A stretch of 64,000 nt of DNA from Bacteroidales bacterium (GTDB lineage: Bacteria; Bacteroidota; Bacteroidia; Bacteroidales; VadinHA17), in contig DAOOUQ010000003.1 in assembly GCA_035390825.1 (NCBI GenBank), forward strand, positions 105,268-169,267, in the 5' to 3' direction. The notes below the pieces were generated by a model that was given only the letters and a program-made list of their open reading frames with translations, was not told where the DNA came from and made no database searches. Position 1 is the first letter of the stretch. Every line of letters begins with the position of its first letter. Positions 1 to 64,000 of this stretch are shown here, one piece after another. Both the position numbers and the translations under genes were made by a program.

Positions 1-1013
1 ACGTTAACAAGGAGGTCGCCTCTGCCGTATCCGTTAAGCTCGGGAAGGCCTTTTCCCCTTAGACGGAGAATTTTTCCGGGTTGTGTCCCGGGTTCTATTC
101 TGATCTTTACATAGTTTTCTACAGTGGGGACTTCAGCCTGGGTTCCGAGAACAGCATCCGGGATGCTTAGAAAAAGGTTATAAATAAGATCATTTCCTTC
201 CCTTATAAGGTCAGGATGTTCCTCCTCGTCAATTACAACGAGAAGATCTCCGTTAACGCCTCCGCGTCTTGCGGCATTACCTTTCCCCTCGACGTTCATT
301 TGCATCCCTTTGCTTACTCCGGCCGGAATATTTATTTTGATAATTTCTTCTTTTTGGACTATCCCCTCGCCATAGCATGCCGGACATTTCTTGGTGATTG
401 TTTTTCCCTCGCCGTTGCATGACGGGCAAACGGAAGTAGTCTGCATCTGGCCGAGGATTGTATTGGTGACCCTTGTTACATGGCCGGAACCGCGGCAAGT
501 TGTACAGGTGCTGACACTGTTCTGGTCGGCGGCTCCTGTTCCGCCGCAGGTTGTACACTGAACATATTTGTTGACTTTTATTTTCTTTTCGGTTCCCTGG
601 GCGATATCCTGGAGGGTGAGTTTCACCTTTACACGAAGGTTGCTGCCTTTATTCACCCTTCTTCCGCTGCTCCGTCTGGAGCCTCCGAAGCCGGCAAAGC
701 TTCCGAATGCATCACCGAAGATATCACCAAAAGATGAAAAAATATCTTCCATTGACATGCCGCCGCCGTTGAATCCTCCTCCGGCACCACTAACGCCTTC
801 ATGTCCGTAACGGTCGTATCTGGCACGTTTTTCATCATTGCTCAGCACCTCATAAGCAGCGGCAGCTTCCTTGAAATTCTCCTCAGCCTTTTTGTCGCCA
901 GGGTTCTTATCGGGATGATATTTCAATGCCTGCTTCCTGTAGGCCTTTTTGATCTCCTCTTTAGTAGCCCCCCTCGAAACTCCAAGCACCTCATAATAAT
1001 CTCTTTTTTCCAT
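1..1013 (-). CDS. dnaJ: Molecular chaperone DnaJ (N-terminal ~337 codons; the C-terminus lies beyond the window start)
   Basis: Absent from the ORF track because it runs off the edge. Reverse translation from the ATG at 1013 gives [38 protein letters not shown] (J domain with HPD). This is followed by a G/F-rich linker and four CxxCxGxG zinc-finger repeats ([32 protein letters not shown]). Confidence 0.95.
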
Positions 1014-1060
1014 CCCTGTCCAGTTTTCTTATCTTGTCTGTTTATAGTTCAAAAAACAGG

Positions 1061-1705
1061 CTATTCCCCGATAACCACTTTTGAATGCCTTATAACTTTG
1101 TCTTTCAGATAATAACCCTTTAAAATCACTTCAACTATTTTCCCTTTAAGACTTTCGTCATCAACTTTAAGTTTTGTGACGGCATCATGCAGATCCACGT
1201 TAAAGTCGCATTTCAGCGATTCTATTTCCTTTATTCCCTGTTGTTTAAGAAACTCAGAAAACTTTGTATAAATGAGGTCGATTCCTTCCTTCATGCCTGT
1301 GCAGTTTTCCGTTGTCTCCATGTGTTTCATGGCCCTTTCGAAATCATCCATTACCGGCAGTATCTGAAGGAGAAGATCTTCAGTTGCAAATTTTGTTATT
1401 TCAATCTTCTCTTTCAGGGTTCTTTTGCGGTAATTGTCAAATTCAGCCGAGAGGCGGAGATATTTATCCTGCATCTCTGCCAGTTTTTCCAGAAGTTCCT
1501 TTTCCCTTTGTATTATTTTGTCAGACACTTTTGCACCGGTATCATCTGATTCCGGCGGTGTATCCTGCTTTTTTTCAGCCTCAGGTGATTTTGCATCGAA
1601 GCCGTTTATTGCTTGTTCTTTTGCCGTATTGTCTTTATTTTCACTTGTTTCTGCAGTCTGTTGATCTTTTTTTTCCTCAGTTTCCTGGATCTTCTTTTTT
1701 ACCAT
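1061..1705 (-). CDS. grpE: Nucleotide exchange factor GrpE
   Basis: Acidic/Lys-rich N-terminus followed by the GrpE core (LRLSAEFDNYRKRTLKEK ... KVIRHSKVVIGE). It lies directly upstream of dnaJ on the same strand. The track start at 1708 is GTG; the first ATG is at 1705. Confidence 0.9.
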   Translation of the reverse strand: MVKKKIQETEEKKDQQTAETSENKDNTAKEQAINGFDAKSPEAEKKQDTPPESDDTGAKVSDKIIQREKELLEKLAEMQDKYLRLSAEFDNYRKRTLKEKIEITKFATEDLLLQILPVMDDFERAMKHMETTENCTGMKEGIDLIYTKFSEFLKQQGIKEIESLKCDFNVDLHDAVTKLKVDDESLKGKIVEVILKGYYLKDKVIRHSKVVIGE

Positions 1706-1823
1706 CACAACACAATTTTCATATTAGTATTTCAGATTTTGCAAAAAACCTGCCAACCCTGATTATTTGACAAATTGACAGTAGAGTTAATAATTGTTAA
1801 ATCACCGCGACAGAAAATTGTCG

Positions 1824-3128
1824 TCATACCCTTATTATTTCGGCTCCCAGGGCATTGAGCCGCTGGTCGATGTTCTGATAGCCCCTGTCAATCTGTTCGA
1901 TATTATGGATTGTGCTTTTGCCGTCGGCCGAAAGAGCAGCTATAAGGAGTGCCACTCCTGCACGGATATCCGGTGATGACATTGTGGTGCCTCTGAGCTT
2001 TATCATTTTGTCGAGGCCTATCACTGTTGCCCTGTGGGGGTCGCAAAGTATTATCTGAGCCCCCATGTCGATAAGTTTATCGACAAAGAACAGGCGGCTT
2101 TCGAACATTTTCTGATGGATAAGAACGGCTCCCTTGGCCTGTGTGGCAGTCACAAGGAATACGCTGAGAAGGTCGGGGGTGAGGCCGGGCCAAATGGCAT
2201 CGGCGATAGTCATTATCGACCCGTCGATAAATGTCTCTATTTCATAATGGTCCTGGGCCGGAATGAAAATATTGTCAGCTCTTCTTTCGAATTTTATCCC
2301 AAGTCTCCTGAAGGAATCCGGAATTATTCCAAGGTTTTCATATGAGACATTTTTTATTGTGATCTCTGATCCCGTCATGGCGGCAAGGCCGATAAACGAT
2401 CCTATTTCAATCATGTCAGGGAGGATGGCATGGCTGCAGCCTCCAAGTTTTTCAACGCCGTCGATATGCAGGAGGTTGGAACCTATTCCTTCAATTCTTG
2501 CGCCCATTGACACCAGCATTCTGCAAAGCTGCTGGATGTATGGTTCACATGCAGCGTTATAGATTGTGGTTCGGCCCTTTGCAAGGACGGCTGCCATGAT
2601 TATGTTGGCTGTCCCTGTAACCGAAGCTTCGTCGAGATGGATATATGCGCCTTCCAGCGAAGGCGCCTCAACTTTGTAAAAGGGATCAGAAGTGTCAAAT
2701 TCAAATTTAGCCCCCAGCTTCCGGAAACCTGTGAAATGTGTGTCGACCCGTCGGCGGCCTATTTTGTCTCCGCCTGGTTTTGGGATGACAGCCTTGCCAA
2801 ACCTTGCAAGGAGAGGGCCCACAATCATTATTGATCCCCTGAGGCTTGAGCTCTGAATACGGAATTCCCGGGTCAGAAGATAATTGAGATCGATATTTAT
2901 GGCTTCGAAGCTTATTGCAGAATCAGCTTCCCGCGATATTTTAACTCCGAGACAGCCAATAAGTTCTATGAGCTTGTTTACATCGCTTATATCGGGGATG
3001 TTTCTTATCGTAACTTTCTCAGGGGTCAGGAGAGTGGCGCAGATAATCTGAAGAGCTTCATTCTTTGCTCCCTGGGGGATTATTTCACCTTTAAGAGGTT
3101 TGCCGCCATTGACAATAAAACTGGCCAT
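1824..3128 (-). CDS. murA: UDP-N-acetylglucosamine 1-carboxyvinyltransferase (MurA), Asp variant at the fosfomycin-target position
   Basis: 434 aa with full-length MurA-like sequence (GAKNEALQIICATLL, LARFGKAVIPKPGGDKIGRRRVDTH, IDRGYQNIDQRLNALGA). Its start codon overlaps the stop of the upstream DUF4290 gene (TAATG). Confidence 0.93.
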   Translation of the reverse strand: MASFIVNGGKPLKGEIIPQGAKNEALQIICATLLTPEKVTIRNIPDISDVNKLIELIGCLGVKISREADSAISFEAINIDLNYLLTREFRIQSSSLRGSIMIVGPLLARFGKAVIPKPGGDKIGRRRVDTHFTGFRKLGAKFEFDTSDPFYKVEAPSLEGAYIHLDEASVTGTANIIMAAVLAKGRTTIYNAACEPYIQQLCRMLVSMGARIEGIGSNLLHIDGVEKLGGCSHAILPDMIEIGSFIGLAAMTGSEITIKNVSYENLGIIPDSFRRLGIKFERRADNIFIPAQDHYEIETFIDGSIMTIADAIWPGLTPDLLSVFLVTATQAKGAVLIHQKMFESRLFFVDKLIDMGAQIILCDPHRATVIGLDKMIKLRGTTMSSPDIRAGVALLIAALSADGKSTIHNIEQIDRGYQNIDQRLNALGAEIIRV

Positions 3129-3775
3129 TAATGACGTGTATGTCCCTTTTTCTTGTTGAATTGTTTGTTCATCTGTTTGCCATGGGGCTTACCCTGCTGG
3201 GGCTTTTTCTTAACAGGAGGAACAAGTTCCCTGACTTCCAGAATCTTAACGCCATCGGTCATTTTAAGTTTACCGCCTGAAAGTAATTTCATATCGCCAA
3301 TTATGACGTCATCGCTTACCTGGCTTCTGTTCCATGTTACATATGATTTCTTCATCTGATTAAGGATCAGGCTTGTAAGGTATTCTTTCTCCTCTCCGTC
3401 CTTCATTTCGGAGGCAGCATCAATCATCATTTCTATTATTCTGCCATAGTGAAGAAACCTAATATCACCCTGTTTGTAAGGGATTTGGTTAGGTCTTTCT
3501 ACAAGCTTGTCAGGTTCAGGCGGTGGGAAAGGGGAATCAATGTCAAGATTGAAATCCGCAATTATTGAAAGGTGATCCCACAGTTTATGTTTAAAGTCTC
3601 CAATATCCCTTATCTGGGGGTTGAGATTGCCCATTATCTGTATGATGGTCTTTGCAGCGCGGTTTCTTTCTTCCCTGTCTTCAATGGTCTTGATATGATC
3701 AACCATCTTCTGGACATTCCTTCCGTATTCCGGCAATGCCATTCTTTTTCTCTGGGTATTGTAGTCGTAACTCAT
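3128..3775 (-). CDS. DUF4290-family protein (conserved Bacteroidota partner of murA)
   Basis: 215 aa with N-terminus MSYDYNTQRKRMALPEYGRNVQKMVDH and a basic C-terminal tail. The gene order with murA is typical of Bacteroidota. The family is recalled from memory, not searched. Confidence 0.7.
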   Translation of the reverse strand: MSYDYNTQRKRMALPEYGRNVQKMVDHIKTIEDREERNRAAKTIIQIMGNLNPQIRDIGDFKHKLWDHLSIIADFNLDIDSPFPPPEPDKLVERPNQIPYKQGDIRFLHYGRIIEMMIDAASEMKDGEEKEYLTSLILNQMKKSYVTWNRSQVSDDVIIGDMKLLSGGKLKMTDGVKILEVRELVPPVKKKPQQGKPHGKQMNKQFNKKKGHTRH

Positions 3776-3853
3776 CAGTTGACAATTATTTCTGCAAAGC
3801 TAATAATTAAAAGCCAATAAATTGTTTAATAAAAAGATGATGAGGGTAAAATT

Positions 3854-4564
3854 TCAGAGGCCGAGAAACTGAATTGCAATTCCTGATAAAAGGATCATGC
3901 CTCCTGCAATAAGGTTGCTGTATTTTTCGACAGGTTTCAGGTTGATCCTGCTTAGCCCCAGTTTGAATGCAAACACGATGGCCATCATTGTTGCAATTGT
4001 TACAATGGAGAAGAGCACCGAAACCAATACTGATCCGGCAATGTTATTTTCTGCAGCGGGGTACATAAGGATGGGGATCAGGGGTTCGCACGGGCCGAAA
4101 ACAAAAATGAGAAACAGGATCCATGGTGTCGTTTTTACGGGATCAGTCTCATGGACATGCGTATGTTCTTCAAAATGAGAGTGTTCGTGTACATGCTTCT
4201 GCCCGCCCAGATGATAATGCGGATGACTGTGGGTTCTTTTCCTGTAAAGGTTTCTCAGGCTGATAATCATATAGACAAGACCGAAAGCAATGAACAGCCA
4301 TCCTGCAATGTTTCCCCTGAACGATTCAACGTTGACCAGTTTATTGACTGAAATACCGACAAGGATACCAACTATTCCGAGGATTACAGAACTGGCCACA
4401 TGACCGAGGCCGCAAAAGAAAGTGATGAGCATTGTCTTTTTCACTGTCCATTTTCTTGCTTCACTCAGCACAATGAAAGGAAGATAATGATCGGGCCCCA
4501 GCAAAGTATGTAAAAAACCCAGAGAGACGGCAGTGACTGACAACAATATCATTGAATTATCCAT
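3854..4564 (-). CDS. Polytopic membrane protein with a His-rich loop, putative Ni/Co (NicO/RcnA-like) metal transporter
   Basis: 236 aa with about six hydrophobic segments and an N-terminal LHTLLGPDHYLP motif. The central loop is RKRTHSHPHYHLGGQKHVHEHSHFEEHTHVHE. Confidence 0.55.
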   Translation of the reverse strand: MDNSMILLSVTAVSLGFLHTLLGPDHYLPFIVLSEARKWTVKKTMLITFFCGLGHVASSVILGIVGILVGISVNKLVNVESFRGNIAGWLFIAFGLVYMIISLRNLYRKRTHSHPHYHLGGQKHVHEHSHFEEHTHVHETDPVKTTPWILFLIFVFGPCEPLIPILMYPAAENNIAGSVLVSVLFSIVTIATMMAIVFAFKLGLSRINLKPVEKYSNLIAGGMILLSGIAIQFLGL

Positions 4565-4644
4565 GGACGCTCAGTTGTATCCGGTTTTAGATTCTGTTCC
4601 TTCTGCAAGTATAAGATATATTTTCAATTGAGCAAATTACCTTC

Positions 4645-5757
4645 TTAAAAAATAAATTCATTCACCCTGATATTCTGATTGTAAAGCAGATCCCTCGAGT
4701 TTTCTATGAAAAGTTTCATCTTCTCATAATCTGAAGGTCTGGTAAAAAATTCGGGCCTTGTTTCGAACTCCTGGCAGGGGAGTATGTAGAATTTCTTTCT
4801 GTAATTCTCGACCGGGGTATAAACCCATGTAAGATAAAACCCCGCACCGGTAATATTTACATTGTTGCCGCTTTTTGTCAGTTCAACCCTTACCATAGTA
4901 CCGCCGTCGGTATGCAGCCGTCTCTGGTTCGAAACGAAATTTCCAAGTGAGTAGATAACAATCCCGTCTTTCATAGTATGGTCATTCCTTTTCCATTCCA
5001 TTCTTTGTATCACATGCGGGTGGGAGCCGATTATCAGGTCGACGCCCAGGCTGAAGAGATAATCTGCAAGATCAGTTTGTGTTTTTCCCGGCACAGTATC
5101 ATATTCTGTGCCCCAGTGAAGAAAAAGTATTATGGCATCAGGTCTTTTTTGTTTTGCTCTTTCAATATCGGAAGTTATTGTGTTCTTTTCCAGCATGTTC
5201 ACGATAGCAGGAGGCTGAACTGCAATGCCATTGGTGCCGTATGTGTAATTCAGCAGGGCAAGCCTGAATCCGTTCCTTTCGATAACAGGAGGATAAAGTG
5301 TATCCCTTGCAGCCTGATCCTTAAAGGTTCCTGTATGAGGGATGCCAAGGCTGTCGAGCCGGTCAATCGTTGACAGTATTCCTTTTTTCCCCCGGTCGGC
5401 CGAATGATTGTTAGCTGTCACCAGGAAATCGATTCCGGCATTTTTGCAGGCAGCGGCCAGTGCAGGGGGAGAGCTGAATGCTGGATATCCTTTGTACGGG
5501 GAACCGCCCAGGGTAACCTCAAAGTTGGCGAAGGAAAGATCGGCTTCTGATATTTCATTTTTAACATATTGAAAGACGTCATCATAGTTGTAGGTATGAG
5601 TAACTCTGTCTTCTGCCGACCAGATCTGTTCATCATGTCCCATTATGTCGCCTATGAAAAGGAGCGATAACTTCGATCCGGTTAATTCGCTGTCCTGGGT
5701 ATTTGCAACCCGGGAAAGAGCTGCAAAAAGGAGCAAAATGTATATCTTTCTGAACAT
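4645..5757 (-). CDS. CapA-family (PGA_cap) metallophosphoesterase-like protein, exported
   Basis: 370 aa with a signal peptide. Motifs LLFIGDIMGHD, ANNHSADRG and GSHPHV are typical of CapA/YwtB-type proteins. Confidence 0.8.
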   Translation of the reverse strand: MFRKIYILLLFAALSRVANTQDSELTGSKLSLLFIGDIMGHDEQIWSAEDRVTHTYNYDDVFQYVKNEISEADLSFANFEVTLGGSPYKGYPAFSSPPALAAACKNAGIDFLVTANNHSADRGKKGILSTIDRLDSLGIPHTGTFKDQAARDTLYPPVIERNGFRLALLNYTYGTNGIAVQPPAIVNMLEKNTITSDIERAKQKRPDAIILFLHWGTEYDTVPGKTQTDLADYLFSLGVDLIIGSHPHVIQRMEWKRNDHTMKDGIVIYSLGNFVSNQRRLHTDGGTMVRVELTKSGNNVNITGAGFYLTWVYTPVENYRKKFYILPCQEFETRPEFFTRPSDYEKMKLFIENSRDLLYNQNIRVNEFIF

Positions 5758-5845
5758 AAAATATTTCCATTTGAAGAATTAGCAAAATTAATAATTATTA
5801 AATTTGCCGGCCTGGACCTATACCGACTTATTGTAAAGTCATTTT

Positions 5846-7810
5846 ATGGGAAGATCGCGGAATTACCGGGATATTAAAAATCTGTCACTTGCAGGCGTAA
5901 TCGTTACAATGGGAATTGTATTCGGGGATCTCGGAACAAGCCCCTTATATACAATGCGCGCCATACTGATAGGAGGAGGAGAATTCAATGAACTCCTGAT
6001 TTACGGAGGTCTGTCGTGCATTTTCTGGACCCTTACCTTATCGACAACCATAAAGTACATTACCATAGTTCTCAGGGCCGACAATAATGGGGAAGGAGGG
6101 ATTTTTGCCCTTTTCGCCCTTATGAAGAAAAAATCAACATGGGCGGCAGTACTAACCATGATTGGTGGAGCTGCACTTCTTGCGGATGGGGTAATCACTC
6201 CTTCAATAACGGTCACATCGGCAATTGAAGGATTGAAAATGTTTAATCCGAATATCCCGGTTGTGCCCATTGTGTTGTTTATATTGGCTGCTCTTTTCTT
6301 TATCCAGCAGTTTGGAACCAACCTGATCGGAAGTTCATTCGGACCAATAATGCTGGTATGGTTTACAACCCTCGGAACACTTGGAATTTCGCAGATAATC
6401 ATTCATCCCTTTATTCTGGAAGCTGTAAATCCGGTTTATGCCTTTAAATTCCTGACCGGGTACCCCGGGGGATTTATACTTCTGGGTGCCGTTTTCCTCT
6501 GTACCACCGGTGCGGAAGCCCTGTATGCCGATCTCGGTCATTGCGGCAGGGCAAACATCAGGGTTTCATGGATTTATGTAAAATCATGTCTTTTGTTAAA
6601 TTATTTCGGGCAGGGTGCATGGCTGATCCTGAATTATTATAAGGGAACAGATGTGAACCCGTTTTTTGAGATTATGCCCGGATGGTTTTTGCTTCCCGGG
6701 ATAATTCTGGCCACTGCGGCAGCAATAATTGCAAGTCAGGCTATCATCAGCGGTTCCTTTACACTGATAAGTGAAGCTGTTTCGCTGAACTTCTGGCCAA
6801 GGGTGAGGGTTTTGCATCCCACATGGATAAGGGGGCAGGTTTATATCCCGTTCGTTAACTGGGTACTGTGGGTTGCATGCACAATAATAGTAGCTTCATT
6901 CCGGAAATCTGATAATATGGGTGCTGCCTATGGCCTGGCTATAACCCTGACGGAGATCATGACAACTTTGCTGCTGTCATATTACCTGTTCCAGAAGGGA
7001 GTGAACCACAGGATAATAATACTAATGTTCCTGACCTACATGACAATTGAGGGAAGCTTCCTTACTGCCAACCTGCATAAATTCGAAAACGGGGGATGGG
7101 TCTCGCTTTTACTTGCCTCGGTTTATTTCCTTGTGATGTTTGGCTGGTACTTCGGAAGGAAGATAAAGAACAGATATATTACATTTGCAAATCTTAACAA
7201 ATACACCGATCTTTTCAGGGAACTGTCGAAAGATGAGTCAGTTCCCAAGACAGCGACCAACCTTGTATATATTATCAGGGCAAACAGGAAAGACCAGGTA
7301 GAATCGAAAGTCATTTATTCAATTTTCCAGAAGCAGCCTAAACGTGCAGACAAATACTGGCTGATACATGTCGACAGGGTAAATGATCCGAATCAGTTCA
7401 ATTATAATGTCACACAGATAATTCCGGATATTCTCATAAGAGTCGATTTTCATATTGGTTTCAAGGTTGACCCCAAGATCAACCTGTATTTCAGGGAAGT
7501 AATCGAGGACCTTACCGGTTCGGGCGAGATAAAACTGGAGAGTGGTTATGATTCGCTGAAAAAGTACAATGTGCCGGCCGATTTCAAATTCATTCTTATT
7601 GAAAGGATAATGCCGCGTGATTTCAAGTTGAGCAACATCGAGAATTTCATTCTCACACTTCATAATCTGGCGGGCAAGCTGAACATAACCGATATAGTAT
7701 CTTTTCAGCTCGACGCGACAAATACTGTCATTGAACAGGTGCCGATTCTGATAGAGCAGCCTGCACATCAGAGGATAAAGCGTATGGAGCCAACAAATAA
7801 CAGAATGTGA
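5846..7810 (+). CDS. kup: KUP-family potassium uptake protein, copy 1
   Basis: 654 aa with the GDLGTSPLYT signature, about 12 TM segments and a cytoplasmic C-terminal domain. Confidence 0.93.
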   Translation: MGRSRNYRDIKNLSLAGVIVTMGIVFGDLGTSPLYTMRAILIGGGEFNELLIYGGLSCIFWTLTLSTTIKYITIVLRADNNGEGGIFALFALMKKKSTWAAVLTMIGGAALLADGVITPSITVTSAIEGLKMFNPNIPVVPIVLFILAALFFIQQFGTNLIGSSFGPIMLVWFTTLGTLGISQIIIHPFILEAVNPVYAFKFLTGYPGGFILLGAVFLCTTGAEALYADLGHCGRANIRVSWIYVKSCLLLNYFGQGAWLILNYYKGTDVNPFFEIMPGWFLLPGIILATAAAIIASQAIISGSFTLISEAVSLNFWPRVRVLHPTWIRGQVYIPFVNWVLWVACTIIVASFRKSDNMGAAYGLAITLTEIMTTLLLSYYLFQKGVNHRIIILMFLTYMTIEGSFLTANLHKFENGGWVSLLLASVYFLVMFGWYFGRKIKNRYITFANLNKYTDLFRELSKDESVPKTATNLVYIIRANRKDQVESKVIYSIFQKQPKRADKYWLIHVDRVNDPNQFNYNVTQIIPDILIRVDFHIGFKVDPKINLYFREVIEDLTGSGEIKLESGYDSLKKYNVPADFKFILIERIMPRDFKLSNIENFILTLHNLAGKLNITDIVSFQLDATNTVIEQVPILIEQPAHQRIKRMEPTNNRM

Positions 7811-9756
7811 TGAAAGGCGGGAAGCATCATTCTGATATAAACAGGCTGTCGCTTGGCGGACTGATAGTAACGCTTGGTATTGTTTACGGAGACTTGGGAA
7901 CAAGCCCGCTTTACACGATGAAAGCCATTGCACTTGGGGGCGCGGCGAATTTCAACGATCTTCTTGTTTACGGTTCCCTGTCATGCGTTTTCTGGACACT
8001 TACCCTGCAGACTACCATAAAATATGTTTTGATAACCCTCAGGGCCGACAACAGAGGGGAAGGGGGTATTTATGCACTTTTTGCCCTCATGAGGAAAAAG
8101 TCTTCCTGGGCTGCCGTGCTGACAATGATTGGAGGTTCTGCACTTCTTGCCGATGGCGTAATAACACCATCGATAACAGTCACATCATCGATTGAGGGTT
8201 TAAGGCTTTTAAATCCCGGGATCCCTGTAATTCCGATAGTCCTGCTCATTTTTGCCGGTTTGTTTTTCATTCAACAGTTCGGAACCAGGGTTGTGGGAGG
8301 TTCTTTCGGACCGATAATGGTTATATGGTTCCTGATGCTGGGAATAACAGGATTTGTTCAGATTGCCCGGCATCCTGAAATTCTTGCCGCAGCAAACCCT
8401 GTGTATGCCTTACGGTTCCTTACTGAATATCCGGGGGGGTTCATACTCCTGGGAGCAGTATTTCTTTGCACAACAGGAGCAGAAGCGCTTTATTCCGATC
8501 TGGGACATTGCGGAAGAAAGAATATAAGGATATCATGGATATTCGTAAAGACGACCTTGCTGTTGAATTATTTCGGACAGGGTGCATGGCTTGTGATGAA
8601 CAAGGTCAGTGGCGACCATTTCAATCCTTTTTTTTCGATCATCCCGGGATGGTTCCTCCTTCCCGGAATCTTTATTTCCACAGCTGCAGCCATAATCGCA
8701 AGCCAGGCTCTTATAACAGGGTCATTTACCCTTCTCAGTGAAGCAGTCTCCCTGAACTTCTGGCCTAAAATAAGAATTCTCTATCCCACCAATTTCAAGG
8801 GACAGGTTTATATCCCTTTTGTAAACTGGTTTCTCTGGATAACGTGCAGTCTTGTCGTCATTGCATTCAAAAGCTCCTCGAATATGGAAGCTGCCTATGG
8901 GCTGGCCATCACAATAACGATGATAATGACAACACTTCTTTTATCATATTATCTTTTCCAGAAAGCTCCCGGCCATATTTATCCTTTTATTATACTGGTG
9001 GTTTTTCTGACGATTGAAGGTGCATTTCTGGTAGCGAACCTTCACAAATTCATGTACGGGGGATGGTTTACACTGCTTCTGGCATCACTCTATTTTATTG
9101 TGATGATGAGCTGGTATTTTGCAAGGAAGATACGGAACCGTCATATTTCATTCTCGAAAATTGCTGATTATCTTCCACTCATAAAAGACCTTAGCGAAGA
9201 CAGATCGGTACCTCTGGCAGCCACAAACCTTGTTTACATAATAAAAGCCAACAACAGGGAGGAGGTCGAGTCGAAAGTGCTTTATTCAATATTCCAGAAA
9301 CAGCCCAAAAGGGCTAAGACATACTGGCTGGTCCATGTCGACAGGGTCGATGATCCTGTTCGTTTTGAGTATGAGGTTGAACAGATAATTCCCGGGATTC
9401 TCATCAGGCTTGATTTTCATATTGGCTTCAAGGTGGAACCTAAAATAAACCTGTATTTCAGGGAGGCTGTTGAGGATATGATAAAAGCCGGAGAACTCAT
9501 ACCTGAAAGCGGGTACGTATCTCTGAGAAACCATGGCTTTCCCGGAGAATTTCAGTTTATACTCATTGAAAGGATTATGATCCGTGATTATAAGCTTTCA
9601 AACTGGGACAGCTTCATAATAGCCTTGAATAAACTCACATCCAGATTAAGCCTGAGCGATATTAAGGCTCTTCAGCTCGATCCCACGATTACTGCTGTGG
9701 AAAAGGTTCCAATTATAATTGACCAGGCGCTTCCCGCAAGGATAAGCCGGATATGA
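7810..9756 (+). CDS. kup: KUP-family potassium uptake protein, copy 2
   Basis: Co-linear paralog of the upstream gene (GDLGTSPLYT, LRADNRGEGGIYALFAL). The track start at 7807 is GTG. The ATG at 7810 overlaps the upstream TGA by one base (TGATG). Confidence 0.93.
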   Translation: MKGGKHHSDINRLSLGGLIVTLGIVYGDLGTSPLYTMKAIALGGAANFNDLLVYGSLSCVFWTLTLQTTIKYVLITLRADNRGEGGIYALFALMRKKSSWAAVLTMIGGSALLADGVITPSITVTSSIEGLRLLNPGIPVIPIVLLIFAGLFFIQQFGTRVVGGSFGPIMVIWFLMLGITGFVQIARHPEILAAANPVYALRFLTEYPGGFILLGAVFLCTTGAEALYSDLGHCGRKNIRISWIFVKTTLLLNYFGQGAWLVMNKVSGDHFNPFFSIIPGWFLLPGIFISTAAAIIASQALITGSFTLLSEAVSLNFWPKIRILYPTNFKGQVYIPFVNWFLWITCSLVVIAFKSSSNMEAAYGLAITITMIMTTLLLSYYLFQKAPGHIYPFIILVVFLTIEGAFLVANLHKFMYGGWFTLLLASLYFIVMMSWYFARKIRNRHISFSKIADYLPLIKDLSEDRSVPLAATNLVYIIKANNREEVESKVLYSIFQKQPKRAKTYWLVHVDRVDDPVRFEYEVEQIIPGILIRLDFHIGFKVEPKINLYFREAVEDMIKAGELIPESGYVSLRNHGFPGEFQFILIERIMIRDYKLSNWDSFIIALNKLTSRLSLSDIKALQLDPTITAVEKVPIIIDQALPARISRI

Positions 9757-9825
9757 TCAATTCAATTGCCGGTGAATCCGGAAATTATTATATTCAGCCT
9801 CTCAAATACCTGAAAAAAGGGCTCC

Positions 9826-11646
9826 ATGAATGCGATGCCAGTGGTAATCGGGACAATAGTGATATTTGTCCTGGCTTACAGATTCTATTTCAGTTTTGTT
9901 GCGGCAAAAGCTGCGGTTACTGATGATTTGGCCAAGACCCCGGCTTACAGGTTGTATGACGGGCAGAATTATTACCCGATGAACAAATGGGTGTTGTTCG
10001 GGCATCATTTCGCAGCAATAGCCGGAGCGGGACCTCTTGTCGGACCGGTTCTGGCGGCACAGTTTGGCTTTATGCCTGGATTTCTGTGGATGCTCATTGG
10101 GTCAGTCATGGCGGGTGCCGTTCATGATTTCATTATTCTGACAGCCTCCGTTCAGCACGATGCAAAATCGCTTGCAGCAATAGCAAAGGCTGAGATAGGT
10201 AAGGTGAGCGGGGCGACAACATCTTTTGCAATAATTCTTATTATAGTGGTTGCACTGGCCGGGCTGGGCCTGGTTGTTGTAAATGCTCTATCGGAAAGTT
10301 CGTGGGGAACATTCACAATAGCATCCACTATTCCGATTGCAATTCTGATGGGATTATGGATGTTCAGGATAAGAAAAGGAAAGACTTCAGAGGCCACTGT
10401 GTTTGGAGTGCTTATACTGATAGCAGTTGTAATTATCGGCAGGTATATTCCGGATTCAAGGTTTGCCGGGTGGTTCACATTCGGTCATAAATCGCTTACG
10501 ATTTTAATAGCGGTTTATGGATTTCTTGCTTCTGTTCTCCCTGTTTGGCTTCTCCTATCTCCGCGCGATTACCTCAGTTCGATTATGAAAATAACGGTGA
10601 TAGCCCTGCTGGCAATCGGACTTATCATTGTTGCCCCTGAAATAAAGATGCCGGCATTTACCGAATATGGCAAAGGAGGAGGGCCGATAATTCCCGGGAA
10701 ATTGTTTCCATATCTTTTCATCACAATTGCTTGCGGAGCCATTTCCGGATTTCATTCTCTTGTAAGCTCGGGAACAACGCCAAAGATGATAATGAAGGAA
10801 TCTCATATCAAACCCATAGCCGTAGGGGCGATGCTTACCGAAGGCGCCGTCAGCATCATGGCCCTTATTGCTGCCACAAGCCTTCTGCCTCTCGATTATT
10901 TCCAGATAAATGTACCGGTTGATAAAATTCAGGCTGTGCTGCCCCGGCTTCATGAAATGGGTTTCACTGAATCGAATCTCGACCAGCTTTCCGCCAGCGT
11001 AGGGGAAAAGATCGCAGGGCGTACCGGAGGCGCAGTGTCCCTTGGAGTCGGAATGGCATATATCTTTTCATCAATCCCGGGCATGGACCACCTGATGTCG
11101 TACTGGTATCATTTTGCAATAATGTTTGAGGCCTTGTTCATTCTGACCACCATAGATGCCGGGACAAGGATTGGAAGATTCGTCCTTCAGGAAACTTTCG
11201 GGAAGGTTTACAAACCTTTTCAGAGAACGGACTGGCTGCCCGGAAATCTCATTACAAGCGCAATCATTGTTTTTGCATGGGGCTATTTCATTTATACGGG
11301 TACTGTGGCAACTATCTGGCCCATGTTCGGATCGGCAAACCAGCTGCTGGCAACTGTAGCACTGGCAATTGGAACATCTTTCATTATAAACAGGGGCAGG
11401 GTAAAATACGCGTGGATAACAATATTGCCAATGTTGTTTGTAGGGGTAACCACTCTTACAGCGGCAATTCTGAATATTAAGAATATTTACCTTCCTCAGC
11501 TTGATTCAGCGCAGTCAAGGGTTCCCGGAATTATTAACATGGCTCTTACTGTGTCAATTATAATTTCGGTATTCATAATTGTATTCAATGCCGTGCCTGC
11601 CTGGATCAGGGCATTCACGGGGAAGAGCCCTTCAAAGAACCAATGA
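9826..11646 (+). CDS. cstA: Carbon starvation protein CstA (peptide/pyruvate transporter family)
   Basis: 606 aa polytopic membrane protein. The N-terminal [23 protein letters not shown] motif is characteristic of CstA. Confidence 0.9.
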
Positions 11647-11732
11647 TTATGTTATTTTTGCTGGTCTGTAATTTATTGCAGCCTGCCTTCGTTAAATTGG
11701 CACCTGTTGGAATTTATTTTTAATATTTTGAA

Positions 11733-12365
11733 ATGGAGATAATTAATACGGTTATTGACTGGTACATGGCCAATCTGAATTACTTTACTGTAATGCTGCT
11801 TATGGCGATTGAAAGCTCTTTTATTCCTTTCCCGTCGGAAGTGGTAATTCCATTTGCAGCATATAAGGCTGCCCAGGGCGACATGAACGTTTTCCTGGTT
11901 GTTCTGGCAGGGACGGCAGGGGCTTTGATCGGAGCCTGTTTCAACTATTTTTTCGCCAAATATCTTGGACGGCCTATCTTGTATAAATTCTCGGGGTCAA
12001 CACTGGGCCGGCTTCTTCTTCTGTCGCAGGAAAAAGTCGAACACGCAGAGAAATATTTTGTTAAGCATGGCAAGGCTTCAACGTTCATCGGCCGGCTTGT
12101 ACCTGCTGTACGTCAGCTTATCTCCCTTCCGGCCGGACTGGCAAATATGAATTTAAAGGATTTTATCCTCTATACCCTTGCAGGAGCAGGTATCTGGAAT
12201 ATTATCCTTGCGCTTATAGGATACTTCATTTACGATCTTAAAGACAAGATCTTCCCATATCTCGATGATATACTTATAGGTGTCGGAATAATCTTTGTTG
12301 CATATCTTGTCATAAAGGGTTTACAACAGAGAAAAAGAACCAGAGAAGCAGGCAACAAGGACTAG
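11733..12365 (+). CDS. DedA-family membrane protein
   Basis: 210 aa with ESSFIPFPSEVV and GRLVPAVRQLISLPAG motifs (SNARE-associated/DedA). Confidence 0.85.
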   Translation: MEIINTVIDWYMANLNYFTVMLLMAIESSFIPFPSEVVIPFAAYKAAQGDMNVFLVVLAGTAGALIGACFNYFFAKYLGRPILYKFSGSTLGRLLLLSQEKVEHAEKYFVKHGKASTFIGRLVPAVRQLISLPAGLANMNLKDFILYTLAGAGIWNIILALIGYFIYDLKDKIFPYLDDILIGVGIIFVAYLVIKGLQQRKRTREAGNKD

Positions 12366-13132
12366 AACCTTAATGAAAGGCAGCTTAGCCCTCCGTCGAG
12401 TTTCCTGAATTCCGAAACATCTGTCACGATTGTATTGTAGCCGTTTTCTTCTATGAGCCTTTTTGTTTCAGGAAAGCCATCAGGGACAATGACGGTTCCG
12501 TTCAGCCAAACGGAATTTGCAGCATAGCCTTCACTATCAGGAACAAGGATTTTTCTGAAGGAATTAAATTCCTTAATGCCGGCAAGTCCCTTTATTACAA
12601 GAATTACATTATTCTCAAGGTATGAAACTCCTGATTTCAGGTGAAGCATTCCTGACAGGCGGATCTTTGAGCCAGTGAAACCATATTTTTCAAGTATCCT
12701 TATAAGCTGTTCAGCTCCGGTAAGATTTGTCCGGTCAGAGACCCCTATGAAAAAGTGATCCCCGGCCATCATAACATCGCCGGCTTCAAGTGTTCCCGGG
12801 TCAGTAATTGCCTCGATATTTTCAAAATACTCTTTAAGAACATTATTCATTCCTTTGATTTCACCTTTTCTGGACTGGGCCCCGGGATTGGTTATCACAG
12901 CGAATCGCGACGTACACAGCGCGACATCCTCTATAAAGACAGAATCGGGAAATTCTTCCTCAGGGTCGAGTATATTAACTGTTAGGCCGCATTCCTTAAG
13001 TTTTCTGATGTATTCCGAGTGCTGGACAAGAGTATCTTCATAGACAGGGACTCCGGCGCCTGAAGTGGACAAACCATTGACAACCGAGCGGCCTGGTTTC
13101 CGGACTATTGCATGACTAAAAATCAGCGACAT
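12362..13132 (-). CDS. Dimethylarginine dimethylaminohydrolase-like amidinotransferase-fold enzyme
   Basis: 256 aa. The N-terminus AIVRKPGRSVVNGLST and the C-terminal GGLSCLSLRF (catalytic Cys) are typical of the DDAH/arginine deiminase superfamily. Confidence 0.72.
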   Translation of the reverse strand: MSLIFSHAIVRKPGRSVVNGLSTSGAGVPVYEDTLVQHSEYIRKLKECGLTVNILDPEEEFPDSVFIEDVALCTSRFAVITNPGAQSRKGEIKGMNNVLKEYFENIEAITDPGTLEAGDVMMAGDHFFIGVSDRTNLTGAEQLIRILEKYGFTGSKIRLSGMLHLKSGVSYLENNVILVIKGLAGIKEFNSFRKILVPDSEGYAANSVWLNGTVIVPDGFPETKRLIEENGYNTIVTDVSEFRKLDGGLSCLSLRF

Positions 13133-13157
13133 GAAATTTCTATTCCTGTTACGGTTG

Positions 13158-14984
13158 TTATTTAAGCCATGAACTGAGAATTGCTCCCTGCACCGGTGAA
13201 ATATCTGATGCCGGGTGTATATTATAATTTATTGTTAATTTTTTCACAGGAGTTATCGCTGATTCATTTGAAATATCCCGGTGAACGGTCTTAAAAAGTA
13301 TTTTATTTCCGTCCGCAGCATTGAGCAGAGTATCATTGAAAAGATCCATTGTGGCTTTCTGACCGTTAATTTCGGTTATAATGTCCTGTGAGCTGAGACC
13401 TGCCTCCCATGCCGGAGAATCCCGTTCGACCCTTGAAATGACCACATTATCCCCGTTCTGGCAGACATCTGCTCCGATCCAGTAACCATCCGATTCCACA
13501 GGTTCCGTATCAATTGTCAGACCTGCATAGGCAAGGTATTTTTTATAATCTATTTCCTCTGTTGTCGGGATAAAACTGTCAAAGATCTCGTTTAAGGAGG
13601 TTCCTGCTGTTTTTTCGCATACCTCGCGGAACTCTTTGTCGGTGAAACCTCGTTTCTTACCCTTGTAATAGGTATTGTAAAGAGTTCTCATTACATCATC
13701 AAGTGATTTTTTGTTTCCTGATTCATATCTGATTTTAAGGTCAAGAAGCATTCCGATTGCACATCCTTTGTCATAATAAGAAATTGTAGTATTTGCGGCA
13801 TTTTCAGACCTGTTCAGGAAAAACAACCAGGAATCGAAGCTCGATTCAGAAACTGATTGAAAAAGCCGGCCCGGAATATTTTCGTATGCTGCGACAGATG
13901 AGGACATTTCCTTAAAAACATCATCACGTGTAAAGAACCCGGCCCGGTTAAGGATCAGGTTTTCATAATAGGACGTCACACCTTCGGAGAACCAGAGCAT
14001 TGTTGTGTAGTTTTCCCTGTCGTAGTCGAAAGGACCGAGATCGATTGGTCTTATTGTTTTAACATTGTAAAGGTGGAAGAACTCGTGGGCGATGAATGAA
14101 AGCCACCCGTTTCCGACCCTGCCTGATTCTGAATTAAGGCGGTTTGTAAAAACTGCCATTGAATTTGTATGTTCGAGGCCTCCCATTCCGTTATTCATCA
14201 TGATGAAAGTATAATGCCGGTACGGTATTTCACCGATAACAGCAGTTGCGGTCTCCACAATCTTTCGGAAATCGTTTACCAGTTCAGTCCTGCTAAGGTT
14301 TCCAAGGTTTTCAGCTGCAATTGTATAGGGAATGCCGCCCGTTTCAAATTTCAGGATTTCCTGATTTCCGGCAAGAATTGGACAATCATAGAGTACGTCA
14401 AAGTCAGGGGCGTAATAGGTATGTTCTTTTCCTGGTACCGGATCGAGACCTGTGGAGACTTCCTTAAACTTTTCATAAGGTTTGACAGTAACTGTCACAG
14501 GGTGATCTTTACCCCCGGCAGGATACATATAGATCCCGGTCGGTGAGATAAATCCTCTTCCGTCATCAAGGAATGAATCTGCAACTGAGACCCTGAAAGC
14601 ATAAACATCATAGCTTACATGGATCGATTTAACACCGGCTGTATTAATTTTCCACCTGTTTTTTGCTGTCTTCTTCCACAAAAGTTCCTTTCCCGAAGCT
14701 TCTGTTACCCTGAAATTCAAAACATTTTTAGGATAATCCATTATCATGTAATAGCCAGGCGTCCAGACAGGCATTTTTAGCTCGGTATTGTCATCCTTAA
14801 GGCCAGAAAAGTAAAGCGAGATATGGAAATAATGATTATTTGGGTTTTCCATAGAAATTGTGTATTCGATTGTTGAACCTGGTGATCCCCAAACGCGATC
14901 ATTAAACCCTTCCGCCAGGCTAAGTGCAACAAAAAGTGAGATTGCCAGTATCCTGTGATGTTTAAAAGAGAGTCTTCTATTCAT
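13158..14984 (-). CDS. M61 glycyl aminopeptidase-family metallopeptidase with a C-terminal PDZ domain
   Basis: HEFFHLYN (HExxH) zinc motif, a signal peptide and a PDZ-like C-terminal region. The track start at 14996 is TTG; the first ATG (MNRRLSF...) is at 14984. Confidence 0.85.
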   Translation of the reverse strand: MNRRLSFKHHRILAISLFVALSLAEGFNDRVWGSPGSTIEYTISMENPNNHYFHISLYFSGLKDDNTELKMPVWTPGYYMIMDYPKNVLNFRVTEASGKELLWKKTAKNRWKINTAGVKSIHVSYDVYAFRVSVADSFLDDGRGFISPTGIYMYPAGGKDHPVTVTVKPYEKFKEVSTGLDPVPGKEHTYYAPDFDVLYDCPILAGNQEILKFETGGIPYTIAAENLGNLSRTELVNDFRKIVETATAVIGEIPYRHYTFIMMNNGMGGLEHTNSMAVFTNRLNSESGRVGNGWLSFIAHEFFHLYNVKTIRPIDLGPFDYDRENYTTMLWFSEGVTSYYENLILNRAGFFTRDDVFKEMSSSVAAYENIPGRLFQSVSESSFDSWLFFLNRSENAANTTISYYDKGCAIGMLLDLKIRYESGNKKSLDDVMRTLYNTYYKGKKRGFTDKEFREVCEKTAGTSLNEIFDSFIPTTEEIDYKKYLAYAGLTIDTEPVESDGYWIGADVCQNGDNVVISRVERDSPAWEAGLSSQDIITEINGQKATMDLFNDTLLNAADGNKILFKTVHRDISNESAITPVKKLTINYNIHPASDISPVQGAILSSWLK

Positions 14985-15008
14985 TCCACTTTTCAATTAG
15001 TTTTGGAT

Positions 15009-18000
15009 TTATTCGGCTGACAAACTGAAGATTTTAACCGGCCCCAGAAGTCCCGAAGGCAGGAGAGGAGAATCGGCCCTGTAAAAGGCCATAGTTGTAT
15101 ATGTATATTTCTTTTCGATTCCCGGCTGCTGATCTCCGATGAGGCGGTTAACCCACAGGTTGGTGACTTTTATTTCAAGGTCGTTTGATCCTGTTTCCAA
15201 TTTCCCGGTAATATCGATCCTGAATGGTGTTTTCCAGACTATGCCAAGGGATTTTCCATTTAAATATACTTCAGCCAGGTTTTTTACATTTCCAAGGTCG
15301 AGCCAGACTTTTTTGTCTTTATCGAGCCAGTTTTGCGGCACGTCGATGCTCTTTGAATATGTGCATGTTCCTGAAAAATATTTTACGCCTGGATCAGAAT
15401 TTGTATTCCATTCCGACAGTGAGTCGAGCGTTATTCTGTCGGGAGCTCCCCTTCCGGCCTGAAACGACAAATCCCATGGCCCTTTTATCTCGGAAAGAAA
15501 AGTCTCCACAGGTTGCTGTATTATCCTTGACTTTTCAGAGGTTCTCTTCCTGAAAACAACAAATATTGCATCATCCGGAACAAGGCTGAGAGGTACTTTT
15601 GTCAGTCCGTTTGAAATTTCAAATGAGGCCTGTTCAATCTTCCCGGTTTCGGGATGCCATATTTCAGCTTCCCGGCCTTCAATCCTGAATATTGCATCAA
15701 CTTTTTCATATTCTGGTTTTCTGTTGTTCACCCAGTAAATGTCCGTCCCCGGGAACGACCGATGTACAAACAAAAGGCGGGCATCAGGTCCCGAATATTG
15801 AAAATCAGGTTCAATCCTTAGTTCATTAAGAACATCTTTTAAATTTCTCCCGGAGTAGACCTTTCCTTTCCCGGAGGTTGTAACTCCGTTTTCTGATGCC
15901 CATAGTCTGTCAGCTAGTTCCTTAAACTGGTCAGGGTCATCGCTGTTGCTTGGCGACGAAACAGGTTTTTGTCCGAGGACGATTGCCCCGGCTTCGACCA
16001 GGTTTGCTATTTTTCTGAGGACCGGCAGAGTCATAAAAATGCTGTTTTTGTCGAGAACCAGTATTTTATAGGTCATCCCTGATGGAGTGGCAATTTCCCC
16101 GTTCTTAAACGAAAGAAGGTTGAGAAGGGCATCTGAGTTTACAAAATCATAATTATAACCATCAGGAATGTCAGGCAGTTTATCCCCGAAAAGGGCTGTT
16201 ATGTTATTGTCTTCACCGTAATAATAAGCTATGTCTGCAACAAATCTGCCCTGCTGGAGCATGTAAGAGCTGCGTGCAAGATAGGTTGTCCATGGTAATG
16301 CCTGTTCCGCCCAGGTCTCATGACGGGTGAACCACTGCCCGAAAGGACCAAGCCCCAGACCAGGGATCTTATCGTTAACAGGTTGGTGGACTGATGTATG
16401 GATTACGAACCTGTTCAGGCCCATTGCCAGCTCCATATCTGCTGTTGGCTTAAGCCTTTCAGGGGAGAACGCCCAGGTATTTCCTATGGCAGTCATTGAT
16501 TCTGCAGCTACGAGGTTCTGGCCGTAAAGATGGGCAACAGATGCCGATTCCCGGACATCAGCCCTGTACCTTGTCGCTACTCCCTCACTCTCACTTCCGG
16601 CGAATCCTCCAGGAGTCCATGCAGCACTCATTGGAATGTCGGCCGTTCGTTTAACATCCATACCATCACCGATGAATGCCCGGCCGCTCTCATGCGATTC
16701 GGTATAGCGGCCCATATTTCTTTTCTTCAGGATTGTTGTAAGCTGGTCATAGTGATTCTCGGCTGTCAGTTCCCCTATGGTCTTTCTGAAATCCCAGAGG
16801 AACCTGTCGCTGGCTTCTGCGCTCTCCACGATATGACCTGTCAGTGCCGGGAGCCATGGGATAATGTCATATCCCCGGCGGGCAGAAAATTCCGTCATCA
16901 TGCTGTCAGTCCAGTTTTGAACACCAGCTTCCCAGCTGTCAGTAATTATATAGCGCAGACCCCTGGTACCCATAAGGCCTCCGGTGGCATCCTTATACTG
17001 ATCGAGATAGTTATCAAAATAAGCCTTTACATGGCCTGCATTGAGTTTGTCTACTTCAAGCCCTGTAGCTTCGGGTGAGGCCGGTGAATTCTTATGACCG
17101 GTTAGCGAATAGCCAAGACGAAGTATTGCCCACCGGCCTTCCGGAGGTGTCCACTGAAGCTTGCCGTCTGGACCCATCCTGGAGCTAAGATCAACAACAT
17201 CTTCCTTTTTTATGCATGCATTACCGGCTTCCTTCAGAGTAGCCATATTGTATATTCCGGCCGCTGAGGTAAATCCTGCCTTGTCCTCGAACCTGTTTAT
17301 CCTTGCTACCGGGAACAGAACAAGTTCGGATATATTTATACCCCTTTCTGGAGGCCTCATAGCTGAAGTATTAATCCCGAAATAAGATGCGACTCCGCTG
17401 TTTACACTTGGCGGAGGAGGAATGAGGAAGGAAATCCTGAAATATTTTGCCTTGACAGGTGCAAATGTAAACGTGTTCTGGAAGGAGCCTCCTGCAGGTA
17501 TTTCAAAAACCTGCCGGAACGATATCCCGTCGTCCGATGCCTCGAGAGTTCTTTTAACCTCAGGTCCATCCGAAATTCCAGGGAACCTCATTCCGGTCTC
17601 TCTTTTCACCATCGACATGGATTGTATCGTTTCAGGTTCACTGAATTCAAATCTTATCCATGCCTTTTCATTGTTCTTTCCTGCAGGAAGAAATGAAAAA
17701 TTTGAAAGGTCGCCGTCAGTAAGATCGGCAAGGTCAAATTTTCCGGCACTGGAGGTTACTTTTGGGTTCATCTCAGCAAGCGACCTTTCATTTTCCGGAA
17801 GACGAAAAGCAACAACTGCAGCATCAGCATAGAATTCAGGTAAGTTTTTGTCTGTCGACATTCCGCCTGTATAGCCTCCAAGCTCCCCGATATTCTGGAA
17901 TATGCCTGTGGTTGAAGGAGGATGTGGCAATATTCCGTCAAACGATTTTCCTCCCTCGATCCTTATTTCACTCCAGACCAGTTTTTTCATGGCCTGAGCA

Positions 18001-18428
18001 GGGGTAACCCACGGGCCTCCGCTTTCGCTCCAGCCCGGAGATCCGGCAATAGCCATTTCAAGGCCAAGCGAGTCAGCCAGTTTTGTTGTAAAGAGAAAGG
18101 CGTCTTTCCATTCAGGTGTCATGTAAATGAGCCGCTTTGCAACAATCTGTGGAGAAGCAAGCCCCGCATCAAAATTCTGAAATCCGGCTATACCTATACG
18201 ATGCATCCATTCAAGATCGGCCCTGATGCCCTCCCTGGTTACATTGCCATTCATCCAGTGCCACCATACGCGTGGTCTTGCACTTTCAGGAGGATTCTGA
18301 AATCCGGCTTCCAGATCGATGCTTTTTCCTGATCCCGAACATCTGACCAGCATAATGCATATTGCCATCAGTGCCAGGGTCCAGTTCAATGCCCTGATTG
18401 TTGCCGAAGGAACTCTGTTGTATTTCAT
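15009..18428 (-). CDS. Large exported glycoside hydrolase (GH106-like / 'GH2 sugar-binding domain' family; exact family uncertain)
   Basis: 1139 aa with a signal peptide. The N-terminal PRVWWHWMNGNVTREGIRADLEWMHRIGIAGFQNFD motif is typical of this roughly 1100-aa Bacteroidota/Acidobacteria hydrolase family. There is a C-terminal galactose-binding-like region. Confidence 0.6.
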   Translation of the reverse strand: MKYNRVPSATIRALNWTLALMAICIMLVRCSGSGKSIDLEAGFQNPPESARPRVWWHWMNGNVTREGIRADLEWMHRIGIAGFQNFDAGLASPQIVAKRLIYMTPEWKDAFLFTTKLADSLGLEMAIAGSPGWSESGGPWVTPAQAMKKLVWSEIRIEGGKSFDGILPHPPSTTGIFQNIGELGGYTGGMSTDKNLPEFYADAAVVAFRLPENERSLAEMNPKVTSSAGKFDLADLTDGDLSNFSFLPAGKNNEKAWIRFEFSEPETIQSMSMVKRETGMRFPGISDGPEVKRTLEASDDGISFRQVFEIPAGGSFQNTFTFAPVKAKYFRISFLIPPPPSVNSGVASYFGINTSAMRPPERGINISELVLFPVARINRFEDKAGFTSAAGIYNMATLKEAGNACIKKEDVVDLSSRMGPDGKLQWTPPEGRWAILRLGYSLTGHKNSPASPEATGLEVDKLNAGHVKAYFDNYLDQYKDATGGLMGTRGLRYIITDSWEAGVQNWTDSMMTEFSARRGYDIIPWLPALTGHIVESAEASDRFLWDFRKTIGELTAENHYDQLTTILKKRNMGRYTESHESGRAFIGDGMDVKRTADIPMSAAWTPGGFAGSESEGVATRYRADVRESASVAHLYGQNLVAAESMTAIGNTWAFSPERLKPTADMELAMGLNRFVIHTSVHQPVNDKIPGLGLGPFGQWFTRHETWAEQALPWTTYLARSSYMLQQGRFVADIAYYYGEDNNITALFGDKLPDIPDGYNYDFVNSDALLNLLSFKNGEIATPSGMTYKILVLDKNSIFMTLPVLRKIANLVEAGAIVLGQKPVSSPSNSDDPDQFKELADRLWASENGVTTSGKGKVYSGRNLKDVLNELRIEPDFQYSGPDARLLFVHRSFPGTDIYWVNNRKPEYEKVDAIFRIEGREAEIWHPETGKIEQASFEISNGLTKVPLSLVPDDAIFVVFRKRTSEKSRIIQQPVETFLSEIKGPWDLSFQAGRGAPDRITLDSLSEWNTNSDPGVKYFSGTCTYSKSIDVPQNWLDKDKKVWLDLGNVKNLAEVYLNGKSLGIVWKTPFRIDITGKLETGSNDLEIKVTNLWVNRLIGDQQPGIEKKYTYTTMAFYRADSPLLPSGLLGPVKIFSLSAE

Positions 18429-18441
18429 CTTTGTGGAGTAA

Positions 18442-19275
18442 TCAGGTTTGTTTTAGGTTTTCTGATAACTTATATACTTCATCCTTTACGTACTGAGCCC
18501 ATTCATGATGGGTAAGTTCGCGTGTAAATGTCTGATATGGAACGATATTTCCAAAAACAATCGATACTGTGGAATTGTGCTGTTTCATCATTTCGCGGGG
18601 GAGAAGTATAGTCTCAATGTACATTTTTATGCCCAGCATCTTACGGATACGGGCGACGTTGTAAAAAAGATTTGAATTCCTGCCGCTTATAAAAACCGGA
18701 ACGACATCTCTTTTATACTGAATCGCTTTCGTAATGAAACTCTTCTGCCAGGTGATATCCGATATTGATCCGTTGGTTCTTCTTGATACTTCACCTGCCG
18801 GAAAGATAAGAATCTGTTTATCCGATTCAAAAAGTCTGTTGAGTTCCCCTGCAGTATCCCTGGAATTTCTGCCGAAGACATTCAATCCCAGAAGGAGAGG
18901 CCTGATGTTGGGTATAATATTCAAAAGCTCATTTGAGGGAGAAATGATAGCCGGGTAGATGCTGCCCACAACGCTGAAAAAGGATAGAGCATCAATTCCA
19001 CCGACAGGATGGTTGGCAGCAAATACAAACCTGCCATTTTCAGGCAGTCTTTCCCTTCCATGGACGTTCACACTGACATTCCAGTATTTAAGGACATCCC
19101 TGACAAAGGGTACGCCTGTTTTATCCCTGTTATGGTAAATTGTCTCATTCATTTCATCCTGCCGGATGAGTTTTTCGATCATCCTGATTACAAAAGGCGG
19201 GAGTGATCTCAGAAATTGAGAGTTGCTTGTTTTAAACTCTTTTTCAATATCAATGATTTTATCTGTCTCGGGCAT
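18442..19275 (-). CDS. Lysophospholipid (1-acyl-sn-glycerol-3-phosphate type) acyltransferase
   Basis: HX4D acyltransferase motif NHPVGGID and a later FPAGEVSR block. The track start at 19293 is TTG; the first ATG is at 19275. Confidence 0.75.
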   Translation of the reverse strand: MPETDKIIDIEKEFKTSNSQFLRSLPPFVIRMIEKLIRQDEMNETIYHNRDKTGVPFVRDVLKYWNVSVNVHGRERLPENGRFVFAANHPVGGIDALSFFSVVGSIYPAIISPSNELLNIIPNIRPLLLGLNVFGRNSRDTAGELNRLFESDKQILIFPAGEVSRRTNGSISDITWQKSFITKAIQYKRDVVPVFISGRNSNLFYNVARIRKMLGIKMYIETILLPREMMKQHNSTVSIVFGNIVPYQTFTRELTHHEWAQYVKDEVYKLSENLKQT

Positions 19276-19322
19276 ATTTATGTGTCGTCTCAATGAATCC
19301 GGGCTTTGTTTATAATCATATC

Positions 19323-19679
19323 TTATTCAACGATTTCGGCATCATCAAATTTCTGCGATCTGTAAGTTACCCGGTGATGCTGAACCCGGTGGACGCCTTT
19401 GCTTCCAAAAAATCCCCAGCCTCCGCTTCCTAGAAGAAACCCGAGAGCATAGAGGCCTCCGTTATTGTTCTGGGCATACATTGTAATGTCCTTATTGAAG
19501 AGCATCCCGATAAAATCAAACGGTGCTATGAATCCGTGCCATAGTCCACCGAAAAATCCGTATCTGTGACCCGTCAGGCACTGGTCAACAACTTCATTTT
19601 GTGCACAGCCTGAGAGCAGGAATAATATGAAAAGAATAAAAATTCCTGAAATGATTTTACTATAATTCTGAGCTTTCAT
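19323..19679 (-). CDS. Small lipoprotein/membrane protein, function unknown
   Basis: 118 aa with a lipobox (LLSGC) and a Gly-rich hydrophobic segment (GGLYALGFLLGSGGWGFFG). Confidence 0.5.
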   Translation of the reverse strand: MKAQNYSKIISGIFILFILFLLSGCAQNEVVDQCLTGHRYGFFGGLWHGFIAPFDFIGMLFNKDITMYAQNNNGGLYALGFLLGSGGWGFFGSKGVHRVQHHRVTYRSQKFDDAEIVE

Positions 19680-19702
19680 CTTATAAATGGTTGGTTATTG
19701 AT

Positions 19703-20233
19703 TCAAAACAGGATCCCGTCAACGGGCTTTCCTGAATATTTCTTTTCGTGGTTGATCAGCCAGCGTTTCCTTTCGAGGCCTCCTCCGTATCCTGTCAGGC
19801 TCCCGTCAGCCCCGATTACACGATGGCAGGGAATGACAATGGCAATCCGGTTTGAACCATTGGCATGGCCTACCGCCCTTATTGCACCAGGTTTGTTAAG
19901 CTTTTCTGCCTGATCCTGGTAAGAGATAGTGTCTCCATACGGAATTTCCTTCAGACCATTCCAGACTTCCACCTGGAAATCTGTTCCGGGAGTTATTAAT
20001 TTCAGGGAGAACTCTTTCCTCTTGCCTTTGAAGTATTCCTTTAACTGCCTTTTAAGAGCCCAGAGATGCCGGTTGCTTCCTGATCGGATCCCAGAACCGA
20101 ATATGTGTTCAAGTTCTTCGAGATCTGAACCAGGATTTTGGGAGTCGGCGAATGCCAGAAGACAAATGCCTTCTTTAACAGCGGCTGCCTTCATTTTCCC
20201 AAGGGGAGTTTCTATTACAGTTGTTTTAATCAT
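19703..20233 (-). CDS. ogt: Methylated-DNA--protein-cysteine methyltransferase
   Basis: 176 aa with the active-site motif IPCHRVIGADGSLTGYGGGLERKRWLINHE. Confidence 0.9.
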   Translation of the reverse strand: MIKTTVIETPLGKMKAAAVKEGICLLAFADSQNPGSDLEELEHIFGSGIRSGSNRHLWALKRQLKEYFKGKRKEFSLKLITPGTDFQVEVWNGLKEIPYGDTISYQDQAEKLNKPGAIRAVGHANGSNRIAIVIPCHRVIGADGSLTGYGGGLERKRWLINHEKKYSGKPVDGILF

Positions 20234-20378
20234 TTGGCAATTAATTCTTTGCTCTCAGCAGGCACTCAGGGCTGAATAGTTTTACCGGTCCTCGCTGTCG
20301 GGCAGCGATAGTAAAAATAAACTAAAATACCGGTTTGCAGGCCAGATCAGATCTCGGTTTTTAAGCATTTATTCTCTT

Positions 20379-20813
20379 CTATTGTTCCTTGCCAGGTTTA
20401 AACCTGTCAGAAGCCGATTTTATGAATTTTGCATTCCTGAACCTCATTGCCGACCAGTCGTCATCCACATTTACAAGCCTGACACTGAAGAAACCGAGAT
20501 CGTTCAAAGCTTTCCATCCGTGATCCCTGTCGAGCCCTGGTGATGAATTTTTCGAGTTCTTTTTCGGATAGCAAAACCATAATATTCCGTCAACCTTAAG
20601 GTTATGAAGTGCAGCAGGTGTAAATTCATCGACCTCAGACGGATTTTTTACAAAAATGATCATGAAATCGTATGGGTACCGGGGATCAATCTCATTATCT
20701 ATCTGTATTTCTTTTATTTCTTTTACAGGTGCAAGGCTGAAGTTTTTTTCGGCATTGATCAAGGCAATCCGCTGCTGGCCTTTGTAGTTAAGTTTTTCGA
20801 GAAGCGTCCTCAT
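20379..20813 (-). CDS. Hypothetical cytoplasmic protein
   Basis: 144-aa ORF with coding-like composition and no motif I recognise. Confidence 0.45.
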   Translation of the reverse strand: MRTLLEKLNYKGQQRIALINAEKNFSLAPVKEIKEIQIDNEIDPRYPYDFMIIFVKNPSEVDEFTPAALHNLKVDGILWFCYPKKNSKNSSPGLDRDHGWKALNDLGFFSVRLVNVDDDWSAMRFRNAKFIKSASDRFKPGKEQ

Positions 20814-20877
20814 ATAAGTTCCCCTAATTTAATGGCAATTTAACAAAAATATCAATCGGCATAAAAACCTTTCAGGT

Positions 20878-20910
20878 TTTGATGAAATCCGTCAAAAGAT
20901 AGTAAATTTG
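20878..20910 (+). promoter_or_regulatory. Bacteroidota sigma-A type promoter (-33 TTTG / -7 TAAATTTG) for the riboswitch-led operon
   Basis: TTTG at 20878-20881 and TAAATTTG at 20903-20910 are separated by 21 nt. This matches the published Bacteroides consensus TTTG-N19-21-TAnnTTTG. The predicted start lies just before the THI-box. Confidence 0.5.
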
Positions 20911-20924
20911 CAATATCGAATATG

Positions 20925-21000
20925 GGGTGCCTTAATACTACGGGCTGAGATCATACCCTGTCACCTGATCCGGGTAATGCCGGCGGAGGGAAATGAGAGG
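20925..21000 (+). promoter_or_regulatory. TPP (THI-box) riboswitch aptamer
   Basis: The sequence reads GGGGTGC...GGCTGAGA..ACCC....ACCTGATCCGGGTAATGCCGGCG.AGGGA. This matches the conserved TPP riboswitch core (CUGAGA, ACCUGAUCnGGnUAAUGCCnGCG, AGGGA). It lies 73 nt upstream of the TonB-dependent receptor ATG. The boundaries are approximate. Confidence 0.88.
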
Positions 21001-21072
21001 ATAATTATAAACAGCTGCTTAAGATTACGGTCCCATCTTCAACGGTTAATGATTTAATGACATTGACAGGCA

Positions 21073-23502
21073 ATGAAGATCAGGTTTTTATTTTTATTTG
21101 CCGTTCTGGTGTTCGTGACAATTTCATTTGCAACCGCAGATGAAAATCGTACAATAAGCGGCAGGGTGACAGATACCGGAAGAAATCCGCTTGCAGGTGC
21201 GTCGGTGGTCCTTAAAGGCACCTTCAAGGGCACCCTGACGGATGCAAACGGAATGTTTAAAATTGAAAATATCAGGGAGGGAGCTGTAAAACTGATTTTT
21301 TCCTATATAGGATATGAAACAAGAGTCAGCGACCTTACAGTAAAGTCGGATACTGTGGTTAATATTATACTTACCCAGACATCAGTGATGACCGATGATG
21401 TTGTAATAAGTGCCACAAGGGCGGGAAGCCGGGCGCCTCTTGCTTATTCAAATGTTGATAAAACCATCATCGAGAAGCTGGGAACGGCCAGTGATATGCC
21501 TTACCTGCTGACACTGACACCTTCATTTGTCGAGACCTCTGAAGCCGGGAACGGAGTTGGCTATACAGGGATGAGGATAAGGGGAACAGATGCAAGCCGC
21601 ATTAACGTCACGATTGACGGAATTCCTTTAAATGATCCTGAATCGCAGCAGGTGTTCTGGGTTGATCTTCCTGACCTCTCATCTTCAGTTGACAATTTAC
21701 AGGTGCAGAGGGGCGTTGGAACGTCAACAAACGGAGCCGGTGCCTTTGGGGCTTCTATAAACATTCAGACACGCGGAATTGAAAATGAGCCATTTGCGGG
21801 GATCAGTTCTGCAGCCGGTTCATACGGGACTTTCAAGAACAGCATAGCTGCAGGAACAGGTCTGCTGAAAGATAAATTTGCTTTCCAGATACGACTCTCA
21901 GATATAAAAAGCAACGGATATATAAGAAGAACGGGATCAGATCATCAGTCTGCATTTCTGAGCGGGCTGTACAGGTCGGGTAAATCGCTGATAAAGGCAA
22001 ATATAATACTTGGAAGGGAGCATACCGGGATAGGCTGGTGGGGCGTGCCGGAGGATATGCTGATGACAGACAGGAGATATAATCCTGCCGGTCAATACAC
22101 CGATAATCAGGGTATTACCAGATACTATGACAATGAAAGCGACAACTACAGCCAGGATCACTATCAGCTGATATTCAGCAGGAAAATTGCGGATTATCTT
22201 TCTTTCCATACGGCTCTTCATTATACCAGGGGGAAAGGATATTATGAAGAATATAAGGAAGATGAAACATATACTGATTATGGTTTGGGAAATGTGAGGA
22301 TAAGCGACAGTATTCTGTATACAACCGATCTCATAAGGCGGAAATGGATGGCTAATGATTTCTACGGGATCGTCTATTCTCTGAAATATAACATTGAAAA
22401 AGTTGAGGCAAGTTTTGGAGGAGGATTTAATCTCTTTTCAGGCGATCATTTTGGAAGGATAATCTGGATGCAGTATCCCGGTTCGGCTGAAAGGGACCAT
22501 CAATGGTACTTTAACAACGGAGAAAAGAGAGAAGCCAGCCTTTATGGCAAGATGACGGCAAATATTTCTCCTGTTGTCTCTTTGTTCGGAGATCTCCAGT
22601 ACAGGTATATAAAATATATTCTTGAAGGGAATGATGATGATCTTAAAAACATCGGACAGCTCCACCGTTACAATTTCTTCAATCCCAAAATGGGATTGTA
22701 CCTGACTATAGGCGACGGTCAGGAGGCATATCTTTCTTTTGCTGTCGCACACAGGGAACCTACAAGAACCGATTTCAAAGAGGCTTCGGGTGATAATCAG
22801 GCAACCCCCGGTTCAGAAAGATTGTTCGATGCCGAGCTGGGTTACAGGCTTAAACTTTCCAAAAGTCAATTTGCCGTCAACCTTTACGGGATGTTCTACA
22901 AAGATCAGTTGGTTCCGACCGGAGAACTCAGCAATGTAGGGTACCCGATAATGACAAATGTTGAAAGAAGTTACAGAACAGGAGCAGAACTGAGCGCGGG
23001 ATTCACTCCGTCTGAACTGCTTTCGTGGAATTTCAATCTTACACTGAGCCGGAACAAGATCAGGGATTTTGTGGAATATTATCTCGATTACAATACGGCT
23101 GACTGGTCTTCAGAATATAAAAGCAAAAAACTCGGGACTGTCGACATAGCATATTCACCTCGTGTGACAGGAACAGGCGAAATTGCTGTAAAACCATTGT
23201 CGGCTTTCGATATTCATCTGATTACCAAATATGTCGGTAAACAGTATTTTGACAATACAATGAGCAGCAAACGTATGCTCGATCCTTATCTTGTAAATAA
23301 TGTCATAATAAGCTTTACTCCGGTGTTCCGTAATATAAGAAAGGTCGAAATCCAGGCTAATGTAAACAATATCTTCAACACGGAATATGAAAACAATGCA
23401 TATGGAGGGAACTGGTATGAAGATGGTTCGGAAAAGACCTGGGCATATTATTTCCCGCAGGCAGGAATCAATTTCATGTTTAAGCTTGGTTTAACATTCT
23501 AA
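21073..23502 (+). CDS. TonB-dependent outer-membrane receptor (riboswitch-controlled; putative thiamine/thiamine-precursor receptor)
   Basis: 809 aa with a signal peptide, a CarboxypepD_reg-like N-domain (ISGRVTDTGRNPLAGASVVLKGT), a plug and barrel, and a terminal aromatic residue (GLTF). Confidence 0.85.
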   Translation: MKIRFLFLFAVLVFVTISFATADENRTISGRVTDTGRNPLAGASVVLKGTFKGTLTDANGMFKIENIREGAVKLIFSYIGYETRVSDLTVKSDTVVNIILTQTSVMTDDVVISATRAGSRAPLAYSNVDKTIIEKLGTASDMPYLLTLTPSFVETSEAGNGVGYTGMRIRGTDASRINVTIDGIPLNDPESQQVFWVDLPDLSSSVDNLQVQRGVGTSTNGAGAFGASINIQTRGIENEPFAGISSAAGSYGTFKNSIAAGTGLLKDKFAFQIRLSDIKSNGYIRRTGSDHQSAFLSGLYRSGKSLIKANIILGREHTGIGWWGVPEDMLMTDRRYNPAGQYTDNQGITRYYDNESDNYSQDHYQLIFSRKIADYLSFHTALHYTRGKGYYEEYKEDETYTDYGLGNVRISDSILYTTDLIRRKWMANDFYGIVYSLKYNIEKVEASFGGGFNLFSGDHFGRIIWMQYPGSAERDHQWYFNNGEKREASLYGKMTANISPVVSLFGDLQYRYIKYILEGNDDDLKNIGQLHRYNFFNPKMGLYLTIGDGQEAYLSFAVAHREPTRTDFKEASGDNQATPGSERLFDAELGYRLKLSKSQFAVNLYGMFYKDQLVPTGELSNVGYPIMTNVERSYRTGAELSAGFTPSELLSWNFNLTLSRNKIRDFVEYYLDYNTADWSSEYKSKKLGTVDIAYSPRVTGTGEIAVKPLSAFDIHLITKYVGKQYFDNTMSSKRMLDPYLVNNVIISFTPVFRNIRKVEIQANVNNIFNTEYENNAYGGNWYEDGSEKTWAYYFPQAGINFMFKLGLTF

Positions 23503-23514
23503 ACTTCAATTGAA

Positions 23515-24117
23515 ATGCTGGCTCAGTGGATGGTTGAAAACAGGATCGAGATTTTAGGAGCTGTTGCAGGGATCATCTACGTAGTTCTGGAAATCAGGCA
23601 GAATGTATGGCTGTGGCCGGTCGGAATAGTGACTTCAGCTTTTTATATTCTGGTTTTTTATTCAAGCAGGTTTTATGCCGATATGAGCCTGCAGGTTTAT
23701 TACCTCGCCGTCAGTTGTGCCGGATGGTACTGGTGGATGAAGGGCGCAGGGCACAGGGCGAAGGGCAAAGGGCAAAGTGACAAGCTTCGGGTGACAAGGA
23801 TTAAGATGAAGATGGGAATATTTCTGGCAGCCGTTTTTGCAGCGCTTTATTTTACCATGTGGCTTGTACTCTCAAAATTAACCGATTCGCCGGTCCCGGA
23901 ATGGGATTCATTTATCACATCTTTGTCAATTGTTGCAACCTGGATGCTTGCACGGAAGATTTACGAACATTGGTTTTTGTGGATAGCCGTTAACCTTTCG
24001 TCAGCGCTGGTTTTTCTTTCGCGGGAGCTTTATCCCACCATGGTTCTCTATATAGTTTATCTCATAATGTCATTTGCCGGTCTGAAAGCCTGGAAGAGCT
24101 CTTTAACCGGTTCATAG
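23515..24117 (+). CDS. PnuC-family transporter (PnuT-like, putative thiamine transporter)
   Basis: 200 aa with about seven TM segments and PnuC-like WPVGIVTSAFYILVFY and GWYWW motifs. It starts 12 nt downstream of the TonB receptor, under the TPP riboswitch. Confidence 0.8.
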   Translation: MLAQWMVENRIEILGAVAGIIYVVLEIRQNVWLWPVGIVTSAFYILVFYSSRFYADMSLQVYYLAVSCAGWYWWMKGAGHRAKGKGQSDKLRVTRIKMKMGIFLAAVFAALYFTMWLVLSKLTDSPVPEWDSFITSLSIVATWMLARKIYEHWFLWIAVNLSSALVFLSRELYPTMVLYIVYLIMSFAGLKAWKSSLTGS

Positions 24118-24284
24118 CCTGCCGATAATATTAATTTTTCTTTGTAAAATAAATGTTCAGAATTAATTGACTTGCGTCTTTTTTAGTCATAAATTTACTA
24201 TACTGATAACCCAAAAGGCTTTATTCCAGTAAAAAAGGTGTTGTGTTATAACAATTATTTTACTAACCATTAAACCTTTCAATT

Positions 24285-27200
24285 ATGAGAAAATTCAGTT
24301 CATGGAGAAGCTGCAGGATTTTCCTTCATGCCTGCGTTGCTTCCGGTTTCCTGTTTCTGTTTTCAGGGAACCTGAGGGCTGCAACGGCGGGTGGGGGAAA
24401 CTCCGGATCCTCTGATGAAATGCAGGGGATTTCAGTGCGCGGTGTGGTAAAGGATGCCGCAACAAATGAGGTTATGCCCGGTGTAAATATCAAGGTTTCA
24501 GGGTCGAACCTTGGTACCATCACCGATGCCGAAGGCAGGTACTCGTTTACTTCAATCGACAGAAATGCCACTTTGTCCTTTTCATTTATCGGCTATGTTA
24601 CCCAGGAAATTGCCCTGAACGGGCGTACCACTCTTGACGTAAACATGGAAAGTGAGCTTTTAGGTTTGAACGAGGTGGTGGTTGTAGGTTACGGATCGGC
24701 CGTCAGGAGGAATGTTGCCAGTGCCACTTCAGCCCTTAAAAGCAATGAAATAGTCGGCCTTGCCACTACTGATCCCCGGCAGGTACTGCAGGGAAAGATT
24801 GCAGGCGTCCAGGTTACAAACAACAGTGGTGATCCCGGCTCTGGTGCAAGAATTGTAATCCGGGGGATGGGGTCATTTTCAAACACCGATCCTCTTTATG
24901 TAATTGACGGTATCCAGGGTGGCGATCTTAATTCGGTTGCCCCGCAGGATATTGAAAATATTACTATCCTCAAGGATGCTTCAACAACAGCAATATATGG
25001 TTCCGCAGCAGCCAACGGTGTGGTACTTATCACAACAAAAAGCGGAAGAAGGGGCGACCTGAAAGTCGAATATGAAGGATCGGCCGGTTTTGCCAACGTA
25101 GTGAAAAGGTTAGATATGCTGAATGCTTCAGAATACGTTGATCTGGTGACAGATATTCAACACTCGAACGGACTCGAAATAACAGCCAAGCTGCAGTCAC
25201 CTGATGTTCGTATCGACAGGACCGACTGGCAAGCCATAACCTTCCAGCGGGGATTTGTTACAGATCATAATCTCAGGTTCAGCGGGGGAACTGAAAATGT
25301 CACATATGCATTTTCTGCGGGGTACCAGAATCAGGAGTCGACCGTTATTGACAGGACTTTCCAGCGTATCACCATAGGAGCAAAGCTCAGTGAGAGCCTG
25401 TTCAACAAAAGAGTAACACTGAACCAGAACCTAAGGGTGAAAAATGATATCAACAATGGAGTTCTTGCCAGCCTCAATGAGGCTTTAAGGATGGCACCAT
25501 ATCTTCCGGTATATGATCCCACAAACCTTGGCGGTTATGCAAGGATGGACAAGGTCACTGATCTTCAGGATGCAAATAACCCCATGAACACCGTTGGCAA
25601 CACTGATTATAACGACAGGGGACTCAGCATGGAACTTGACCTTTCGGGCGAATTACTGCTTGTCAAAGGATTGTCATTCAAATCGCAGGGGAGGGTCTAC
25701 GGTGGGAACTACCATAACATGACCTTCAACTATCCATGCAACGGAGGCAACTTTAACCGTGCCACATCTGATATGAATGAATATTACAACTTCAATTACG
25801 GTTTCATACTTGAAAATTATTTTTCATTTAACAGGACTTTCGGTGTTCATGAATTAACCGCTACCCTTGGAAATACTTATGCTCCTGCCGGAATATACAG
25901 AAGTATTTCAGCGAGCGGATCAGATTATACGAGTGATGCAATTCAGAATCTGGCCCTGGCAAACTCCACCTCGATAACAGGTTCGTCGGTAAACAGCGGA
26001 AAATCAAGGCTTTCCTATTTCGGAAGGTTAGGTTACACATACAAGGGGAAGTATGTGCTTAATGCCAGCCTGAGGCGTGACGCCTCGAGCGTATTCGGCG
26101 TCAATAACCGGTGGGGAACATTTTATGGAGTGGGTGTTGCCTGGACAATATCGGAAGAAGAGTTCCTGAAATCCCAGTCGTCGATTTCGAACCTTAAGCT
26201 GAGGACTAGTTATGGCAAAACAGGGAATGACAACATTCCTGCGTTCCTTACATCATCAAGTGTCTGGAAAGGAACAGGCAACAACATTGTATATTCCTTC
26301 GGTGATGACCTCACTTTTGCCACGGGATCAATTGTAAACAGCGTTCCTAATCCAAACCTGAAGTGGGAAGAAACAACACAATTCGATGTGGGCTTTGACC
26401 TTGGACTGCTGAAAGACAGGATAGGCTTTACCTTCGATTACTATAACAGGTCGAACAAAGACCTTCTGATCGAGACACAGCTTCCTCTTACAACGGGTCT
26501 TGGAAATCCCGGCCAGGTGGGGACACAGTGGATAAATGCTGCGAGCATGAAGAATTCGGGATTTGAGGCATCCCTTACCTATAACAGCAATGCAGCAAAT
26601 GCATTCAGATGGAATATTTCGCTCAATACAACCTACAGCATTAATGAAGTGACAGCTCTTGGCACTGTGGGTGACCTTCCTATTTCAAAAGGGGAATTCA
26701 TGACAGGAGTAGGAAATGCCACAAGGACAGATATCGGGCATCCCCTTGGTTCTTATTACGGATATGTTTATGATCATGTCATTGTTGACCAGGATGATCT
26801 GGATGCCCTTAATGAATCGGCGAGTGCCGCAACCGGAGGGGAAGTGACAGAATACCAGACAAATGCAAAACCCGGCGACAGAGTATGGAAAGATATTGAC
26901 GGTAATGGTTACATTAATGCCGATGATCGCACGTATATAGGAAATCCTTCACCAAAATGGCAGTACGGCATATCATTCAACGCATTCTTCAGGAATTTCG
27001 ACCTTCAGTTGCTGATGCATGGTGTTGCCGGAGTTGACGCCGTAAACGGATCACTCTACTGGTGGGAAGGAATGTCAAAACCCTTTAACCAGACCACAAC
27101 AGTCTTAAGAAGATGGAAACAGCCGGGGGATGTTACAGATATTCCGAGGGCCGGACAGAACTCAGGCGCTAACCTTAATTTCTCAACATGGTATGTAGAG

Positions 27201-27458
27201 AAAGGAGATTACCTGAGAGTTAAGAATATTGCGCTTGGATATACTCTTCCGTCAAACCTGTTTAATACTTTTGAAAAATTCAGGGTCTATTTATCCATTC
27301 AAAATGCACTGACATTCACTAAGTATTCGGGATTCGATCCTGAAATATCCTCAACTTCGCCCGACGACAACAATAACTACATCTTCCAGCGGGGAATTGA
27401 CATGTACCAAAGGCCAAATCCGCGCATTGTGCGACTTGGAGTTCAGTTAACCTTCTAA
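24285..27458 (+). CDS. SusC/RagA-family TonB-linked outer-membrane protein
   Basis: 1057 aa with a CarboxypepD_reg N-domain (VRGVVKDAATNEVMPGVNIKVSGS), a plug (VVVVGYGS...), and the C-terminus RLGVQLTF. Confidence 0.9.
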   Translation: MRKFSSWRSCRIFLHACVASGFLFLFSGNLRAATAGGGNSGSSDEMQGISVRGVVKDAATNEVMPGVNIKVSGSNLGTITDAEGRYSFTSIDRNATLSFSFIGYVTQEIALNGRTTLDVNMESELLGLNEVVVVGYGSAVRRNVASATSALKSNEIVGLATTDPRQVLQGKIAGVQVTNNSGDPGSGARIVIRGMGSFSNTDPLYVIDGIQGGDLNSVAPQDIENITILKDASTTAIYGSAAANGVVLITTKSGRRGDLKVEYEGSAGFANVVKRLDMLNASEYVDLVTDIQHSNGLEITAKLQSPDVRIDRTDWQAITFQRGFVTDHNLRFSGGTENVTYAFSAGYQNQESTVIDRTFQRITIGAKLSESLFNKRVTLNQNLRVKNDINNGVLASLNEALRMAPYLPVYDPTNLGGYARMDKVTDLQDANNPMNTVGNTDYNDRGLSMELDLSGELLLVKGLSFKSQGRVYGGNYHNMTFNYPCNGGNFNRATSDMNEYYNFNYGFILENYFSFNRTFGVHELTATLGNTYAPAGIYRSISASGSDYTSDAIQNLALANSTSITGSSVNSGKSRLSYFGRLGYTYKGKYVLNASLRRDASSVFGVNNRWGTFYGVGVAWTISEEEFLKSQSSISNLKLRTSYGKTGNDNIPAFLTSSSVWKGTGNNIVYSFGDDLTFATGSIVNSVPNPNLKWEETTQFDVGFDLGLLKDRIGFTFDYYNRSNKDLLIETQLPLTTGLGNPGQVGTQWINAASMKNSGFEASLTYNSNAANAFRWNISLNTTYSINEVTALGTVGDLPISKGEFMTGVGNATRTDIGHPLGSYYGYVYDHVIVDQDDLDALNESASAATGGEVTEYQTNAKPGDRVWKDIDGNGYINADDRTYIGNPSPKWQYGISFNAFFRNFDLQLLMHGVAGVDAVNGSLYWWEGMSKPFNQTTTVLRRWKQPGDVTDIPRAGQNSGANLNFSTWYVEKGDYLRVKNIALGYTLPSNLFNTFEKFRVYLSIQNALTFTKYSGFDPEISSTSPDDNNNYIFQRGIDMYQRPNPRIVRLGVQLTF

Positions 27459-27460
27459 TA

Positions 27461-29047
27461 ATGATGCATATGAAAAGCAGATTGATATACACCTTAGTTG
27501 CATTCATGCTCCTTGGAGCCTGCAGCGAGGATATTCTGGATGTGAAGAATGAAAACAGCTATGACGGCAACACGTTCTTTACAAATGCAACAACCGCCAC
27601 CGAAGCTTCAACAGCTATGTATTCCCCCCTGTTATTCCAGGGAATGTTCGAGCGCGAGTTCTATTTTATATTCGACCTTCTTGGGTATGATGCATTCAAG
27701 AACTTCCCGCTGCAGGGATCGCTTCTTGAAATAGCCGCCTATACTCATAACCCCAACACAGGGGAGATGAATTACTTTTTCAACTCATGCTACAAAATGA
27801 TCTTCAGAACCAACTTTGTGATAAACATGTGCGAGAACTGGCAGACCACAAGCGATGCGGATGCCGCCCTGAAAACAAGAATTGAGGGGGAGGCGAAATT
27901 TCTTAAGTCACTTGGATATTTCTGGCTGGTTACTTGTTTCGGAGATGTCCCGCTGAGAAAAAACCTCGAAGATCATTATGTACTTCAGATGGAAAGAACT
28001 CCCAAGGCAGAAATATGGGCCGACATTGAAGCAAACCTTTCGGATGCAATTACCAAGCTTCCGCTTGCACAGGATTATGCAGCTTCTGATTATGGCAGGG
28101 CCACCAGGGGAGCTGCAGTCGCGCTGCTGGGGAAAGTCTACCTTTACCAGGCTAAATACACTGAGGCCATTACAGAGTTGTCGAAACTTACTTCAGCTCC
28201 TTATGATTATGACCTGGCCGGATCACTTGACGATATTTTCATTCATGACCAGGAAACGAAGGAAACAATCTTTGCAGTAATGCACGGCGAATGGCAGGGA
28301 TGGGGTGTCGGAAATGCCTATGGTATGTTTGGGGGTCAGGAATCGTGGGGTAACAAGATGACACATACCGGCCGTGCCATGGAATATGGCTTCAACGACT
28401 GGTGGAATGTTCTTCTTTCCCCGACTCTTGTAGATGCATTTACGTATCAGAATGAATCAGGAACCCCATACACTGATCCAAGAGCAAAATTCACATTTTA
28501 TGATAACCTCGGGACAAAAGGAGGAGATACCCACTATTGCGATGAATGTCCCGGCGGAATAGAATCGTATGCTGCAGCCGTCGGTACCGCGGGCCCGATA
28601 TTCTCCTGGCGCAAATACGAATTATACGAGCTTCGGCATAACTACGGGCAGCCCGACAGTTATATAAACAGCCAGGTGATACGTTTTGCCGATGTTCTTC
28701 TGATGCTTGCTGAATCGTATATTGAAACCAATCAGGTTTCAAATGCTCTTCCCCTGATCAACCGAGTCCGCAGGCGTTCGGGGGCTTTTGAATATACAAC
28801 TCTCGGCTCACAGGATAATGCAAGGACCATCCTGAGAAGGGAAAGGCGACTTGAACTGGCAGGTGAGCAGGCAAGGTTCTTTGATCTTGTCCGCTGGGGA
28901 ATCCTTGTTCAGACAATCAATGCAGAAAAGCAGATTGTTGAAGCCGCTCAGCCTGTAAAGGATTATCATGTCCTTCTGCCTATTCCGCAGTCGGAAAGGG
29001 ATGCAAATCCTTTGCTTAATGCACAGGTAAAGAATAACTGGAACTAG
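27461..29047 (+). CDS. SusD/RagB-family nutrient-binding lipoprotein
   Basis: 528 aa with a lipobox (LLGACSE) and a SusD-like C-terminal block (RRERRLELAGEQARFFDLVRWG). It starts 2 nt after SusC. The start could instead be the ATG at 27470. Confidence 0.9.
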   Translation: MMHMKSRLIYTLVAFMLLGACSEDILDVKNENSYDGNTFFTNATTATEASTAMYSPLLFQGMFEREFYFIFDLLGYDAFKNFPLQGSLLEIAAYTHNPNTGEMNYFFNSCYKMIFRTNFVINMCENWQTTSDADAALKTRIEGEAKFLKSLGYFWLVTCFGDVPLRKNLEDHYVLQMERTPKAEIWADIEANLSDAITKLPLAQDYAASDYGRATRGAAVALLGKVYLYQAKYTEAITELSKLTSAPYDYDLAGSLDDIFIHDQETKETIFAVMHGEWQGWGVGNAYGMFGGQESWGNKMTHTGRAMEYGFNDWWNVLLSPTLVDAFTYQNESGTPYTDPRAKFTFYDNLGTKGGDTHYCDECPGGIESYAAAVGTAGPIFSWRKYELYELRHNYGQPDSYINSQVIRFADVLLMLAESYIETNQVSNALPLINRVRRRSGAFEYTTLGSQDNARTILRRERRLELAGEQARFFDLVRWGILVQTINAEKQIVEAAQPVKDYHVLLPIPQSERDANPLLNAQVKNNWN

Positions 29048-29060
29048 CGGAAAGATGCAA

Positions 29061-29090
29061 AATAAGGGCATGTCATGGCATGCCCTTATT
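29061..29090. terminator. Bidirectional hairpin terminator between convergent genes
   Basis: Perfect 12-bp stem AATAAGGGCATG / CATGCCCTTATT with the 6-nt loop TCATGG. It sits between the SusD stop (29047) and the radical-SAM stop (29089). Confidence 0.7.
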
Positions 29091-30036
29091 AATCATCGCA
29101 TGTACATTTCACTTTAGGCAATAGCCTTTGCGTCAGGTTCATTTCGGTGATCCGGTCTGTTCTTGCCGTGTGACATTTGTCACACATGGAAAACAGCTTC
29201 AGATCCCAGGTATCAGCGAAAACACGCCCGGCCTGCTTTTCGATTCCATATTCAAGCACCTTTTCAAGGGATTTTATTCCCGGAGGGCTGAAAAAATCTC
29301 TCTCAGCAAGCTTTTCCATGGCCCCGTTTCCGCCTCTTACCGGAATGATCACACAGCATTCAACCCCTGCATCAAAAGCAAAGTCTACAGATCGTTCAGC
29401 CCAGAAAATACCATCACGCTCCGACATGAAAGGAGGTCGCAATAATATAAAAGCTCTTGTGAAAATATCATTGTCAAGCAAAAAGCTTACTGATCCTGTG
29501 AAATCATCAAGTGTCATCCTTTTATTGAGCTTTTCCAGCATGTTGATATTCACGCACTCGAGCCCGATTGCAACCTGAAGGTCAGTTTTTATCCTATCTC
29601 TGAATTCAAGGCTTTTTTCCCCTATGAATGCAGGATGGCTCTCCACAATGACAGTATGGAAACCTTTCAGGAGCGAGGCAATTTTCATATGTTCCTCATG
29701 AGGTATTGCCCCTGGATCGAAGAAGCTGCCGCTGTTATACAGTTTAATGTGCTTTACGGCTGGTGCCTGATTTAGGACCCACTCAATCTGGCCTGAAATC
29801 TGGCCATCCGTCAGAGTAAAATCAGTTGTATTCTTCCAAAGATCACACATGAGGCAGTGAAAAGGGCACTCCCTGTTTGTCAGAAAGATTGTAAGCACAT
29901 CTTCGGCATAACCTGAGGGTGAGAGCTCTTTTTCGACAATCCATGAATACGGCCTTGCAGGGTCAACCACGTTTTTTTCTCCCCTGCATGAAATAATCCA
30001 GCTATCCGAAATTCTTATTCCTCCCTCATCATTCAT
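29089..30036 (-). CDS. Radical SAM enzyme (TIGR01210/RaSEA-like by eye), with a C-terminal Cys cluster
   Basis: CxxxCxxC motif (NRECPFHCLMCDLW), a YNSGSFFD block, and C-terminal CDKCH...CTCDD. The longest ORF starts at 30117 (ATG). The ATG at 30036 gives an 8-nt overlap with the upstream gene (tATGAAtga), which suggests translational coupling. Confidence 0.8.
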   Translation of the reverse strand: MNDEGGIRISDSWIISCRGEKNVVDPARPYSWIVEKELSPSGYAEDVLTIFLTNRECPFHCLMCDLWKNTTDFTLTDGQISGQIEWVLNQAPAVKHIKLYNSGSFFDPGAIPHEEHMKIASLLKGFHTVIVESHPAFIGEKSLEFRDRIKTDLQVAIGLECVNINMLEKLNKRMTLDDFTGSVSFLLDNDIFTRAFILLRPPFMSERDGIFWAERSVDFAFDAGVECCVIIPVRGGNGAMEKLAERDFFSPPGIKSLEKVLEYGIEKQAGRVFADTWDLKLFSMCDKCHTARTDRITEMNLTQRLLPKVKCTCDD

Positions 30037-31354
30037 AACTGGAGTAGAACTCTTTTCGGTATGTAATTTCCTTTTCGGGGAAATGTTTTTTAAATGAATC
30101 AACAGGGGCTGCTCCATGCTGGAAACGCCTTTTCGGGAAAACCGGCATTGTCATACCTGTAATGGCTTTAACTCCTTCAGATACTATCTGCCCCTTGAGT
30201 TCGTACAGTTTCCTGTGATCCCATCCTGTGATTTCGATGAATGGTATGCCTTCAGATACCTCTATGACATTGGGAAGGGTATAAGGGCTGAAAGACTCAA
30301 AACCCAGGCTCTCTCCGGTAGAATATGTCCGCATGAATCCCCTGCTCAGGCCTCCCGAATACGTAAGCGAGTGTTTAATTGAGTCCACTCCCCATCCTTC
30401 ATGATAGAGCATGAGGTTATTCAGAACGCTTTTGATAGTGAGTTCCGGATTTTCTTCAATCGGATAATCCTTCAGATTTTCGTTTCCACCCTCCCCGTCG
30501 ACAATATATTTCCAATCGGGATAACGTAGTCTGATTCCTTTCATCAGAGCCAGGTTCATGGTGGCCGATTCAATATCAAGAGGCTTATAGTCTTCGACTA
30601 TCCTTACTGCTTTTTTCCAGTCAAGTGAAGAATAGCTGGCCTCTATAATTTCAAGGAACAAACCGAGTTCAAGATCATCGAGGAATTTTCTTGCCTGTGC
30701 AAGGTCTTCTCCGCCGCCGTCGACACTCAGGGTGAAAGCTTTCAGCCGTGAAGGGCTCTCCCCGAGTTCCTGCAACGCCTTGTAAACGAGCAGGAACAAT
30801 GCTCCGCTGTCGATGCCTGCAGAAAAAGTAACCCCTATGGGGCCAGAAACAGCCCTCAGCCTTAGCCATTTCTTTATTTCTTCGTACACGGCTCCAATGT
30901 ATTGTTCACCAATTTTTGCCGGATCGTTTGACAATTTGTTACGTTCGGGCCTGAAAAACCTCTGGTACACCGGATTGGGATCGGGACATCCGAGGAGTTC
31001 TATTTTTGTGACATAATGGGCAGGAACCATCCTTGTATACGAAGGATGAAACTGATGGCTGAGGCCTTCTTTCTTAAGGTAATCAAAAATAGTGTCAATC
31101 CTCTCGGCTATAACCAGTTCGGGGCCGCCGGGCCGTTTGGCAATGAAATACCTCATCGGACGTCCTATCGATCTGGCCATCCTTATTGTTTTTCCTTCCA
31201 CGGATACCAGTGAAAACTGACCGTCGATTTTCCTTACCCTTTCAGCATCTCCTGATCTCACACATTCTACTGCCTCCTCATGTGTCATGTTATAAATCAC
31301 ATTCTTTTCCGGATTTGTCAGATCAGTTACCTGGTTTACATATTGATTATTCAT
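30029..31354 (-). CDS. Asparagine synthetase B-like adenylating enzyme lacking the N-terminal glutaminase Cys (beta-lactam-synthetase-like architecture)
   Basis: 441 aa with a PP-loop-like motif (VTFSAGIDSGALF) and a degenerate GATase-2 remnant (IDGQFSLV). The N-terminus is MNNQ rather than MC. Confidence 0.72.
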   Translation of the reverse strand: MNNQYVNQVTDLTNPEKNVIYNMTHEEAVECVRSGDAERVRKIDGQFSLVSVEGKTIRMARSIGRPMRYFIAKRPGGPELVIAERIDTIFDYLKKEGLSHQFHPSYTRMVPAHYVTKIELLGCPDPNPVYQRFFRPERNKLSNDPAKIGEQYIGAVYEEIKKWLRLRAVSGPIGVTFSAGIDSGALFLLVYKALQELGESPSRLKAFTLSVDGGGEDLAQARKFLDDLELGLFLEIIEASYSSLDWKKAVRIVEDYKPLDIESATMNLALMKGIRLRYPDWKYIVDGEGGNENLKDYPIEENPELTIKSVLNNLMLYHEGWGVDSIKHSLTYSGGLSRGFMRTYSTGESLGFESFSPYTLPNVIEVSEGIPFIEITGWDHRKLYELKGQIVSEGVKAITGMTMPVFPKRRFQHGAAPVDSFKKHFPEKEITYRKEFYSSYE

Positions 31355-31465
31355 ATAGCATAGATTTAAGTTGGTTCATATTTAAATACTTTAAGTGCCC
31401 GGTGCACTTGAGGTACCTGGAGTTTATTTAAAGCACTCTGTACTTTAGCTCATCCGTACCTTCAT

Positions 31466-33160
31466 TTATATTATTCCTTTTCCCTGTTTTATCGTGATAT
31501 ACCTGTCAGCGGGTACATTCCTGTAAATTTCTTTCTGTCCGTCACTCCAGTGTATCTCAAGCGTATCAACAGATTTTGCATTTGCCAGACCTATATGTAT
31601 CCGTGGATCATTGTTTGAAAGATAGCTTGTTGCCCACTGGTTAACGAAAACCTGTCTTTTCCCTCCGGAAACCGCAACAACTTTTGCTGCTATTGCAGAG
31701 GACGGGCCGTTTTTGCCCTTCAGGTTAATACCCAGCCAGTGATTTGAATTGCCGCCATCATTCCTGAGCAGAGTTGCCGTTGCTTTCAGGTCAACGTGTG
31801 ATATAATAATATCCATATCACCGTCATTGTCATAATCCGAGACTGCCAGCCCCCTGCCTGACCGTTTCGTCGCGAAATAGGGACTGTATTTTTTCCCGGC
31901 ATCCGTGAAATGGCCCTTTCCGTCATTTTCAAGAAGAATGGGATACTGAAGGATCAGTTCTTCTGCTGTACCATTGGCAGAAACAATATCCTGATCACCG
32001 TCATTGTCAAAGTCAAGGAACGCGGCAGCCCAGGCGCCTTTTCCTGCGAGGGGGCCTGACACTCCGCTTGATTCCGTGATGTCCTCAAAGAATCCGTTCC
32101 CCAGGTTGCGGTATAGCGCGCCATATTCAAGATCAACGACGAGGATATCAAGAAGGCCGTCTCCGTCAACGTCTCCGACAGAACCGTGCATAGATCCGCT
32201 TCCTTTGCCCTGGCTGTTTGCCGCAACTCCAATTTCAACGCCGACTTCCTTAAAAGTCCCGTTGTCATTTCTGAACATGAAATTCAGCTGATGATCGTTA
32301 GCCTGAAAAATATCAATGTCGCCATCGTTGTCATAGTCAAAGACAGTGAGTCCCATGCATTTTGAATCGGGATAAAAGAGGTTGTTCTTCTGTGTCACGT
32401 CAACGAATTTTCCCCCCGGAGTCTGTTCATAAAGCATAGACGCCTGTCCTTTGTATTCAGAGGGATGAGGCATTATGTCGGGCGTGGCGGGCGTGAAATA
32501 ATCCGGATCGAAGGCAAGGAAGTTGCCAACCATTGCATCCAGTCTCCCGTCCATGTTATAATCCCAGAAGGAAACGCCGATGCTCCATTTTACAAAACCA
32601 TTAAGTTTTTCCGGACCTCTCAGGCCGAGCTGATCCGTAATATCTGTAAATGTCCCGTTGCCGTTATTCCTGAAAAACACATTCGGACCGTAATTAAGAA
32701 GATAAAGATCCTCGTCGCCATCATTATCATAATCTATTGCCCCTGCTGCCATGCTCCAGTTCAGGTCGCCAACTCCTGCATCAGCAGTTACATCAGTGAA
32801 AGTACCGTCACCATTGTTCCTGTACAGCCTGTCGGGTGTATTGGCGAATTTTCTGCCTTCTTTATCTGATACGCCATCGATATATGTTCCGTTAAGCATA
32901 TAAAGGTCCATCAGGCCGTCGGCGTTATAATCAAATACAGTCACTCCCGATCCGCTGCTCTCAAGGATGTTTTTGTACGAAAGGTCGCCGAATGTATACC
33001 TGAAATTGATTCCGGCTCTTTTTGTAACGTCAGTGAACTGTACAATTTTCTTCTGATCAGCTGAAGTGCAGAGAATCGTTACCAAGAGCACAACTAATGA
33101 ATACCTGAATCTCAAAATCTTCAAACATGAAACGGTTTTGTTGAATATTTCACCTGTCAT
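31466..33160 (-). CDS. CRTAC1-family protein (FG-GAP/VCBS repeats + ASPIC/UnbV C-terminal domain)
   Basis: 564 aa with repeated DxDxDGxxD Ca-binding loops (DYNADGLMDLY, DYDNDGDEDLY, DFDNDGDQDI, DYDNDGDMDI). The C-terminus HWLGINLKGKNG...NDPRIHIGLA...LEIHWSDG is ASPIC/UnbV-like. Confidence 0.85.
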   Translation of the reverse strand: MTGEIFNKTVSCLKILRFRYSLVVLLVTILCTSADQKKIVQFTDVTKRAGINFRYTFGDLSYKNILESSGSGVTVFDYNADGLMDLYMLNGTYIDGVSDKEGRKFANTPDRLYRNNGDGTFTDVTADAGVGDLNWSMAAGAIDYDNDGDEDLYLLNYGPNVFFRNNGNGTFTDITDQLGLRGPEKLNGFVKWSIGVSFWDYNMDGRLDAMVGNFLAFDPDYFTPATPDIMPHPSEYKGQASMLYEQTPGGKFVDVTQKNNLFYPDSKCMGLTVFDYDNDGDIDIFQANDHQLNFMFRNDNGTFKEVGVEIGVAANSQGKGSGSMHGSVGDVDGDGLLDILVVDLEYGALYRNLGNGFFEDITESSGVSGPLAGKGAWAAAFLDFDNDGDQDIVSANGTAEELILQYPILLENDGKGHFTDAGKKYSPYFATKRSGRGLAVSDYDNDGDMDIIISHVDLKATATLLRNDGGNSNHWLGINLKGKNGPSSAIAAKVVAVSGGKRQVFVNQWATSYLSNNDPRIHIGLANAKSVDTLEIHWSDGQKEIYRNVPADRYITIKQGKGII

Positions 33161-36100
33161 TTCCTCTCAGCGCATTAATGTATTCATTCCCGGTAACGAC
33201 TCGTGTGTTGTACTTTTTGTTGTATTCTCTTAGCTCTCTGCTGTCAGGATATGCATCCTCTGCCGAAGGCGGATAGTTTTTCATGCCATGGAAGGGCAGG
33301 GGCAGAACTGTATTCCCGAAAGCTGTATTGAGATCGCCATCTTTTACCCACCCTACACTATGTATGAGGAAATCCCGTTTCCAGCCTTCAGGGAGTGCAG
33401 GCAGATCTTTTTCACTGAACTCGATCGTAGTTTCATCTCCGGCGTTCGTTATGGCATATTGGTTATCCGGCTTTGTCAGAAGAGGCAAAACGTCCCCGAA
33501 TCGCGTATAATTGCCTGTGAGATCTCTCCATTTTGGCCCTTTCTCGACAGATGAATAATCAAACCAGTGGGGACCGTAACGGCCACCTTTCCTGTATAGT
33601 TTTGAAAATCCCCTGTAATGCAGGTCGGCCCGCAAAGGATCGATTACAGTGGTTACAGCAGGAATTCCGGGAACGGATGAGGCAAAGAAAATCTCATCCC
33701 AGTAAATCTGCATATTTGTCCTTATTCTTAACCTGTGGTCTTTTGTAATAAATTTCCCGGAAAGGTTAACTATAACCGTTTTGTCTTTCCCCATCGGGAA
33801 CCCTATGTTATCAGCTATTGTTTCCCATTCGCCTTTTTCGTTTACAGCCTGAATGACCGGGGGGTGTGATTCAGGCAAATCTGATTGTGCCATGGCAAAG
33901 TTTATGCTTGCATCTGTTGGGAATATCCATCCAGTCATGAATAAATAAAGATCGGGATTGTTTCCAGATTCGCCGGCATCAATAACTATGTCTCTCATTT
34001 CGGTTATTCCCTGGTATTTTCCTGTTTTAAAATCGGAGAGATATTTATCGTCTTTCTTTTCGATGAATGGAAGGATATCATTTCCTTCTCCATCGATTGC
34101 TGAAACAGGGGCTCTTTTACCATTGATCTTAATTATCTGAAGACCGGGAAATGGAGGAGGAGAGAACTGTTCAGGGACAAAAATATCCGAATTTGCCGGA
34201 TGGTCGACAGCAACCAGTTGTATCTGGTCAAGATAGATTGTCTCCCATAACTCCGAAGTAACCTGAATGGAGTATTTACCTTGTCTGGGTTTAAGTAACT
34301 CACCAGGGATCTTGATATAGTCGTCTGAGGCATCTGCAAAGGCATATGCCGTGTTCCCTCCCATGATACCTGTAGGCATTCCAAGTGCGCTTCTCCATAG
34401 AATATCCTTTACAAAGGTATACTCCTCACCGTTCCAGGTATAAAGGAAGGGACATGACCCTTTGAGAGTCTGTTCTTCGATCAGGGCCTGGTCTGAACCC
34501 GGCATGAAAATATTCTGAGGCACTCCGTTCGTCCATCTTATTCTTATAATGTCGGCTCTTGACCTGTTTCCTATTCCAAAATGAATATTTGGATCGGTTA
34601 CGACCAAAGTCTGGTAAAGATCTCCTGCCCTTACTTCAATTTTAGCTCCGATACCGAAGTGATTGTTTTTTGCGCTGCCTGCCTTCAGACCGACCAGTTT
34701 CATTGTAATGAAATGGTTGTTGTTGCCTCCATCGTTCCTTAAGAGAGTTACCCCGCCATTTGTACCTGCAACAACGGCATCAATGTCGCCGTCATCGTTA
34801 TAATCAAACAGGGTTATTTGTTTGCCGGAGTTAAGTTCCTGTGGCAAAAGTTGTGATACATCCCTGAAAATGCCATGGCCGTCGTTATATAAAAGGAACA
34901 TTGCTTTCCGGCCTTTTTCAACTGATTCGCCTGCAACCAACAGATCAAGAAATCCGTCATTGTTAAAGTCAAGGAATTTAGCATCATGCACTTTTATGGC
35001 ATCAAGTGCAGAGAATAGTTTTTCGTTTGACTTACTGGCCAGGAATTTTCCATCACGCTGGTTGACATAGAGGTTGTTTTTATTACCATTATCTGAACCA
35101 ATAAACAAGTCAAGGTATCCGTCATTGTTGAAATCACCGGCCGTAATTACAGATGCTCCCTTTAAATCTTGGAGGCCGCTGCCCTGAACAATATCCCTGT
35201 AAACACCCTGGCGCTGATTTGAGTAATATGCCGGAATTCCATCTTCATTCACAACGATGAAGTCGACATCCTCATCATCGTCAAAGTCTCCGAATACTGC
35301 ACCCCCTGGATGAATTGTCCCCGGCTGTTGTCCGAGCCGTTGCGACTGATCCTGAAACGTTCCGTCGCCTTCATTGCGGAGGTAGAGATTCCTGTCGCCG
35401 AGTATTTCCAATATATCGAGATCACCATCGTGATCCATATCAAATGCGAGGGCTGACCTTCCTCCTGTTCTGCTGCCGGCTCCTGATTGTGCCGTTACAT
35501 CTTCAAAAGTTCCCTTCCCGGTATTTTTGTAAAGGATATCGCCGCCTTCCGTCATTATGAAAAGGTCCTCATATCCGTCATTGTCAAAATCGGCAAAAAG
35601 AGCTGAGTTTTCTTTGCCTGAATGTTTAAGTCCGGCCGCCTTTGTCACGTCCGTAAATTTTCCCATCTCATTGTTGAGAAGGAAATGCCTGTATGTTGAT
35701 GAAGCTTTGTCATAGCTGCCTGCATATATATCTATATCTCCGTCGCCGTCGTAGTCGCAGGTCTCGACATGTGCAGAATAATCTGATCCCGGAGATCCGC
35801 TGCCCCCTGATGAGGATACTATATCCAAACCGGCAGCAGATGAAGCATCTGTGAATTTAATAACATCGAGAAGAGATTCATTTTCGACCGCCCGTGTTGA
35901 CGGCTGTCTGTCGAAAGTGATGACTGGGAATCCGATAAGTGAGCCTCCGGGTCCTTTCAGATCCATGATACCGGCCTGGTAGGGAGAGGTTACTTTCAGG
36001 TAGTTGTGAAAGATTGTATACTGGATCACAGCATTGTCTTTGTCCTTTTTTCTAAGGAGGGAAACTGTTTTGTTGTAATATTCTACGGCTTCCTTGGGGA

Positions 36101-36716
36101 ATTCAGGGAATTGCTTGTTAATGATCTCCATTTGTTCAAGTGCCTTGTCAAGTTCCCCGTTACGGATAAGAATATCGGTCAGGCTAAGCCGTGGGACCAG
36201 ATTGGCCGGAGCTTTTTCAACGAGTGTGTGCAGGTAATTTTCGCGCTGCCTTGCCGAACCTGAGTCAGGCATTGTAGAATAGAGTTCAGTGATCTCATAA
36301 AGGATCTTTAAATGCCCGGGAGCAAATTCGAGAGCCTTTTTCAGTTCGGAAACAGCCTTTTCCTTTTCATTGTTCATCTTAAATACTGTTGCCAGAATAA
36401 GTCTGACATCCGGATCCTGTGCATCGATTTTTATGGCCTTGTTAAGCTCTTTTTCTGCCTCGGGGTATTTCGCCATTCTCAGATAGGTAAGTCCGAGGTT
36501 GGCATATCCGAACTTATCTCCGGGCGCGAGGTCAATGAATTTCCTGAATTGCTGTTCCGCATCTTCAAGCTTAAACTCTTCAAGATAAGCAAGTCCGAGG
36601 GTTTTGACAGTGATAAGATCCGTCAGTTTGTCTCCTGATTTATTGCCGCCATTCCTGCATCCCCCGGATAAAATAACGCAGAAAGCGGCAAGAAGCAAAA
36701 TATTCCTGTTTTTCAT
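33150..36716 (-). CDS. TPR + FG-GAP/VCBS + ASPIC/UnbV lipoprotein with a ~480-aa uncharacterised C-terminal extension
   Basis: Lipobox (ILSGGC), N-terminal TPR-like repeats, multiple DxDxDG loops and an ASPIC block (NHFITMKLVG...IHFGIGN...IRIRWTNG), followed by a long unassigned tail. An alternative ATG at 36746 overlaps the upstream stop. Confidence 0.85.
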   Translation of the reverse strand: MKNRNILLLAAFCVILSGGCRNGGNKSGDKLTDLITVKTLGLAYLEEFKLEDAEQQFRKFIDLAPGDKFGYANLGLTYLRMAKYPEAEKELNKAIKIDAQDPDVRLILATVFKMNNEKEKAVSELKKALEFAPGHLKILYEITELYSTMPDSGSARQRENYLHTLVEKAPANLVPRLSLTDILIRNGELDKALEQMEIINKQFPEFPKEAVEYYNKTVSLLRKKDKDNAVIQYTIFHNYLKVTSPYQAGIMDLKGPGGSLIGFPVITFDRQPSTRAVENESLLDVIKFTDASSAAGLDIVSSSGGSGSPGSDYSAHVETCDYDGDGDIDIYAGSYDKASSTYRHFLLNNEMGKFTDVTKAAGLKHSGKENSALFADFDNDGYEDLFIMTEGGDILYKNTGKGTFEDVTAQSGAGSRTGGRSALAFDMDHDGDLDILEILGDRNLYLRNEGDGTFQDQSQRLGQQPGTIHPGGAVFGDFDDDEDVDFIVVNEDGIPAYYSNQRQGVYRDIVQGSGLQDLKGASVITAGDFNNDGYLDLFIGSDNGNKNNLYVNQRDGKFLASKSNEKLFSALDAIKVHDAKFLDFNNDGFLDLLVAGESVEKGRKAMFLLYNDGHGIFRDVSQLLPQELNSGKQITLFDYNDDGDIDAVVAGTNGGVTLLRNDGGNNNHFITMKLVGLKAGSAKNNHFGIGAKIEVRAGDLYQTLVVTDPNIHFGIGNRSRADIIRIRWTNGVPQNIFMPGSDQALIEEQTLKGSCPFLYTWNGEEYTFVKDILWRSALGMPTGIMGGNTAYAFADASDDYIKIPGELLKPRQGKYSIQVTSELWETIYLDQIQLVAVDHPANSDIFVPEQFSPPPFPGLQIIKINGKRAPVSAIDGEGNDILPFIEKKDDKYLSDFKTGKYQGITEMRDIVIDAGESGNNPDLYLFMTGWIFPTDASINFAMAQSDLPESHPPVIQAVNEKGEWETIADNIGFPMGKDKTVIVNLSGKFITKDHRLRIRTNMQIYWDEIFFASSVPGIPAVTTVIDPLRADLHYRGFSKLYRKGGRYGPHWFDYSSVEKGPKWRDLTGNYTRFGDVLPLLTKPDNQYAITNAGDETTIEFSEKDLPALPEGWKRDFLIHSVGWVKDGDLNTAFGNTVLPLPFHGMKNYPPSAEDAYPDSRELREYNKKYNTRVVTGNEYINALRGNDR

Positions 36717-36745
36717 AACATCAAAATTAGCAATAAAAGGGAACA

Positions 36746-37858
36746 TTATTCAGGTTTATAAGGAACTCCTTCCTTCAGTGTCATTATACCGAAATCTCCA
36801 ATTCTGTTACCTTTGTCATCGAAACTTATCCGGCCTGTAACACCACTATAGATCATGCTCTTCACTGTTTTCTGAATAAGCTCCCTGTCGTTAACTCCCG
36901 ATTTCTTTATTGCTTCAATAAGCAAGCCAGTGGCATCATACGAAAATGAAGCCATCATACCCGGAAATACTCCATATGTGACGAAGTAAGCTTTTTTAAA
37001 ATCATTATTTTCCTTATTGTTCCAGTTGCCTGATGCCACACGGATTTTATTGTCAAAAACCCCAATTTCAGCTGGGGTTAATATGTTCTCATTGGCAGCA
37101 AGAAGAGAAGAAAAAATATTAATCTCCGGTTTCTTTTCAGATAATATTTCCGTAATTACTTTTGAAATTTCCGGAGTGCAGAACAGAACGATGCATTCAG
37201 TCTCTGATTTAGCTATTTTCTCGGCAATCATTTCAGCATCATTTCCCGATTCAACTGTGTAGTAGAATGAGGGATCATGTTTCCCTGCAGCTTTTATTTC
37301 TTTCAGAAATGTAGCTGAAGCCATATCTGAGTCATAGTCTTTAGCGGAAACGACAGTTATCTTATTGAAACTATGTTTATTGTATATTGAGTAAATAATG
37401 GATCGGGCTTGCTGCCGGTCGGTCGGCACACAATTAAAAAACCAAGGTACAAAAGCCTGGGAAAGAGTAGGGTCAGAAGACCAGGCTGAAACATAAGGTA
37501 CTATTGATTTTGTCGCAGCCTGTTCAACAAGGTGGGCGTTCCTTCCGTCGTGGCAGCCTGTCAGAGCCCAAACTTTTTCCTCAAAAATAAGGTCTACAGC
37601 TTGTTTTGACCCTGTTCCCCAGGGTCCTTCCATCGATCTGACGATCAGGCTGAATTTTTTCCCGTTGAAACCACCTTCAAGGTTGGCCTTGCGTATTGCC
37701 AGTTCTGCTCCCCTGACAGCAGCCTCTGATTCTTTGTCCTGTATCAGCAGGCCTATTTTTATCGTATCATCCTTCCGGTCACCGCCGGGGAATGGCAAAG
37801 GTATATTAAAACCGGTCAGGGCCAGAAAAATGCCGGCAAGGAGTATAGGATAATTCAT
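36746..37858 (-). CDS. Type-I periplasmic binding protein (LivK/Peripla_BP_6-like), orphan
   Basis: 370 aa with a signal peptide and a LivK-like N-terminus (IKIGLLIQDKESEAAVRGAELAIRKAN). No ABC permease or ATPase gene is nearby. Confidence 0.72.
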   Translation of the reverse strand: MNYPILLAGIFLALTGFNIPLPFPGGDRKDDTIKIGLLIQDKESEAAVRGAELAIRKANLEGGFNGKKFSLIVRSMEGPWGTGSKQAVDLIFEEKVWALTGCHDGRNAHLVEQAATKSIVPYVSAWSSDPTLSQAFVPWFFNCVPTDRQQARSIIYSIYNKHSFNKITVVSAKDYDSDMASATFLKEIKAAGKHDPSFYYTVESGNDAEMIAEKIAKSETECIVLFCTPEISKVITEILSEKKPEINIFSSLLAANENILTPAEIGVFDNKIRVASGNWNNKENNDFKKAYFVTYGVFPGMMASFSYDATGLLIEAIKKSGVNDRELIQKTVKSMIYSGVTGRISFDDKGNRIGDFGIMTLKEGVPYKPE

Positions 37859-37877
37859 CTGTCTTCTCCAAACGCCA

Positions 37878-38762
37878 TCATATCAGTGAAGGTTCAGGTT
37901 TTGCTAGTTTCCTGCCGACTGCCCGTGCAATCTTGTCAAGGTCGGTCATCAGGGCAGAAAACTCTTCAGGGTTGATTGACTGGTGCCCGTCGCAAAGTGC
38001 CTCTTCAGGGTTATAATGGACTTCCATTATGAGACCGTCGGCACCGGCTGCTATGGCAGCTTTTGCCATTGTCGGAACCATCCATCGGAGGCCTGTGCCG
38101 TGGCTCGGATCGACTATTACCGGAAGATGGCTTAAATGCTTAAGCATGGGAACCGCACTGAGATCAAGTGTATTACGTGTAGTTGTTTCAAAAGTACGTA
38201 TGCCTCTTTCGCAGAGAACCACCTGGTCGTTACCCTGGCTAAGTATATATTCAGCGGCAAGCAGGAATTCTTCAATAGTTGCCATCATGCCCCTTTTGAG
38301 CAGAACAGGTTTTTTCTGCATTCCCACTTCCTTGAGCAGCACGAAATTCTGCATGTTTCTTGATCCGACCTGGAGCATGTCGGCATATTCAGAAACGAAT
38401 TCTACATGCCGTGTATCCATAACCTCCGTAACGAAAGGCAGTCCTGTTTCGAGACTGATCTCCTTAAGTAATTTTATGCCTTCACTTCCAAGGCCCTGAA
38501 AATTATAGGGAGAGGAACGTGGCTTAAAAGCGCCTCCCCTTAATATAAGCCCTCCTGATATTTTAACTGCATATGCAGTTTCTCTCAGCTGTTCAGAGCT
38601 TTCAACAGCACATGGACCGGCAATGACAACAACCCCGTTAGGACCGATTTTGAGTCCGCCCACATTTACCTCAGAGGCTTCGGAATTTGATCTCCTGCGA
38701 ACCTTGGAAGGCACTGAACATCCCCCTGATATTGACGGATCATTATTTCTGTTTGATTCCAT
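37878..38762 (-). CDS. aroF: 3-deoxy-7-phosphoheptulonate (DAHP) synthase, class I-beta, with a ~45-aa N-terminal extension
   Basis: Motifs [34 protein letters not shown] and VDPSHG are diagnostic of the KDO8PS-like DAHP synthase family. Confidence 0.88.
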
Positions 38763-38778
38763 TTTTTTATTTCTTAAG

Positions 38779-40092
38779 CTATTGATAAGCCACCCTGGGT
38801 TTCTTATAAATTACATTTTCCTTTTCCCACCGCGGGGCAGGAGAGAAGTGAAATTTTCCGTTACTTACCTTTGCCAGGTAAATAGGCCTGATATTATTCC
38901 ATGTACCGTCAAAAACAACTTTGCCTGTTACACCCTGATAACCCTGGAAGGTTTTAAGGTCTGTCAGGATATCACGTATGAGAGCTCTGTTCAGGCCTGC
39001 TTTCCTGATGGCTTCAATTATTATATTCATGCCATCGTAAGCATGTGCCGCAAATACATCAGGTTCCATACCAAATCTCTCTCTGAATCTTTTTCTGAAA
39101 GCTATAAGAGCCGGGTCATTGGAGTCAGGGTTATACTGACATGTAGTTATTAAGCCCTCAGCGAGATTCCCAGTCTCTTTAAGGAATTTCTCGTTTACCA
39201 TTCTATCAGATCCGTAAACCGGCTGATTCAGGCCCATAGCTCTCAGCTGTTGAAGAATAAGTGCTGATTCTCTTGCATTACCCCATATGAGAACAGCATC
39301 AGGGGATGTCTTCTTTACTCTTTCGATCTGGGCCTTAAAATCAGATTCTCCGTCGCTGAATCTTTCTTCTATAATAATGGGGAAACCTATTCTTGTAGCT
39401 GAGCGGTTGAAATGAAGAGTCCCGACTCTGCCATAACGGTTGTTGGCTCTGATTACTGCAACGCGTTTATGTTTGTCTTTATTGAAGATCTGGTCAACAA
39501 GCACGTAGCTGCTTTGCCTGTCGTCGGGGATTGTCCTTATCACCCATGGAATATTTGTTTCGGTGAATGTCGGATCGGGATCACCTGTGTTAACATTGGG
39601 GATTTCGAGTTTCAGGGTAGCTCTTATTGCAACATGAGAAACAATGTCATCGATTGATCCCAGCCATGCCCATACTCCCTCGTCATCCATTTTTACAACC
39701 TCATTGGCTGCTGCTCCCCAAAGCCCGACATCATTATGGATCATAAGTTTGAACGGCATACCCTTGTAGCCTCCCTTTTTATTGGCTTCCTCTATTGCCA
39801 AAGTAGCTCCGTGAAGCATCTGTTCGCCAAGGTCCTGAATTATAGAACCCTCAAGAGGTCCGAGGAACCCTATCCTTACTTCTGTCAGATTGGTTGGAGG
39901 CAGTTTTTCACGACCGGCACCGTAGAATTTCATGGGTTCCAGAAAATGATATTTATAAGCCTTCATATACCTGTCATATGCTACTAGTTCATCAGGTATA
40001 TTACCATAATTTGAAGGTAATTGCTGCCCTGACAATATTGAACATGTTGTTGTCAGGATCAGGAATGTCAGAATCCGGTAATGGGTTTTCAT
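38779..40092 (-). CDS. Type-I periplasmic binding protein (LivK/Peripla_BP_6-like), orphan, second copy
   Basis: 437 aa with a signal peptide and LivK-like blocks ([12 protein letters not shown]...[14 protein letters not shown]). Confidence 0.72.
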
Positions 40093-40102
40093 ATTTTTTT
40101 GT

Positions 40103-40678
40103 TTAGTTTATTTTACTAATGGCATAAGTTTCAATCTCCACCAGAAGAGTTTCCCAGCATAATCTTGCCTGAATCCCTGTACTGGCAGGCAGGGGATCAA
40201 GATTCATCCATCGGAAAAATGATGTGCGTATCTTATTGAATTCCTCGTAATCCCTTTCAATATCCCTTAGGTAATTGGTTGTCCTGATCACATCATGCCA
40301 TGTCATACCTTCGGCTGAAAGAAGATTTGTGATATTCCTGTAAGTCCTCCAGGTCTGAGCTTTGAAATCACCTATATGCTCTGCCTTCCCTTCTTCATTG
40401 ACACTAGCTGTACCTGAAATTAAAAGGATTTTATAACCTCCCAGTTCCAGACGAAGGGCTCTTGTAAATGATGATGGTTTTTTATAATCATAAGCTTCAT
40501 TTATTACCTGCGGTGCATGTACCGCGAATTTTTCAACAGGAGGTCTTTCTGTATGAACGGCTGGATAGTTGTAATCTTTTAACGTCAAATCTTCTTTGAG
40601 AATCCCCAGTTTAATCATTTCAGCTTTCTCACCATCCGTGAGTTTTGTCAGATCTATCAACAGTTGTTTGTTATCCAT
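40103..40678 (-). CDS. YjgF/RidA-fold protein with a chorismatase-like ISGTASV motif
   Basis: Core sequence KILLISGTASVNEEGKAEHIGDFKAQTWRTYRNITNLL. The track start at 40717 is TTG; the first ATG (MDNKQ...) is at 40678. Confidence 0.62.
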   Translation of the reverse strand: MDNKQLLIDLTKLTDGEKAEMIKLGILKEDLTLKDYNYPAVHTERPPVEKFAVHAPQVINEAYDYKKPSSFTRALRLELGGYKILLISGTASVNEEGKAEHIGDFKAQTWRTYRNITNLLSAEGMTWHDVIRTTNYLRDIERDYEEFNKIRTSFFRWMNLDPLPASTGIQARLCWETLLVEIETYAISKIN

Positions 40679-40713
40679 TTTAGTTATATGATTTTTCTTA
40701 TTAAACAATATTC

Positions 40714-41901
40714 TCAATGTATTCTTTCACCCCTTGCCACTCCTTTTGAAGTTGCCACCCACAGGTAATCATCGCTGGCATCTACTCCGATAATAAAATT
40801 GTGGGAAATTGATGGCGACAAAGGAATCTCTTTCTTTTCACTCCCGTTTGTTATAATAGCTTTGCCGTTCTCATCATTATCATTTTTCTTATATGTTACC
40901 CATGTCTTCCCATCGAAGCTGCTTAATCCGTTATCGCTGCAGACAAATACCACCGGACCTTCAGCCCTGAGAAAGTTTATGAAATTGCTTGCCAATCCGC
41001 TGTCATGGTCAAAATAGCCTTTCCAGTTTTTGCCGTCATAGCGGCTCATTCCGAAATATGTTGAAACCCATAAGATACTGTCAGAATACGATGTTGCTGT
41101 TGTTATGTCATGGACAACTCCATCATCAGGCTGAAGGTCAATCTCCATGAAGCCATCGGGGTCAACATAATCCCTGAAATGTTTGGTTTGGGTATTGTAT
41201 TCAATAACCCCTCCGCCCCAAGCTGCTATCCATACTTTCCCATCTCCCGCCGATAATGCATATGTCCATGGTTCATGCATTGGTGCGTTCATTTCGGTGA
41301 ATATCTCCCACTGTTTTGTCCGGGTGTCATAATGGCCGGCCCCTCCTCCTGTTGCAACCCATATATCCTTTCCATAGCAAAATACATTGTATACCAGATC
41401 GTTTGGCATACCGCTGTTAAACTGATTGAATGTCTCAAATTTCCCTGATGACCAGCGACTAAGGCCACCAAGTGTTCCAATCCATACATCACCTGTAAGC
41501 TGGTCGACATCAATTGACACGATACCATTATGCGGGAGGCCGTCTTGTGTGGTGTATGTCTTCCATTTCCCATTCTGATATACGGCCAGGCCATCATGTG
41601 TTCCGACGAGAACCCGGTCACCATCAATCCTCACCGCATATGCTTTATCTGAAGGAAGTCCATCTTTTGTGGTAAAATTCTTCCAGTTTCCATAGACAGG
41701 CATTTCACCGGCTTCTTTTATCACATTGGAGCTACTTCCAGGGTACTTGTCAGAATTGTTGTGATAATCTGTGCTCTCTTTGAACTTCGCAGGGTTTAAA
41801 GCAAAAGTCGACTTTTCATTTTTAATGAAAAGAAATATTACCACAAGAACTATTCCGGCAGTAATCAGAATTGCAGCAAAATATTTGACTAAGTTTTTCA
41901 T
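40714..41901 (-). CDS. Membrane-anchored two-component-regulator-propeller (Reg_prop) repeat protein without an output domain
   Basis: 395 aa with an N-terminal TM helix and repeated GLPSDKAYAV.../DGLPHNGIVSIDVD...VWIGTLGGLSRW units, as found in the sensor domains of hybrid two-component systems. Confidence 0.7.
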   Translation of the reverse strand: MKNLVKYFAAILITAGIVLVVIFLFIKNEKSTFALNPAKFKESTDYHNNSDKYPGSSSNVIKEAGEMPVYGNWKNFTTKDGLPSDKAYAVRIDGDRVLVGTHDGLAVYQNGKWKTYTTQDGLPHNGIVSIDVDQLTGDVWIGTLGGLSRWSSGKFETFNQFNSGMPNDLVYNVFCYGKDIWVATGGGAGHYDTRTKQWEIFTEMNAPMHEPWTYALSAGDGKVWIAAWGGGVIEYNTQTKHFRDYVDPDGFMEIDLQPDDGVVHDITTATSYSDSILWVSTYFGMSRYDGKNWKGYFDHDSGLASNFINFLRAEGPVVFVCSDNGLSSFDGKTWVTYKKNDNDENGKAIITNGSEKKEIPLSPSISHNFIIGVDASDDYLWVATSKGVARGERIH

Positions 41902-41922
41902 GGGGTAATTGTTAATATGAAT

Positions 41923-43968
41923 TTATTTTTTTCGATGAAGAAATGACGCCTGGTGAATTTTTGTTTCTTTTTTGTTTTCATATTCAGGATCTCTGAGAGA
42001 TTTGAGATATTCTACCAACTCGTTGAGCTGTATCTTTGTAAGGTCATTTAATGATCCATGTTCCTCTGTTTTACCATAGATGGTCCATATCTCTTCAAGG
42101 GTTGCCGCACGTCCATCATGAAGGTAGGGTGGCGAAGCAAAAATATTATTAAGATGAGGAGTATCGAAAAGTATGGAGTCGTCTGTTGCAGCAAGAGTTC
42201 CAACACCGGCAGGCTTCATGTTTGTATAATATGGTGCCGGGTGGCAAGTGTTGCACCTGTTTGTAACAGGGATCTCATTTCCTTTATTGTCGTGCGTACG
42301 TTCAAAAATCTCCTTCCCGCGTTTCTGGGCTTCTGTAAGTTCCCCGTCTGGATTATACATAAGATTGGGAGGGTTTGGAATTCCTGTCATTATGTATGCA
42401 GTAAGCGCATCAAGATCCTTATAGCTGAAAGCCTCGGTACGGGTGAGGACGGTTGAGAACCGCATACCGTCCTGTTTATACACCGACTGGTTTTTCCCGT
42501 TCCATTTATAGGGAGGGGTATCCCCGATATTCCTCAACGACTGGGTATTTGTCATGTTCCTGCCCATATCCTTTGATGCCATGTTGTATGTAAGTCCATC
42601 CTCATGTGCGTCAGGATGGCATGTATAGCATGAATACTGGGTCTGAAAGGTACCTCCGGCGTTATTCAGCAGCCTTCGGCCGTGGCGTGCGACTGTTATT
42701 CTACCTGATCCTCCGAGGTGGATGGTGCCTTCTGACTCCAATGTCTCAGTATTTATGACAGCTATCCTGTCTTCAAGGTGCTCGGCAACATAAAGGGTTT
42801 TTCCGTCGGGCGAGAGCGACATCCCTTTGGGGTTAGCCCCGGTGGATATCCTTTTTATTACGATTCTGCTGCTTATCCCCAGGTGGTTTGCATACATTTC
42901 AAGCTTGTCATCTGTAATACCGCTTATGAGTCTTCTCACCGCATCAAGATCGACAACAGTGATTTTATCGACTCCCGAATGAGAGACAAATGCCTTTTTC
43001 CCATCTGGCGATATTGCTATGTCGAAAGGATCAGCATAATACGTATTAGGTTCATCCAAAAGAAGCTGAATTGTTCTTCCTGAAGGTTTGTTCTCAACAA
43101 TTCCTATGCCTTCAGTCATCATCCAGCCTCTTTCAACCTGTACTGTCGGAACATTGTTCTTTGGCCTTATCAAAGGGATTATTGCCAGGTCTCCTGACGG
43201 AGTGAATTCTACATTCTCCATCATATAGGCCGATTTAATGTCTCTCCTTTCGGATATCCTCTGGTTAAGGTCGTTAATACCTGTAAGTTCACACCTTATT
43301 GTATCTCCGTAAGGAGCTGAAAGAGTTCTTCTGCTTGTAACGTAAAGTAATGATCCATCATGGCTTTTACCGATCCCTGTCGGATTATTTCCGGCGGTAA
43401 GACGTTTTATTTCCTCACCAGTGGAAAGATCAATCACTGAAATATCCGATGAAAAGGAATTCACCGAATACAGGAATTTTTCGTCGGAACTAAGTGCCAG
43501 CCCTGCGGGTCCGCCTCCGGTCTTTAAGGTGTCTGTAACTTCATAGTTTTTAAGATCTATAACAGAAACGTTGTCGGACCATTGATTGCTCACATAGGCT
43601 TTGTTCCCTGATTTATCTATTATTACTGAATGGGGATGGATGCCGACCGGAATTTCTTCGGTAACTTTTTTTCTGTCATTATCGATAACCAGTAGTGAAT
43701 TTCCGTCTTCTGCTACTGCAAAGATTGATTTTCCGTCTTTTGACACTGCAAGGTTTAAAGGGGAATAATACTTTGCATTTACAATTCTGGCTACAGGGCC
43801 TGATTTAATGATGTACAGGTGACAGGAGCTGCATTTCAGAGGGTGGTCGTCAGTGGCTGTGATATAATTGACATGTTCCCTCGCCCATTTGTGGTACCGG
43901 GGATAAAAGATTAATCCAAGGACAGCTATTATCCCTGCCGGTATGATTATTTTCAGATATCCTTTCAT
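41923..43968 (-). CDS. Membrane-anchored tri-heme protein: CxxCH + YVTN beta-propeller + di-heme cytochrome c peroxidase/MauG domain
   Basis: 681 aa with an N-terminal TM helix. Heme motifs are CSSCH, CYTCH and CNTCH. There are YVTN-type repeats (SKDGKSIFAVAEDGNSLLVID, DKSGNKAYVSNQWSDNVSVIDL). CCP/MauG hallmarks are QSLRNIGDTPPY and PPYLHDGRAATLEEIW. Confidence 0.75.
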   Translation of the reverse strand: MKGYLKIIIPAGIIAVLGLIFYPRYHKWAREHVNYITATDDHPLKCSSCHLYIIKSGPVARIVNAKYYSPLNLAVSKDGKSIFAVAEDGNSLLVIDNDRKKVTEEIPVGIHPHSVIIDKSGNKAYVSNQWSDNVSVIDLKNYEVTDTLKTGGGPAGLALSSDEKFLYSVNSFSSDISVIDLSTGEEIKRLTAGNNPTGIGKSHDGSLLYVTSRRTLSAPYGDTIRCELTGINDLNQRISERRDIKSAYMMENVEFTPSGDLAIIPLIRPKNNVPTVQVERGWMMTEGIGIVENKPSGRTIQLLLDEPNTYYADPFDIAISPDGKKAFVSHSGVDKITVVDLDAVRRLISGITDDKLEMYANHLGISSRIVIKRISTGANPKGMSLSPDGKTLYVAEHLEDRIAVINTETLESEGTIHLGGSGRITVARHGRRLLNNAGGTFQTQYSCYTCHPDAHEDGLTYNMASKDMGRNMTNTQSLRNIGDTPPYKWNGKNQSVYKQDGMRFSTVLTRTEAFSYKDLDALTAYIMTGIPNPPNLMYNPDGELTEAQKRGKEIFERTHDNKGNEIPVTNRCNTCHPAPYYTNMKPAGVGTLAATDDSILFDTPHLNNIFASPPYLHDGRAATLEEIWTIYGKTEEHGSLNDLTKIQLNELVEYLKSLRDPEYENKKETKIHQASFLHRKK

Positions 43969-43970
43969 AT

Positions 43971-45407
43971 CTATTCAAGTTCAACGATCTTTTCTTTAAT
44001 CTCAGTAATATGAACCGGTATTATGACCGGATCTTTCCTAATAGCGAATGATACTCTGTTTTCGGGTGCAAATTCAGGATCTTCGTGGCATCCGACACAT
44101 CCACGCCTTTCGTTGGGACGAAGCCACAACCATGAGCAGGCCGGGCCAACCGGGTTCCCTTTTTCGTCAAGGGCCCTGATCCTGAATGGCTTGTCGGCCA
44201 TTACCTTAAGATAAAAAGATCCGTCTTTTTCGACCTTTACCACCCCATATGTTGAGTCGACTCCAAGCACTTCAATTCTGTCGGCCTTAACCTTTGAAGT
44301 GTTACCATGGCTGAAAAGATGCTCCTGGAAGTTTACGTCCTGGCAAAGGATAAGACCCGTTTTGACCATAAGATCGACTTCGCTGGGAAGCTTTTTGGGC
44401 CGGTTGTATGCTCCGGCGACGGCAACATCAATTATGTTATACCCGGGATTTTTGAAGACCTCCCTGCCAACCGAACTTTCTGACACATTGAAGTCGTACA
44501 GCCCGAAAAGGTCAGATCCCTTCTTTCGGAATGAAACAAGGAAATCATTATCAGCAAGAGGCAGGGCATATAGAAAATCGCCGTCAGATCCTGTTGACAA
44601 CTCTTTTCTTGTGAAGAGCGGACGGCTGTATTCAATCGAAACCAGATTCCCTCCCGTAAGGCCGTTTTTACCTGATTCAACAAAGATTATCCTGCCATCA
44701 TCTGTTTCGCAGGCGCTGTTCAGAAAACCGGATTGACCGGAAATGTTTTTATAGAATACATCAGCCTTTGTTCCGTCGGGACGCATCACCATGAGAACGG
44801 GGTCTCCCTTCTCGGGGAATGTTTGCGTTACGATAGTTAAAATCCGGCCGTCTTTAAGTATTGTACTGGCAAAATGCGATTGCGGGCTGAATGTAATCTG
44901 CTTAAGATCAGATCCGTTTAAACTGCAGGTATATAAACAGTGGGAATTTCTGACTGTGTCATTTATCGTATGTTTGCTGAATGTAAATCTTCCTCCCGGG
45001 AGGTAAGAAGGATCTGTGCAGTCTTCCTTCGATGAAGTTATCTGCCTGTATTTTCCATTGCCCAGTTTCATCTCCCAGATCTGCCAGATATCGCCTTTTG
45101 AAAGCTGTCCGGCGAAGATCATTGATTTGCCGTCGTATGAGATATCCGGGAAACATGCGGAATAAAAATCCTTTGTGAGGATCCGTGCAGATCCGGGTTT
45201 GTTAAGAGTGAATTCGCTGATCCTTGCTCCGGGTAAATACCGCCAGGATACCCCACTTAAATAATCCGGCGACAAAGTAATACTTCCCGGAGCTTCAGTA
45301 AGGATCAGCTTTGTTTTATTTGAACTGCTGCCTGAGCATGAAGCAAGAATCAGGCATGGAAATGTCAAATATATTAATTTAAAAAGGATTTTTTCTTTCA
45401 TACACAT
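43971..45407 (-). CDS. PD40/TolB-like beta-propeller lipoprotein with a C-terminal HzsA-like CxxCH module
   Basis: 478 aa with a lipobox (LILASCSG) and PD40-like repeats (SYDGKSMIFAG, RPDGTKADVFY). The C-terminus is CSWLWLRPNERRGCVGCHEDPE. The stop lies 2 nt before the next start. Confidence 0.62.
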   Translation of the reverse strand: MCMKEKILFKLIYLTFPCLILASCSGSSSNKTKLILTEAPGSITLSPDYLSGVSWRYLPGARISEFTLNKPGSARILTKDFYSACFPDISYDGKSMIFAGQLSKGDIWQIWEMKLGNGKYRQITSSKEDCTDPSYLPGGRFTFSKHTINDTVRNSHCLYTCSLNGSDLKQITFSPQSHFASTILKDGRILTIVTQTFPEKGDPVLMVMRPDGTKADVFYKNISGQSGFLNSACETDDGRIIFVESGKNGLTGGNLVSIEYSRPLFTRKELSTGSDGDFLYALPLADNDFLVSFRKKGSDLFGLYDFNVSESSVGREVFKNPGYNIIDVAVAGAYNRPKKLPSEVDLMVKTGLILCQDVNFQEHLFSHGNTSKVKADRIEVLGVDSTYGVVKVEKDGSFYLKVMADKPFRIRALDEKGNPVGPACSWLWLRPNERRGCVGCHEDPEFAPENRVSFAIRKDPVIIPVHITEIKEKIVELE

Positions 45408-45430
45408 ATTAAAAAGGTGAAACAGGGATT

Positions 45431-47092
45431 TCAGGGTTCTTTTACTTCAAGGATCTGGTTCGCATTGATATTTTCCAGGGTCTGGGTTTTCCCTGAAGGC
45501 CATATTATTTCTATTTTATCTACAATCTGATTCTTGCCCAGTCCGAAATGGATTCTAGGATCATTTTGGGAGAGATAACCTGTTGTTGTTTTTCTCTGGG
45601 CCAACTGTGTTTTTCCTCCGGATGTAATCTTGATCCGTGCCCCGATTCCGTCCCTGTTGCCGGAAGTTCCGGTAAGGGACAGCATTATCCAGTTATTCTG
45701 GTTCCCCTTGTTGTTTCTAAGGAATGCGCAGTGACTGTTAAGGTTGACGACAAAAACATCCATGTCGCCGTCATTGTCATAGTCGCCTATACAGGCTCCG
45801 CGTCCGACAAATTCCTGGCTGAAGTACTTCCCCAGTTCAAGTGAAACATCCCTGAATTTTCCTCCACCTTCATTATGGAACATCTGATCTTCCTGACCGT
45901 AAAGATGCTTTAATGCACCGTTTGTCTTGAAGATATCAGCCAGACCGTCATTGTCGTAGTCTGTGAAGGTTGACGACCATCCGACAAACTGGGCGGCTGC
46001 AGATGAGATATTTGATGAGATGCCTTTATCGGAATAGATTCCGTTACCAACATTTTCGTATAAGGAGCAATATGTATCGTCTGAAACAAAGAGGTCAAGG
46101 AGTCCGTCCTCATTGAAATCAGCGAAATCTACCGACATGCTTACGGTTGCTTCCCCTGCCTGGCTGAAAGCGGTTCCCGACATTGTTCCCCTGTCGGTAA
46201 ATCCTTTTCCGCCATCGTTATGCCAGAGGTAGTTAAGGGTATGGTCATTTGCGACATATATGTCCACAAAGCCATCCTCGTCATAATCAGCGGCTCCCAC
46301 ACCCATTGCTCTTCCATCTGTATCCACGATGCCCATGCGGTCTGTGACATTTTCAAAAGTGCCATCGCCGTTATTATGATAAAGTATATCCTTTTGTGCA
46401 TCATAAGCCATAGGACCGGGGAAACCGTCGGGGGCATAGAAATACTTGTATTCGGGATCAAATGTCAGATAGTTGCCTACGTAAAGGTCGAGGTATGAGT
46501 CATTGTCGTAATCTAACCAGACGGCACCCACGCTGCATTCATTGCCACCTGACACACCCGCTTTTTTTGTAACATCTGAGAATGTGCCATTGCCGTTATT
46601 TTTGAGCAGAACGTTAGTCCCGTAATTACTAATGAAAAGGTCCGGGAATCCGTCATTATTGAAATCTCCTGCCACTGCACCCATACTATACCAGGGACCG
46701 TAGACGCCAGCTTTTTTCGACACATCTTCAAACGTCCCGTCACCCCTGTTATGGTAAAGATGATTGCCAGGCAAAACAGATGGTTTTTCCATTTTGCTAA
46801 CGCCATCGAGCCATGTTCCGCTGCAGGCATAAATGTCGATCCATCCGTCTTTGTCATAGTCAAAGAAAAGTGCACCGCCGCCAGTCGAGTAGATTATGTT
46901 CGTCAGTTCATCATCACCGATTGAGTGTGTGAAATCAAGTCCTATTTCCCGGCTTATTTCCTGGAAGTAGTCATTATTTGCAGGGGGAGCCGACAATTTG
47001 TTTGTACCAGCGGGGGAGTCATTACCTGACCGGCATCCGGAAACAAGGACCCCGGTCAAAGTAATCAAAAAGAAAAAACTTTTTAGTTGCAT
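45431..47092 (-). CDS. CRTAC1-family lipoprotein (FG-GAP/VCBS + ASPIC/UnbV)
   Basis: 553 aa with a lipobox (LVSGC) and DxDxDG loops (DYDKDGWIDIY, DFNNDGFPDLF, DYDEDGFVDIY, DYDNDGDMDVF). The ASPIC tail is NNWIMLSLTG...NDPRIHFGLG...IEIIWPSG. Confidence 0.85.
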   Translation of the reverse strand: MQLKSFFFLITLTGVLVSGCRSGNDSPAGTNKLSAPPANNDYFQEISREIGLDFTHSIGDDELTNIIYSTGGGALFFDYDKDGWIDIYACSGTWLDGVSKMEKPSVLPGNHLYHNRGDGTFEDVSKKAGVYGPWYSMGAVAGDFNNDGFPDLFISNYGTNVLLKNNGNGTFSDVTKKAGVSGGNECSVGAVWLDYDNDSYLDLYVGNYLTFDPEYKYFYAPDGFPGPMAYDAQKDILYHNNGDGTFENVTDRMGIVDTDGRAMGVGAADYDEDGFVDIYVANDHTLNYLWHNDGGKGFTDRGTMSGTAFSQAGEATVSMSVDFADFNEDGLLDLFVSDDTYCSLYENVGNGIYSDKGISSNISSAAAQFVGWSSTFTDYDNDGLADIFKTNGALKHLYGQEDQMFHNEGGGKFRDVSLELGKYFSQEFVGRGACIGDYDNDGDMDVFVVNLNSHCAFLRNNKGNQNNWIMLSLTGTSGNRDGIGARIKITSGGKTQLAQRKTTTGYLSQNDPRIHFGLGKNQIVDKIEIIWPSGKTQTLENINANQILEVKEP

Positions 47093-47220
47093 AACAGGTT
47101 TAATAGATTAAAGAGCCGGATATTCAAGAATGTTGAAAAATTCAATTAAAAACCAAAACCATCACATGTTGCCGCTTTTCTTTTTTTAGATTACCTGTCC
47201 AAAAGAGCAGCGGGAAACCA

Positions 47221-47252
47221 TTTATCTAACCTGTTTACCTTGAAATCTAACC
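47221..47252 (+). promoter_or_regulatory. Copy A of the recurring intergenic element CTAACCTGTTTACCTTGAAATCTAACC
   Basis: ACCTGTTTACCTTGAAAT (47229-47246) matches 58300-58317 at 16 of 18 positions. It shares CTAACCTGTTTA with 49826-49837 and CCTTGAAATC with 49672-49681. Confidence 0.4.
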
Positions 47253-47432
47253 TAAACAATTATAAAAATTAATTGTTAAATAAGTGTTAAAAGCAAATTA
47301 AAAGGCAATTAAAAATTAGGTTGGTTAAAAACACTGCAAGAAATTTGAATGGCTGTACCAGATTACAGGCGATGATAGCTGACAAAGCAATTTTGTCCGG
47401 GAATCTGGCAATCATGAAATACAGAACCCGGT

Positions 47433-48803
47433 TCATGCGGGAGAAGGAAGTGTTACAGTCACCGTGGTTCCTTTACCCGGTTTGGATTTGATTGTTATTT
47501 CACCATTGTGATTTTTTATAATCTGTCTTACAAGTGAAAGCCCTATACCTGTTCCCTGGATCAGTCTTGTATTTGAACCACGCTGAAATGGTTCAAAGAT
47601 TTTCTGGAGTTCATCCTCCGGTATCCCGATACCTTTATCCTTAAATACAAGTTCCATATTTTTTCCATTCGGGCCGAATCTTATATCAACTGTGTGATCA
47701 GCAGAGTATTTGCATGCATTTTCCATAATATTAATTATTGCCACCTTCAGAAGGCTGTCGTCACCGGCAATCATCATCTGTGAGGAATCCGTAAGAGAAT
47801 CGTTGATGGTTATATTTATGTGGTATGAAGGATTGAATTTCTTCAAATCATCACTTGCCTGCCAAACGACCTCATCAATGCTTACCTTCTTGTTATATCC
47901 TGAAGGCCCTTCAGCACTTGTCCTGGCGATAAGCAGCAATCTGTTTGAAAGGTTAATCAGCGATTTAATATCCTCCAGAACAGAATTGAGTGCATTTTTA
48001 TATTCCTCCGTGGTCCGGTCCTGCATCATCAGCACCTCTATCTGCCCGTGAACAGATGTGAGTGGTGTTCTGAGTTCATGCGAAGCATTTGATATGAAAT
48101 TTTTCTGCATGGCAAAGGATATTTCAAGTCTTTCGAGCATCCTGTTAAAGGTTTTTGCAAGACGTCCTATTTCATCTGCCCCGTTGCCTTCAGGAACTCT
48201 GAGGTTAAGGCTTGAGATGGAAATTTCATCAACCTTATTGACGACGTCTGATATAGGTTTAAGTGCCCTTCCCGAATAAAACCATCCTGCGACATAAAAC
48301 AAGACAAGACTAAGGAACCACACTATGAGCAGAATGAGTCCAAGCTTTTTAAGGTGTAACAGACCGTCGACATCCTGAGCTGCAGCCACTACAACAAAAG
48401 GAGTGTAATTTACAGTATACATCGTCCCGAGAACTTCATAGGCCCCCTGTTTATATCTGACGTTGATCTGTGACCTGATACGGTAAAGCAGATCGCCGGA
48501 TATCAGAATGTCGCCTGCAGGATCGGAGGTGTAAACAATATCATCCCTGCTGTTGAGTATTATTATCTTTTTGCGTGACAGGTTCGCGGGATTGTCATTT
48601 TCAATCATCCTTGCGAGGTTCTCATCAGGCTTGTAAGGGTTTAGAATCAGCCTGGCTGTGCTTCTCGACTGGCTTTTCAGGCGGTTGTAGAAATCCTCTT
48701 TCCTGAAATTTGAAGAGAAGTAATATATTGCCACCGAGGAGATAAGCATTATCAGGCCACCGAGGAGTATGAACTGAAGTGTCAGTCTGGTTCGTATCTG
48801 CAT
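47433..48803 (-). CDS. Sensor histidine kinase (two TM segments, HAMP, HisKA, HATPase_c)
   Basis: H-box SHELRTPLTS, N/G boxes (NIMENACKYS, GTGIGLSLV) and two N-terminal hydrophobic segments flanking a roughly 130-aa periplasmic loop. Confidence 0.9.
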   Translation of the reverse strand: MQIRTRLTLQFILLGGLIMLISSVAIYYFSSNFRKEDFYNRLKSQSRSTARLILNPYKPDENLARMIENDNPANLSRKKIIILNSRDDIVYTSDPAGDILISGDLLYRIRSQINVRYKQGAYEVLGTMYTVNYTPFVVVAAAQDVDGLLHLKKLGLILLIVWFLSLVLFYVAGWFYSGRALKPISDVVNKVDEISISSLNLRVPEGNGADEIGRLAKTFNRMLERLEISFAMQKNFISNASHELRTPLTSVHGQIEVLMMQDRTTEEYKNALNSVLEDIKSLINLSNRLLLIARTSAEGPSGYNKKVSIDEVVWQASDDLKKFNPSYHINITINDSLTDSSQMMIAGDDSLLKVAIINIMENACKYSADHTVDIRFGPNGKNMELVFKDKGIGIPEDELQKIFEPFQRGSNTRLIQGTGIGLSLVRQIIKNHNGEITIKSKPGKGTTVTVTLPSPA

Positions 48804-48814
48804 GCTACAAATGT

Positions 48815-48920
48815 ATTTCGGTATTCGGAATTGGGTACATTTCGGAGTTCGGATTTGAGATTTCGGATTTATCTGGTCGGAGGTATAATTCCGGAATCAC
48901 AATTCCGAAATCCGAAGTCT
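48815..48920. repeat. TTCGG(A/T)-rich direct and inverted repeat cluster in the RR-HK intercistronic spacer
   Basis: TTCGG occurs five times (48817, 48824, 48841, 48848, 48862) and CCGAA twice (48904, 48912). There is a palindrome TTCCGGAA (48888-48895). AGATTTCGGATTT (48858-48870) is complementary to AAATCCGAAGTCT (48908-48920) at 12 of 13 positions. Confidence 0.7.
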
Positions 48921-48923
48921 GAA

Positions 48924-49598
48924 TCAGTCTCCAAATATATATCCAAATCCTACTTTTGTCCTGATCAGCTTTTTATCAAATCCCTTGTCAATTTTTTTCC
49001 GCAGGAAGTTGACATAAACATCCACCACGTTTGTACTGAAATCAAAGCTTACATCCCAAACCTTTTCAGCGATGTCGTTTCTCGACAGTACCCTTCCGGG
49101 GTTCCTCATGAAATACTCGAGAAGAGAGAACTCCTTGGCAGTCAGGTTTATTACTGAGCCTCCCCTGCGTGCGGCTTTTTTATCGAGATCGAGTTCAAGG
49201 TCGCCGTAAGCAAGTCTTTTCAAAGTGTTATTCGAATGATCGGAGGTTTTCAGCAGGACCTTAACCCTTGCAAGCAGTTCCCTGAACTCAAAAGGTTTAA
49301 CAAGGTAATCATTGGCGCCTGCATCAAAACCTGCAAGCTTGTCGTCGGTTGTGCCCAGTGCAGTCAGCATTAGCACGGGGATGCCCGGATAAAGAGACTT
49401 GAACTTTTTGCAAAGTTCGAGACCGTTTGTACCTGGAATAATTATATCAAGTATAAAGAGATTGTATTTGTACTGTCGGGCTAGTTTGTCGGCAGAAATG
49501 CCATCGTAGGCTAAATCTGCCTCAAAGTGGCTTTCCTCAAGCCCTTTCTTGATAAAGGAGGCCACTTTCGGTTCATCTTCTACAATAAGGATTTTCAT
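48924..49598 (-). CDS. OmpR/PhoB-family response regulator (receiver + winged-helix DNA-binding domain)
   Basis: 224 aa with receiver motifs MKILIVEDE and LFILDIIIPG, and a Trans_reg_C tail (LTAKEFSLLEYFMRNPGRVLSRNDIAEKVW...IRTKVGFGY). Confidence 0.92.
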   Translation of the reverse strand: MKILIVEDEPKVASFIKKGLEESHFEADLAYDGISADKLARQYKYNLFILDIIIPGTNGLELCKKFKSLYPGIPVLMLTALGTTDDKLAGFDAGANDYLVKPFEFRELLARVKVLLKTSDHSNNTLKRLAYGDLELDLDKKAARRGGSVINLTAKEFSLLEYFMRNPGRVLSRNDIAEKVWDVSFDFSTNVVDVYVNFLRKKIDKGFDKKLIRTKVGFGYIFGD

Positions 49599-49768
49599 CT
49601 GGCACTAATATAACTTTGAACTGCATGTTGTAAGAAAATTGATTTATATCATTTGCTAAATATACATATATCCTTGAAATCCTCATAAACAAAGCCCGGG
49701 GAAGAAAGACAATATCACTTTTAACATAATTTTTCCCCGTATTTTCTTTAATGTTATTTTAATTTTAA

Positions 49769-49776
49769 TATCTTTG
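49769..49776 (+). promoter_or_regulatory. Candidate -7 box (TATCTTTG) for the SusC operon
   Basis: Matches the Bacteroides TAnnTTTG consensus 78 nt upstream of the SusC ATG. No clean -33 TTTG is seen. A second candidate, TAACTTTG, lies at 49611-49618. Confidence 0.3.
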
Positions 49777-49820
49777 AGATCAGATGAAGCAAGTTTTAGC
49801 TTGACTTTAATAATGACCAA

Positions 49821-49840
49821 TTTAACTAACCTGTTTAACC
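49821..49840 (+). promoter_or_regulatory. Copy B of the recurring element (TTTAACTAACCTGTTTAACC) in the SusC 5' leader
   Basis: ACCTGTTTAACC (49829-49840) is identical to 58300-58311 and ends 13 nt before the SusC ATG. Confidence 0.4.
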
Positions 49841-49853
49841 AAAACAAACGACT

Positions 49854-52800
49854 ATGCAAATTACTACAAAACTACGGCGTCTTACGCTGTTTTTGTTCAG
49901 TATGGTCATTTCCTCAGGCATAATTTTAGCACAGGAAAAGACCGTAACCGGGAAGGTCACCGCCGAAGGCGAGGGAGCAATCCCGGGTGTAAACGTTACA
50001 GTTCAGGGTACAACCATCGGTGCAATGACAGGTATGGACGGAACATATTCACTGAGGGTGCCGGGGCCGAACGCGGTTCTGGTCTTCTCTTCGGTAGGAT
50101 ATGTAACACAGGCCATAACCGTTGGTTCCCAAACCGTTATCAATGTCAGCCTGGTATCTGACGTTCAGGCACTCCAGGAAGTTGTCGTAACCGGTTATAC
50201 CCAGCAGAGAAGAAGGGACCTTACAGGTGCCATTGCAACAGTTGAACCTGCAAAACTGACCCAGGTTCCGACTCCAAACGTGAGTAATGCACTTCAGGGC
50301 CGTACTGCCGGTGTTACTGTTGTAGGCGACGGCCGGCCGGGAGAAACCTCAAAGGTCAGGATCAGGGGATTCAGCTCCTTCCAGAACAACGACCCTCTTT
50401 ATGTTGTTGACGGTGTGCCCACACAGGATATTTCCTCCCTGAACCCTGCAGACGTTGCTTCTGTATCCGTACTAAAGGATGCCGGTGCAGCTTCTGTTTA
50501 CGGATCAAGGGCATCGAACGGTGTTATAATCGTCACCACCAAAAAAGGCGGCACAGGAGCAAAAGTTACCTATAACATGTATTATGGAACTCAGGATCCG
50601 GGTAAAGGCCCCACCAACCTTCTGAATGCAAAAGAATATGCTGATCTGCAGTGGCTTGTTTATAAAAACGACGGCACCACTGAGGTTCATCCGATTTATG
50701 GCCCCTCAACAGCAGCAAGCCCCACGTTTCCCGAATGGGCAGCAGATACCGACTGGTACGATGCAATAACACATTTTGCACCAATTCAGAATCACGACCT
50801 TTCATTTTCAGCAGGAAACGAAAATTCGAAGTTTTTTGCCGGTCTTGGTGTAAACATGCAGGATGGGATTGTTATTTATACAGATGCCAAGAAGTTTACC
50901 GGGAGATTCAACTCTGAATTTACATTCCTTAACGGGAGAATCAAGGTAGGGGAGAACCTTTCTCTTGCATACCGCACTGGGCACGGTGTTTCCAACCTGA
51001 ACGAAGGAAGCCCGATCCAGGTGGCCTGTTATAGGGCCCAGCCGATTGTTCCGGTTGTGATGACAGTTGCCGTTCCTAACGGGGCCACTCATGCCTTTGT
51101 TCCCGGCGACTGGGGTGGAACTGGTATTGCTCCACGTCTTGGACAGGCCGGAAACGTAGTGGCCAACCAGACCCGGGGCAAGGATAACACAAACTGGAAC
51201 ATCCACCTTATTGGAAGCGCATTCATTGATATCAAATTGCTCCAGGGCCTGAACTTCAAATCGACTCTTGGCGGTACATTCGATAACGGAACATGGAACA
51301 GCTACTCATACAAGACATATGAAAATGCCGAGAATAACTCATCCAACTCATTCCAGGAAGAATCTTATTACGGGAATGACTGGGTATGGACGAACCAGCT
51401 GACTTTTGACAAAACCTTCGGCGACCATAAAATCCTGGCTGTTGCCGGATATGAGGCTGTTAAATATGGCATTGGCCGCGGTATCGGCGGAAGCAGGGCA
51501 TCATACTTCTCGGATGATGTTCTCTATCGAACCCTCAGCAACGGATCAAACATACTAAGTGCCTATGGCTGGCTCAATACACCGACCACCCTTGTATCAC
51601 AGTTCATAAGGACCGACTATTCGCTGATGGATAAATACATGATTAGCGCAACTGTACGTCGCGACGGATCTTCAAGGTTCGGTGCCGGCAACCGCTACGG
51701 GGTTTTCCCTTCCGCCTCTGTTGGCTGGAGGATCAAGAGCGAAAACTTCCTTGCCGATGTCACATGGCTTTCCGATCTCAAATTGAGGGCCTCCTGGGGT
51801 ACAATGGGTAACCAGCTTGCTGTATCTCCCATGAACCAGTTCTTTAACTATGGCGGAGATCCCGGATTATCATTCTATGACATCAACGGAACATTTACTT
51901 CCTCAGTACAGGGATTTGCTCCGACACGTATCGGTAATCCTGATGCAAAATGGGAAACCAACATTACAACAGATATTGGTTTTGAAGCTTCATTCCTTAA
52001 CAATAAGATAGGATTGAAATTCGACTGGTATTCAAAGAAAACAAAGGATCTCCTTTTTAATCCCGAAGTGCCTGGCACTGTAGGTGCTGCAGATGTACCC
52101 TATGTAAACGTTGCTTCAATGTCGAATACAGGTGTTGATATCGAAGTTTCGTACAGGAACCAGTGGGGCGATCTGGGATTCGACGGGAGCATTGTCGCAA
52201 CCACTTATAAGAACAATATTGATAAAATTGCCGAAGGGATCACCTTCTTTGATCCTTATAATGACGCTAATACCGCAAACAGGATCAATGGCGTTCCCGT
52301 ACGCAACATGGTTGGGCACCCGATGTCAGCATTCTTTGGCTATCATGTTCTTGGCTTGTTCCAGAGCCAGGCTGAGGTTGATGCTGCCCCCGAACAGTCG
52401 GGCGCTGAAGCAGGTTTCTTCCGCTTCGACGATACAAACGGTGACGGTAGTATAACTCCTGATGACAGGACATTCATTGGCAATCCCAACCCCAAATTCA
52501 CATACGGTGTTAACCTTGCCTTTACCTACAAAAACTTCGACCTGACAGCATTCCTTTACGGATCACAGGGTAACGATATCTTTAACTGGAACACATGGTG
52601 GGTCGATTTCTGGCCATCGTTCCAGGGACAGAAAAGCAAAAATGCCCTCTACAACAGCTGGACTCCGCAAAGAACAAATGCAACCACCCCGAAAGCATCC
52701 AACAAGTCTAATTTCTCGACAAATAACGAAATCAACGACTATTACATTGAAGATGGATCGTTCCTCCGTCTGAAAAACCTTCAGATCGGATATACAATTC

Positions 52801-52991
52801 CTGAAAGTGTTACGAGCAAAATTAATATCGGATCAATCAGGGTCTATTTGCAGGGAGTTAACCTGTTTACAATTACAAAATACTCAGGGCTTGATCCCGA
52901 ACTTGGCGGCTGGGACACAACCTTCGGTATGGATGCCGGAAACTATCCTCTGGTTAAACAGTACCTTGTAGGTTTAAATGTGAATTTTTAA
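49854..52991 (+). CDS. SusC/RagA-family TonB-linked outer-membrane protein
   Basis: 1045 aa with a CarboxypepD_reg N-domain (VTGKVTAEGEGAIPGVNVTVQGT), a plug (VVVTGYTQQRRRD) and the C-terminus VGLNVNF. Confidence 0.9.
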   Translation: MQITTKLRRLTLFLFSMVISSGIILAQEKTVTGKVTAEGEGAIPGVNVTVQGTTIGAMTGMDGTYSLRVPGPNAVLVFSSVGYVTQAITVGSQTVINVSLVSDVQALQEVVVTGYTQQRRRDLTGAIATVEPAKLTQVPTPNVSNALQGRTAGVTVVGDGRPGETSKVRIRGFSSFQNNDPLYVVDGVPTQDISSLNPADVASVSVLKDAGAASVYGSRASNGVIIVTTKKGGTGAKVTYNMYYGTQDPGKGPTNLLNAKEYADLQWLVYKNDGTTEVHPIYGPSTAASPTFPEWAADTDWYDAITHFAPIQNHDLSFSAGNENSKFFAGLGVNMQDGIVIYTDAKKFTGRFNSEFTFLNGRIKVGENLSLAYRTGHGVSNLNEGSPIQVACYRAQPIVPVVMTVAVPNGATHAFVPGDWGGTGIAPRLGQAGNVVANQTRGKDNTNWNIHLIGSAFIDIKLLQGLNFKSTLGGTFDNGTWNSYSYKTYENAENNSSNSFQEESYYGNDWVWTNQLTFDKTFGDHKILAVAGYEAVKYGIGRGIGGSRASYFSDDVLYRTLSNGSNILSAYGWLNTPTTLVSQFIRTDYSLMDKYMISATVRRDGSSRFGAGNRYGVFPSASVGWRIKSENFLADVTWLSDLKLRASWGTMGNQLAVSPMNQFFNYGGDPGLSFYDINGTFTSSVQGFAPTRIGNPDAKWETNITTDIGFEASFLNNKIGLKFDWYSKKTKDLLFNPEVPGTVGAADVPYVNVASMSNTGVDIEVSYRNQWGDLGFDGSIVATTYKNNIDKIAEGITFFDPYNDANTANRINGVPVRNMVGHPMSAFFGYHVLGLFQSQAEVDAAPEQSGAEAGFFRFDDTNGDGSITPDDRTFIGNPNPKFTYGVNLAFTYKNFDLTAFLYGSQGNDIFNWNTWWVDFWPSFQGQKSKNALYNSWTPQRTNATTPKASNKSNFSTNNEINDYYIEDGSFLRLKNLQIGYTIPESVTSKINIGSIRVYLQGVNLFTITKYSGLDPELGGWDTTFGMDAGNYPLVKQYLVGLNVNF

Positions 52992-53010
52992 CAGTATAAT
53001 ATGAAATAAT

Positions 53011-54894
53011 ATGAAAAATAGATCTTTAATATTTTTCTTAATTCTTGCCGGGATCCTATTGATTGGTTCCTGTAAGGAAGACTTTCTGACAGTAAAACCA
53101 GCAGGTTCACTCGACGAAAACATACTTGCCGATGATCCGGGTATAGAAGCGATGCTGATTGGCTGTTATGCATGCCTTGATGGTCAGGGCGGACCCGGGG
53201 GCTGGGGTTCAGCAACCTCTAACTGGGTTTATGGATCCATTAGAGGAATGGAAGCCAACAAAGGTTCAGATGCCGGTGACCAGCCTTTTATCAACCCGAT
53301 ACAGACATTCAGTGAAACGTCAACAAATGACTATCTGAACGTGAAATGGAGAACTGTATATGATGCTATAACAAGATGCAATAAAACAATCATTATCATT
53401 AACAAAGCTCTGGAAAAAGGTACGATATCACAGTCTGATGCAGATCTTTGGACACAGCAGGCACGGGTCCTGAGGGGATGGTATCATTTTGATGCCTGGA
53501 GAATGTGGGGCGGCAAGATCCCGTATGTTGATGAAAATACTGATCCCTATACAGTTACAAATACAGCTGATGTCAGGGCACAGATAATTGCCGATCTTAC
53601 TGAAGGCACAAAGCTCCCTTTAAACATGGGAGCCATAGGAAGGTTCAACAAAACTGTAAGCCAGATCCTTCTCGCAAAAGCTGAGATGGAAATGAACAAG
53701 GATTACGCTAAGGCCCTCGTGCTGCTGAACGATGCAAAAAACACGGGTAAAAAGCCCAATGGAGCTGATATAGGCCTTGCTCCAACTTATGGTGAGATAT
53801 TTGATATTGCCAACCGCAACGGTATCGAATGCATCTATACTGTACAGTATTCGGTAAACGACAACTCGGGCGGAACCAACGGCGGAAACGGTGAGGTCCT
53901 TAACTTCCCGTATAACGGCAATGCCCCGGGTACCTGCTGCGGATTCTTCAACCCGACACAGGATTTCGTAAATTCATTCAGAACCAATGCTCAGGGGTTG
54001 CCTTATCTTGATAATTATAATAGTTATCCAGTGTTAAATGATCAGGGATGTCCCACAGAAAACAATTGGGACGCCGGCACTACCTATTCAAAGAAGGATG
54101 TTGTTATCGTCACCGATCCATCAGAAGCACCTAATCGTCAGGTAAAAGCATACGTATCCTTGACTGAAGGGAATATAGGACATCCGCCACTTACAAGTCC
54201 GACTTACTGGGCTGTTCAGTGGCAGGAAGACCCCGATCCATTGGATCCTCGTCTCGACTGGTCAGTGGGAAGAAGGGGAATCCCTTACTGGGATTGGGGA
54301 ATTCATACAGGTATGAACTGGATACGAGACCAGACCTATTCTGGTCCTTACAGTCCGAAAAAACAGGTTTACAAAAAATCACAGACAGGCACCTATACCG
54401 AAGTAGGAAGCTGGACATCAGGCTATACGGCAAATGGATACCGTATGATACGTTATGCTGACCTCCTTCTGTTGCTTGCTGAATGTGAAATTGAAGCCGG
54501 AAGCCTCGAAAACGCAAGGGCCCTGATAAACCAGGTTCGAACCAGGGCTTCAAATCCTGACGGATTCGTAAAGGATGGTAATGTCCCTGCTGCAAACTAT
54601 GTTGTAAGTCCGTATCCTTTAACAGGAGCACCTTTCGATACAAAAGAAAATGCCCGCAAGGCTCTCTACATGGAAAGGAAACTTGAACTCGGTCAGGAGG
54701 GTCATAGATGGTTCGACCTTAACAGATGGGGAATAACAGTGGCTGAACTTTCAAAGGTCCTTGCCTATGAGAAGAGCATGCCATGGGGTGATAAATTGTA
54801 CCAGGGTGCTGCATTGGGCCCGGAAGATGTTTCCTTCCCGATCCCGCAGCGCCAGATCGACCTGAGTGAAGGTAATATCGTGCAGAACCGATAG
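53011..54894 (+). CDS. SusD/RagB-family nutrient-binding lipoprotein
   Basis: 627 aa with a lipobox (LLIGSCKE) and a SusD C-terminal block (MERKLELGQEGHRWFDLNRWG). Confidence 0.9.
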   Translation: MKNRSLIFFLILAGILLIGSCKEDFLTVKPAGSLDENILADDPGIEAMLIGCYACLDGQGGPGGWGSATSNWVYGSIRGMEANKGSDAGDQPFINPIQTFSETSTNDYLNVKWRTVYDAITRCNKTIIIINKALEKGTISQSDADLWTQQARVLRGWYHFDAWRMWGGKIPYVDENTDPYTVTNTADVRAQIIADLTEGTKLPLNMGAIGRFNKTVSQILLAKAEMEMNKDYAKALVLLNDAKNTGKKPNGADIGLAPTYGEIFDIANRNGIECIYTVQYSVNDNSGGTNGGNGEVLNFPYNGNAPGTCCGFFNPTQDFVNSFRTNAQGLPYLDNYNSYPVLNDQGCPTENNWDAGTTYSKKDVVIVTDPSEAPNRQVKAYVSLTEGNIGHPPLTSPTYWAVQWQEDPDPLDPRLDWSVGRRGIPYWDWGIHTGMNWIRDQTYSGPYSPKKQVYKKSQTGTYTEVGSWTSGYTANGYRMIRYADLLLLLAECEIEAGSLENARALINQVRTRASNPDGFVKDGNVPAANYVVSPYPLTGAPFDTKENARKALYMERKLELGQEGHRWFDLNRWGITVAELSKVLAYEKSMPWGDKLYQGAALGPEDVSFPIPQRQIDLSEGNIVQNR

Positions 54895-54921
54895 TACGTT
54901 CCTGTAATTGTAATTTAGAGT

Positions 54922-54954
54922 TAAGGACATGCCCTGGCATGTCCTTATTTTTTT
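54922..54954 (+). terminator. Rho-independent terminator/attenuator after SusD
   Basis: 11-bp stem TAAGGACATGC / GCATGTCCTTA with the loop CCTG, followed by a run of seven T. The next gene starts only 26 nt downstream. Confidence 0.7.
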
Positions 54955-54979
54955 ATCTTAGCATAAATAAACCACCGGG

Positions 54980-57900
54980 ATGAACAGACTTTTTATCATT
55001 CTTTGTGCTTCATTGCTAATCTCCTGTTCCGATCCCTCCAAATTTGTGCTGATGGATCCGGGACATACCGGAATAGATTTTAATAATACTGTTATCGAAT
55101 CCGACAGCCTTAACCTTATGAATTATGAATATCTTTTTAATGGTGCCGGAGTCGGAACCGGCGACCTGAACAATGACGGGCTTACTGACCTTGTTTTTGC
55201 AGGCAACCAGGTGTCTTCAAGAGTTTATCTGAACACGGGGGATTTCAGGTTCAGGGATATAACCGCGAATCTGAAAGGGCTGGCAAATGATCAATGGTAC
55301 AGTGGTGTGGCAATGGCTGACGTGAATAATGACGGGTGGCTCGATATCTATCTTACTTCAACTGGAGGAAAAACAAGGGAAAAACGTAAAAACCGCCTGT
55401 GGATAAATGGAGGATGTCGGAAAGGCCAGGATCCCGTCTTCACTGAACTTTCTGAAGAATCTGGCATAGCATGCGATGATCAATCAGTCGCAGCTGCATT
55501 TTTTGACTATGACCTTGACGGATTCCCTGATCTTTACGTTCTGAACAATGAGATTACTTATCCTGCCGTATCGACATACCGTCAGAAGATATCCGACGGA
55601 ACAGCACCCAATAATGACAGGCTCTATCACAATAATGGCGACGGAACATTTACTGATGTTACTTTGGAAGCCGGTATCCGGAACGAAGGCTTCGGAATGG
55701 GTCTGGCTGTAAGCGACCTGAACAAGGACGGATACCCCGATCTTTACATATCGAACGATCTTCTTGCAAATGATGTTTTATACATAAATCAGGGTGACGG
55801 ATCTTTTCGCAACGAAATCGAAAAATACATTTCATACCAGTCGAGGACTTCAAAAGGCAATGATATCGCTGACATAAACGGTGACGGAAATCCGGATATC
55901 TGTACCCTCGATATGATGCCTTCAGATTATCAGAAGAAAAAACAAACCATAAACGGGTTTAACTATAGTTTTTATGAAGCCGATAAAGAATTCGGTTATG
56001 AACATCAATATCTGAGAAATATGCTCCATCTGCACAATGGATTTCTGAATGGCAGGCTCCTCCCTTTCAGCGAATCAGGTCAGATGATGGGAATGTCGGA
56101 GACTGACTGGAGCTGGTCTCCACTGTTTGCGGATTTTGATAATGACGGCGACAGGGACCTGCTTGTCACAACCGGATTTCCCAGAGATATCAGGGATAAA
56201 GACTGGACAAAGATAAAAGCTTCAGCTGCCGGATCGCTTACTACCGAAAAAGGACTATCAGAAATGGCACCATCTCTGAAAATCCCGAATGTCGCTTTTG
56301 AGAACAGGGGCGATTCGATATTTGTTCCAGCAAATGACTGGTTCCCTGATATCCCTTCATTTTCATATGGGGCAGCGTTTGCGGACCTTGATAATGACGG
56401 AGATCTTGATTATGTGATAAATAATATTAACGACAAAGCTTTCGTATACAGGAACGTAACAGTCGAAAAGTCGAAAAAACCTTCAAATTTTCTAAAGATC
56501 AGGCTCATCGGCCCCGACACCAATCCTCTGGCTTTGGGGGCGAAGGCAGAGCTTTGGTGCGGCGGAAAAATCCAGTACTATGAACATTTTCTGACAAGAG
56601 GCTATGCTTCTTCCGTGGATCCTGTTATCCATTTCGGGCTGGCTGATATACAGATTGCTGATTCTCTAAGGATTACCTGGCCGGGGGATTCATACTTCTC
56701 TGTTCTCAAAAATATAACAGCAAACCAGACCATAGAGATAAGATTTGAAAACTCAGTTCCCTGGAAAAAACCACAAGAACGTAACAGGAATTCCGGGTTG
56801 CTGTTTTGCGTTAACGACAGCATACTTGATTATTCACACCAACAGGATGATTTCAACGATTTCAGACAGAATCAGAAAATAATACCACACAAGTTTTCGC
56901 AGATCGGCCCCTGTCTTGCAAAAGGAGATATTGACGGCGACGGCAACGAAGACATTGTTACCGGTGCAACTCTTAGTCAGCCATCGATGGTGTTTTTGGG
57001 TCGTGGAGACAAGTTTCAGCGTACTGAATTTGAAGGATTTACTGCAATGAAACAAGTCCCGGAATCGAATATTGCCATCGTAGATTACGACAATGATGGT
57101 GACAACGATATTATTGTGATGGCCGGAGGGTATGAGAATCAGTCGGAGAATGAATACAAGCATTTCATTTACGAGAAACGGAACTCATCTTTCATAAGTC
57201 ATCCTCTTAATGCACCGGCTTTCCCAGCTTCAGTAGTCCGTCCCTGCGATTTTGACAATGATGGTGATATTGATCTGTTCATAGGTTCAAGGGTAAAGAA
57301 AGGAATGTTCCCCTACGCGAATCATTCATGGATACTTCTAAACAAGAACGGACGATATTCAGCTGATCCTGATTTCAGGCTAAACCTGGGTATGGTTACC
57401 GATGCGGTATGGACCGATTACAACAGGGATGGATGGACTGATCTGCTGGTGGCAAGAGACTGGAATTCGATAGTGCTGTTAAAAAATGAAAATGGAAAGA
57501 GGTTCGTTCCTCAGGTAATTCCGGAAATTGAATCAAAACATGGATTATGGTATTCAATTTCAGCAGCCGACCTCGATGGAGACGGTGATGAGGATTATAT
57601 CGCCGGCAACCTGGGCGAAAACCACAGGTTCCCTTTAAATGACCTGCACCCAATGAAACTATATGCGATAGATCTGGAACCCGATGGAAATCTTGATCCC
57701 CTTATTACTGCATTTTATAATGATCAGGACGGTAAGCCGGCTGAATACCCCCTTAATTATCTCGATGAGCTATGGTCACAATCCCCGTTTATGGAAGGAA
57801 GATGCAAGGACTACTCATCTTTCAGTATGCTTGATTTTGATGAGCTAATACCTGAAGCAATAAGAAAACGTCTTGAGTTCAGCCTTTATGTAAATTCAAC

Positions 57901-58285
57901 ATCAAGTTATATCATTTGGAATGATAATGGCAGGTTCAGGTGGGAAAGACTGCCGTGGCAGGCACAGCTTTCTCCCTTAACAGGAATGATAATCCGTGAT
58001 CTCAACGGCGACTCACTTCCTGACATAATTGCGATTGGCAACGACTTTTCATGGGGTCTGGCCACAGGATATCTTGACGGCAACAAAGGACTGATATTAA
58101 TAAATGAGACAGAAAAAAAGGCTAAAGGCGGAAATGCCTCATTTAAGGCATTGGGCCCTTCAGAGAGCGGATTTTTTGTAAACGGGATGGCAGGATCTTT
58201 GCTCTGGATGGAAGGTGAAAATCCATTGCTTGTTGCAGGCATAAACAGATCGAAGGCACTGGTATTTAAATATAATACAAAATAG
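54980..58285 (+). CDS. Giant VCBS/FG-GAP + ASPIC/UnbV lipoprotein (CRTAC1-like), paralog 1
   Basis: 1101 aa with a lipobox (LLISCS) and many DxDxDG loops (DLNNDGLTDLVF, DVNNDGWLDIY, DFDNDGDRDLL, DLDNDGDLDYV, DYDNDGDNDII). There is a central ASPIC block (NFLKIRLIG...DPVIHFGLA...LRITWPG). Confidence 0.85.
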   Translation: MNRLFIILCASLLISCSDPSKFVLMDPGHTGIDFNNTVIESDSLNLMNYEYLFNGAGVGTGDLNNDGLTDLVFAGNQVSSRVYLNTGDFRFRDITANLKGLANDQWYSGVAMADVNNDGWLDIYLTSTGGKTREKRKNRLWINGGCRKGQDPVFTELSEESGIACDDQSVAAAFFDYDLDGFPDLYVLNNEITYPAVSTYRQKISDGTAPNNDRLYHNNGDGTFTDVTLEAGIRNEGFGMGLAVSDLNKDGYPDLYISNDLLANDVLYINQGDGSFRNEIEKYISYQSRTSKGNDIADINGDGNPDICTLDMMPSDYQKKKQTINGFNYSFYEADKEFGYEHQYLRNMLHLHNGFLNGRLLPFSESGQMMGMSETDWSWSPLFADFDNDGDRDLLVTTGFPRDIRDKDWTKIKASAAGSLTTEKGLSEMAPSLKIPNVAFENRGDSIFVPANDWFPDIPSFSYGAAFADLDNDGDLDYVINNINDKAFVYRNVTVEKSKKPSNFLKIRLIGPDTNPLALGAKAELWCGGKIQYYEHFLTRGYASSVDPVIHFGLADIQIADSLRITWPGDSYFSVLKNITANQTIEIRFENSVPWKKPQERNRNSGLLFCVNDSILDYSHQQDDFNDFRQNQKIIPHKFSQIGPCLAKGDIDGDGNEDIVTGATLSQPSMVFLGRGDKFQRTEFEGFTAMKQVPESNIAIVDYDNDGDNDIIVMAGGYENQSENEYKHFIYEKRNSSFISHPLNAPAFPASVVRPCDFDNDGDIDLFIGSRVKKGMFPYANHSWILLNKNGRYSADPDFRLNLGMVTDAVWTDYNRDGWTDLLVARDWNSIVLLKNENGKRFVPQVIPEIESKHGLWYSISAADLDGDGDEDYIAGNLGENHRFPLNDLHPMKLYAIDLEPDGNLDPLITAFYNDQDGKPAEYPLNYLDELWSQSPFMEGRCKDYSSFSMLDFDELIPEAIRKRLEFSLYVNSTSSYIIWNDNGRFRWERLPWQAQLSPLTGMIIRDLNGDSLPDIIAIGNDFSWGLATGYLDGNKGLILINETEKKAKGGNASFKALGPSESGFFVNGMAGSLLWMEGENPLLVAGINRSKALVFKYNTK

Positions 58286-58299
58286 CTGAAGGGGCAGGC

Positions 58300-58317
58300 A
58301 CCTGTTTAACCTGAAAT
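58300..58317 (+). promoter_or_regulatory. Copy C of the recurring element (ACCTGTTTAACCTGAAAT) in the FISUMP gene leader
   Basis: Matches 47229-47246 at 16 of 18 positions, and its first 12 nt are identical to 49829-49840. It ends 23 nt before the ATG at 58341. Confidence 0.4.
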
Positions 58318-58340
58318 GGTTATATTGGTAATTTATCGGT

Positions 58341-59039
58341 ATGAAAATGAAGATCAAAAGAGCAAGCATGAAAATGATAAAAGCCGTGATATTAACAATA
58401 TTGCTATTGTCACAGCGACCGGCATTTTTACATTCACAGACTGCGGTGAAGGATGTTGACGGCAATACCTATTTGTCAATAGTTATCGGCAAACAGACCT
58501 GGATGGCAGAAAACCTTAAAACTACCCGTTTGAACGACGGCACCCCGATCAAGCTCGTCAGCGATGAAAAAACATGGTCGTCTGCGAACTACCCAGCATA
58601 TTGCTTTTATGAAAATGAACCAAAGAACAAAGAAGTCTACGGGATATTATATAACTGGTTCACTGTTGACACAAAAAAACTATGCCCGAAAGGCTGGCAC
58701 GTTCCAAGCGATAATGAATGGAAAGAGCTGACGGATTTCCTGGGCGATATTATCACCGCCGGCGACAAGTTAAAGGAAGCGGGCACAACACACTGGAAGA
58801 ACTATTTCAGCCAGGCCACAAATGAGTTTGATTTTACCGCACTTCCGGCAGGGATGAGGTATAATACAGGCGTTTTTCCTGATTTCGGAAACGACTATGC
58901 TGTGTGGTGGTCCTCAACAAGGGCTAATATCACACTGGCCTGGAATCGCGGATTGCACAACAGCACTAGCAGAATATTCCGGGGGTGCGATGAAATCCAA
59001 AGCGGATTCTCTGTCCGTTGTATTATGGATAAGAAGTAA
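58341..59039 (+). CDS. Fibrobacter succinogenes major paralogous (FISUMP, TIGR02145-type) domain protein, exported
   Basis: 232 aa with DVDGNTYLSIVIGKQTWMAENLKTT, GWHVPSDNEWKEL, AVWWSST and FSVRCI, the hallmark blocks of the FISUMP domain. Confidence 0.8.
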   Translation: MKMKIKRASMKMIKAVILTILLLSQRPAFLHSQTAVKDVDGNTYLSIVIGKQTWMAENLKTTRLNDGTPIKLVSDEKTWSSANYPAYCFYENEPKNKEVYGILYNWFTVDTKKLCPKGWHVPSDNEWKELTDFLGDIITAGDKLKEAGTTHWKNYFSQATNEFDFTALPAGMRYNTGVFPDFGNDYAVWWSSTRANITLAWNRGLHNSTSRIFRGCDEIQSGFSVRCIMDKK

Positions 59040-59065
59040 TATATTAGCATTCCTAATCTTTATCC

Positions 59066-62000
59066 ATGAAGTACTTTTTTTACGGATTATTCTCCCTGAT
59101 CCTGTTATCATGTTCAAAACAGACAAGGTTTGAATATCTCGATCCGGCATCAACAGGTGTGGATTTCAGCAATACAATAACCGAAACTGACAGTTTCAAT
59201 GTAATGACATATGAATACATTTACAATGGGGCTGGCCTTGGTATAGGAGATCTGAATAATGACGGGCTGGCCGACATTGTATTTGCGGGTAACCAGGTTT
59301 CTCCGCGAGCGTATCTTAATCTTGGCAATTTCAAATTCAAGGATATTACTTCAAACTTTAAAGGGCTCACCAACAATCAATGGTTCAGCGGAGTGACGAT
59401 CGTTGATATTAATAACGACAGGCTTGCTGATGTTTACATTACTGCTACAAAAGATTCTCTGCCCGGGAAATGTCTTAACCGTCTCTGGGTAAATACGGGC
59501 ATAAATGAAAAAGGAGAACCGTTTTTCGAGGAAAAGGCTGATGAATACGGCATAGCTTATGATGGCGAATCAGTCCAGTCAGCTTTTTTGGATTATGACC
59601 TCGACGGGGATATTGATCTTTACATTATGAACAATACCCTGAATTCAAGAATGGATGCAGCCTATCGGCCAAAAATATCGGATGGCAGCGCCATGAACAA
59701 TGACAAACTCTTCAGGAACAACGGTGATGGCACATTTACAGATGTCACAGTTCAGGCAGGAATAGTGTATGAAGGATTCGGCCTTGGAGTGGCTGTCGGA
59801 GATGTAAATAAAGACGGATACCCCGATATTTATATATCAAATGACTTTATCTCGAATGACCTTTTGTATATAAATCAGCGCGACGGGACCTTTAAAAATG
59901 AAATAGGAAAATATCTTTCCTATCAGACCAAATCCTCAATGGGTGATGATATGGCCGATGTAAACAACGATGGCTGTCCTGATATACTGACTCTCGACAT
60001 GCTTCCTGAATATTACTATAAAAAGAGGCAAACCATCGCCGGATTCAGTTACATGTTCTATGGCCTGGATGCCAAATTTAATTTTGAACATCAGTATCTC
60101 AGGAATATGCTTCACCTTCATAACGGTTTCATAAACGGTGAGATGCTTCCATACAGTGAGGTCGGCCAGATGATGGGAAACATTTACGACACGGAATGGA
60201 GCTGGTCACCTTTATTTGCTGATTATGACAATGACGGGGATAAAGACCTGATAATAGCCAATGGATATCCAAAGGATCTTACCGACAAAGACTGGACAAG
60301 ATATAAAGTCACAGTATATGGTTACGTTGCAGACGGGGATCATGTGATAAAAATGGCACCTTCTATCAAGGTAAACAATATGGCATTTGAAAATACCGAC
60401 CTGTTTCATTTTAAAAGAAGGTATGACTGGCTTCCCGATATCCCTTCATATTCGTACGGTGCATCATTTGCCGACCTTGACAACGACGGCGATCTTGATT
60501 ATGTGTCAAACAATATAAATGACAAGGCATTTGTACTTAAAAATACAACTGTTGAACGATCAGGTAAAAAGGCCGGATGGATAAGGATTTTACTTAAAGG
60601 TAAAGAAGGAAATACAATGGCGCTTGGTGCAAAGGCCGAAATATGGTGCAATGGCAGGTACCAGTTCAATGAACATTTTCTGAGCCGCGGCTATGCATCC
60701 TCTGTCGATCCGATTGTGCATTTCGGGATCGGGGATGCCAAAATCATTGATTCCATCAGGATCACATGGCCTTCTTCAGGAAATATCTCACTTTTGAGGA
60801 ATATCAAAAGGAACCAGCTGATAGAAATTGATGAAGCCCAATCGGTAAAGCCGGGTAAAGCTTTTACCACGTTGAGAAATGCTGACCTTCTTTTTACAAG
60901 ATGTGACAGCATCATTCCATACAGACATGAACAGGCCGATTTCCCTGATTTTTATCTGGAACAGAATATCATTCCGCATAAATTTTCACAGATAGGCCCG
61001 GTGATGGCAAAAGGCGACCTGAACAATGACGGGAAGGAAGACATTGTCATCGGAGCCACAAACCTTCTCCCAACAACTGTTTTTTTGAGGAAGGGCAACG
61101 GTTTTATCAGTGATTCCATACCCGGTCTTACCGGCCCGAAGAAATTTTCAGAATCGGCAATTGCAATTGTTGATATCGACAATGATGGCGACAATGACGT
61201 GATTGCACTGGCAGGCGGTTATGAGAACAAGGATGAAAGCAGCTATCGGCATTATCTCTACGAAAATCGGAATGGAGCGTTCACCAGAAAAGAGCTTCCT
61301 TTGCCTCCATTTATTGGCTCAGTAATAAAACCGGCTGATTTTGACCATGATGGCGATGTGGACCTGTTTATAGGTTCACGGGTGAAAAAAGGCATGTTCC
61401 CCCATTCCGATCCTTCCTGGCTTCTAATCAATGAGAATGGCAATCTTTCTGCAAAAGATCCGCTGAAATTTGATCTTGGTATGGTAACAGACGCAGTCTG
61501 GAGCGATTATGATAAGGATGGATGGGAAGACCTGCTCGTTACAAGGGAATGGAATTCAATTGCCGTGCTTAAAAATACAGGTAGAAAAGAACTGGTAAAG
61601 ACTGATTTAAAGAGCTTTGACAATTACCACGGATTCTGGTTCTCAATAATAGCAGGAGATTTTGACAATGACGGTGATGACGACTACATCGTTGGAAATC
61701 TCGGGGAAAACAACAGATTCACGATAAGTGACAAATATCCGGTGAGCCTTTACTCAATTGATCTCGATCTTGACGGGGTCATTGATCCTGTATCAACCGC
61801 TTATTGGAAAGACAAGGATGGCAAAATGACTGAGTATCCGATCAATTATCTTGATGAGCTTATTGAACAATCAAATCTTTTCCAGAAACTCTTCAGCGAT
61901 TACAAGTCGTTCAGCTATACCAGCTTCAGACAGATGATTGATGAAGAAATCATGAAACGTCTCGAGTTTAAACTATATGTAAATACACCGTCAAGTTATG

Positions 62001-62359
62001 TCATCTGGAATGATAAAGGTAATATGAAATGGGAAAAGCTTCCACTTCAGATGCAGGTGTCACCTGTTAAGAAGATGATTGTAAAAGACCTCAACGGAGA
62101 TAATTATCCTGACATCATCGCGGGGGGTAATGATTATACCTATGATATTTCCACCGGATACTATGATGCACTGAAAGGCATTGTTCTTCTTTCAGGCGGC
62201 AACCGGTCATTCACAGCTCTCACTCCGTCGCAAAGCGGGCTTTTATTGAATGGCATGGTAGAATCGCTCCTTTACATTGACGGCGATACGCCACTGGTGA
62301 TAGGAGGAATTAACAGGAGAAATGCGGTCGTTTATTCAGTGCGTACGAACTCACCCTGA
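59066..62359 (+). CDS. Giant VCBS/FG-GAP + ASPIC/UnbV lipoprotein (CRTAC1-like), paralog 2
   Basis: 1097 aa with a lipobox (LLSCS). It is co-linear with 54980-58285 along its full length, with well over half the residues identical by eye in the aligned N-terminal 350 aa. Confidence 0.85.
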   Translation: MKYFFYGLFSLILLSCSKQTRFEYLDPASTGVDFSNTITETDSFNVMTYEYIYNGAGLGIGDLNNDGLADIVFAGNQVSPRAYLNLGNFKFKDITSNFKGLTNNQWFSGVTIVDINNDRLADVYITATKDSLPGKCLNRLWVNTGINEKGEPFFEEKADEYGIAYDGESVQSAFLDYDLDGDIDLYIMNNTLNSRMDAAYRPKISDGSAMNNDKLFRNNGDGTFTDVTVQAGIVYEGFGLGVAVGDVNKDGYPDIYISNDFISNDLLYINQRDGTFKNEIGKYLSYQTKSSMGDDMADVNNDGCPDILTLDMLPEYYYKKRQTIAGFSYMFYGLDAKFNFEHQYLRNMLHLHNGFINGEMLPYSEVGQMMGNIYDTEWSWSPLFADYDNDGDKDLIIANGYPKDLTDKDWTRYKVTVYGYVADGDHVIKMAPSIKVNNMAFENTDLFHFKRRYDWLPDIPSYSYGASFADLDNDGDLDYVSNNINDKAFVLKNTTVERSGKKAGWIRILLKGKEGNTMALGAKAEIWCNGRYQFNEHFLSRGYASSVDPIVHFGIGDAKIIDSIRITWPSSGNISLLRNIKRNQLIEIDEAQSVKPGKAFTTLRNADLLFTRCDSIIPYRHEQADFPDFYLEQNIIPHKFSQIGPVMAKGDLNNDGKEDIVIGATNLLPTTVFLRKGNGFISDSIPGLTGPKKFSESAIAIVDIDNDGDNDVIALAGGYENKDESSYRHYLYENRNGAFTRKELPLPPFIGSVIKPADFDHDGDVDLFIGSRVKKGMFPHSDPSWLLINENGNLSAKDPLKFDLGMVTDAVWSDYDKDGWEDLLVTREWNSIAVLKNTGRKELVKTDLKSFDNYHGFWFSIIAGDFDNDGDDDYIVGNLGENNRFTISDKYPVSLYSIDLDLDGVIDPVSTAYWKDKDGKMTEYPINYLDELIEQSNLFQKLFSDYKSFSYTSFRQMIDEEIMKRLEFKLYVNTPSSYVIWNDKGNMKWEKLPLQMQVSPVKKMIVKDLNGDNYPDIIAGGNDYTYDISTGYYDALKGIVLLSGGNRSFTALTPSQSGLLLNGMVESLLYIDGDTPLVIGGINRRNAVVYSVRTNSP

Positions 62360-62865
62360 TGGAACTGAAATTTAACGACTTCCCAGCACGAGGGACAATT
62401 AAAAAGGGGAGTGTCGCGGGTATGTTCAGGAACGTCGGCGGTTATTATCCTGTTTTCGACTGAGATTATCCGCATATCTGATTCGATTGATCCCGCGAGC
62501 TTGTATTTCTTTCCCGATCCCAGAAGAACAAGCTGTTCCGATACTGTCTGATACTGACCCTGAAAGTTGTAAAGAGTTATGATTGCATCAGCTTCGTTAT
62601 CATCATCTATCAGACCCGTACGGATTGTTGACGGATCAAGGATAAGACGCCTGTTTTCATCGCTGAACTCAATTACTCCGTTTCCCAGAGCTTTTTTTTC
62701 AGGATTCTTTAGCTGTCCGGAGATATAGTCTTCTGCAACTTTAATTATCCTGTCTTTTGTTTTCATGTCCAGGCTGCCGGATGATCCTTCTGAGCCGGAC
62801 TTACAGGTTAAAAGAAAGAATGCCAGTGCTCCTGAAAAAAGAAATAAAGGAATGTTTCTGATCAT
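62332..62865 (-). CDS. Hypothetical lipoprotein
   Basis: 177 aa with a lipobox (LLTCKSG) and no recognisable domain. Its 3' end overlaps the convergent VCBS gene by 28 nt. Confidence 0.5.
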   Translation of the reverse strand: MIRNIPLFLFSGALAFFLLTCKSGSEGSSGSLDMKTKDRIIKVAEDYISGQLKNPEKKALGNGVIEFSDENRRLILDPSTIRTGLIDDDNEADAIITLYNFQGQYQTVSEQLVLLGSGKKYKLAGSIESDMRIISVENRIITADVPEHTRDTPLFNCPSCWEVVKFQFHQGEFVRTE

Positions 62866-63113
62866 GACTTTTTAGATGAAAACCAAATATATGATAAAAT
62901 TTCAATCATCCCTTTTTATTTCTGTATCTCCTGCTCTTTAAGAAGGATTTCAGACCTTTAAAGGATTTTGGCGCAAATATGTGCACACGGTGTAGCCTTC
63001 AGAGGGCTTGGGGGGCAATCCGGGCTAAATATGAAAGGTGAGAAAACAATATTCATTACAATAACCCGAAAAAATCCTAACTTTATCGCTCACAAAACCA
63101 ACTGGAAAGTCGA

Positions 63114-64000
63114 ATGATGATGGGGAAAAGATACCTGATGAATACGGTTTTACTGGCAGCCATTCTGTTCTTCTGGGGATGCAGGAAATTTGACGGCAAC
63201 GCGCCTTTGAATGATCGGATACCTATGATAAGTCCTGATTATATTAATGTTACAATACCTCCGAATATTGCACCCATGAATTTCAGGATCACCGAAGAAG
63301 GGAAGTCTTTTATGGTGACGGCAGAGTCGGACGATTTTAAGATTGAAGTAAAGTCTTCTGATGGAACAATAAGGTTTCCGGAAAAGAAATGGAAGAAACT
63401 GATCTCTGGCAGGAGCAATGGTAAAATTACGTTCCGTGTTTATGTAAGTAATGGAAAGGAAGCAATACAATACAGGGAGTTCTTCATGTATGTAACTGAA
63501 GAACCAATTGATCCTTATCTTGCTTACAGGTTAATAAATCCGGGATACTACAGCTGGTCGAACATTAAGATAGTGCAACGTTCTATCGAAAGTTTCGAGG
63601 AAGAACCGCTTTTTGATAACCAGATAATGGATAAAAATTGTGCCAACTGCCATTCATTCAACAGGAACAGTTCGGATCGCTTCCTGCTGCACATAAGGGG
63701 ATCAAAGGGAGGGACATATTTTATTGAAGACGGCAGGATAACCCGTACAGATCCTAAAATTGAATCGATGCCCGGAGGAGCGACCTATCCTTCATGGCAT
63801 CCCGACGGGAGGTTTGTAGCATTTTCTTCAAACCAGGTGCGCCAGAGCTTCTATTCTGTCCCTGACAGGAATGTTGAAGTTTTTGACCTTGTTTCTTCTC
63901 TTGTTGTCTACGACAGGAAGCTTAACGAAGTAATTAATGTTACCGACAGGGATACAACGAAATACCAGCAGACGTTCCCATCCTGGTCACCTGACGGCAG
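63114..64000 (+). CDS. CxxCH-containing lipoprotein with PD40-like repeats (5' part; continues beyond the window end)
   Basis: Absent from the ORF track because it has no stop within the window. The reading frame is open from the ATG at 63114 to the window end: MMMGKRYLMNTVLLAAILFFWGCRKF... (lipobox). It contains NCANCHSF (heme-binding CxxCH), then SWHPDGRFVAFSS and FPSWSPDG (PD40-like). Confidence 0.72.
   Translation, partial: MMMGKRYLMNTVLLAAILFFWGCRKFDGNAPLNDRIPMISPDYINVTIPPNIAPMNFRITEEGKSFMVTAESDDFKIEVKSSDGTIRFPEKKWKKLISGRSNGKITFRVYVSNGKEAIQYREFFMYVTEEPIDPYLAYRLINPGYYSWSNIKIVQRSIESFEEEPLFDNQIMDKNCANCHSFNRNSSDRFLLHIRGSKGGTYFIEDGRITRTDPKIESMPGGATYPSWHPDGRFVAFSSNQVRQSFYSVPDRNVEVFDLVSSLVVYDRKLNEVINVTDRDTTKYQQTFPSWSPDG

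What the first reader, a model, noticed from the sequence alone, without database searches (positions are those of the whole stretch)
29089..31354. Translationally coupled AsnB-like adenylating enzyme (no glutaminase Cys) and a RaSEA/TIGR01210-like radical SAM enzyme
The 441-aa protein keeps the AsnB synthetase PP-loop (SAGIDSG) and a vestigial GATase-2 domain. It starts MNNQ rather than Met-Cys, which is the architecture of beta-lactam synthetase/CarA-type enzymes that adenylate a carboxylate without using glutamine. Its stop overlaps a plausible start of the radical SAM gene (tATGAAtga at 30029-30036). That gene has CPFHCLMC, YNSGSFFD and an extra C-terminal CxxCH...CxC cluster. In archaeosine synthesis a RaSEA radical SAM enzyme acts on an amide/amidine adduct made by a partner transferase, so an analogous two-step ligate-then-radical-rearrange chemistry is conceivable. 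The pair sits at the 3' end of the CRTAC1/heme block, separated from it by 111 nt containing only a weak hairpin (31393-31409).
Basis: partly seen in the sequence, partly recalled or inferred. Interest (0 to 1): 0.6.

Follow-up and report, generated by a model that had tools for sequence, protein, structure and literature searches.

The report
Orphan amide-ligase plus radical-SAM enzyme pair
Two overlapping genes encode an ATP-using ligase related to asparagine and beta-lactam synthetases, without the glutamine-splitting site, and a radical SAM enzyme related to the archaeal enzyme RaSEA. The pair is kept together across many bacterial phyla, matches no described pathway, and occurs only in genomes that also encode a particular secreted propeller protein.

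Summary
All the quoted motifs, the 8-nt ATGAATGA overlap and the 111-nt upstream gap are present.

- **Ligase (441 aa).** It is Cys-less and has two domains. Its confident model is closest to beta-lactam synthetase, then ASNS, CarA and AsnB.
- **Radical SAM enzyme (315 aa).** It aligns over almost the full RaSEA model (TIGR01210) but scores 107 bits against a cut-off of 212. Its fold is closest to the Elp3 radical SAM domain. It carries a conserved C-terminal CxxC...CxC motif.
- **Pairing.** The radical SAM gene lies directly downstream of the ligase in 68 of 80 loci from at least eight phyla.
- **Two contexts.** The wider form is a trio with a QhpG/halogenase-like flavoprotein. The window belongs to one derived clade that lacks that flavoprotein. 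This clade sits inside operons for CRTAC1-like proteins and hydrazine-synthase-like haem proteins.
- **Co-occurrence.** All 42 distinct ligase-positive genomes tested also encode the C-terminal domain of the neighbouring 1198-aa CRTAC1-like lipoprotein. Many Planctomycetota have that domain without the pair.

No conserved precursor peptide, defence-system match or paper was found. Substrate and chemistry remain inferred. My best reading is adenylation of a carboxylate, probably on a shikimate-derived small molecule, then C-N bond formation and a radical step.

The parts
30029..31354 (-). AsnB / beta-lactam-synthetase-like ATP-dependent ligase, 441 aa. It has no N-terminal Cys and no signal peptide.
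   Evidence: Pfam PF00733 E 7e-8 over residues 171-303. PP-loop F177-S-x-G-x-D-S-G184, D286-G-(D/E)-G-G-(D/N)-E-N293 and G122-C-P-D-P-N-P128 are invariant or nearly invariant in 46 sequences. AF2 model pLDDT 88.8. Top PDB fold match is beta-lactam synthetase 1mc1.
29089..30036 (-). RaSEA/Elp3-like radical SAM enzyme, 315 aa, with CX3CX2C (C57, C61, C64) and a C-terminal CxxC...CxC motif (C285, C288, C311, C313).
   Evidence: TIGR01210 107.5 bits against a cut-off of 212. The public gene call is 315 aa and 100% identical. AF2 pLDDT 94.7. Top fold matches are the Elp3 radical SAM domain and PFL activase.
30029..30036 (-). 8-nt overlap ATGAATGA: the radical SAM start codon overlaps the ligase stop codon, which suggests translational coupling.
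   Evidence: Sequence. The same overlap occurs in 46 of 68 loci.
29064..29087 (-). Perfect 9-bp hairpin (AAGGGCATG / CATGCCCTT, 6-nt loop) followed by ATTTTGCATCTTT. It starts 2 nt after the radical SAM stop codon and lies between convergent genes, so it is a likely terminator.
   Evidence: Read from the sequence. The consensus scan did not flag it.
31355..31465 (-). 111-nt spacer between the FG-GAP/ASPIC gene and the ligase gene. No terminator-like site was found on this strand.
33150..36746 (-). 1198-aa TPR + FG-GAP + UnbV/ASPIC (CRTAC1-like) lipoprotein. Its C-terminal ~440-aa domain (33153-34469) matches no family and co-occurs genome-wide with the pair.
   Evidence: Pfam domains. The C-domain has no significant Pfam match (best E 0.2) and no PDB sequence match. 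Co-occurrence is 17/17 against 2/284 in Bacteroidota, 20/20 in other genomes and 6/6 in a Planctomycetota sample.
31466..33160 (-). 564-aa FG-GAP/ASPIC protein immediately upstream of the pair.
   Evidence: Pfam domains. A member of this family lies directly upstream of the ligase gene in 41 of 80 related loci.
37878..38762 (-). DAHP synthase in the same operon, a possible supply of a shikimate-derived precursor.
   Evidence: NF006421 437.7 bits, above its cut-off. Present in 15 of 80 loci near the pair.
40103..40717 (-). RidA/YjgF-family protein with weak chorismatase (FkbO/Hyg5) similarity, in the same operon.
   Evidence: Pfam PF01042 E 9e-16; TIGR04444 26.5 bits, below its cut-off. Present in 20 of 80 loci.

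Best explanation
This is an uncharacterised two-enzyme module of the cytoplasm, not an asparagine synthetase and not an archaeosine enzyme.

Shown:
- An AsnB / beta-lactam-synthetase-fold ligase keeps the ATP pyrophosphatase (PP-loop) site but has no glutaminase nucleophile.
- It is translationally coupled to a radical SAM enzyme that is a bacterial sister of RaSEA.
- The two are inherited together across phyla.
- The window's copy belongs to a derived clade that lacks the flavoprotein of the more widespread trio and is embedded in CRTAC1-like / hydrazine-synthase-like operons.
- The pair occurs only in genomes that also encode the C-terminal domain of the 1198-aa CRTAC1-like lipoprotein.

Inferred mechanism:
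1. The ligase adenylates a carboxylate on a small molecule, probably aromatic and shikimate-derived.
2. A nitrogen nucleophile that does not come from glutamine attacks the adenylate and forms a C-N bond.
3. The radical SAM enzyme, probably bound to the ligase as RaSEA is bound to ArcS, abstracts a hydrogen from that adduct. It then cleaves or rearranges it.
4. The product serves the pathway that the exported CRTAC1-like protein belongs to. In this clade that pathway also includes the periplasmic haem enzyme.
For: Fold and motifs.
- The acid at position 288 aligns with the Glu of GEGSDE in ASNS.

Coupling:
- The radical SAM gene is directly downstream in 68 of 80 loci.
- The 8-nt overlap occurs in 46 of 68 loci.
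- Where the two genes are unlinked, the radical SAM gene is elsewhere in the genome in 5 of 6 cases.
- A 46%-identical relative is also followed by a TIGR01210-like gene.

Context:
- The pair is at the 3' end of the operon in Bacteroidales and Flavobacteriaceae, and between FG-GAP and haem genes in another gene order. The linkage therefore survives rearrangement.
- The ligases of both gene orders form one clade.

Aromatic hint:
- The neighbours include DAHP synthase and RidA/chorismatase-like genes. An FkbO/Hyg5-like chorismatase lies next to the pair in L044, L056, L065 and L066.
- In the trio form the third gene is a flavin monooxygenase/halogenase-family protein.

Co-occurrence with the CRTAC1-like C-domain. 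Fisher p is 7e-26 for Bacteroidota genomes, 2e-12 for genera and 4e-4 for Planctomycetota.

RaSEA is active only in complex with its transferase partner (PMC11298593).
Against: - No substrate, product or activity is known for any member. The chemistry rests on homology at 10-18% identity to solved structures.
- The radical SAM enzyme scores at half the RaSEA cut-off, so its reaction may be quite different.
- DAHP synthase and chorismatase-like genes accompany only part of the family, and the flavoprotein is absent here. The 'aromatic' inference is therefore indirect.
- Fifty-one Planctomycetota genomes carry the CRTAC1-like C-domain without the pair, so the link runs one way and its direction is not settled.
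Confidence: 0.45

Rival explanations
1. Protein maturase. The pair, together with the flavoprotein in the trio form, modifies the CRTAC1-like lipoprotein or another exported protein of the operon in the cytoplasm before export. This is how QhpD and QhpG mature the quinohaemoprotein amine dehydrogenase gamma subunit, and how anaerobic sulfatase-maturating radical SAM enzymes act on sulfatases.
For: - The pair occurs only in genomes that have the CRTAC1-like C-domain, often at an unlinked site.
- The trio's flavoprotein matches QhpG best (80 bits) and also GoxB and LodB, which are protein-Trp maturases.
- PFL activase, a protein-directed radical SAM enzyme, is among the top fold matches.
- In the only Bacteroidota genus with the C-domain but no pair, a Trp present in 49 of 53 pair-bearing sequences (W1122) is Gln.
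- The ligase is unusually conserved: 59-62% identity between phyla.
Against: - Fifty-one of 195 pair-less Planctomycetota genomes and one Bacteroidota genus carry the C-domain without the pair. The protein family therefore does not generally need it.
- The QhpG match is far below its cut-off of 240 bits.
- DAHP synthase and chorismatase-like neighbours point to a small molecule.
- The W1122 difference comes from one lineage and is one of three changes in 80 conserved columns.
Confidence: 0.2
2. Beta-lactam-type ring closure. The ligase adenylates a carboxylate and closes an intramolecular amide, as beta-lactam synthetase and CarA do. The radical SAM enzyme then tailors the ring, as in carbapenem clusters that combine a CarA-like enzyme with radical SAM enzymes (that combination is from my own knowledge).
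For: - Beta-lactam synthetase is the best structural match, and CarA is also matched over the full length.
- The ligase has no glutaminase nucleophile.
- In the trio form the module has no obvious partner that would supply an amine.
Against: - The TM-score is only 0.6-0.65 at 10-18% identity, and ASNS and AsnB score about the same.
- The 80 loci contain no conserved neighbour resembling the other clavam or carbapenem enzymes.
- The radical SAM enzyme has no cobalamin domain. Its matches to TokK are limited to the core.
Confidence: 0.1
3. Nucleic-acid modification. The pair is a bacterial counterpart of ArcS-RaSEA and acts on a tRNA or DNA base.
For: The closest named relatives of the radical SAM enzyme, RaSEA and Elp3, act on tRNA. 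PP-loop enzymes include several tRNA-modifying enzymes (from my own knowledge).
Against: - The distribution is patchy: 17 of 301 Bacteroidota and 6 of 201 Planctomycetota genomes.
- The pair is tied to exported propeller proteins and embedded in an operon of periplasmic proteins.
- No tRNA-guanine transglycosylase-like or ArcS-like gene recurs among the neighbours.
- TIGR01210 is not met at its cut-off.
Confidence: 0.05
4. RiPP biosynthesis. The ligase acts like a lasso-peptide cyclase on a ribosomal peptide, and the radical SAM enzyme cross-links it.
For: Lasso cyclases are Cys-less AsnB homologues (from my own knowledge). RiPP maturases SuiB and SkfB appear among the weaker fold matches.
Against: - No small intergenic ORF is conserved next to the pair in 80 loci.
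- No conserved protease, RRE or exporter is present.
- There is no SPASM domain.
Confidence: 0.05

Closest known systems
ArcS-RaSEA archaeosine synthase complex (Euryarchaeota; RaSEA = TIGR01210)
   Same: - A C-N bond-forming transferase is paired with a small radical SAM enzyme.
- The radical SAM enzyme here aligns to nearly the whole TIGR01210 model.
- RaSEA works only in a complex with its partner. The 8-nt gene overlap here suggests a similar 1:1 complex.
   Different: - The partner has an AsnB/PP-loop fold and is not ArcS/TGT-like.
- The score is half the family cut-off.
- The host is a bacterium, and the context is an operon of exported proteins, not tRNA genes.
- The enzyme has an extra C-terminal four-Cys motif. 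I did not check whether RaSEA has one.
Beta-lactam synthetase and carbapenam synthetase (PDB 1mc1, 1q15)
   Same: They are the best full-length structural matches. They share the two-domain AsnB fold with an N-domain that has no catalytic Cys, and they are ATP/PP-loop adenylating enzymes.
   Different: - Identity is 10-18%, and there is no sequence-level PDB hit.
- The protein is shorter: 441 aa against about 500.
- No clavam or carbapenem pathway genes lie nearby.
- The catalytic Tyr/Glu/Lys residues were not mapped.
Asparagine synthetase B / human ASNS (PF00733, TIGR01536)
   Same: The PP-loop SGGxDS and the GEGSDE-type acidic motif align. Pfam PF00733 matches above its cut-off.
   Different: - There is no Cys nucleophile.
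- TIGR01536 scores 29.7 bits against a cut-off of 267.
- The N-domain is shortened to about 140 residues.
HZS-homologue gene clusters, 'clade III' of Hagglund et al. 2025 (PMC12758564)
   Same: The window's upstream genes fit that description: an FG-GAP/CRTAC1-like gene, an alpha-like gene, a beta-gamma-like gene and two binding-protein genes.
   Different: The main text of the paper does not contain 'asparagine' or 'radical SAM'. The pair is also far more widespread than these clusters.
QhpD/QhpG maturation of quinohaemoprotein amine dehydrogenase
   Same: A radical SAM enzyme plus a QhpG-like flavoprotein (present in the trio form) is associated with an exported redox or propeller protein.
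   Different: - The QhpG match is far below its cut-off, and this window has no flavoprotein.
- The radical SAM enzyme is not of the SPASM type.
- QHNDH maturation involves no AsnB-like ligase.

Membership tests
Glutamine-hydrolysing asparagine synthetase (AsnB, TIGR01536) | N-terminal Cys nucleophile directly after the initiator Met | tested here: not met
   The protein starts MNNQY. No start codon lies upstream in frame. No Cys is present in 46 homologues.
Glutamine-hydrolysing asparagine synthetase (AsnB, TIGR01536) | Score at or above the curated cut-off of the equivalog model | tested here: not met
   29.7 bits against 267.1.
Glutamine-hydrolysing asparagine synthetase (AsnB, TIGR01536) | PP-loop SGGxDS and the acidic GEGSDE-type motif of the synthetase site | tested here: met
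   S178-x-G-x-D-S183 is invariant. G287-(D/E)-G-G-(D/N)-E292 aligns with GEGSDE of ASNS.
Beta-lactam synthetase / carbapenam synthetase | Two-domain AsnB fold with a non-catalytic N-domain | tested here: met
   1mc1_A: E 7.5e-14, TMq 0.65, 447 aligned columns. 1q19 (CarA): E 1.1e-10.
Beta-lactam synthetase / carbapenam synthetase | Catalytic Tyr-Glu dyad and Lys for ring closure | not tested
   No residue-level structural alignment was available.
Beta-lactam synthetase / carbapenam synthetase | Clavam or carbapenem pathway genes in the neighbourhood | tested here: not met
   The recurrent neighbour clusters are FG-GAP proteins, binding proteins, HZS-like proteins, DAHP synthase, RidA-like proteins and, in other lineages, the flavoprotein.
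RaSEA (TIGR01210) | Radical SAM CX3CX2C motif | tested here: met
   C57, C61 and C64 are invariant in 43 sequences.
RaSEA (TIGR01210) | Score at or above the curated cut-off | tested here: not met
   107.5 bits against 212.15, although the alignment is near full length.
RaSEA (TIGR01210) | Partner ArcS and a tRNA-preQ0-Lys substrate | tested here: not met
   The adjacent partner is the AsnB-like ligase in 68 of 80 loci. The substrate cannot be tested with these tools.
Lasso-peptide / RiPP system | Precursor peptide gene plus leader protease or RRE next to the AsnB-like cyclase | tested here: not met
   No conserved small intergenic ORF. No such neighbour clusters.
HZS-homologue cluster, clade III (PMC12758564) | Alpha-like gene upstream of the beta-gamma-like gene, FG-GAP gene upstream, two binding-protein genes downstream | tested here: met
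   Window genes are 45431-47092 (FG-GAP), 43971-45407 (hydrazine_alpha, 118 bits), 41923-43968 (hydrazine_BC, 236 bits), and 38779-40092 and 36746-37858 (Peripla_BP_6-type). All scores are below the equivalog cut-offs.
Anti-phage defence systems (PADLOC) | Match to any defence protein model | tested here: not met
   Only a weak PP-loop match to DndC (E 0.004). Nothing matched the radical SAM enzyme.

The most novel reading that the evidence does not exclude
A radical SAM enzyme has taken over the role of the lost glutaminase domain. The ligase would attach a whole amine donor to the adenylated carboxylate. That donor could be an amino acid, or in this clade a hydroxylamine- or hydrazine-type nucleophile made by the neighbouring haem enzyme. 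The RaSEA-like enzyme would then cut the donor off by radical C-N cleavage. The result would be a glutamine-independent route to an amide-type product that serves the CRTAC1-like / haem system as a ligand or cofactor.
Probability: 0.15. Interest if true: 0.8.

Novelty: new variant of a known kind. Interest (0 to 1): 0.6.

Why it matters
- **The pair itself.** Both proteins belong to well-studied enzyme superfamilies. The pairing is nevertheless conserved at 59-62% ligase identity from Bacteroidota to Planctomycetota, and I found no description of it. It would be the second example, after ArcS-RaSEA, of a C-N ligase working with a RaSEA-type radical enzyme, and the first in bacteria.
- **A handle on two mysteries.** Bacterial CRTAC1-like propeller proteins and the non-anammox relatives of hydrazine synthase both have unknown functions. 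The pair is the clearest cytoplasmic enzymatic handle on both.
- **Testability.** Cultured carriers exist (Lutibacter citreus, Lutimonas saemankumensis, Novipirellula rosea), so the question can be tested directly.

Tried and rejected
- **PF18582 as a marker.** I tried the HZS_alpha domain as a marker for the haem operon. It is a promiscuous domain with up to 37 copies per genome, and it also rings in Bacteroides thetaiotaomicron. Only reading-frame size separated the true alpha-like genes.
- **PDB sequence searches.** Single sequences found nothing useful. Profiles found only the AsnB/ASNS PP-loop region for the ligase, and nothing significant for the radical SAM enzyme (best E 0.45).
- **CRTAC1-like C-domain.** Pfam and PDB sequence searches gave nothing.
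- **Precursor peptides.** A first pass returned only alternative frames of the coding genes. After masking the long ORFs, nothing conserved lay next to the pair.
- **PADLOC.** No match.
- **Literature.** No paper contains 'TIGR01210'. No relevant paper combines CRTAC1/FG-GAP/UnbV with 'radical SAM' or 'asparagine synth'. The HZS-homologue paper mentions neither enzyme.
- **Binding-protein families.** They were not discriminating: weak matches to branched-chain amino acid and urea binding proteins.
- **Rejected idea.** The pair is not a dedicated accessory of the haem enzyme. Among the 17 ligase-positive Bacteroidota genomes, only G000 and G200 have a roughly 480-aa alpha-like frame. One more, G076, has only a sub-cut-off match in a 273-aa frame.
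Full report
**1. Observation**

Both genes are on the minus strand.

The 441-aa protein is encoded at 30029-31354.
- It starts MNNQY and carries FSAGIDSG.
- Upstream in frame there are only seven codons before a stop, and none is a start codon (open frame 448 aa). No Met-Cys start is therefore possible.
- None of 46 homologues has an N-terminal Cys.

The radical SAM gene is best read from the ATG at 30036, giving 315 aa.
- This is the public gene call, at 100% identity.
- It overlaps the ligase stop codon (TGA, 30029-30031) by 8 nt, as ATGAATGA.
- CPFHCLMC, YNSGSFFD and CDKCH...CTC are all present.

The 111-nt upstream gap holds only a 4-bp hairpin. No terminator-like site was found on this strand. 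A perfect 9-bp hairpin follows the radical SAM stop codon at 29064-29087.

**2. What the two proteins are**

Ligase:
- Pfam Asn_synthase matches at E 7e-8 over the PP-loop region. TIGR01536 scores 29.7 bits against a cut-off of 267.
- There is no sequence-level PDB hit. A family profile finds only ASNS and AsnB, at E 5e-4. In that alignment SGGxDS and GEGSDE line up with S178-G-x-D-S and G287-(D/E)-G-G-(D/N)-E.
- A confident AF2 model (pLDDT 88.8) matches beta-lactam synthetase best (TM 0.65, E 7.5e-14). ASNS, CarA, AsnB and the hydroxyamidotransferase TsnB9 follow. All these alignments cover about the whole length, so a shortened N-terminal Ntn-type domain is retained.
- The only invariant Cys is C123, in GCPDPNP.

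Radical SAM enzyme:
- No Pfam family reaches E 0.01 for the window's protein.
- TIGR01210 (RaSEA) scores 107.5 bits over model positions 9-295 of 313, against a cut-off of 212.
- The model (pLDDT 94.7) matches the Elp3 radical SAM domain best, then PFL activase and MgmA.
- C57, C61 and C64 are invariant. C285 and C288 are 95% conserved. C311 and C313 are conserved in all rows that cover them.

Neither protein has a hydrophobic N-terminus, so both are cytoplasmic (by inspection).

**3. Distribution and pairing**

- Both proteins have thousands of close homologues, named only 'asparagine synthase-related' or 'radical SAM TIGR01210 family'.
- At the 50% clustering level the ligase family is compact: 733 hits, of which 168 are below 1e-30.
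- A genome scan gave 80 loci with 59-92% ligase identity. They come from Bacteroidota (including cultured Lutibacter citreus and Lutimonas saemankumensis), Chlorobiota, Calditrichota, Fidelibacterota, Planctomycetota (including Novipirellula rosea), Verrucomicrobiota, Rhodothermota and Balneolota.
- The radical SAM gene is directly downstream in 68 of 80 loci. The 8-nt overlap occurs in 46 of those 68.
- In six genomes where the ligase stands alone, the radical SAM gene is elsewhere in five.
- A 46%-identical relative is also followed by a TIGR01210-like gene. A 37% relative instead has a 782-aa partner of unknown family and sits next to an ABC importer.
- The pair is patchy: 17 of 301 Bacteroidota genomes (8 of 144 genera) and 6 of 201 Planctomycetota genomes.

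**4. Context**

There are three arrangements.
- **A.** Bacteroidales and Flavobacteriaceae, including the window: HZS-like genes, a RidA-like gene, a binding-protein gene, DAHP synthase (in some), a second binding-protein gene, the 1198-aa CRTAC1-like gene, a 564-aa FG-GAP gene, then the ligase and the radical SAM gene.
- **B.** FG-GAP gene, ligase, radical SAM gene, FG-GAP gene, HZS alpha-like gene, beta-gamma-like gene and so on. Some loci have an FkbO/Hyg5-like chorismatase gene nearby.
- **C.** Ligase, radical SAM gene, then a roughly 500-aa flavoprotein. Its best NCBIfam matches are QhpG, CmlS, GoxB and LodB, all sub-threshold. No haem genes were found within 20 kb in ten Bacteroidota genomes.

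On the ligase tree, A and B form one clade (SH-aLRT 89, inner node 98) among type-C sequences. The tree does not follow the species tree.

The flavoprotein is absent from the window's genome and from four other genomes of the A/B clade. It is present in the positive controls.

Among the 17 ligase-positive Bacteroidota genomes, only G000 and G200 have a roughly 480-aa HZS alpha-like frame. G076 has only a sub-cut-off match in a 273-aa frame.

**5. The constant companion**

Two earlier notes of this scan gave the lead, so I tested the C-terminal 439 residues of the 1198-aa protein. This region has no significant Pfam match and no PDB sequence match.
- **Bacteroidota.** All 17 ligase-positive genomes have it at E <= 1e-89, often megabases from the pair. 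Only 2 of 284 ligase-negative genomes have it. Those two belong to one genus and have no match to either the ligase or the radical SAM gene. Fisher p is 7e-26 by genome and 2e-12 by genus.
- **Other genomes.** 20 of 20 further ligase-positive genomes have it. Most are from other phyla; three are further Bacteroidota.
- **Planctomycetota sample.** 6 of 6 ligase-positive genomes have it, but so do 51 of 195 ligase-negative ones (p 4e-4).

G301 appears in two of these sets, so the total is 42 distinct ligase-positive genomes. The dependence therefore runs one way: the pair occurs only where this protein family is present, and not the reverse.

In the pair-less Bacteroidota genus the domain keeps 77 of 80 conserved positions, and W1122 is Gln. 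This is a lead only.

**6. Interpretation**

The PP-loop and the acidic motif argue for adenylation of a carboxylate. The missing Cys argues for a nitrogen source other than glutamine, or for an intramolecular attack.

The tight coupling to a RaSEA-like enzyme suggests that the radical step acts on the ligase's product. This fits the fact that RaSEA works only in complex with its transferase.

A small aromatic substrate is suggested by three kinds of neighbour: DAHP synthase, chorismatase-like genes and an aromatic-type flavoprotein. None of this is shown.

The main rival is maturation of the CRTAC1-like protein. I give lower weight to a beta-lactam-type closure, a nucleic-acid modification and a RiPP. 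No conserved small ORF lies next to the pair, and there is no defence-system match.

**7. Novelty**

No paper in the library mentions TIGR01210 or this gene combination. The paper on HZS homologues mentions neither enzyme in its main text.

Several earlier agents of this scan described the same pair or trio in other genomes. My results agree with theirs. They add that the CRTAC1 link is one-directional, and that the window's form is a derived clade without the flavoprotein.

Noticed in passing
window 29064-29087: A perfect 9-bp hairpin lies between the convergent SusD-like gene (ends 29047) and the radical SAM gene (ends 29089). It could terminate both. The consensus terminator scan missed it.
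   Followed up: partly
window 33153-34469 (minus strand): The roughly 440-aa C-terminal domain of the 1198-aa CRTAC1-like lipoprotein has no Pfam or PDB sequence match. About 80 positions are conserved in at least 92% of 53 sequences, including C765 and eight Trp. The domain is present in 57 of 201 sampled Planctomycetota genomes.
   Followed up: partly
L119 and L120 (G300, G284): The only Bacteroidota genus with the CRTAC1-like C-domain but without the pair has Gln in place of W1122, which is Trp in 49 of 53 pair-bearing sequences.
   Followed up: partly
L116:3144-13654: A 37%-identical relative of the ligase overlaps by 8 nt a 782-aa protein that matches no family. Upstream lies a complete ABC importer with a UrtA-like binding protein. 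Downstream lies a sigma-54 activator.
   Followed up: partly
L081:10001-11326 and L063:10001-11176: In one Bacteroidia MAG the ligase gene has three in-frame stop codons. In another MAG the match ends at residue 391 and no radical SAM gene follows. These may be pseudogenes or assembly errors.
   Followed up: no
L114 and L098: Contigs labelled Bifidobacteriaceae and Candidatus Kuenenia carry ligases that nest within Verrucomicrobiota and Planctomycetaceae clades. They are probably mis-binned contigs or recent transfers.
   Followed up: no
G306, G305, G304 (whole genomes): The Pfam HZS_alpha middle domain (PF18582) occurs 9-37 times per genome in large open frames of 350-1430 aa in some Planctomycetota and Verrucomicrobiota. 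It also rings in Bacteroides thetaiotaomicron. It is therefore not specific to hydrazine-synthase relatives.
   Followed up: partly
L065:8052-9182; L044:3380-4555; L056:6758-7927; L066:2450-3568: An FkbO/Hyg5-like chorismatase gene (TIGR04444 126 bits, below its cut-off; Pfam N-domain above its cut-off) lies next to or near the pair in four loci.
   Followed up: partly

Follow-up and report, generated by a model that had tools for sequence, protein, structure and literature searches.

Organization of the locus

A long minus-strand run of genes for exported haem, propeller and binding proteins in a Bacteroidales genome raises the question of what such a combination is for. The run was analysed within a stretch of 64,000 nt (the window) and its features are listed in Table 1. 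Positions 31466-47092 hold ten head-to-tail ORFs (g1-g10), not the eleven genes of an earlier sequence-only reading, whose own list has ten items. With the start of g5 set at M14 (40678), which is the start used in its orthologues, the junctions are 23, 2, 21, 35, 10, 16, 19, -1 and -11 nt, matching the range of -11 to +35 nt given before. Pfam and NCBIfam searches confirmed all the domain calls of that reading and found in the span, as it had stated, no CAZyme, ABC permease or ATPase. Its four CxxCH motifs were located at C437 of g2 and at C46, C447 and C572 of g3, and the histidine kinase and response regulator (HK/RR) that it placed upstream on the same strand are present. An N-terminal lipobox, signal peptide or TM anchor was found in eight of the ten proteins, where nine of eleven had been counted, the two without being g5 and the DAHP synthase g7. 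The low-coordinate (3') boundary also has to be moved: the operon runs on through d1 and d2 (29089-31354), which belong to the conserved gene set, and ends with d2, the genes past it varying from genome to genome. The behaviour of the genes supports the idea of one operon for an exported haem and binding machine.

Table 1. Features of the cluster and of its upstream flank
Feature	Position	Strand	Assignment	Basis
g1	45431..47092	-	CRTAC1-like lipoprotein, FG-GAP propeller + UnbV_ASPIC, lipobox VSGC	Pfam
g2	43971..45407	-	HZS-alpha-like lipoprotein, one haem c (C437-VG-C440-H441)	Pfam HZS_alpha 1.1e-17
g3	41923..43968	-	TM-anchored fused HZS-beta-gamma-like protein	Pfam, NCBIfam, PDB sequence matches
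g4	40714..41901	-	TM-anchored Reg_prop-type beta-propeller	Reg_prop 24.9 bits, cut-off 20.4
g5	40103..40678	-	cytoplasmic Rid/YjgF-fold protein, 191 aa	Ribonuc_L-PSP 9e-16
g6 (SBP1)	38779..40092	-	type-I (LIV-family) periplasmic binding protein	Peripla_BP_6 3.6e-51
g7	37878..38762	-	type I-beta DAHP synthase, cytoplasmic	NF006421 437.7 bits, cut-off 335
g8 (SBP2)	36746..37858	-	second, divergent type-I binding protein	Peripla_BP_6 1.9e-28
g9	33150..36746	-	TPR + FG-GAP + UnbV_ASPIC lipoprotein, 1198 aa	Pfam
g10	31466..33160	-	CRTAC1-like protein	Pfam
d1	30029..31354	-	asparagine-synthase-like (AsnS-like) PP-loop protein, SAGIDS at 178	Asn_synthase 7e-8
d2	29089..30036	-	RaSEA-like (TIGR01210-type) radical SAM enzyme, CPFHCLMC	TIGR01210 7.4e-31; synteny
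Operator-like element	47276..47313	-	triple direct repeat TTTAAT-N4-TTTTAAT-N4-TTTAA, 11-bp period	sequence
HK	47433..48803	-	sensor histidine kinase (HAMP-HisKA-HATPase)	Pfam
RR	48924..49598	-	OmpR/PhoB-type response regulator	Response_reg + Trans_reg_C
Second putative operator copy	49747..49763	+	TTTAAT-N4-TTTTAAT	91 nt before SusC start
Divergent operon	49854..62359	+	SusC, SusD, CRTAC1-like (1101 aa), Fib_succ_major lipoprotein, CRTAC1-like (1097 aa)	Pfam

The haem subunits

Judged from its sequence, g2 is a lipoprotein resembling the alpha subunit of hydrazine synthase (HZS), with one predicted His-ligated haem. Its best PDB sequence match is 5c2v_A (4.7e-33), the NCBIfam hydrazine_alpha profile is matched at 2.4e-34, and a Foldseek search with its AF2 model (pLDDT 81.5) also placed 5c2v_A on top (E 2e-25, TMq 0.75), the next fold being TolB (1e-8). 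The CxxCH is kept in 66/67 orthologues and the lipobox Cys24 in 99% of them. The alpha-II haem and about 100 C-terminal residues of HZS-alpha are missing from g2, and there is no Tyr after the alpha-I CxxCH.

The product of g3, previously taken for a YVTN::MauG/CCP fusion, is more specifically a fused homologue of HZS-beta and HZS-gamma. From its N-terminus it consists of a TM helix, the C46 haem, a YVTN propeller of seven blades and a di-haem domain (C447, C572) that is CCP/MauG-like. The best PDB sequence matches are 5c2v_B (1e-46) and 5c2v_C (1.5e-17), together with the NCBIfam profiles hydrazine_BC (4.9e-70), hydrazine_beta (1e-60) and hydrazine_gamma (1.4e-21). The AF2 model of the propeller has 5c2v_B as its top Foldseek match (E 1.9e-32, TMt 0.89), while that of the di-haem domain is unreliable (pLDDT ~25); the haems lie outside the AF2 models. 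All three CxxCH motifs are kept in 73 of the 78 orthologues. No change across phyla is seen in W489, H617, H637 or the two C-terminal CxxCH motifs, whereas the position of Y631 is occupied by Y or F; H637 aligns with the 'HG' His of HZS-gamma. Since g3 is a fused beta-gamma homologue, g2 and g3 make up a complete HZS-like enzyme and not an arbitrary mixture of domains.

Conservation of the module

A neighbourhood check in 80 Bacteroidota species genomes found the gene order kept in essentially all those with sufficient contig. This order and the conserved CxxCH motifs leave the sequence-only reading standing on two points at which it was open to refutation. Counted over loci with enough contig, g1 (66/66), g2 (71/72), g4 (74/74) and g6 (68/68) are present, as are g8 in 60/63, g7 in 61/66 Bacteroidota loci, g9 in 43/57 and g5 in 45/73, being missing from 28/73. 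The order alpha - CRTAC1 - beta-gamma - Reg_prop - SBP - SBP recurs in all of six distant loci, of which three bear Planctomycetota names, with identities of 43-48% for g1, 26-30% for g2, 40-45% for g3, 41-53% for g4, 43-45% for g6 and 26-33% for g8. Thus g2 and g3 travel in fixed order with CRTAC1-like and Reg_prop propellers and two transporter-less LIV-family binding proteins. The N-terminal haem of g3 is vestigial; it aligns with the last of eight N-terminal haems in the distant form, which has twelve haems against the four of the Bacteroidales form.

These six loci contain no g7 DAHP synthase, none of the other cytoplasmic extra enzymes, no SusCD and no degradative or polymer-degrading enzyme. 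In its Bacteroidales form the module is extended by four cytoplasmic enzymes (g5, g7, d1 and d2), and both these additions and the cross-phylum six-gene core are new here. In a profile search against the PDB, g5 matched the RidA family best, while FkbO reached no more than E 0.11; g5 lacks the RidA arginine, having 'PAS' in place of the RidA motif 'PAR'. The match of d2 to TIGR01210 (107.5 bits) is under the cut-off of 212. Giants like g9 flank the module in loci L082 and L085, and g10 comes after g9 wherever loci extend so far. The d1 gene directly follows g10 in L087 and L088, and in eight distant Bacteroidota loci it lies with g9-g10-d2 shifted upstream of g1.

Among the partners of the enzyme, g1 matches the human CRTAC1 structure 9etn (3.7e-21), SBP1 matches 4gnr (3.7e-27) and g4 is named 'ligand-binding sensor domain' in source annotations. 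For the Reg_prop propeller and the two transporter-less binding proteins, a role in sensing is just as possible as one in carrying substrate. The pocket positions of SBP1 were read by alignment to a presumed E. coli LivJ sequence, so that the reading is a lead only. At the positions of LivJ S79, T102 and Y202 this alignment gives D149, P172 and N272, with D148, D173, Y220, D296 and R297 invariant and D171 kept in 89% of the aligned sequences, including all the distant ones.

Comparison with known systems

Gene clusters of HZS homologues, including a 'clade III', were first described late in 2025 by Hagglund and colleagues (Genome Biol Evol 18:evaf244, PMC12758564), who propose no function for them and judge the whole family not to be genuine hydrazine synthase. 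The cluster has all the clade III descriptors: a FG-GAP/CRTAC1 gene upstream of alpha, alpha upstream of a fused beta-gamma, an alpha without the alpha-II haem and the ~100 last residues, one extra haem motif in beta-gamma, gamma-His144 replaced by Trp, and two 'ABC transporter substrate-binding protein' genes downstream. Moreover, the hit table of the paper includes Bacteroidales alpha homologues, one on contig JADGPT010000008, which is our locus L036. The composition had earlier been called uncharacterised, which holds in that no experimentally characterised pathway matches, but the arrangement itself is the clade III just described. That paper is silent on the Reg_prop, radical SAM, DAHP synthase, AsnS-like and Rid-like genes, on the two-component system, the operator and the SusCD operon, and on the fact that the ten-haem (clade I-type) clusters also have the two binding proteins.

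With HzsABC of 'Ca. Kuenenia stuttgartiensis' (5C2V/5C2W) the cluster shares the fold of all three subunits, the 'HG' His and the alpha-I, gamma-I and gamma-II haem motifs; the beta-gamma fusion is also found in Ca. Scalindua (PMC12758564). It differs in having no alpha-II haem and no Tyr591-type ligand, in Trp489 for gamma-His144, and in Asp500 where clade I has a Cys equivalent to gamma-Cys165, a residue that in HZS-gamma sits in a short insert not found in g3. Further differences are one more haem at the N-terminus of g3, its TM anchor, the lipid anchor of g2, a reversed gene order and a location in the periplasm, an anammoxosome being absent. The cluster is accompanied by CRTAC1, Reg_prop and SBP genes, none of which occur in anammox clusters (PMC12758564).

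The di-haem domain of g3 also resembles the CCP/MauG/MbnH family (PF03150) in its two CxxCH, in the conserved Trp between them and in a 'PYLHDG...TLEE' motif common to 1iqc, 3o5c and 6e1c. The context of the Trp is 'KWNG', of which the CCP counterpart is presumably 'FWDG'. However, a YVTN propeller precedes the domain in the same chain and an alpha-like haem subunit goes with it, its match to HZS-gamma (5e-19) is much stronger than those to CCPs (E 1e-4 to 1e-5), and at the position of the 'MG' Met of 1iqc, taken here as the CCP axial ligand, g3 has Y631.

Regulation

The RR was found upstream of the cluster in 31/56 loci with enough flank and the HK in 33/59. Both are nearest to heavy-metal sensors but score under the family cut-offs (226.7 bits against 279 for TIGR01387 and 199.5 against 292 for TIGR01386, respectively). 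About 185-220 nt upstream of g1 lies the triple TTTAAT repeat. The pattern TTTAATN4TTTTAAT has only two matches in the window, against 0 expected; they lie in the upstream regions of g1 and SusC. In 1.43 Mb of related loci, 49 of the 52 matches to the three-repeat pattern lie less than 400 nt upstream of g1, and sixteen operator matches were found in the RR-SusC intergenic region on the SusC strand, the matches being nearly restricted to these two upstream regions. On the far side of the RR, about 17 loci carry SusC/SusD orthologues (58-94% identity). In the Bacteroidales the module would be controlled by the neighbouring two-component system, which is of the OmpR type, via the TTTAAT direct repeats. 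This conserved operator-like element, common to the cluster and the divergent SusCD-CRTAC1 operon, is new here.

Alternative functions

A detoxifying role is unlikely. The complex would be a peroxidase or NO/hydroxylamine reductase by which anaerobes clear their periplasm of H2O2, NO or NH2OH, with the partners as scaffolds. The C-terminal domain of g3 does have a CCP-like core. The gamma-I haem of HZS binds NO, for which reduction to hydroxylamine has been proposed (PMC12607021), and the habitats of the carriers are anoxic or micro-oxic according to record titles. However, known detoxifying CCPs need far less than a module of six genes that keeps 40-50% identity across phyla and includes two dedicated binding proteins, and co-regulation with a SusCD importer suits a nutrient and not a stress. 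Moreover, the invariant H637 aligns with the HZS-gamma His, whereas a peroxidase has its Met ligand region there.

Quite unlikely, too, is a maturation of the MauG/MbnH type, the other candidate of the sequence-only reading, in which the di-haem domain of g3 would oxidise a CRTAC1-like protein, a binding protein or g2, making a protein-derived cofactor or metal site with the rest of the cluster as clients. It draws on the CCP_MauG Pfam match of g3 (33 bits, cut-off 25.6), on weak NCBIfam matches to MbnH and MauG, on the MbnH structure 6e1c (3e-5), and on Trp489 and Y631, which occupy the CCP/MauG inter-haem Trp and the CCP Met ligand positions. The HK/RR resemble heavy-metal sensors, as expected with copper-linked MbnH systems, although their scores stay under the family cut-offs. 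Nevertheless Y631 varies while H637 does not, HZS beta and gamma and not MauG are by far the closest relatives, and nothing in MauG or MbnH systems corresponds to the two binding proteins or to the obligatory alpha-like haem subunit.

The first candidate of the sequence-only reading was oxidation of a non-carbohydrate polymer. As a PUL-like locus, the CRTAC1-like proteins would bind the polymer, SusCD would import fragments of it and the haem enzyme would oxidise these, which we consider improbable. As in SusC/SusD PULs of Bacteroidota, SusC/SusD adjoin a sensor/regulator and surface or periplasmic binding proteins under shared regulation; the divergent operon, with its two CRTAC1-like giants and Fib_succ_major lipoprotein, shares the putative operator, five CRTAC1-like proteins are in the regulon, and there are no CAZymes. 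Yet the regulon is without glycoside hydrolases, lyases and esterases, the conserved centre of the cluster is a haem enzyme, and the six distant loci keep the core with neither SusCD nor a degradative enzyme. The binding proteins are of the small-molecule LIV family. The CRTAC1-like lipoproteins have no acidic residues behind the lipobox Cys, where these are a mark of surface export in Bacteroidota.

Highly improbable is a metal or metallophore system, with binding proteins and propellers handling a metal cation and with g7, g5, d1 and d2 making a chorismate-derived chelator that returns via the TonB-dependent SusC. The acidic, invariant SBP1 pocket, the nearness of the HK/RR to heavy-metal sensors, weak matches of g3 to the AztD zinc chaperone and a PQQ-ABC-associated propeller family, the TonB-dependent receptor in the regulon, and a DAHP synthase with a weak chorismatase-like match in the operon are in keeping with it. 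Against it, the six distant loci have no cytoplasmic enzymes, no exporter, NRPS or NIS synthetase was found, g5 goes with Rid proteins by profile search, and an HZS-like enzyme (four-haem here, twelve-haem distant) as invariant centre is left unexplained.

Genuine hydrazine synthase, with cryptic anammox-type hydrazine formation in Bacteroidales, has next to no likelihood and was rejected despite homologues of all three subunits in the right adjacency, as the HZS-defining residues are absent from g2 and g3, the scores are far under NCBIfam cut-offs (118 bits vs 800 for g2 with NF052339; 236 vs 1250), no HDH or HAO genes occur in the window, and PMC12758564 agrees for the whole family.

Proposed function

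The reading that we favour, and hold to be somewhat probable, is that the cluster is the Bacteroidales form of a cross-phylum module built on a periplasmic, membrane-tethered, HZS-like c-haem enzyme, distinct from HZS itself, with obligatory binding proteins. It is not an anammox enzyme because the residues that define true HZS are absent, and for the same reason the analogy with HZS may fail at the level of the chemistry. By that analogy, g2 and g3 would form a catalytic complex, as the HZS subunits do. Electrons would enter via the haem beside the membrane anchor of g3 and pass from a gamma-II-like haem (with H637 as candidate second ligand, as in HZS-gamma) through Trp489 to a gamma-I-like catalytic haem, and a small intermediate might then move on to the alpha haem. 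Capture and presentation of the substrate or substrates would fall to the CRTAC1/TPR proteins, the two binding proteins and the Reg_prop propeller. As the SBP1 pocket positions are acidic and invariant, our best guess for the substrate is a small cationic nitrogen compound of the amine, ammonium or hydroxylamine type, and not an amino acid or polymer. In the Bacteroidales, the repeats common to the cluster and the divergent SusCD-CRTAC1 operon suggest that this substrate, or a cofactor precursor, may be imported across the outer membrane.

Relationship to hydrazine synthase

Together the products of g2 and g3, two genes of the minus-strand cluster at 31466-47092, are a complete homologue of hydrazine synthase (HZS), which is the centre of the cluster. 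The g3 protein is more than a propeller fused to a CCP domain: its residues 63-407 match the NCBIfam family hydrazine_beta at 1e-60 and the entire protein matches the fused family hydrazine_BC at 4.9e-70. Its best solved relatives are HZS beta (5c2v_B, 1.1e-46) and HZS gamma (5c2v_C, 1.5e-17), and the C-terminal domain alone matches 5c2v_C at 4.7e-19, whereas ordinary di-haem peroxidases reach only 1e-4 to 1e-5. The AF2 model of g3 was built from a shallow alignment (70-88% identity) and is confident for the propeller only, with the di-haem domain unmodelled; for the propeller part the first Foldseek match is 5c2v_B (E 1.9e-32, TMt 0.89). The HZS likeness of the gamma part is by sequence only, the AF2 model of that part being unreliable. 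The g2 protein matches HZS alpha (5c2v_A, 4.7e-33) in three stretches ending at the alpha-I haem motif. Moreover, its AF2 model (pLDDT 81.5, pTM 0.83) has 5c2v_A as the top Foldseek match (E 2e-25, TMq 0.75), and TolB, the next-best fold, follows seventeen orders of magnitude behind.

Features of di-haem CCP/MauG proteins are also found in g3, which scores 33 bits against PF03150 (gathering score 25.6) and in which C447, C572 and W489 are invariant, giving two haem c sites and a conserved Trp as in those enzymes. The sixth ligand of the electron-transfer haem is Met in CCP and Tyr in MauG. In g3, Y631 lines up with the 'MG'-motif Met of 1iqc, which we take to be the axial ligand; across phyla this position holds either Y or F. 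The His of the 'HG' motif of HZS-gamma is matched by H637, which does not vary.

True hydrazine synthase, on the other hand, can be rejected as an identity for g2 and g3. The scores are far below the equivalog cut-offs, with 118.4 against 800 for NF052339 (alpha), 236.5 against 1250 for NF052342 (beta-gamma), 205.8 against 560 for NF052340 (beta) and 76.8 against 625 for NF052341 (gamma). Key residues are missing as well. The C-terminal domain of HZS alpha, which houses a second haem (alpha-II, bis-His), is without counterpart in g2: this protein has 478 aa and only one CxxCH, at 437, with 37 residues after the motif; the single CxxCH recurs in 66 of 67 g2 orthologues. The ligand of haem alpha-I in HZS is Tyr591, four residues past the CxxCH His (Dietl 2015, as cited in PMC12758564). 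The g2 sequence continues after H441 as EDPEFAPENRVSF... and has no Tyr through to its C-terminus, so that none is available to replace alpha-Tyr591. In g3 the insert of HZS-gamma bearing Cys165, which forms a third covalent bond to haem gamma-I, is absent, and gamma-His144 aligns with Trp489; ten-haem relatives do have the corresponding Cys ('RQCG'), where g3 has Asp500. In addition, no HDH/HAO-type octahaem enzyme was found among the ORFs of at least 150 aa scanned with Pfam in the 64-kb window, a scan from which the ORF at 62332-62865 and several with positions below 12 kb were exempt.

The alpha haem motif, W-x-W...R-G-C-x-G-C-H-E-D-x-E-x-x-P-x-N (g2 426-450, window ~44058-44132), shows no variation among 50 alpha-like proteins of different phyla, E442, D443 and E445 of g2 included, and Cys355 of g2 is invariant in the same proteins. 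The acidic H-E-D-x-E tail takes the place of the segment that contains the Tyr in true HZS alpha, and may define the family's active site.

The operon and its conservation within Bacteroidota

The sequence-only reading described an eleven-gene minus-strand cluster. Its content stands, but 31466-47092 holds ten ORFs (g1 to g10) and the low boundary lies further out. With the start of g5 at M14, as read from orthologues, the junctions from g1 to g10 are 23 (g1 to g2), 2 (g2 to g3), 21, 35, 10, 16, 19, -1 and -11 nt. The operon is of twelve genes and ends at 29089, since the further genes d1 and d2 either move with g9 and g10 or follow g10 as the last shared genes: the block g9-g10-d1-d2 is upstream of g1, not downstream of g8, in eight more distant Bacteroidota loci, and in two further genomes d1-d2 come after g10, ahead of unrelated neighbours. 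In public records these genes are HOW08609-HOW08620 of an uncultured Bacteroidales MAG, with generic annotations such as 'CRTAC1 family protein' and 'beta-propeller fold lactonase family protein'.

Features of the window in and around the operon. Domain assignments of g1 to g10 are from Pfam/NCBIfam; loci are those holding the gene with strand and order preserved, among Bacteroidota loci with enough flank; identity is pairwise, to counterparts in six distant loci.
Feature	Position	Strand	Assignment	Loci	Identity (%)
g1	45431-47092	-	CRTAC1-like: FG-GAP and UnbV_ASPIC domains	66/66	43-48
g2	43971-45407	-	HZS_alpha domain	71/72	26-30
g3	41923-43968	-	YVTN propeller and CCP/MauG-like domain		40-45
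g4	40714-41901	-	Reg_prop propeller	74/74	41-53
g5	40103-40678	-	Rid/YjgF fold	45/73	
g6	38779-40092	-	Peripla_BP_6 binding protein	68/68	43-45
g7	37878-38762	-	DAHP synthase (NF006421, 437.7 bits; cut-off 335)	61/66	
g8	36746-37858	-	Peripla_BP_6 binding protein	60/63	26-33
g9	33150-36746	-	TPR, FG-GAP and UnbV_ASPIC domains	43/57	
g10	31466-33160	-	CRTAC1-like		
d1	30029-31354	-	Asparagine-synthase-like PP-loop protein with SAGIDS		
d2	29089-30036	-	RaSEA/TIGR01210-like radical SAM protein, CPFHCLMC (7.4e-31, below family cut-off)		
Histidine kinase (HAMP)	47433-48803	-	Upstream of g1, same strand		
Response regulator	48924-49598	-	OmpR-type; upstream of g1, same strand		
Triple repeat	47276-47313	-	In the 340-nt g1 leader		
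Two-repeat core	49747-49763	+	91 nt before the SusC start		
SusC	49854-52991	+	First gene of the divergent operon 49854-62359		
Rest of divergent operon	to 62359	+	SusD, CRTAC1-like (1101 aa), Fib_succ_major lipoprotein (232 aa), CRTAC1-like (1097 aa)		
Second SusC/SusD pair	24285-29047	+	After d2		
GH106	15009-18428	-	Alpha-L-rhamnosidase, 1139 aa		
M61	13158-14996	-	Glycyl aminopeptidase		

Eight products of g1 to g10 carry a lipobox, signal peptide or TM anchor, those of g5 and g7 being cytoplasmic, and the four CxxCH sites are at C437 of g2 and at C46, C447 and C572 of g3. The earlier interpretation holds in part: the cluster is an operon for an exported redox/binding machine without a characterised function. 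The cytoplasmic additions (DAHP synthase and the Rid-like, asparagine-synthase-like and radical SAM proteins) may supply an aromatic precursor or a cofactor, or may merely be co-regulated. PDB sequence and profile searches with d1 and d2 returned no significant relative, and among small ORFs of the 340-nt leader no convincing candidate for a radical SAM peptide substrate was seen. Were g5 a chorismatase, it would pair with the DAHP synthase, but this is kept as a weak lead only, as a 13-sequence profile leads to RidA-type proteins and to FkbO only at E 0.11.

A scan of one genome per species gave 80 loci, all from Bacteroidota and mostly from Bacteroidales MAGs of sediments, fens, soils and digesters. 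The gene order is maintained down to 58% identity for g3 and 33% for g2, and the synteny counts (see table) rule out a chance juxtaposition of the genes. Three CxxCH motifs are present in 73 of 78 g3 orthologues and the lipobox Cys24 of g2 in 99% of its orthologues. The 28 loci without g5 are mainly the more distant ones (L059-L080, between g4 and g6), and in a distant Sedimentisphaerales locus (L082) a 368-aa Rid-family gene is directly upstream of the module; the Rid-like gene looks like a recurrent yet dispensable companion. Two loci (L034 and L043) have two tandem DAHP synthase copies within the operon. In one of the two further genomes the g8 orthologue is split into two ORFs of 188 and 202 aa (L087, 1258-2386), either by a frameshift or pseudogene formation or by an assembly error. 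In the other (L088, 9946-18951), d2 is followed by an NMN transporter and then by genes for a TonB receptor, MGMT, an acyltransferase, an M61 peptidase and a DDAH-like protein, the same genes as at 12362-24117 of the window. As L088 lacks the intervening pair after d2, the second SusC/SusD pair is an insertion relative to that genome. The GH106 and M61 genes of the window, upstream of the locus, are ordinary Bacteroidales catabolic genes, unlinked to the cluster in other genomes.

A core shared with distant loci

At 50% identity the alpha-like family forms 3,330 clusters when E <= 1e-3 is asked for and 385 at E <= 1e-30, and it includes long forms with a second haem motif. With one such long form as query, the contigs of six relatives were read; three are named in their records (Pirellulales, Sedimentisphaerales and Phycisphaerae) and the other three are without a taxon name. 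All six share the order HZS_alpha, CRTAC1-like, beta-gamma, Reg_prop-type and Peripla_BP_6, followed in five by a second Peripla_BP_6 gene; in the remaining one (L086) the sixth gene is cut at the end of the locus and has no Pfam match. The CRTAC1-like protein is of about 540 aa and the Reg_prop-type protein of 344-425 aa, and a convergent TPR-FG-GAP-UnbV giant or a further CRTAC1 gene is often found after the core. The pairwise identities (see table) indicate that the 'accessory' binding proteins are constrained at least as much as the catalytic alpha subunit.

Each of the six distant beta-gamma proteins has ten CxxCH motifs except that of L081, which has nine and comes from a gene call apparently truncated N-terminally. 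A cytochrome-c554-like region at the N-terminus holds all but the last two motifs. The long form has eight N-terminal haems, and it is with the last of these that the only N-terminal haem of g3 aligns, so that the Bacteroidales enzyme resembles a twelve-haem enzyme reduced to four haems. The DAHP synthase, d1, d2, SusCD and the two-component system were not found in the six distant loci and are Bacteroidales additions. Neither the operon nor its flanks hold an ABC permease or ATPase near the binding-protein genes, and no importer-type genes were found in the six distant loci, where only exporter-type ABC genes occur, on the other strand, in L081 and L084.

A putative operator linking two operons

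The leader of g1 contains the triple direct repeat TTTAAT-N4-TTTTAAT-N4-TTTAA with an 11-bp period. Its two-repeat core occurs exactly twice in the 64-kb window, with 0.00 expected: once in this leader and once ahead of the divergent SusC gene. Related loci totalling 1.43 Mb contain 52 matches to the three-repeat pattern, 49 of them no more than 400 nt upstream of g1, and of 80 matches to the two-repeat core 55 are upstream of g1 and 16 in the intergenic region between the response regulator and SusC, on the SusC strand. A looser scan of g1 leaders found the repeat in most loci that keep the kinase and regulator and in few without them. The TTTAAT repeats have the look of an OmpR/PhoB-type operator and are likely to be the operator of the adjacent OmpR-type regulator, and being shared they tie the HZS-like operon to the divergent SusCD-CRTAC1 operon, whose SusC/SusD orthologues are at the same place in about 17 loci. 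Five CRTAC1-like proteins are thus encoded in one regulon. SusC/SusD and a shared operator are present and there is no CAZyme between 29089 and 62359, so the region falls outside the definition of a PUL.

Between 28.5 and 48.4 kb a scan for sigma-70 promoters and terminators, with a model that does not cover Bacteroidota promoters, gave counts only modestly above those of shuffles. An Rfam scan of 28.5-50 kb gave no riboswitch or known RNA, only chance microRNA-level matches.

Relation to published HZS homologues

Co-localised alpha and beta-gamma homologues of HZS have been sorted into clades I-IV by Hagglund et al. (Genome Biol Evol, December 2025; PMC12758564). In clade III, alpha is upstream of beta-gamma and the FG-GAP/CRTAC1 gene is upstream, not downstream, of alpha; alpha is without the alpha-II site and the last ~100 residues; beta-gamma has one extra haem motif and Trp at gamma-His144; and two substrate-binding-protein genes follow downstream (PMC12758564). 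The window cluster agrees with every one of these descriptors, with the order g1, g2, g3 and with g6 and g8 both Peripla_BP_6, and is a member of a kind already known, bioinformatically only and recently. The composition, for which the sequence-only reading knew of no characterised system, is accordingly not an unknown one. Bacteroidales alpha homologues are among the entries of the published hit table, one of them on the contig of one of our loci (L036), and the authors found the key HZS residues not conserved and proposed no function (PMC12758564). Cultured carriers of the alpha and beta-gamma homologues that they name include Syntrophobacter fumaroxidans, Thermogutta terrifontis and Opitutus terrae. 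The six distant loci, with the CRTAC1 gene between alpha and beta-gamma, have the arrangement described for clades I and II.

What is new here is the six-gene cross-phylum core, with the Reg_prop gene and two binding proteins in the ten-haem form too, the twelve-gene extent in Bacteroidales, the operator with its link to the SusCD-CRTAC1 operon, and the leads on haem ligands and binding pocket. A search of the literature on the function of bacterial CRTAC1/ASPIC-UnbV proteins and on vadinHA17 cytochromes gave nothing useful.

Possible working of the system

By analogy with HZS, g2 and g3 would form the enzyme. Electrons would enter at the haem beside the membrane anchor of g3 and pass through a gamma-II-like haem, with the invariant His637 as candidate sixth ligand, and then via the invariant Trp489 to a gamma-I-like catalytic haem, from which a small product could move to the His-ligated alpha haem, where the context 'CxGCHEDxExxPxN' does not vary among 50 members of the family. 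Both LIV-family binding proteins, the Reg_prop protein and the CRTAC1/TPR propellers would be substrate-capturing partners, and none of the loci examined has a permease or ATPase near the LIV-family genes.

The pocket of g6 was compared with that of E. coli LivJ, in an alignment that reproduces the coordinates of g6's PDB match. The carboxylate-binding residues Ser79, Thr102 and Tyr202 of LivJ correspond to Asp149, Pro172 and Asn272. Moreover Asp148, Asp173, Tyr220, Asp296 and Arg297 of g6 are invariant in all 76 aligned sequences, the binding proteins of the distant loci included, and Asp171 is found in 89% of the 76, among them all the distant ones. The acidity of the pocket hints at a metal or a small cation, such as an amine, ammonium or hydroxylammonium, as the ligand, which is a lead and not a test.

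The six-gene core could be a hitherto unrecognised kind of two-site haem enzyme system of the periplasm, widely distributed among non-anammox anaerobes and carrying out HZS-related nitrogen chemistry, for example making or consuming hydroxylamine- or hydrazine-type intermediates from an amine delivered by the binding proteins. We regard this reading as improbable; if true, the microbial nitrogen cycle would gain a new reaction. The two roles considered earlier, oxidation of a polymer and MauG-type maturation of a partner, are supported no better than other rival explanations.

To our knowledge, hydrazine synthase was long believed to be without relatives. Here its homologue is the centre of a tightly conserved module and not an isolated gene pair: between Bacteroidota and the distant, partly planctomycete loci the CRTAC1-like protein, the Reg_prop protein and the first binding protein keep 41-53% identity, against 26-30% for alpha. 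The more than 3,300 alpha-like clusters at 50% identity point to an abundant periplasmic redox system of sediments, wetlands, soils and digesters. Experimental handles are offered by a defined operon, candidate ligand-binding proteins and a two-component system with a predicted operator. Moreover the module suggests the kind of ancestor from which hydrazine synthase evolved. The system combines wide occurrence and tight conservation with kinship to an enzyme that is among the most unusual of the nitrogen cycle, and it can now be approached by experiment.

Follow-up and report, generated by a model that had tools for sequence, protein, structure and literature searches.

Hydrazine synthase (HZS) is the key enzyme of anammox. 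The HzsABC complex of Kuenenia stuttgartiensis (EC 1.7.2.7) has been crystallised (PDB 5C2V); its gammaII haem is bis-His ligated and gamma Cys165 provides a third haem thioether. Dalcin Martins et al. (2023; PMC10732223) described hzsA-like and fused hzsBC-like genes in MAGs of Phycisphaerae UBA1845, which were discussed as possible new anammox bacteria, and suggested that a wider family of HZS-like enzymes exists, with different substrates. Co-localised HZS homologues were grouped into clades I-IV by Hagglund et al. (2025; PMC12758564), whose main text deals chiefly with Planctomycetota and Desulfobacterota and leaves the taxa of clade III unnamed. In the BLAST tables of that study, the proteins from Bacteroidales/Prolixibacteraceae measure 473-479 aa for alpha and 681 aa for beta-gamma; the tables include contigs that are also among the 80 loci compared below.

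Two adjacent genes in a 64,000-nucleotide stretch of Bacteroidales DNA (the window) encode distant homologues of all three HZS subunit types. The pair very probably represents the alpha subunit (P1) and the fused beta-gamma subunit (P2) of an HZS-like haem-protein complex of the clade III type in non-anammox Bacteroidales.

The gene pair and its operon

The two open reading frames and the gap of exactly 2 nt between the P1 stop and the P2 ATG, as given in the first-pass annotation, were verified from the ORF positions (Table 1) and the junction letters (GAA CTT GAA TAG-at-ATG AAA GGA). In public gene calls, the P1 start is placed two codons downstream, giving 476 aa. The comparison covered 80 loci from a single phylum, Bacteroidota, with P2 identities of 58-89%, and kinship of these genomes could explain part of the conserved synteny. 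Pairing was testable in 72 loci, and conservation was counted over 54 P1 orthologues, 76 P2 orthologues, and 49 representatives of the wider family, including anammox. The alpha-like gene lies directly upstream of the fusion gene in all 72 testable species-level loci, and in 54 of these the stop-to-start distance ranges from -4 to +2 nt; this spacing has been kept despite a median identity of ~47% among the alpha orthologues. The co-occurrence that had been suspected is thus far beyond chance, and the two genes form an obligate, translationally coupled pair.

The pair sits in a conserved operon of ~10 genes, which the initial two-gene view had overlooked together with its CRTAC1-like FG-GAP proteins and two solute-binding proteins. 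The CRTAC1-like lipoprotein gene lies 23 nt upstream of P1 and recurs at about -3.1 kb in 71 of the 80 loci. The gene 21 nt downstream of P2 encodes a propeller of 395 aa resembling the sensor domain of hybrid two-component systems, and is overlapped by 4 nt by the RidA/L-PSP gene that follows. The CRTAC1-like, sensor-propeller, and solute-binding proteins are likely to be accessory, substrate-delivering, or sensing partners, and the histidine kinase and response regulator encoded upstream of the operon are possible regulators. A search for HAO/HDH and other multihaem ORFs came up empty, both across the window and in the 10 kb on either side at the 80 loci. As the operon mixes exported with cytoplasmic proteins (DAHP synthase, RidA-like), it fits poorly with a simple respiratory or detoxifying module.

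Table 1. Positions in the window of the gene pair, its modules and residues, and the neighbouring genes.
Feature	Coordinates	Strand	Basis and occurrence
Histidine kinase (47433-48803) and OmpR-type response regulator (48924-49598)	47433..49598	-	~32/80 loci, same position
FG-GAP/UnbV_ASPIC (CRTAC1-like) lipoprotein	45431..47092	-	Pfam; CRTAC1 9ETN E 4e-21
P1, HZS-alpha-like lipoprotein, 478 aa	43971..45407	-	ORF, profiles, fold
P1 lipobox Cys24 (ILASC)	45336..45338	-	Cys in 54/54 orthologues
P1 beta-propeller, ~residues 56-328	44424..45242	-	Aligned to HzsA N-terminal propeller
P1 HZS_alpha middle domain, residues 385-442	44082..44255	-	Pfam and alignment
P1 haem motif C437-V-G-C-H441, haem alphaI equivalent	44085..44099	-	CxxCH in 54/54 orthologues
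P2, membrane-anchored tri-haem HZS-beta::HZS-gamma fusion homologue, 681 aa	41923..43968	-	ORF, NCBIfam, 5C2V matches
P2 N-terminal hydrophobic anchor, ~residues 3-23	43900..43962	-	Kyte-Doolittle maximum 2.16 at residue 3
P2 extra N-terminal haem segment: H32, T37, D41, H42, C46-x-x-C49-H50	43819..43875	-	Kept in 75-76/76 orthologues
P2 seven-bladed YVTN propeller, residues 63-407, HZS-beta equivalent	42748..43782	-	Aligns with 5C2V_B 14-349
P2 di-haem CCP/MauG-fold domain, residues 426-658, HZS-gamma equivalent	41995..42693	-	5C2V_C and PF03150
P2 haem motif C447-Y-T-C-H451, catalytic haem gammaI equivalent	42616..42630	-	76/76 orthologues
P2 Trp489, at HZS gamma His144 position	42502..42504	-	W in 76/76 orthologues
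P2 Asp500, aligned with HZS gamma Cys165	42469..42471	-	D in 76/76 orthologues
P2 haem motif C572-N-T-C-H576, electron-transfer haem gammaII equivalent	42241..42255	-	76/76 orthologues
P2 Y631...H637-G638, distal ligand region	42058..42078	-	Alignments to 1IQC, 6E1C, 5C2V_C
Membrane-anchored beta-propeller, 395 aa	40714..41901	-	Reg_prop; 4A2L E 2e-20; 75/80 loci
RidA/L-PSP-family protein, cytoplasmic	40103..40717	-	Profiles; 45/80 loci
Peripla_BP_6 (Leu/Ile/Val-binding-like), first of two	38779..40092	-	4GNR E 4e-27; 72/80 loci
DAHP synthase family I protein, cytoplasmic	37878..38762	-	273 bits; 63/80 loci
Peripla_BP_6 binding protein, second	36746..37858	-	Profile; 72/80 loci
TPR and FG-GAP/UnbV protein, 1198 aa	33150..36746	-	46/80 loci
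FG-GAP/UnbV protein, 564 aa	31466..33160	-	Profile

Modules, haem sites, and ligands

Each of the three modules finds its best PDB match in a chain of 5C2V, and the best NCBIfam matches of the pair are hydrazine_alpha, hydrazine_BC, hydrazine_beta, and hydrazine_gamma. P1 combines a TolB-like propeller with an HZS_alpha middle domain carrying one c-type haem, and is devoid of the C-terminal haem-alphaII domain of HZS-alpha. The first-pass proposal of an HzsA-like protein in a non-anammox genome holds, given the Bacteroidales source and a PF18582 (HZS_alpha, Pfam) score of 64.8 bits against a cut-off of 26.6, with NF052339 (NCBIfam) at 118 bits against 800. The sequence matches 5C2V_A with an E-value of 4.7e-33, and the AF2 model (pLDDT 78) retrieves the same chain in Foldseek (E 2e-20, TM 0.69, versus E 1e-9 for TolB). 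Residues 56-140 and 167-328, in a region modelled as all-beta with high pLDDT, align with 5C2V_A 51-135 and 217-385, and residues 388-442 with 507-561. P1 contains SWLWLRPNERRGCVGCHEDPE, and its sole CxxCH motif occupies residues 437-441 of 478. Its description as a PD40 lipoprotein stands in part: the lipobox Cys is universal among the orthologues and NCBIfam and the fold both mark the propeller as TolB/PD40-like, but Pfam PD40 gave no significant match on P1.

P2 carries CSSCH (46-50), CYTCH (447-451), CNTCH (572-576), and PPYLHDGRAATLEEIW, so that every motif quoted earlier for the two proteins is present, as are the three haem motifs, YVTN propeller, and CCP/MauG-fold di-haem domain ascribed to P2. 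Its NCBIfam scores (NF052342, 236 bits; NF052340, 206; NF052341, 77) all lie under cut-off. Behind an N-terminus modelled as a long helix, and beyond H32 and H42, which are invariant among orthologues, the propeller scores 117.6 bits with TIGR02276 (YVTN; cut-off 27.85) and has 5C2V_B as its best PDB match over the full beta chain (E 1e-46), with a TM of 0.89 and an rmsd of 2.9 Å over 349/352 residues. Its loop region 272-298 holds E279 and E292, with E70/D6 and E69/D5/Q2, respectively, in those columns of the 76 orthologues.

The di-haem domain passes the Pfam CCP_MauG threshold (PF03150, 33 bits; cut-off 25.6) and matches 5C2V_C at about E 1.5e-17 to 5e-19, compared with E 3e-5 or weaker for CCP or MbnH structures, a lead of ~14 orders of magnitude over any MauG/CCP structure. 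What had been read as a generic propeller::MauG fusion thus consists of HZS-beta and HZS-gamma homologues. The AF2 model of the P2 haem domain is unreliable (pLDDT about 25-30). The C447-Y-T-C-H451 motif aligns with gamma Cys102/Cys105/His106, and the gamma 144 column holds Trp, the inter-haem residue typical of bCCP and MauG, in 38 of the 49 family representatives and His in anammox. Cys165, retained in anammox, is represented across the family as C24/V13/D5. At the gammaII side, Tyr631 stands where CCP has its Met ligand and MbnH (6E1C) a Tyr. It varies (Y61/F15 among the 76 orthologues, Y13/F13/H13 across family representatives) and is therefore not an essential axial ligand, and structure-sequence alignments place no CCP-type Met at the HP-haem ligand position. 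His637, common to HZS-gamma, is present in all 76 orthologues and in 46/49 representatives including anammox; this invariance suggests bis-His ligation as in gammaII, with His637 probably the distal ligand.

Four conserved c-haem sites are therefore present per alpha/beta-gamma unit, and none of the four CxxCH motifs, nor W489, H637, H32, or H42, varies among the 54-76 orthologues. On the other hand, the columns of alpha Ser590/Tyr591 are gaps in all 54 P1 orthologues, none of which has a Cys at the Zn-site position Cys303, and gamma Asp168 aligns with Phe in P2; by these alignments, the residues that define hydrazine synthesis are absent from both proteins.

Proposed function and competing readings

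P1 as a lipoprotein and P2 as a membrane-anchored protein are both exported and, by homology, may assemble like HZS. Electrons would enter via the membrane-proximal N-terminal P2 haem (C46xxCH50), for which H32 and H42 are candidate sixth ligands, and/or via the putative bis-His haem (H576/H637), and would then pass through Trp489; the open-site haem (C447xxCH451) would receive them and might reduce a small oxidant, e.g. peroxide, NO, or another N-oxide. The P1 haem, conventionally His-ligated, could offer a second site for reaction or binding, to which a tunnel expected from homology would lead along the beta-propeller, and the product would not be hydrazine.

The first-pass annotation had raised MauG-type chemistry. 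In a reading close to that idea, P2 would be a MauG/MbnH-type enzyme that uses H2O2 or O2, reaches a high-valent bis-Fe(IV) state, and oxidatively modifies a partner held by the propeller (such as P1 or the adjacent CRTAC1-like protein). The invariant Trp489 between the haems, as in MauG and bCCP, the alignment of Tyr631 with the MbnH Tyr, and the candidate substrate proteins encoded next door are in keeping with this reading, which is nonetheless unlikely and not supported: Tyr631 is Phe in 15 of 76 orthologues, the invariant residue is the His637 shared with the bis-His HZS-gamma, and the variants MauG Y294H and BthA Y463H lose the bis-Fe(IV) state. Moreover, P2 scores only 20 bits with the MauG model TIGR03791 (cut-off 444) and 30 with that of MbnH (363), and HZS-gamma far outranks every MauG/CCP structure.

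It is also improbable that P2 is a plain periplasmic peroxidase, i.e. a propeller-fused bCCP detoxifying H2O2, with P1 as an accessory protein or electron donor without a second catalytic site. The above-threshold CCP_MauG match, the conservation of Trp489 in contrast to HZS-gamma, and the absence of the HZS-specific Cys165 and 10-residue insertion would suit such a protein. Against it stand the missing Met ligand, an NF040606 (CytoC_perox) score of 19.8 bits against a cut-off of 150, and no evident need for a conserved ~10-gene operon; a two-site enzyme would better explain why the whole alpha, beta, and gamma set is strictly retained and why alpha keeps its own haem in 54/54 orthologues.

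That P1 and P2 act independently, their adjacency being inherited synteny, is highly improbable. With all 80 loci belonging to a single phylum, the gene order might reflect descent and not selection; yet the alpha-then-beta-gamma adjacency is also reported in Planctomycetota, Desulfobacterota, Acidobacteriota, and Verrucomicrobiota, the tight spacing has outlasted considerable divergence of alpha, and the homologues are subunits of one crystallised complex. A genuine hydrazine synthase, implying cryptic anammox-type N-N bond formation in Bacteroidales, can practically be dismissed. In its favour, three tightly coupled subunit types with four haems per unit are present as in HZS, and the acidic E279 and E292 line up with glutamates in the loop region of HzsB. 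Against it, alpha has lost Tyr591/Ser590 and has no Cys303, the gamma part has Asp for Cys165 and Trp for His144, with Phe aligned to Asp168, the scores fall 4-8 fold under the NCBIfam equivalog cut-offs, none of the 80 loci has HDH/HAO or other multihaem genes nearby, and the literature draws the same conclusion on HZS homologues of this type.

Comparison with described systems

The HZS-like complex preferred here shares with HzsABC the alpha propeller with its haem middle domain, the seven-bladed beta-propeller, the di-haem CCP-fold gamma part, and a count of four c-haems in each unit; the haem motifs of alphaI, gammaI, and gammaII are kept, together with the probable bis-His ligand of gammaII. 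It differs in that structure-based identities are only 22-29%, with scores far under the equivalog cut-offs; P1 lacks the Tyr591 ligand, Cys303, and the whole haem-alphaII domain; the gamma part has Trp for His144, Asp for Cys165, and no counterpart of the 10-residue insertion seen in anammox; beta and gamma form one fused chain, preceded by an extra haem and membrane anchor; the gene order is alpha then beta-gamma instead of beta/gamma then alpha; and an anammoxosome context, HDH, and HAO are absent from the locus. The HzsBC of Scalindua (NF052342, the best NCBIfam match of P2) likewise joins beta and gamma in one polypeptide of ~690 aa, but the 236 bits of P2 compare with a cut-off of 1250, and Scalindua retains the catalytic residues of HZS and is without an N-terminal haem/anchor of the P2 type. 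With bCCP, MauG, and MbnH (PF03150 superfamily), P2 has in common the di-haem fold, the Trp midway between the haems, and PxLHDG after the second haem, whereas it lacks the Met (bCCP) or conserved Tyr (MauG/MbnH/BthA) ligand of the six-coordinate haem, scores far under the family cut-offs, and carries its di-haem domain on the same chain as an HZS-beta-type propeller, with a haem protein of the HZS-alpha type as its partner.

The arrangement, which the first-pass annotation did not connect with the literature, has already been published (PMC10732223; PMC12758564). The UBA1845 MAGs likewise carry an hzsA-like gene immediately upstream of a fused hzsBC-like gene without an hdh gene, with comparable bit scores against Kuenenia (89-163), but belong to another phylum and have HAO/NXR-type genes nearby or elsewhere, of which the Bacteroidales locus has none. 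Every described feature of clade III (PMC12758564) is found at the Bacteroidales locus: alpha upstream of fused beta-gamma, alpha in turn preceded by an FG-GAP/CRTAC1 gene, two genes for ABC-type binding proteins on the downstream side, an alpha without alphaII and the C-terminal end, one extra haem motif in beta-gamma, the gap at Ser590/Tyr591, and Trp at gamma 144. The layout is therefore of a known kind, to which the present analysis adds that Cys165 is replaced by Asp, that the distal position of gammaII shows a variable Tyr against an invariant His, that H32/H42 are conserved close to the additional haem, that a gene for a sensor-type propeller accompanies the pair, and that coupling holds in 72/72 loci.

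The gene pair and its relationship to hydrazine synthase

Two adjoining minus-strand genes make up the pair, namely that of P1, a 478-aa haem lipoprotein resembling the alpha subunit of the hydrazine synthase (HZS) of anammox bacteria, and that of P2, a 681-aa membrane-anchored protein resembling a fusion of the beta and gamma subunits. Both reading frames were recovered at the positions reported in the first-pass annotation, together with the 2-nt gap between the stop of the former and the start of the latter (junction GAA CTT GAA TAG-at-ATG AAA GGA). The motifs quoted there were likewise located: a single CVGCH in P1 (residues 437-441), and CSSCH (46-50), CYTCH (447-451) and CNTCH (572-576) in P2, along with PPYLHDGRAATLEEIW. 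Public calls of the identical P1 use the second ATG in frame as the start and are 476 aa long (MKEKILF...) instead of 478 aa (MCMKEK...), an alternative which leaves the interpretation untouched; a protein identical to P2 is deposited as 'MAG TPA: beta-propeller fold lactonase family protein [Bacteroidales bacterium]'. The G+C content of the window (~44%) and the presence of SusC/SusD genes are in line with Bacteroidota.

As regards the families to which the two proteins had been assigned, P1 scored 64.8 bits with the Pfam HZS_alpha profile, and P2 was matched by the YVTN model TIGR02276 (117.6 bits against a cut-off of 27.85, in four stretches), by CCP_MauG (PF03150; 33 bits against 25.6, with coverage limited to residues 570-637) and additionally by YNCE/lactonase-type propeller models of Pfam. 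The best NCBIfam match of P1 was hydrazine synthase alpha (NF052339; 118 bits against a cut-off of 800), and P2 was matched best by the models for beta (NF052340; 206 against 560 bits, residues 63-407 covering nearly the whole profile), gamma (NF052341; 77 against 625 bits) and the beta-gamma fusion (NF052342; 236 against 1250 bits), both proteins remaining far short of the equivalog cut-offs of these hydrazine synthase models.

In a sequence search of the PDB, the top match of P1 was chain A (alpha) of the Kuenenia HZS structure 5C2V (E 4.7e-33), and P2 matched chain B (beta) over residues 69-407 (E 1e-46) and chain C (gamma) over residues 426-658 (E 1.5e-17), with CCP and MbnH structures found at E 2e-4 to 1e-3 only. 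The structural model of P1 (pLDDT 78) was matched best by 5C2V_A (E 2e-20, TM 0.69) and next by TolB (E 1e-9, TM 0.45). The earlier description of P1 as a PD40 propeller held for the TolB-like fold, at this modest TM score, and not for the family models: the Pfam search for PD40 on P1 returned nothing at E<=0.01, and the TolB model scored 23 bits against 343. The propeller of the P2 model, which was predicted with confidence, is seven-bladed and superposes on 5C2V_B with TM 0.89 (rmsd 2.9 A over 349 of 352 residues), the sequence alignment of the two continuing across the beta loop region. The AlphaFold2 haem domain of P2 was unusable (pLDDT ~25-30, from a shallow MSA of 70-88% identity) and no ligand geometry was taken from it. 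With the 5C2V chains as the top PDB matches and the fold comparison in agreement, the pair is, as judged from sequence and predicted structure, homologous to all three HZS subunits, with beta and gamma fused. The feature is real, well conserved and more specific than had been recognised in the first-pass annotation.

The two proteins depart from HZS at their ends. P1 terminates 37 residues past its sole haem motif, whereas HzsA runs more than 200 residues further with a second CxxCH; the alpha C-terminal cytochrome domain with its bis-His haem alphaII is absent from P1. Ahead of its beta-gamma part, P2 has an additional haem motif as well as a hydrophobic anchor at the N-terminus. Given this anchor and the lipobox of P1, the Cys24 of which is kept in 54/54 orthologues, both proteins are predicted to be exported.

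Residues that define hydrazine synthase

PMC12758564 and PMC12607021 supplied the residues that define HZS, and a genuine anammox hzs locus, L081 (ENA ERZ25039603 contig_49356, 6678-11182), was used as the comparison sequence. In this locus the order is hzsB-hzsC-hzsA, followed by HAO-type genes, and the hzs cluster is split by frameshifts into many small called genes; its frames were stitched by hand and the joins are approximate. A 169-aa fragment of 5C2V_A searched against the protein collection matched three short fragments, and these frameshifts are probably the reason that HzsA was matched by fragments only.

The haem alphaI motif is retained, C437xxCH441 of P1 aligning with CSGCH of 5C2V_A and of L081 HzsA in 54/54 orthologues. 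The columns of alpha Ser590 and Tyr591, the latter being the unusual proximal ligand, are both gaps in 54/54 orthologues, and P1 has no Tyr at any position after CxxCH. At the Zn site (alpha His587/Cys303), the Cys303 column holds P/S/T/N/A/V, with Ile in P1, and never Cys; this Cys is missing in Scalinduaceae too (PMC12758564). Two HzsB glutamates are aligned with E279 (E70/D6) and E292 (E69/D5/Q2) of P2, either being a candidate for the Mg-binding Glu (loop 245-260, beta Glu253), a residue reported as not conserved in HZS homologues (PMC12758564).

Within the di-haem gamma part, the gammaI and gammaII motifs (C447xxCH451 and C572xxCH576) are present in all 76 P2 orthologues. Gamma His144 is replaced throughout (76/76) by Trp489, which equates to the Trp that bCCP and MauG have between their two haems, a midway position typical of the PF03150 superfamily. 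Gamma Cys165, through which haem gammaI gains a third covalent attachment, corresponds to Asp500 in 76/76 orthologues and is Cys in 24 of 49 representatives of the wider beta-gamma family; in the pairwise phmmer alignment it falls in a gap of P2, and its placement opposite Asp500 in the multiple alignment with 47 representatives was adopted. The 10-residue anammox insertion is missing from P2, and gamma Asp168 aligns with Phe504. Several three-haem clusters of the family (P0125, P0126, P0129, P0130 and others) carry Cys ('QCG') at the Cys165 position, whereas the Bacteroidota lineage of the window has an invariant Asp ('QDG'), a difference suggesting that a third haem thioether may form in some non-anammox three-haem homologues, unlike in the window's lineage.

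The distal ligand of the C-terminal haem of P2 had been framed as either a MauG-like Tyr or a CCP-like Met/His, the two types being defined by Tyr-His ligation in MauG, MbnH and BthA and by Met-His ligation in bCCP (PMC6405878). Neither type was found. Tyr631 aligns with the CCP Met ligand (Nitrosomonas, 1IQC 'ETMGR') and with a Tyr of MbnH, leaving no Met in P2 opposite that of 1IQC for a high-potential haem of the bCCP kind, and position 631 is variable (Y61/F15 in orthologues; Y, F and H in equal parts among representatives), contrary to Tyr-His ligation. His637-Gly638 aligns with 'MHG' of anammox HzsC in 76/76 orthologues and 46/49 representatives, and the anammox gammaII haem is bis-His ligated (PMC12607021). 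The invariance of His637, the variability of Tyr631 and the equivalence to the HzsC 'MHG' point to His as the likely distal ligand, neither MauG-like nor CCP-like. The extra N-terminal haem segment of P2 contains two further invariant histidines, H32 and H42, which are candidate sixth ligands of the N-terminal haem.

These residues bear directly on two other readings of P2. A protein-modifying enzyme of the MauG/MbnH type, close to the idea put forward in the first-pass annotation and at first attractive from the alignment of Tyr631 with the MbnH Tyr, was rejected on conservation analysis, as the Tyr is not conserved and the His is invariant, and is now considered unlikely; both the MauG model TIGR03791 (20 against 444 bits) and the MbnH model TIGR04039 (30 against 363 bits) scored below cut-off. 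A plain peroxidase is doubtful to about the same degree, being without its Met ligand and leaving the retained alpha haem protein and the operon unexplained.

Operon, neighbours and wider family

With each species represented by a single genome, the scan yielded 122 relatives; 80 of their loci were retained, all from Bacteroidota MAGs labelled as Bacteroidales, Prolixibacteraceae, Rikenellaceae or Mariniphaga. Comparison of the window proteins with these loci by tblastn revealed a conserved same-strand block around the pair (see table). Co-occurrence of the two families, raised as a check in the first-pass annotation, was borne out: once loci cut by contig ends and a single frameshifted copy had been taken into account, alpha lies immediately 5' of beta-gamma in 72/72 testable loci, and 54 of these 72 have a distance between -4 and +2 nt from alpha stop to beta-gamma start. 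No intergenic terminator-like sites were found on the coding (minus) strand, the accompanying sigma-70 promoter scan being uninformative in Bacteroidota, so that the analysis was used for terminator absence only. The alpha/beta-gamma pairing is obligate and translationally coupled within a conserved operon. That the two genes are independent neighbours is quite improbable, given that the coupling is conserved across loci and that the same pairing recurs in other phyla according to the literature (PMC12758564).

Genes of the HZS-like operon and of its surroundings in the window, with conservation across the retained loci
Feature	Position	Strand	Loci	Remark
Tandem Kup-type K+ transporter genes	5846-9756	+		654 and 649 aa; 4-nt overlap
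FG-GAP gene, CRTAC1-like paralogue	31466-33160	-
TPR-FG-GAP protein gene, CRTAC1-like paralogue	33150-36746	-	46/80
Second binding protein, Peripla_BP_6	36746-37858	-	72/80
DAHP synthase gene	37878-38762	-	63/80
Leu/Ile/Val-type binding protein, Peripla_BP_6	38779-40092	-	72/80
RidA-like protein gene	40103-40717	-	45/80
Sensor-type propeller of 395 aa (hybrid two-component-like)	after beta-gamma in block		75/80	membrane-anchored
P2, beta-gamma fusion homologue	41923-43968	-
P1, alpha homologue	43971-45407	-
CRTAC1-like FG-GAP/UnbV lipoprotein gene	45431-47092	-	71/80	553 aa; separated from P1 by 23 nt
Histidine kinase and response regulator	upstream of block		~32/80
SusC/SusD pair	49854-54894			divergent
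FG-GAP gene, CRTAC1-like paralogue	54980-58285	+		~1100 aa
Fib_succ_major-domain protein	58341-59039
FG-GAP gene, CRTAC1-like paralogue	59066-62359	+		~1100 aa
ORF with CANCH motif	63081-63998	+		runs off window 3' end

Other ORFs with at least two CxxCH, as would denote company of the HAO/HDH type, were found neither in the 64-kb window nor within 10 kb on either side of the 80 loci, in contrast to L081, in which two HAO-type genes adjoin hzsA. Likewise, the ORFs of the 64-kb window that were scanned included no ABC permease or ATPase genes; the two Peripla_BP_6 proteins, being orphan binding proteins, may sense or carry a substrate instead of forming part of a transporter. Embedded among the genes for exported proteins, DAHP synthase and the RidA-like protein have no signal peptides and are presumably cytoplasmic for that reason, the latter also possessing an N-terminal extension of ~90 aa and weak matches to chorismatases of the FkbO/Hyg5 kind.

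Five CRTAC1-like FG-GAP/UnbV_ASPIC paralogues lie within ~33 kb around the HZS-like pair. The divergent SusC/SusD pair is followed by two of them, between which the Fib_succ_major-domain gene is placed, the whole forming a PUL-like unit. With the kinase/regulator pair sitting between the divergent units, the HZS-like operon and the PUL-like unit may belong to one regulon. Adjoining these FG-GAP genes, the truncated ORF at the window's 3' end encodes a further protein combining haem and propeller, with CANCH near residue 187 and a PD40/TolB-like propeller repeat beyond it; it was considered as a second alpha paralogue and rejected, having no significant similarity to P1 (BLASTP E 0.1).

Among scored candidates in public data, more than 3270 proteins are of the beta-gamma type and 1579 of the alpha type, nearly all of them annotated as 'hypothetical', 'YVTN family' or 'lactonase family'; those of the Bacteroidales type originate from metagenomes of sediments, fens, lakes and digesters. 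When representatives at 50% identity were searched exhaustively, 1088 proteins were recovered at E<=1e-30. The best 150 of these include 47 full-length fusion clusters, of which 13 share the three haem motifs of P2 and others have 2, 4, 6 or 10. Variants among the beta-gamma representatives include P0131 (961 aa), P0137 (902 aa) and P0138 (805 aa) with an additional 8 or 4 haem motifs at the N-terminus, P0132 (851 aa) with 4 more at the C-terminus, and P0230 (1300 aa) and P0242 (1440 aa) with N-terminal extensions of 700-870 aa and two haem motifs.

Proposed function and comparison with published homologues

The pair most probably constitutes an HZS-homologue complex acting as a redox enzyme that does not form hydrazine, with four conserved covalent haem sites per alpha/beta-gamma unit. 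P1 and P2 would assemble in the manner of HZS, with electrons entering via the N-terminal haem close to the membrane, via the gammaII-like haem with its probable bis-His ligation, or via both, and passing through Trp489 to an open gammaI-like haem, at which a small oxidant could be reduced. The alpha haem, conventionally His-ligated, would offer a second site, to which the beta propeller would provide the route. For the substrate, the simplest suggestions are peroxide, NO or another N-oxide, each of them proposed with low confidence, and the idea that the orphan binding proteins, the sensor-type propeller and the kinase/regulator deliver or sense it is speculation.

A less probable variant, put forward with little confidence, is a functional HZS-type tunnel enzyme with two sites that performs a different, as yet undescribed nitrogen transformation, such as the stepwise reduction of NO to NH2OH and on to NH4+, or the coupling of a haem-made hydroxylamine-like intermediate to an amine or amino acid supplied by the two Leu/Ile/Val-type binding proteins. 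If true, a near-ancestral chemistry, that from which hydrazine synthase evolved, would have been preserved. Hydrazine synthesis itself is very unlikely, since the Tyr/Zn site, Cys165 and any hydrazine- or hydroxylamine-oxidising partners nearby are all missing, and a true hydrazine synthase, from which the pair deviates in five defining residue or domain tests, has a barely perceptible chance.

To our knowledge, hydrazine synthase was long believed to be without relatives, the origin of anammox thereby being unexplained. HZS-like families afford the best present view of the activity of the ancestral enzyme, and the Bacteroidales family, abundant and mis-annotated as it is, bears on that origin. 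Once worked out, the function of the redox pair proposed here could uncover new periplasmic haem chemistry; the practical gain is a corrected annotation together with sharply defined residues and partners.

Searching GTDB and RefSeq, Hagglund et al. (2025; PMC12758564) described four clades of co-localised HZS homologues, reported that key residues are not conserved in them and put forward no function; PMC9325076 contains nothing on non-anammox homologues. In clade III of the former work, an FG-GAP/CRTAC1 gene is followed by alpha, beta-gamma and two ABC binding-protein genes, the alpha protein being without alphaII and the C-terminal end and the beta-gamma protein carrying one extra haem motif. 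The window shares the gene order of alpha and fused beta-gamma, the FG-GAP/CRTAC1 gene upstream and the two binding-protein genes downstream, as well as the haem count (one CxxCH in 54/54 alpha and three in 76/76 beta-gamma orthologues), and agrees with clade III in every described trait, the likeness being drawn from the published description. In a rough NJ tree (BLOSUM distances, without support values), the window groups with three-haem fusions, apart from the anammox sequence. Entries in the supplementary BLAST tables of PMC12758564 include proteins from Bacteroidales/Prolixibacteraceae with lengths of 473-479 and 681 aa, some on the very contigs of the loci considered here. The existence of the family is no discovery and would not surprise a specialist aware of the 2025 paper (PMC12758564); as the kind of system and its exact layout are already published, the new contribution is limited to added details. 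These are the assignment of His, not Tyr or Met, as the likely ligand of the P2 C-terminal haem; the Asp at the Cys165 position, which we regard as specific to the Bacteroidota lineage of the window; the conserved H32/H42; the sensor-type propeller gene, which accompanies the pair almost universally; and the coupling numbers.
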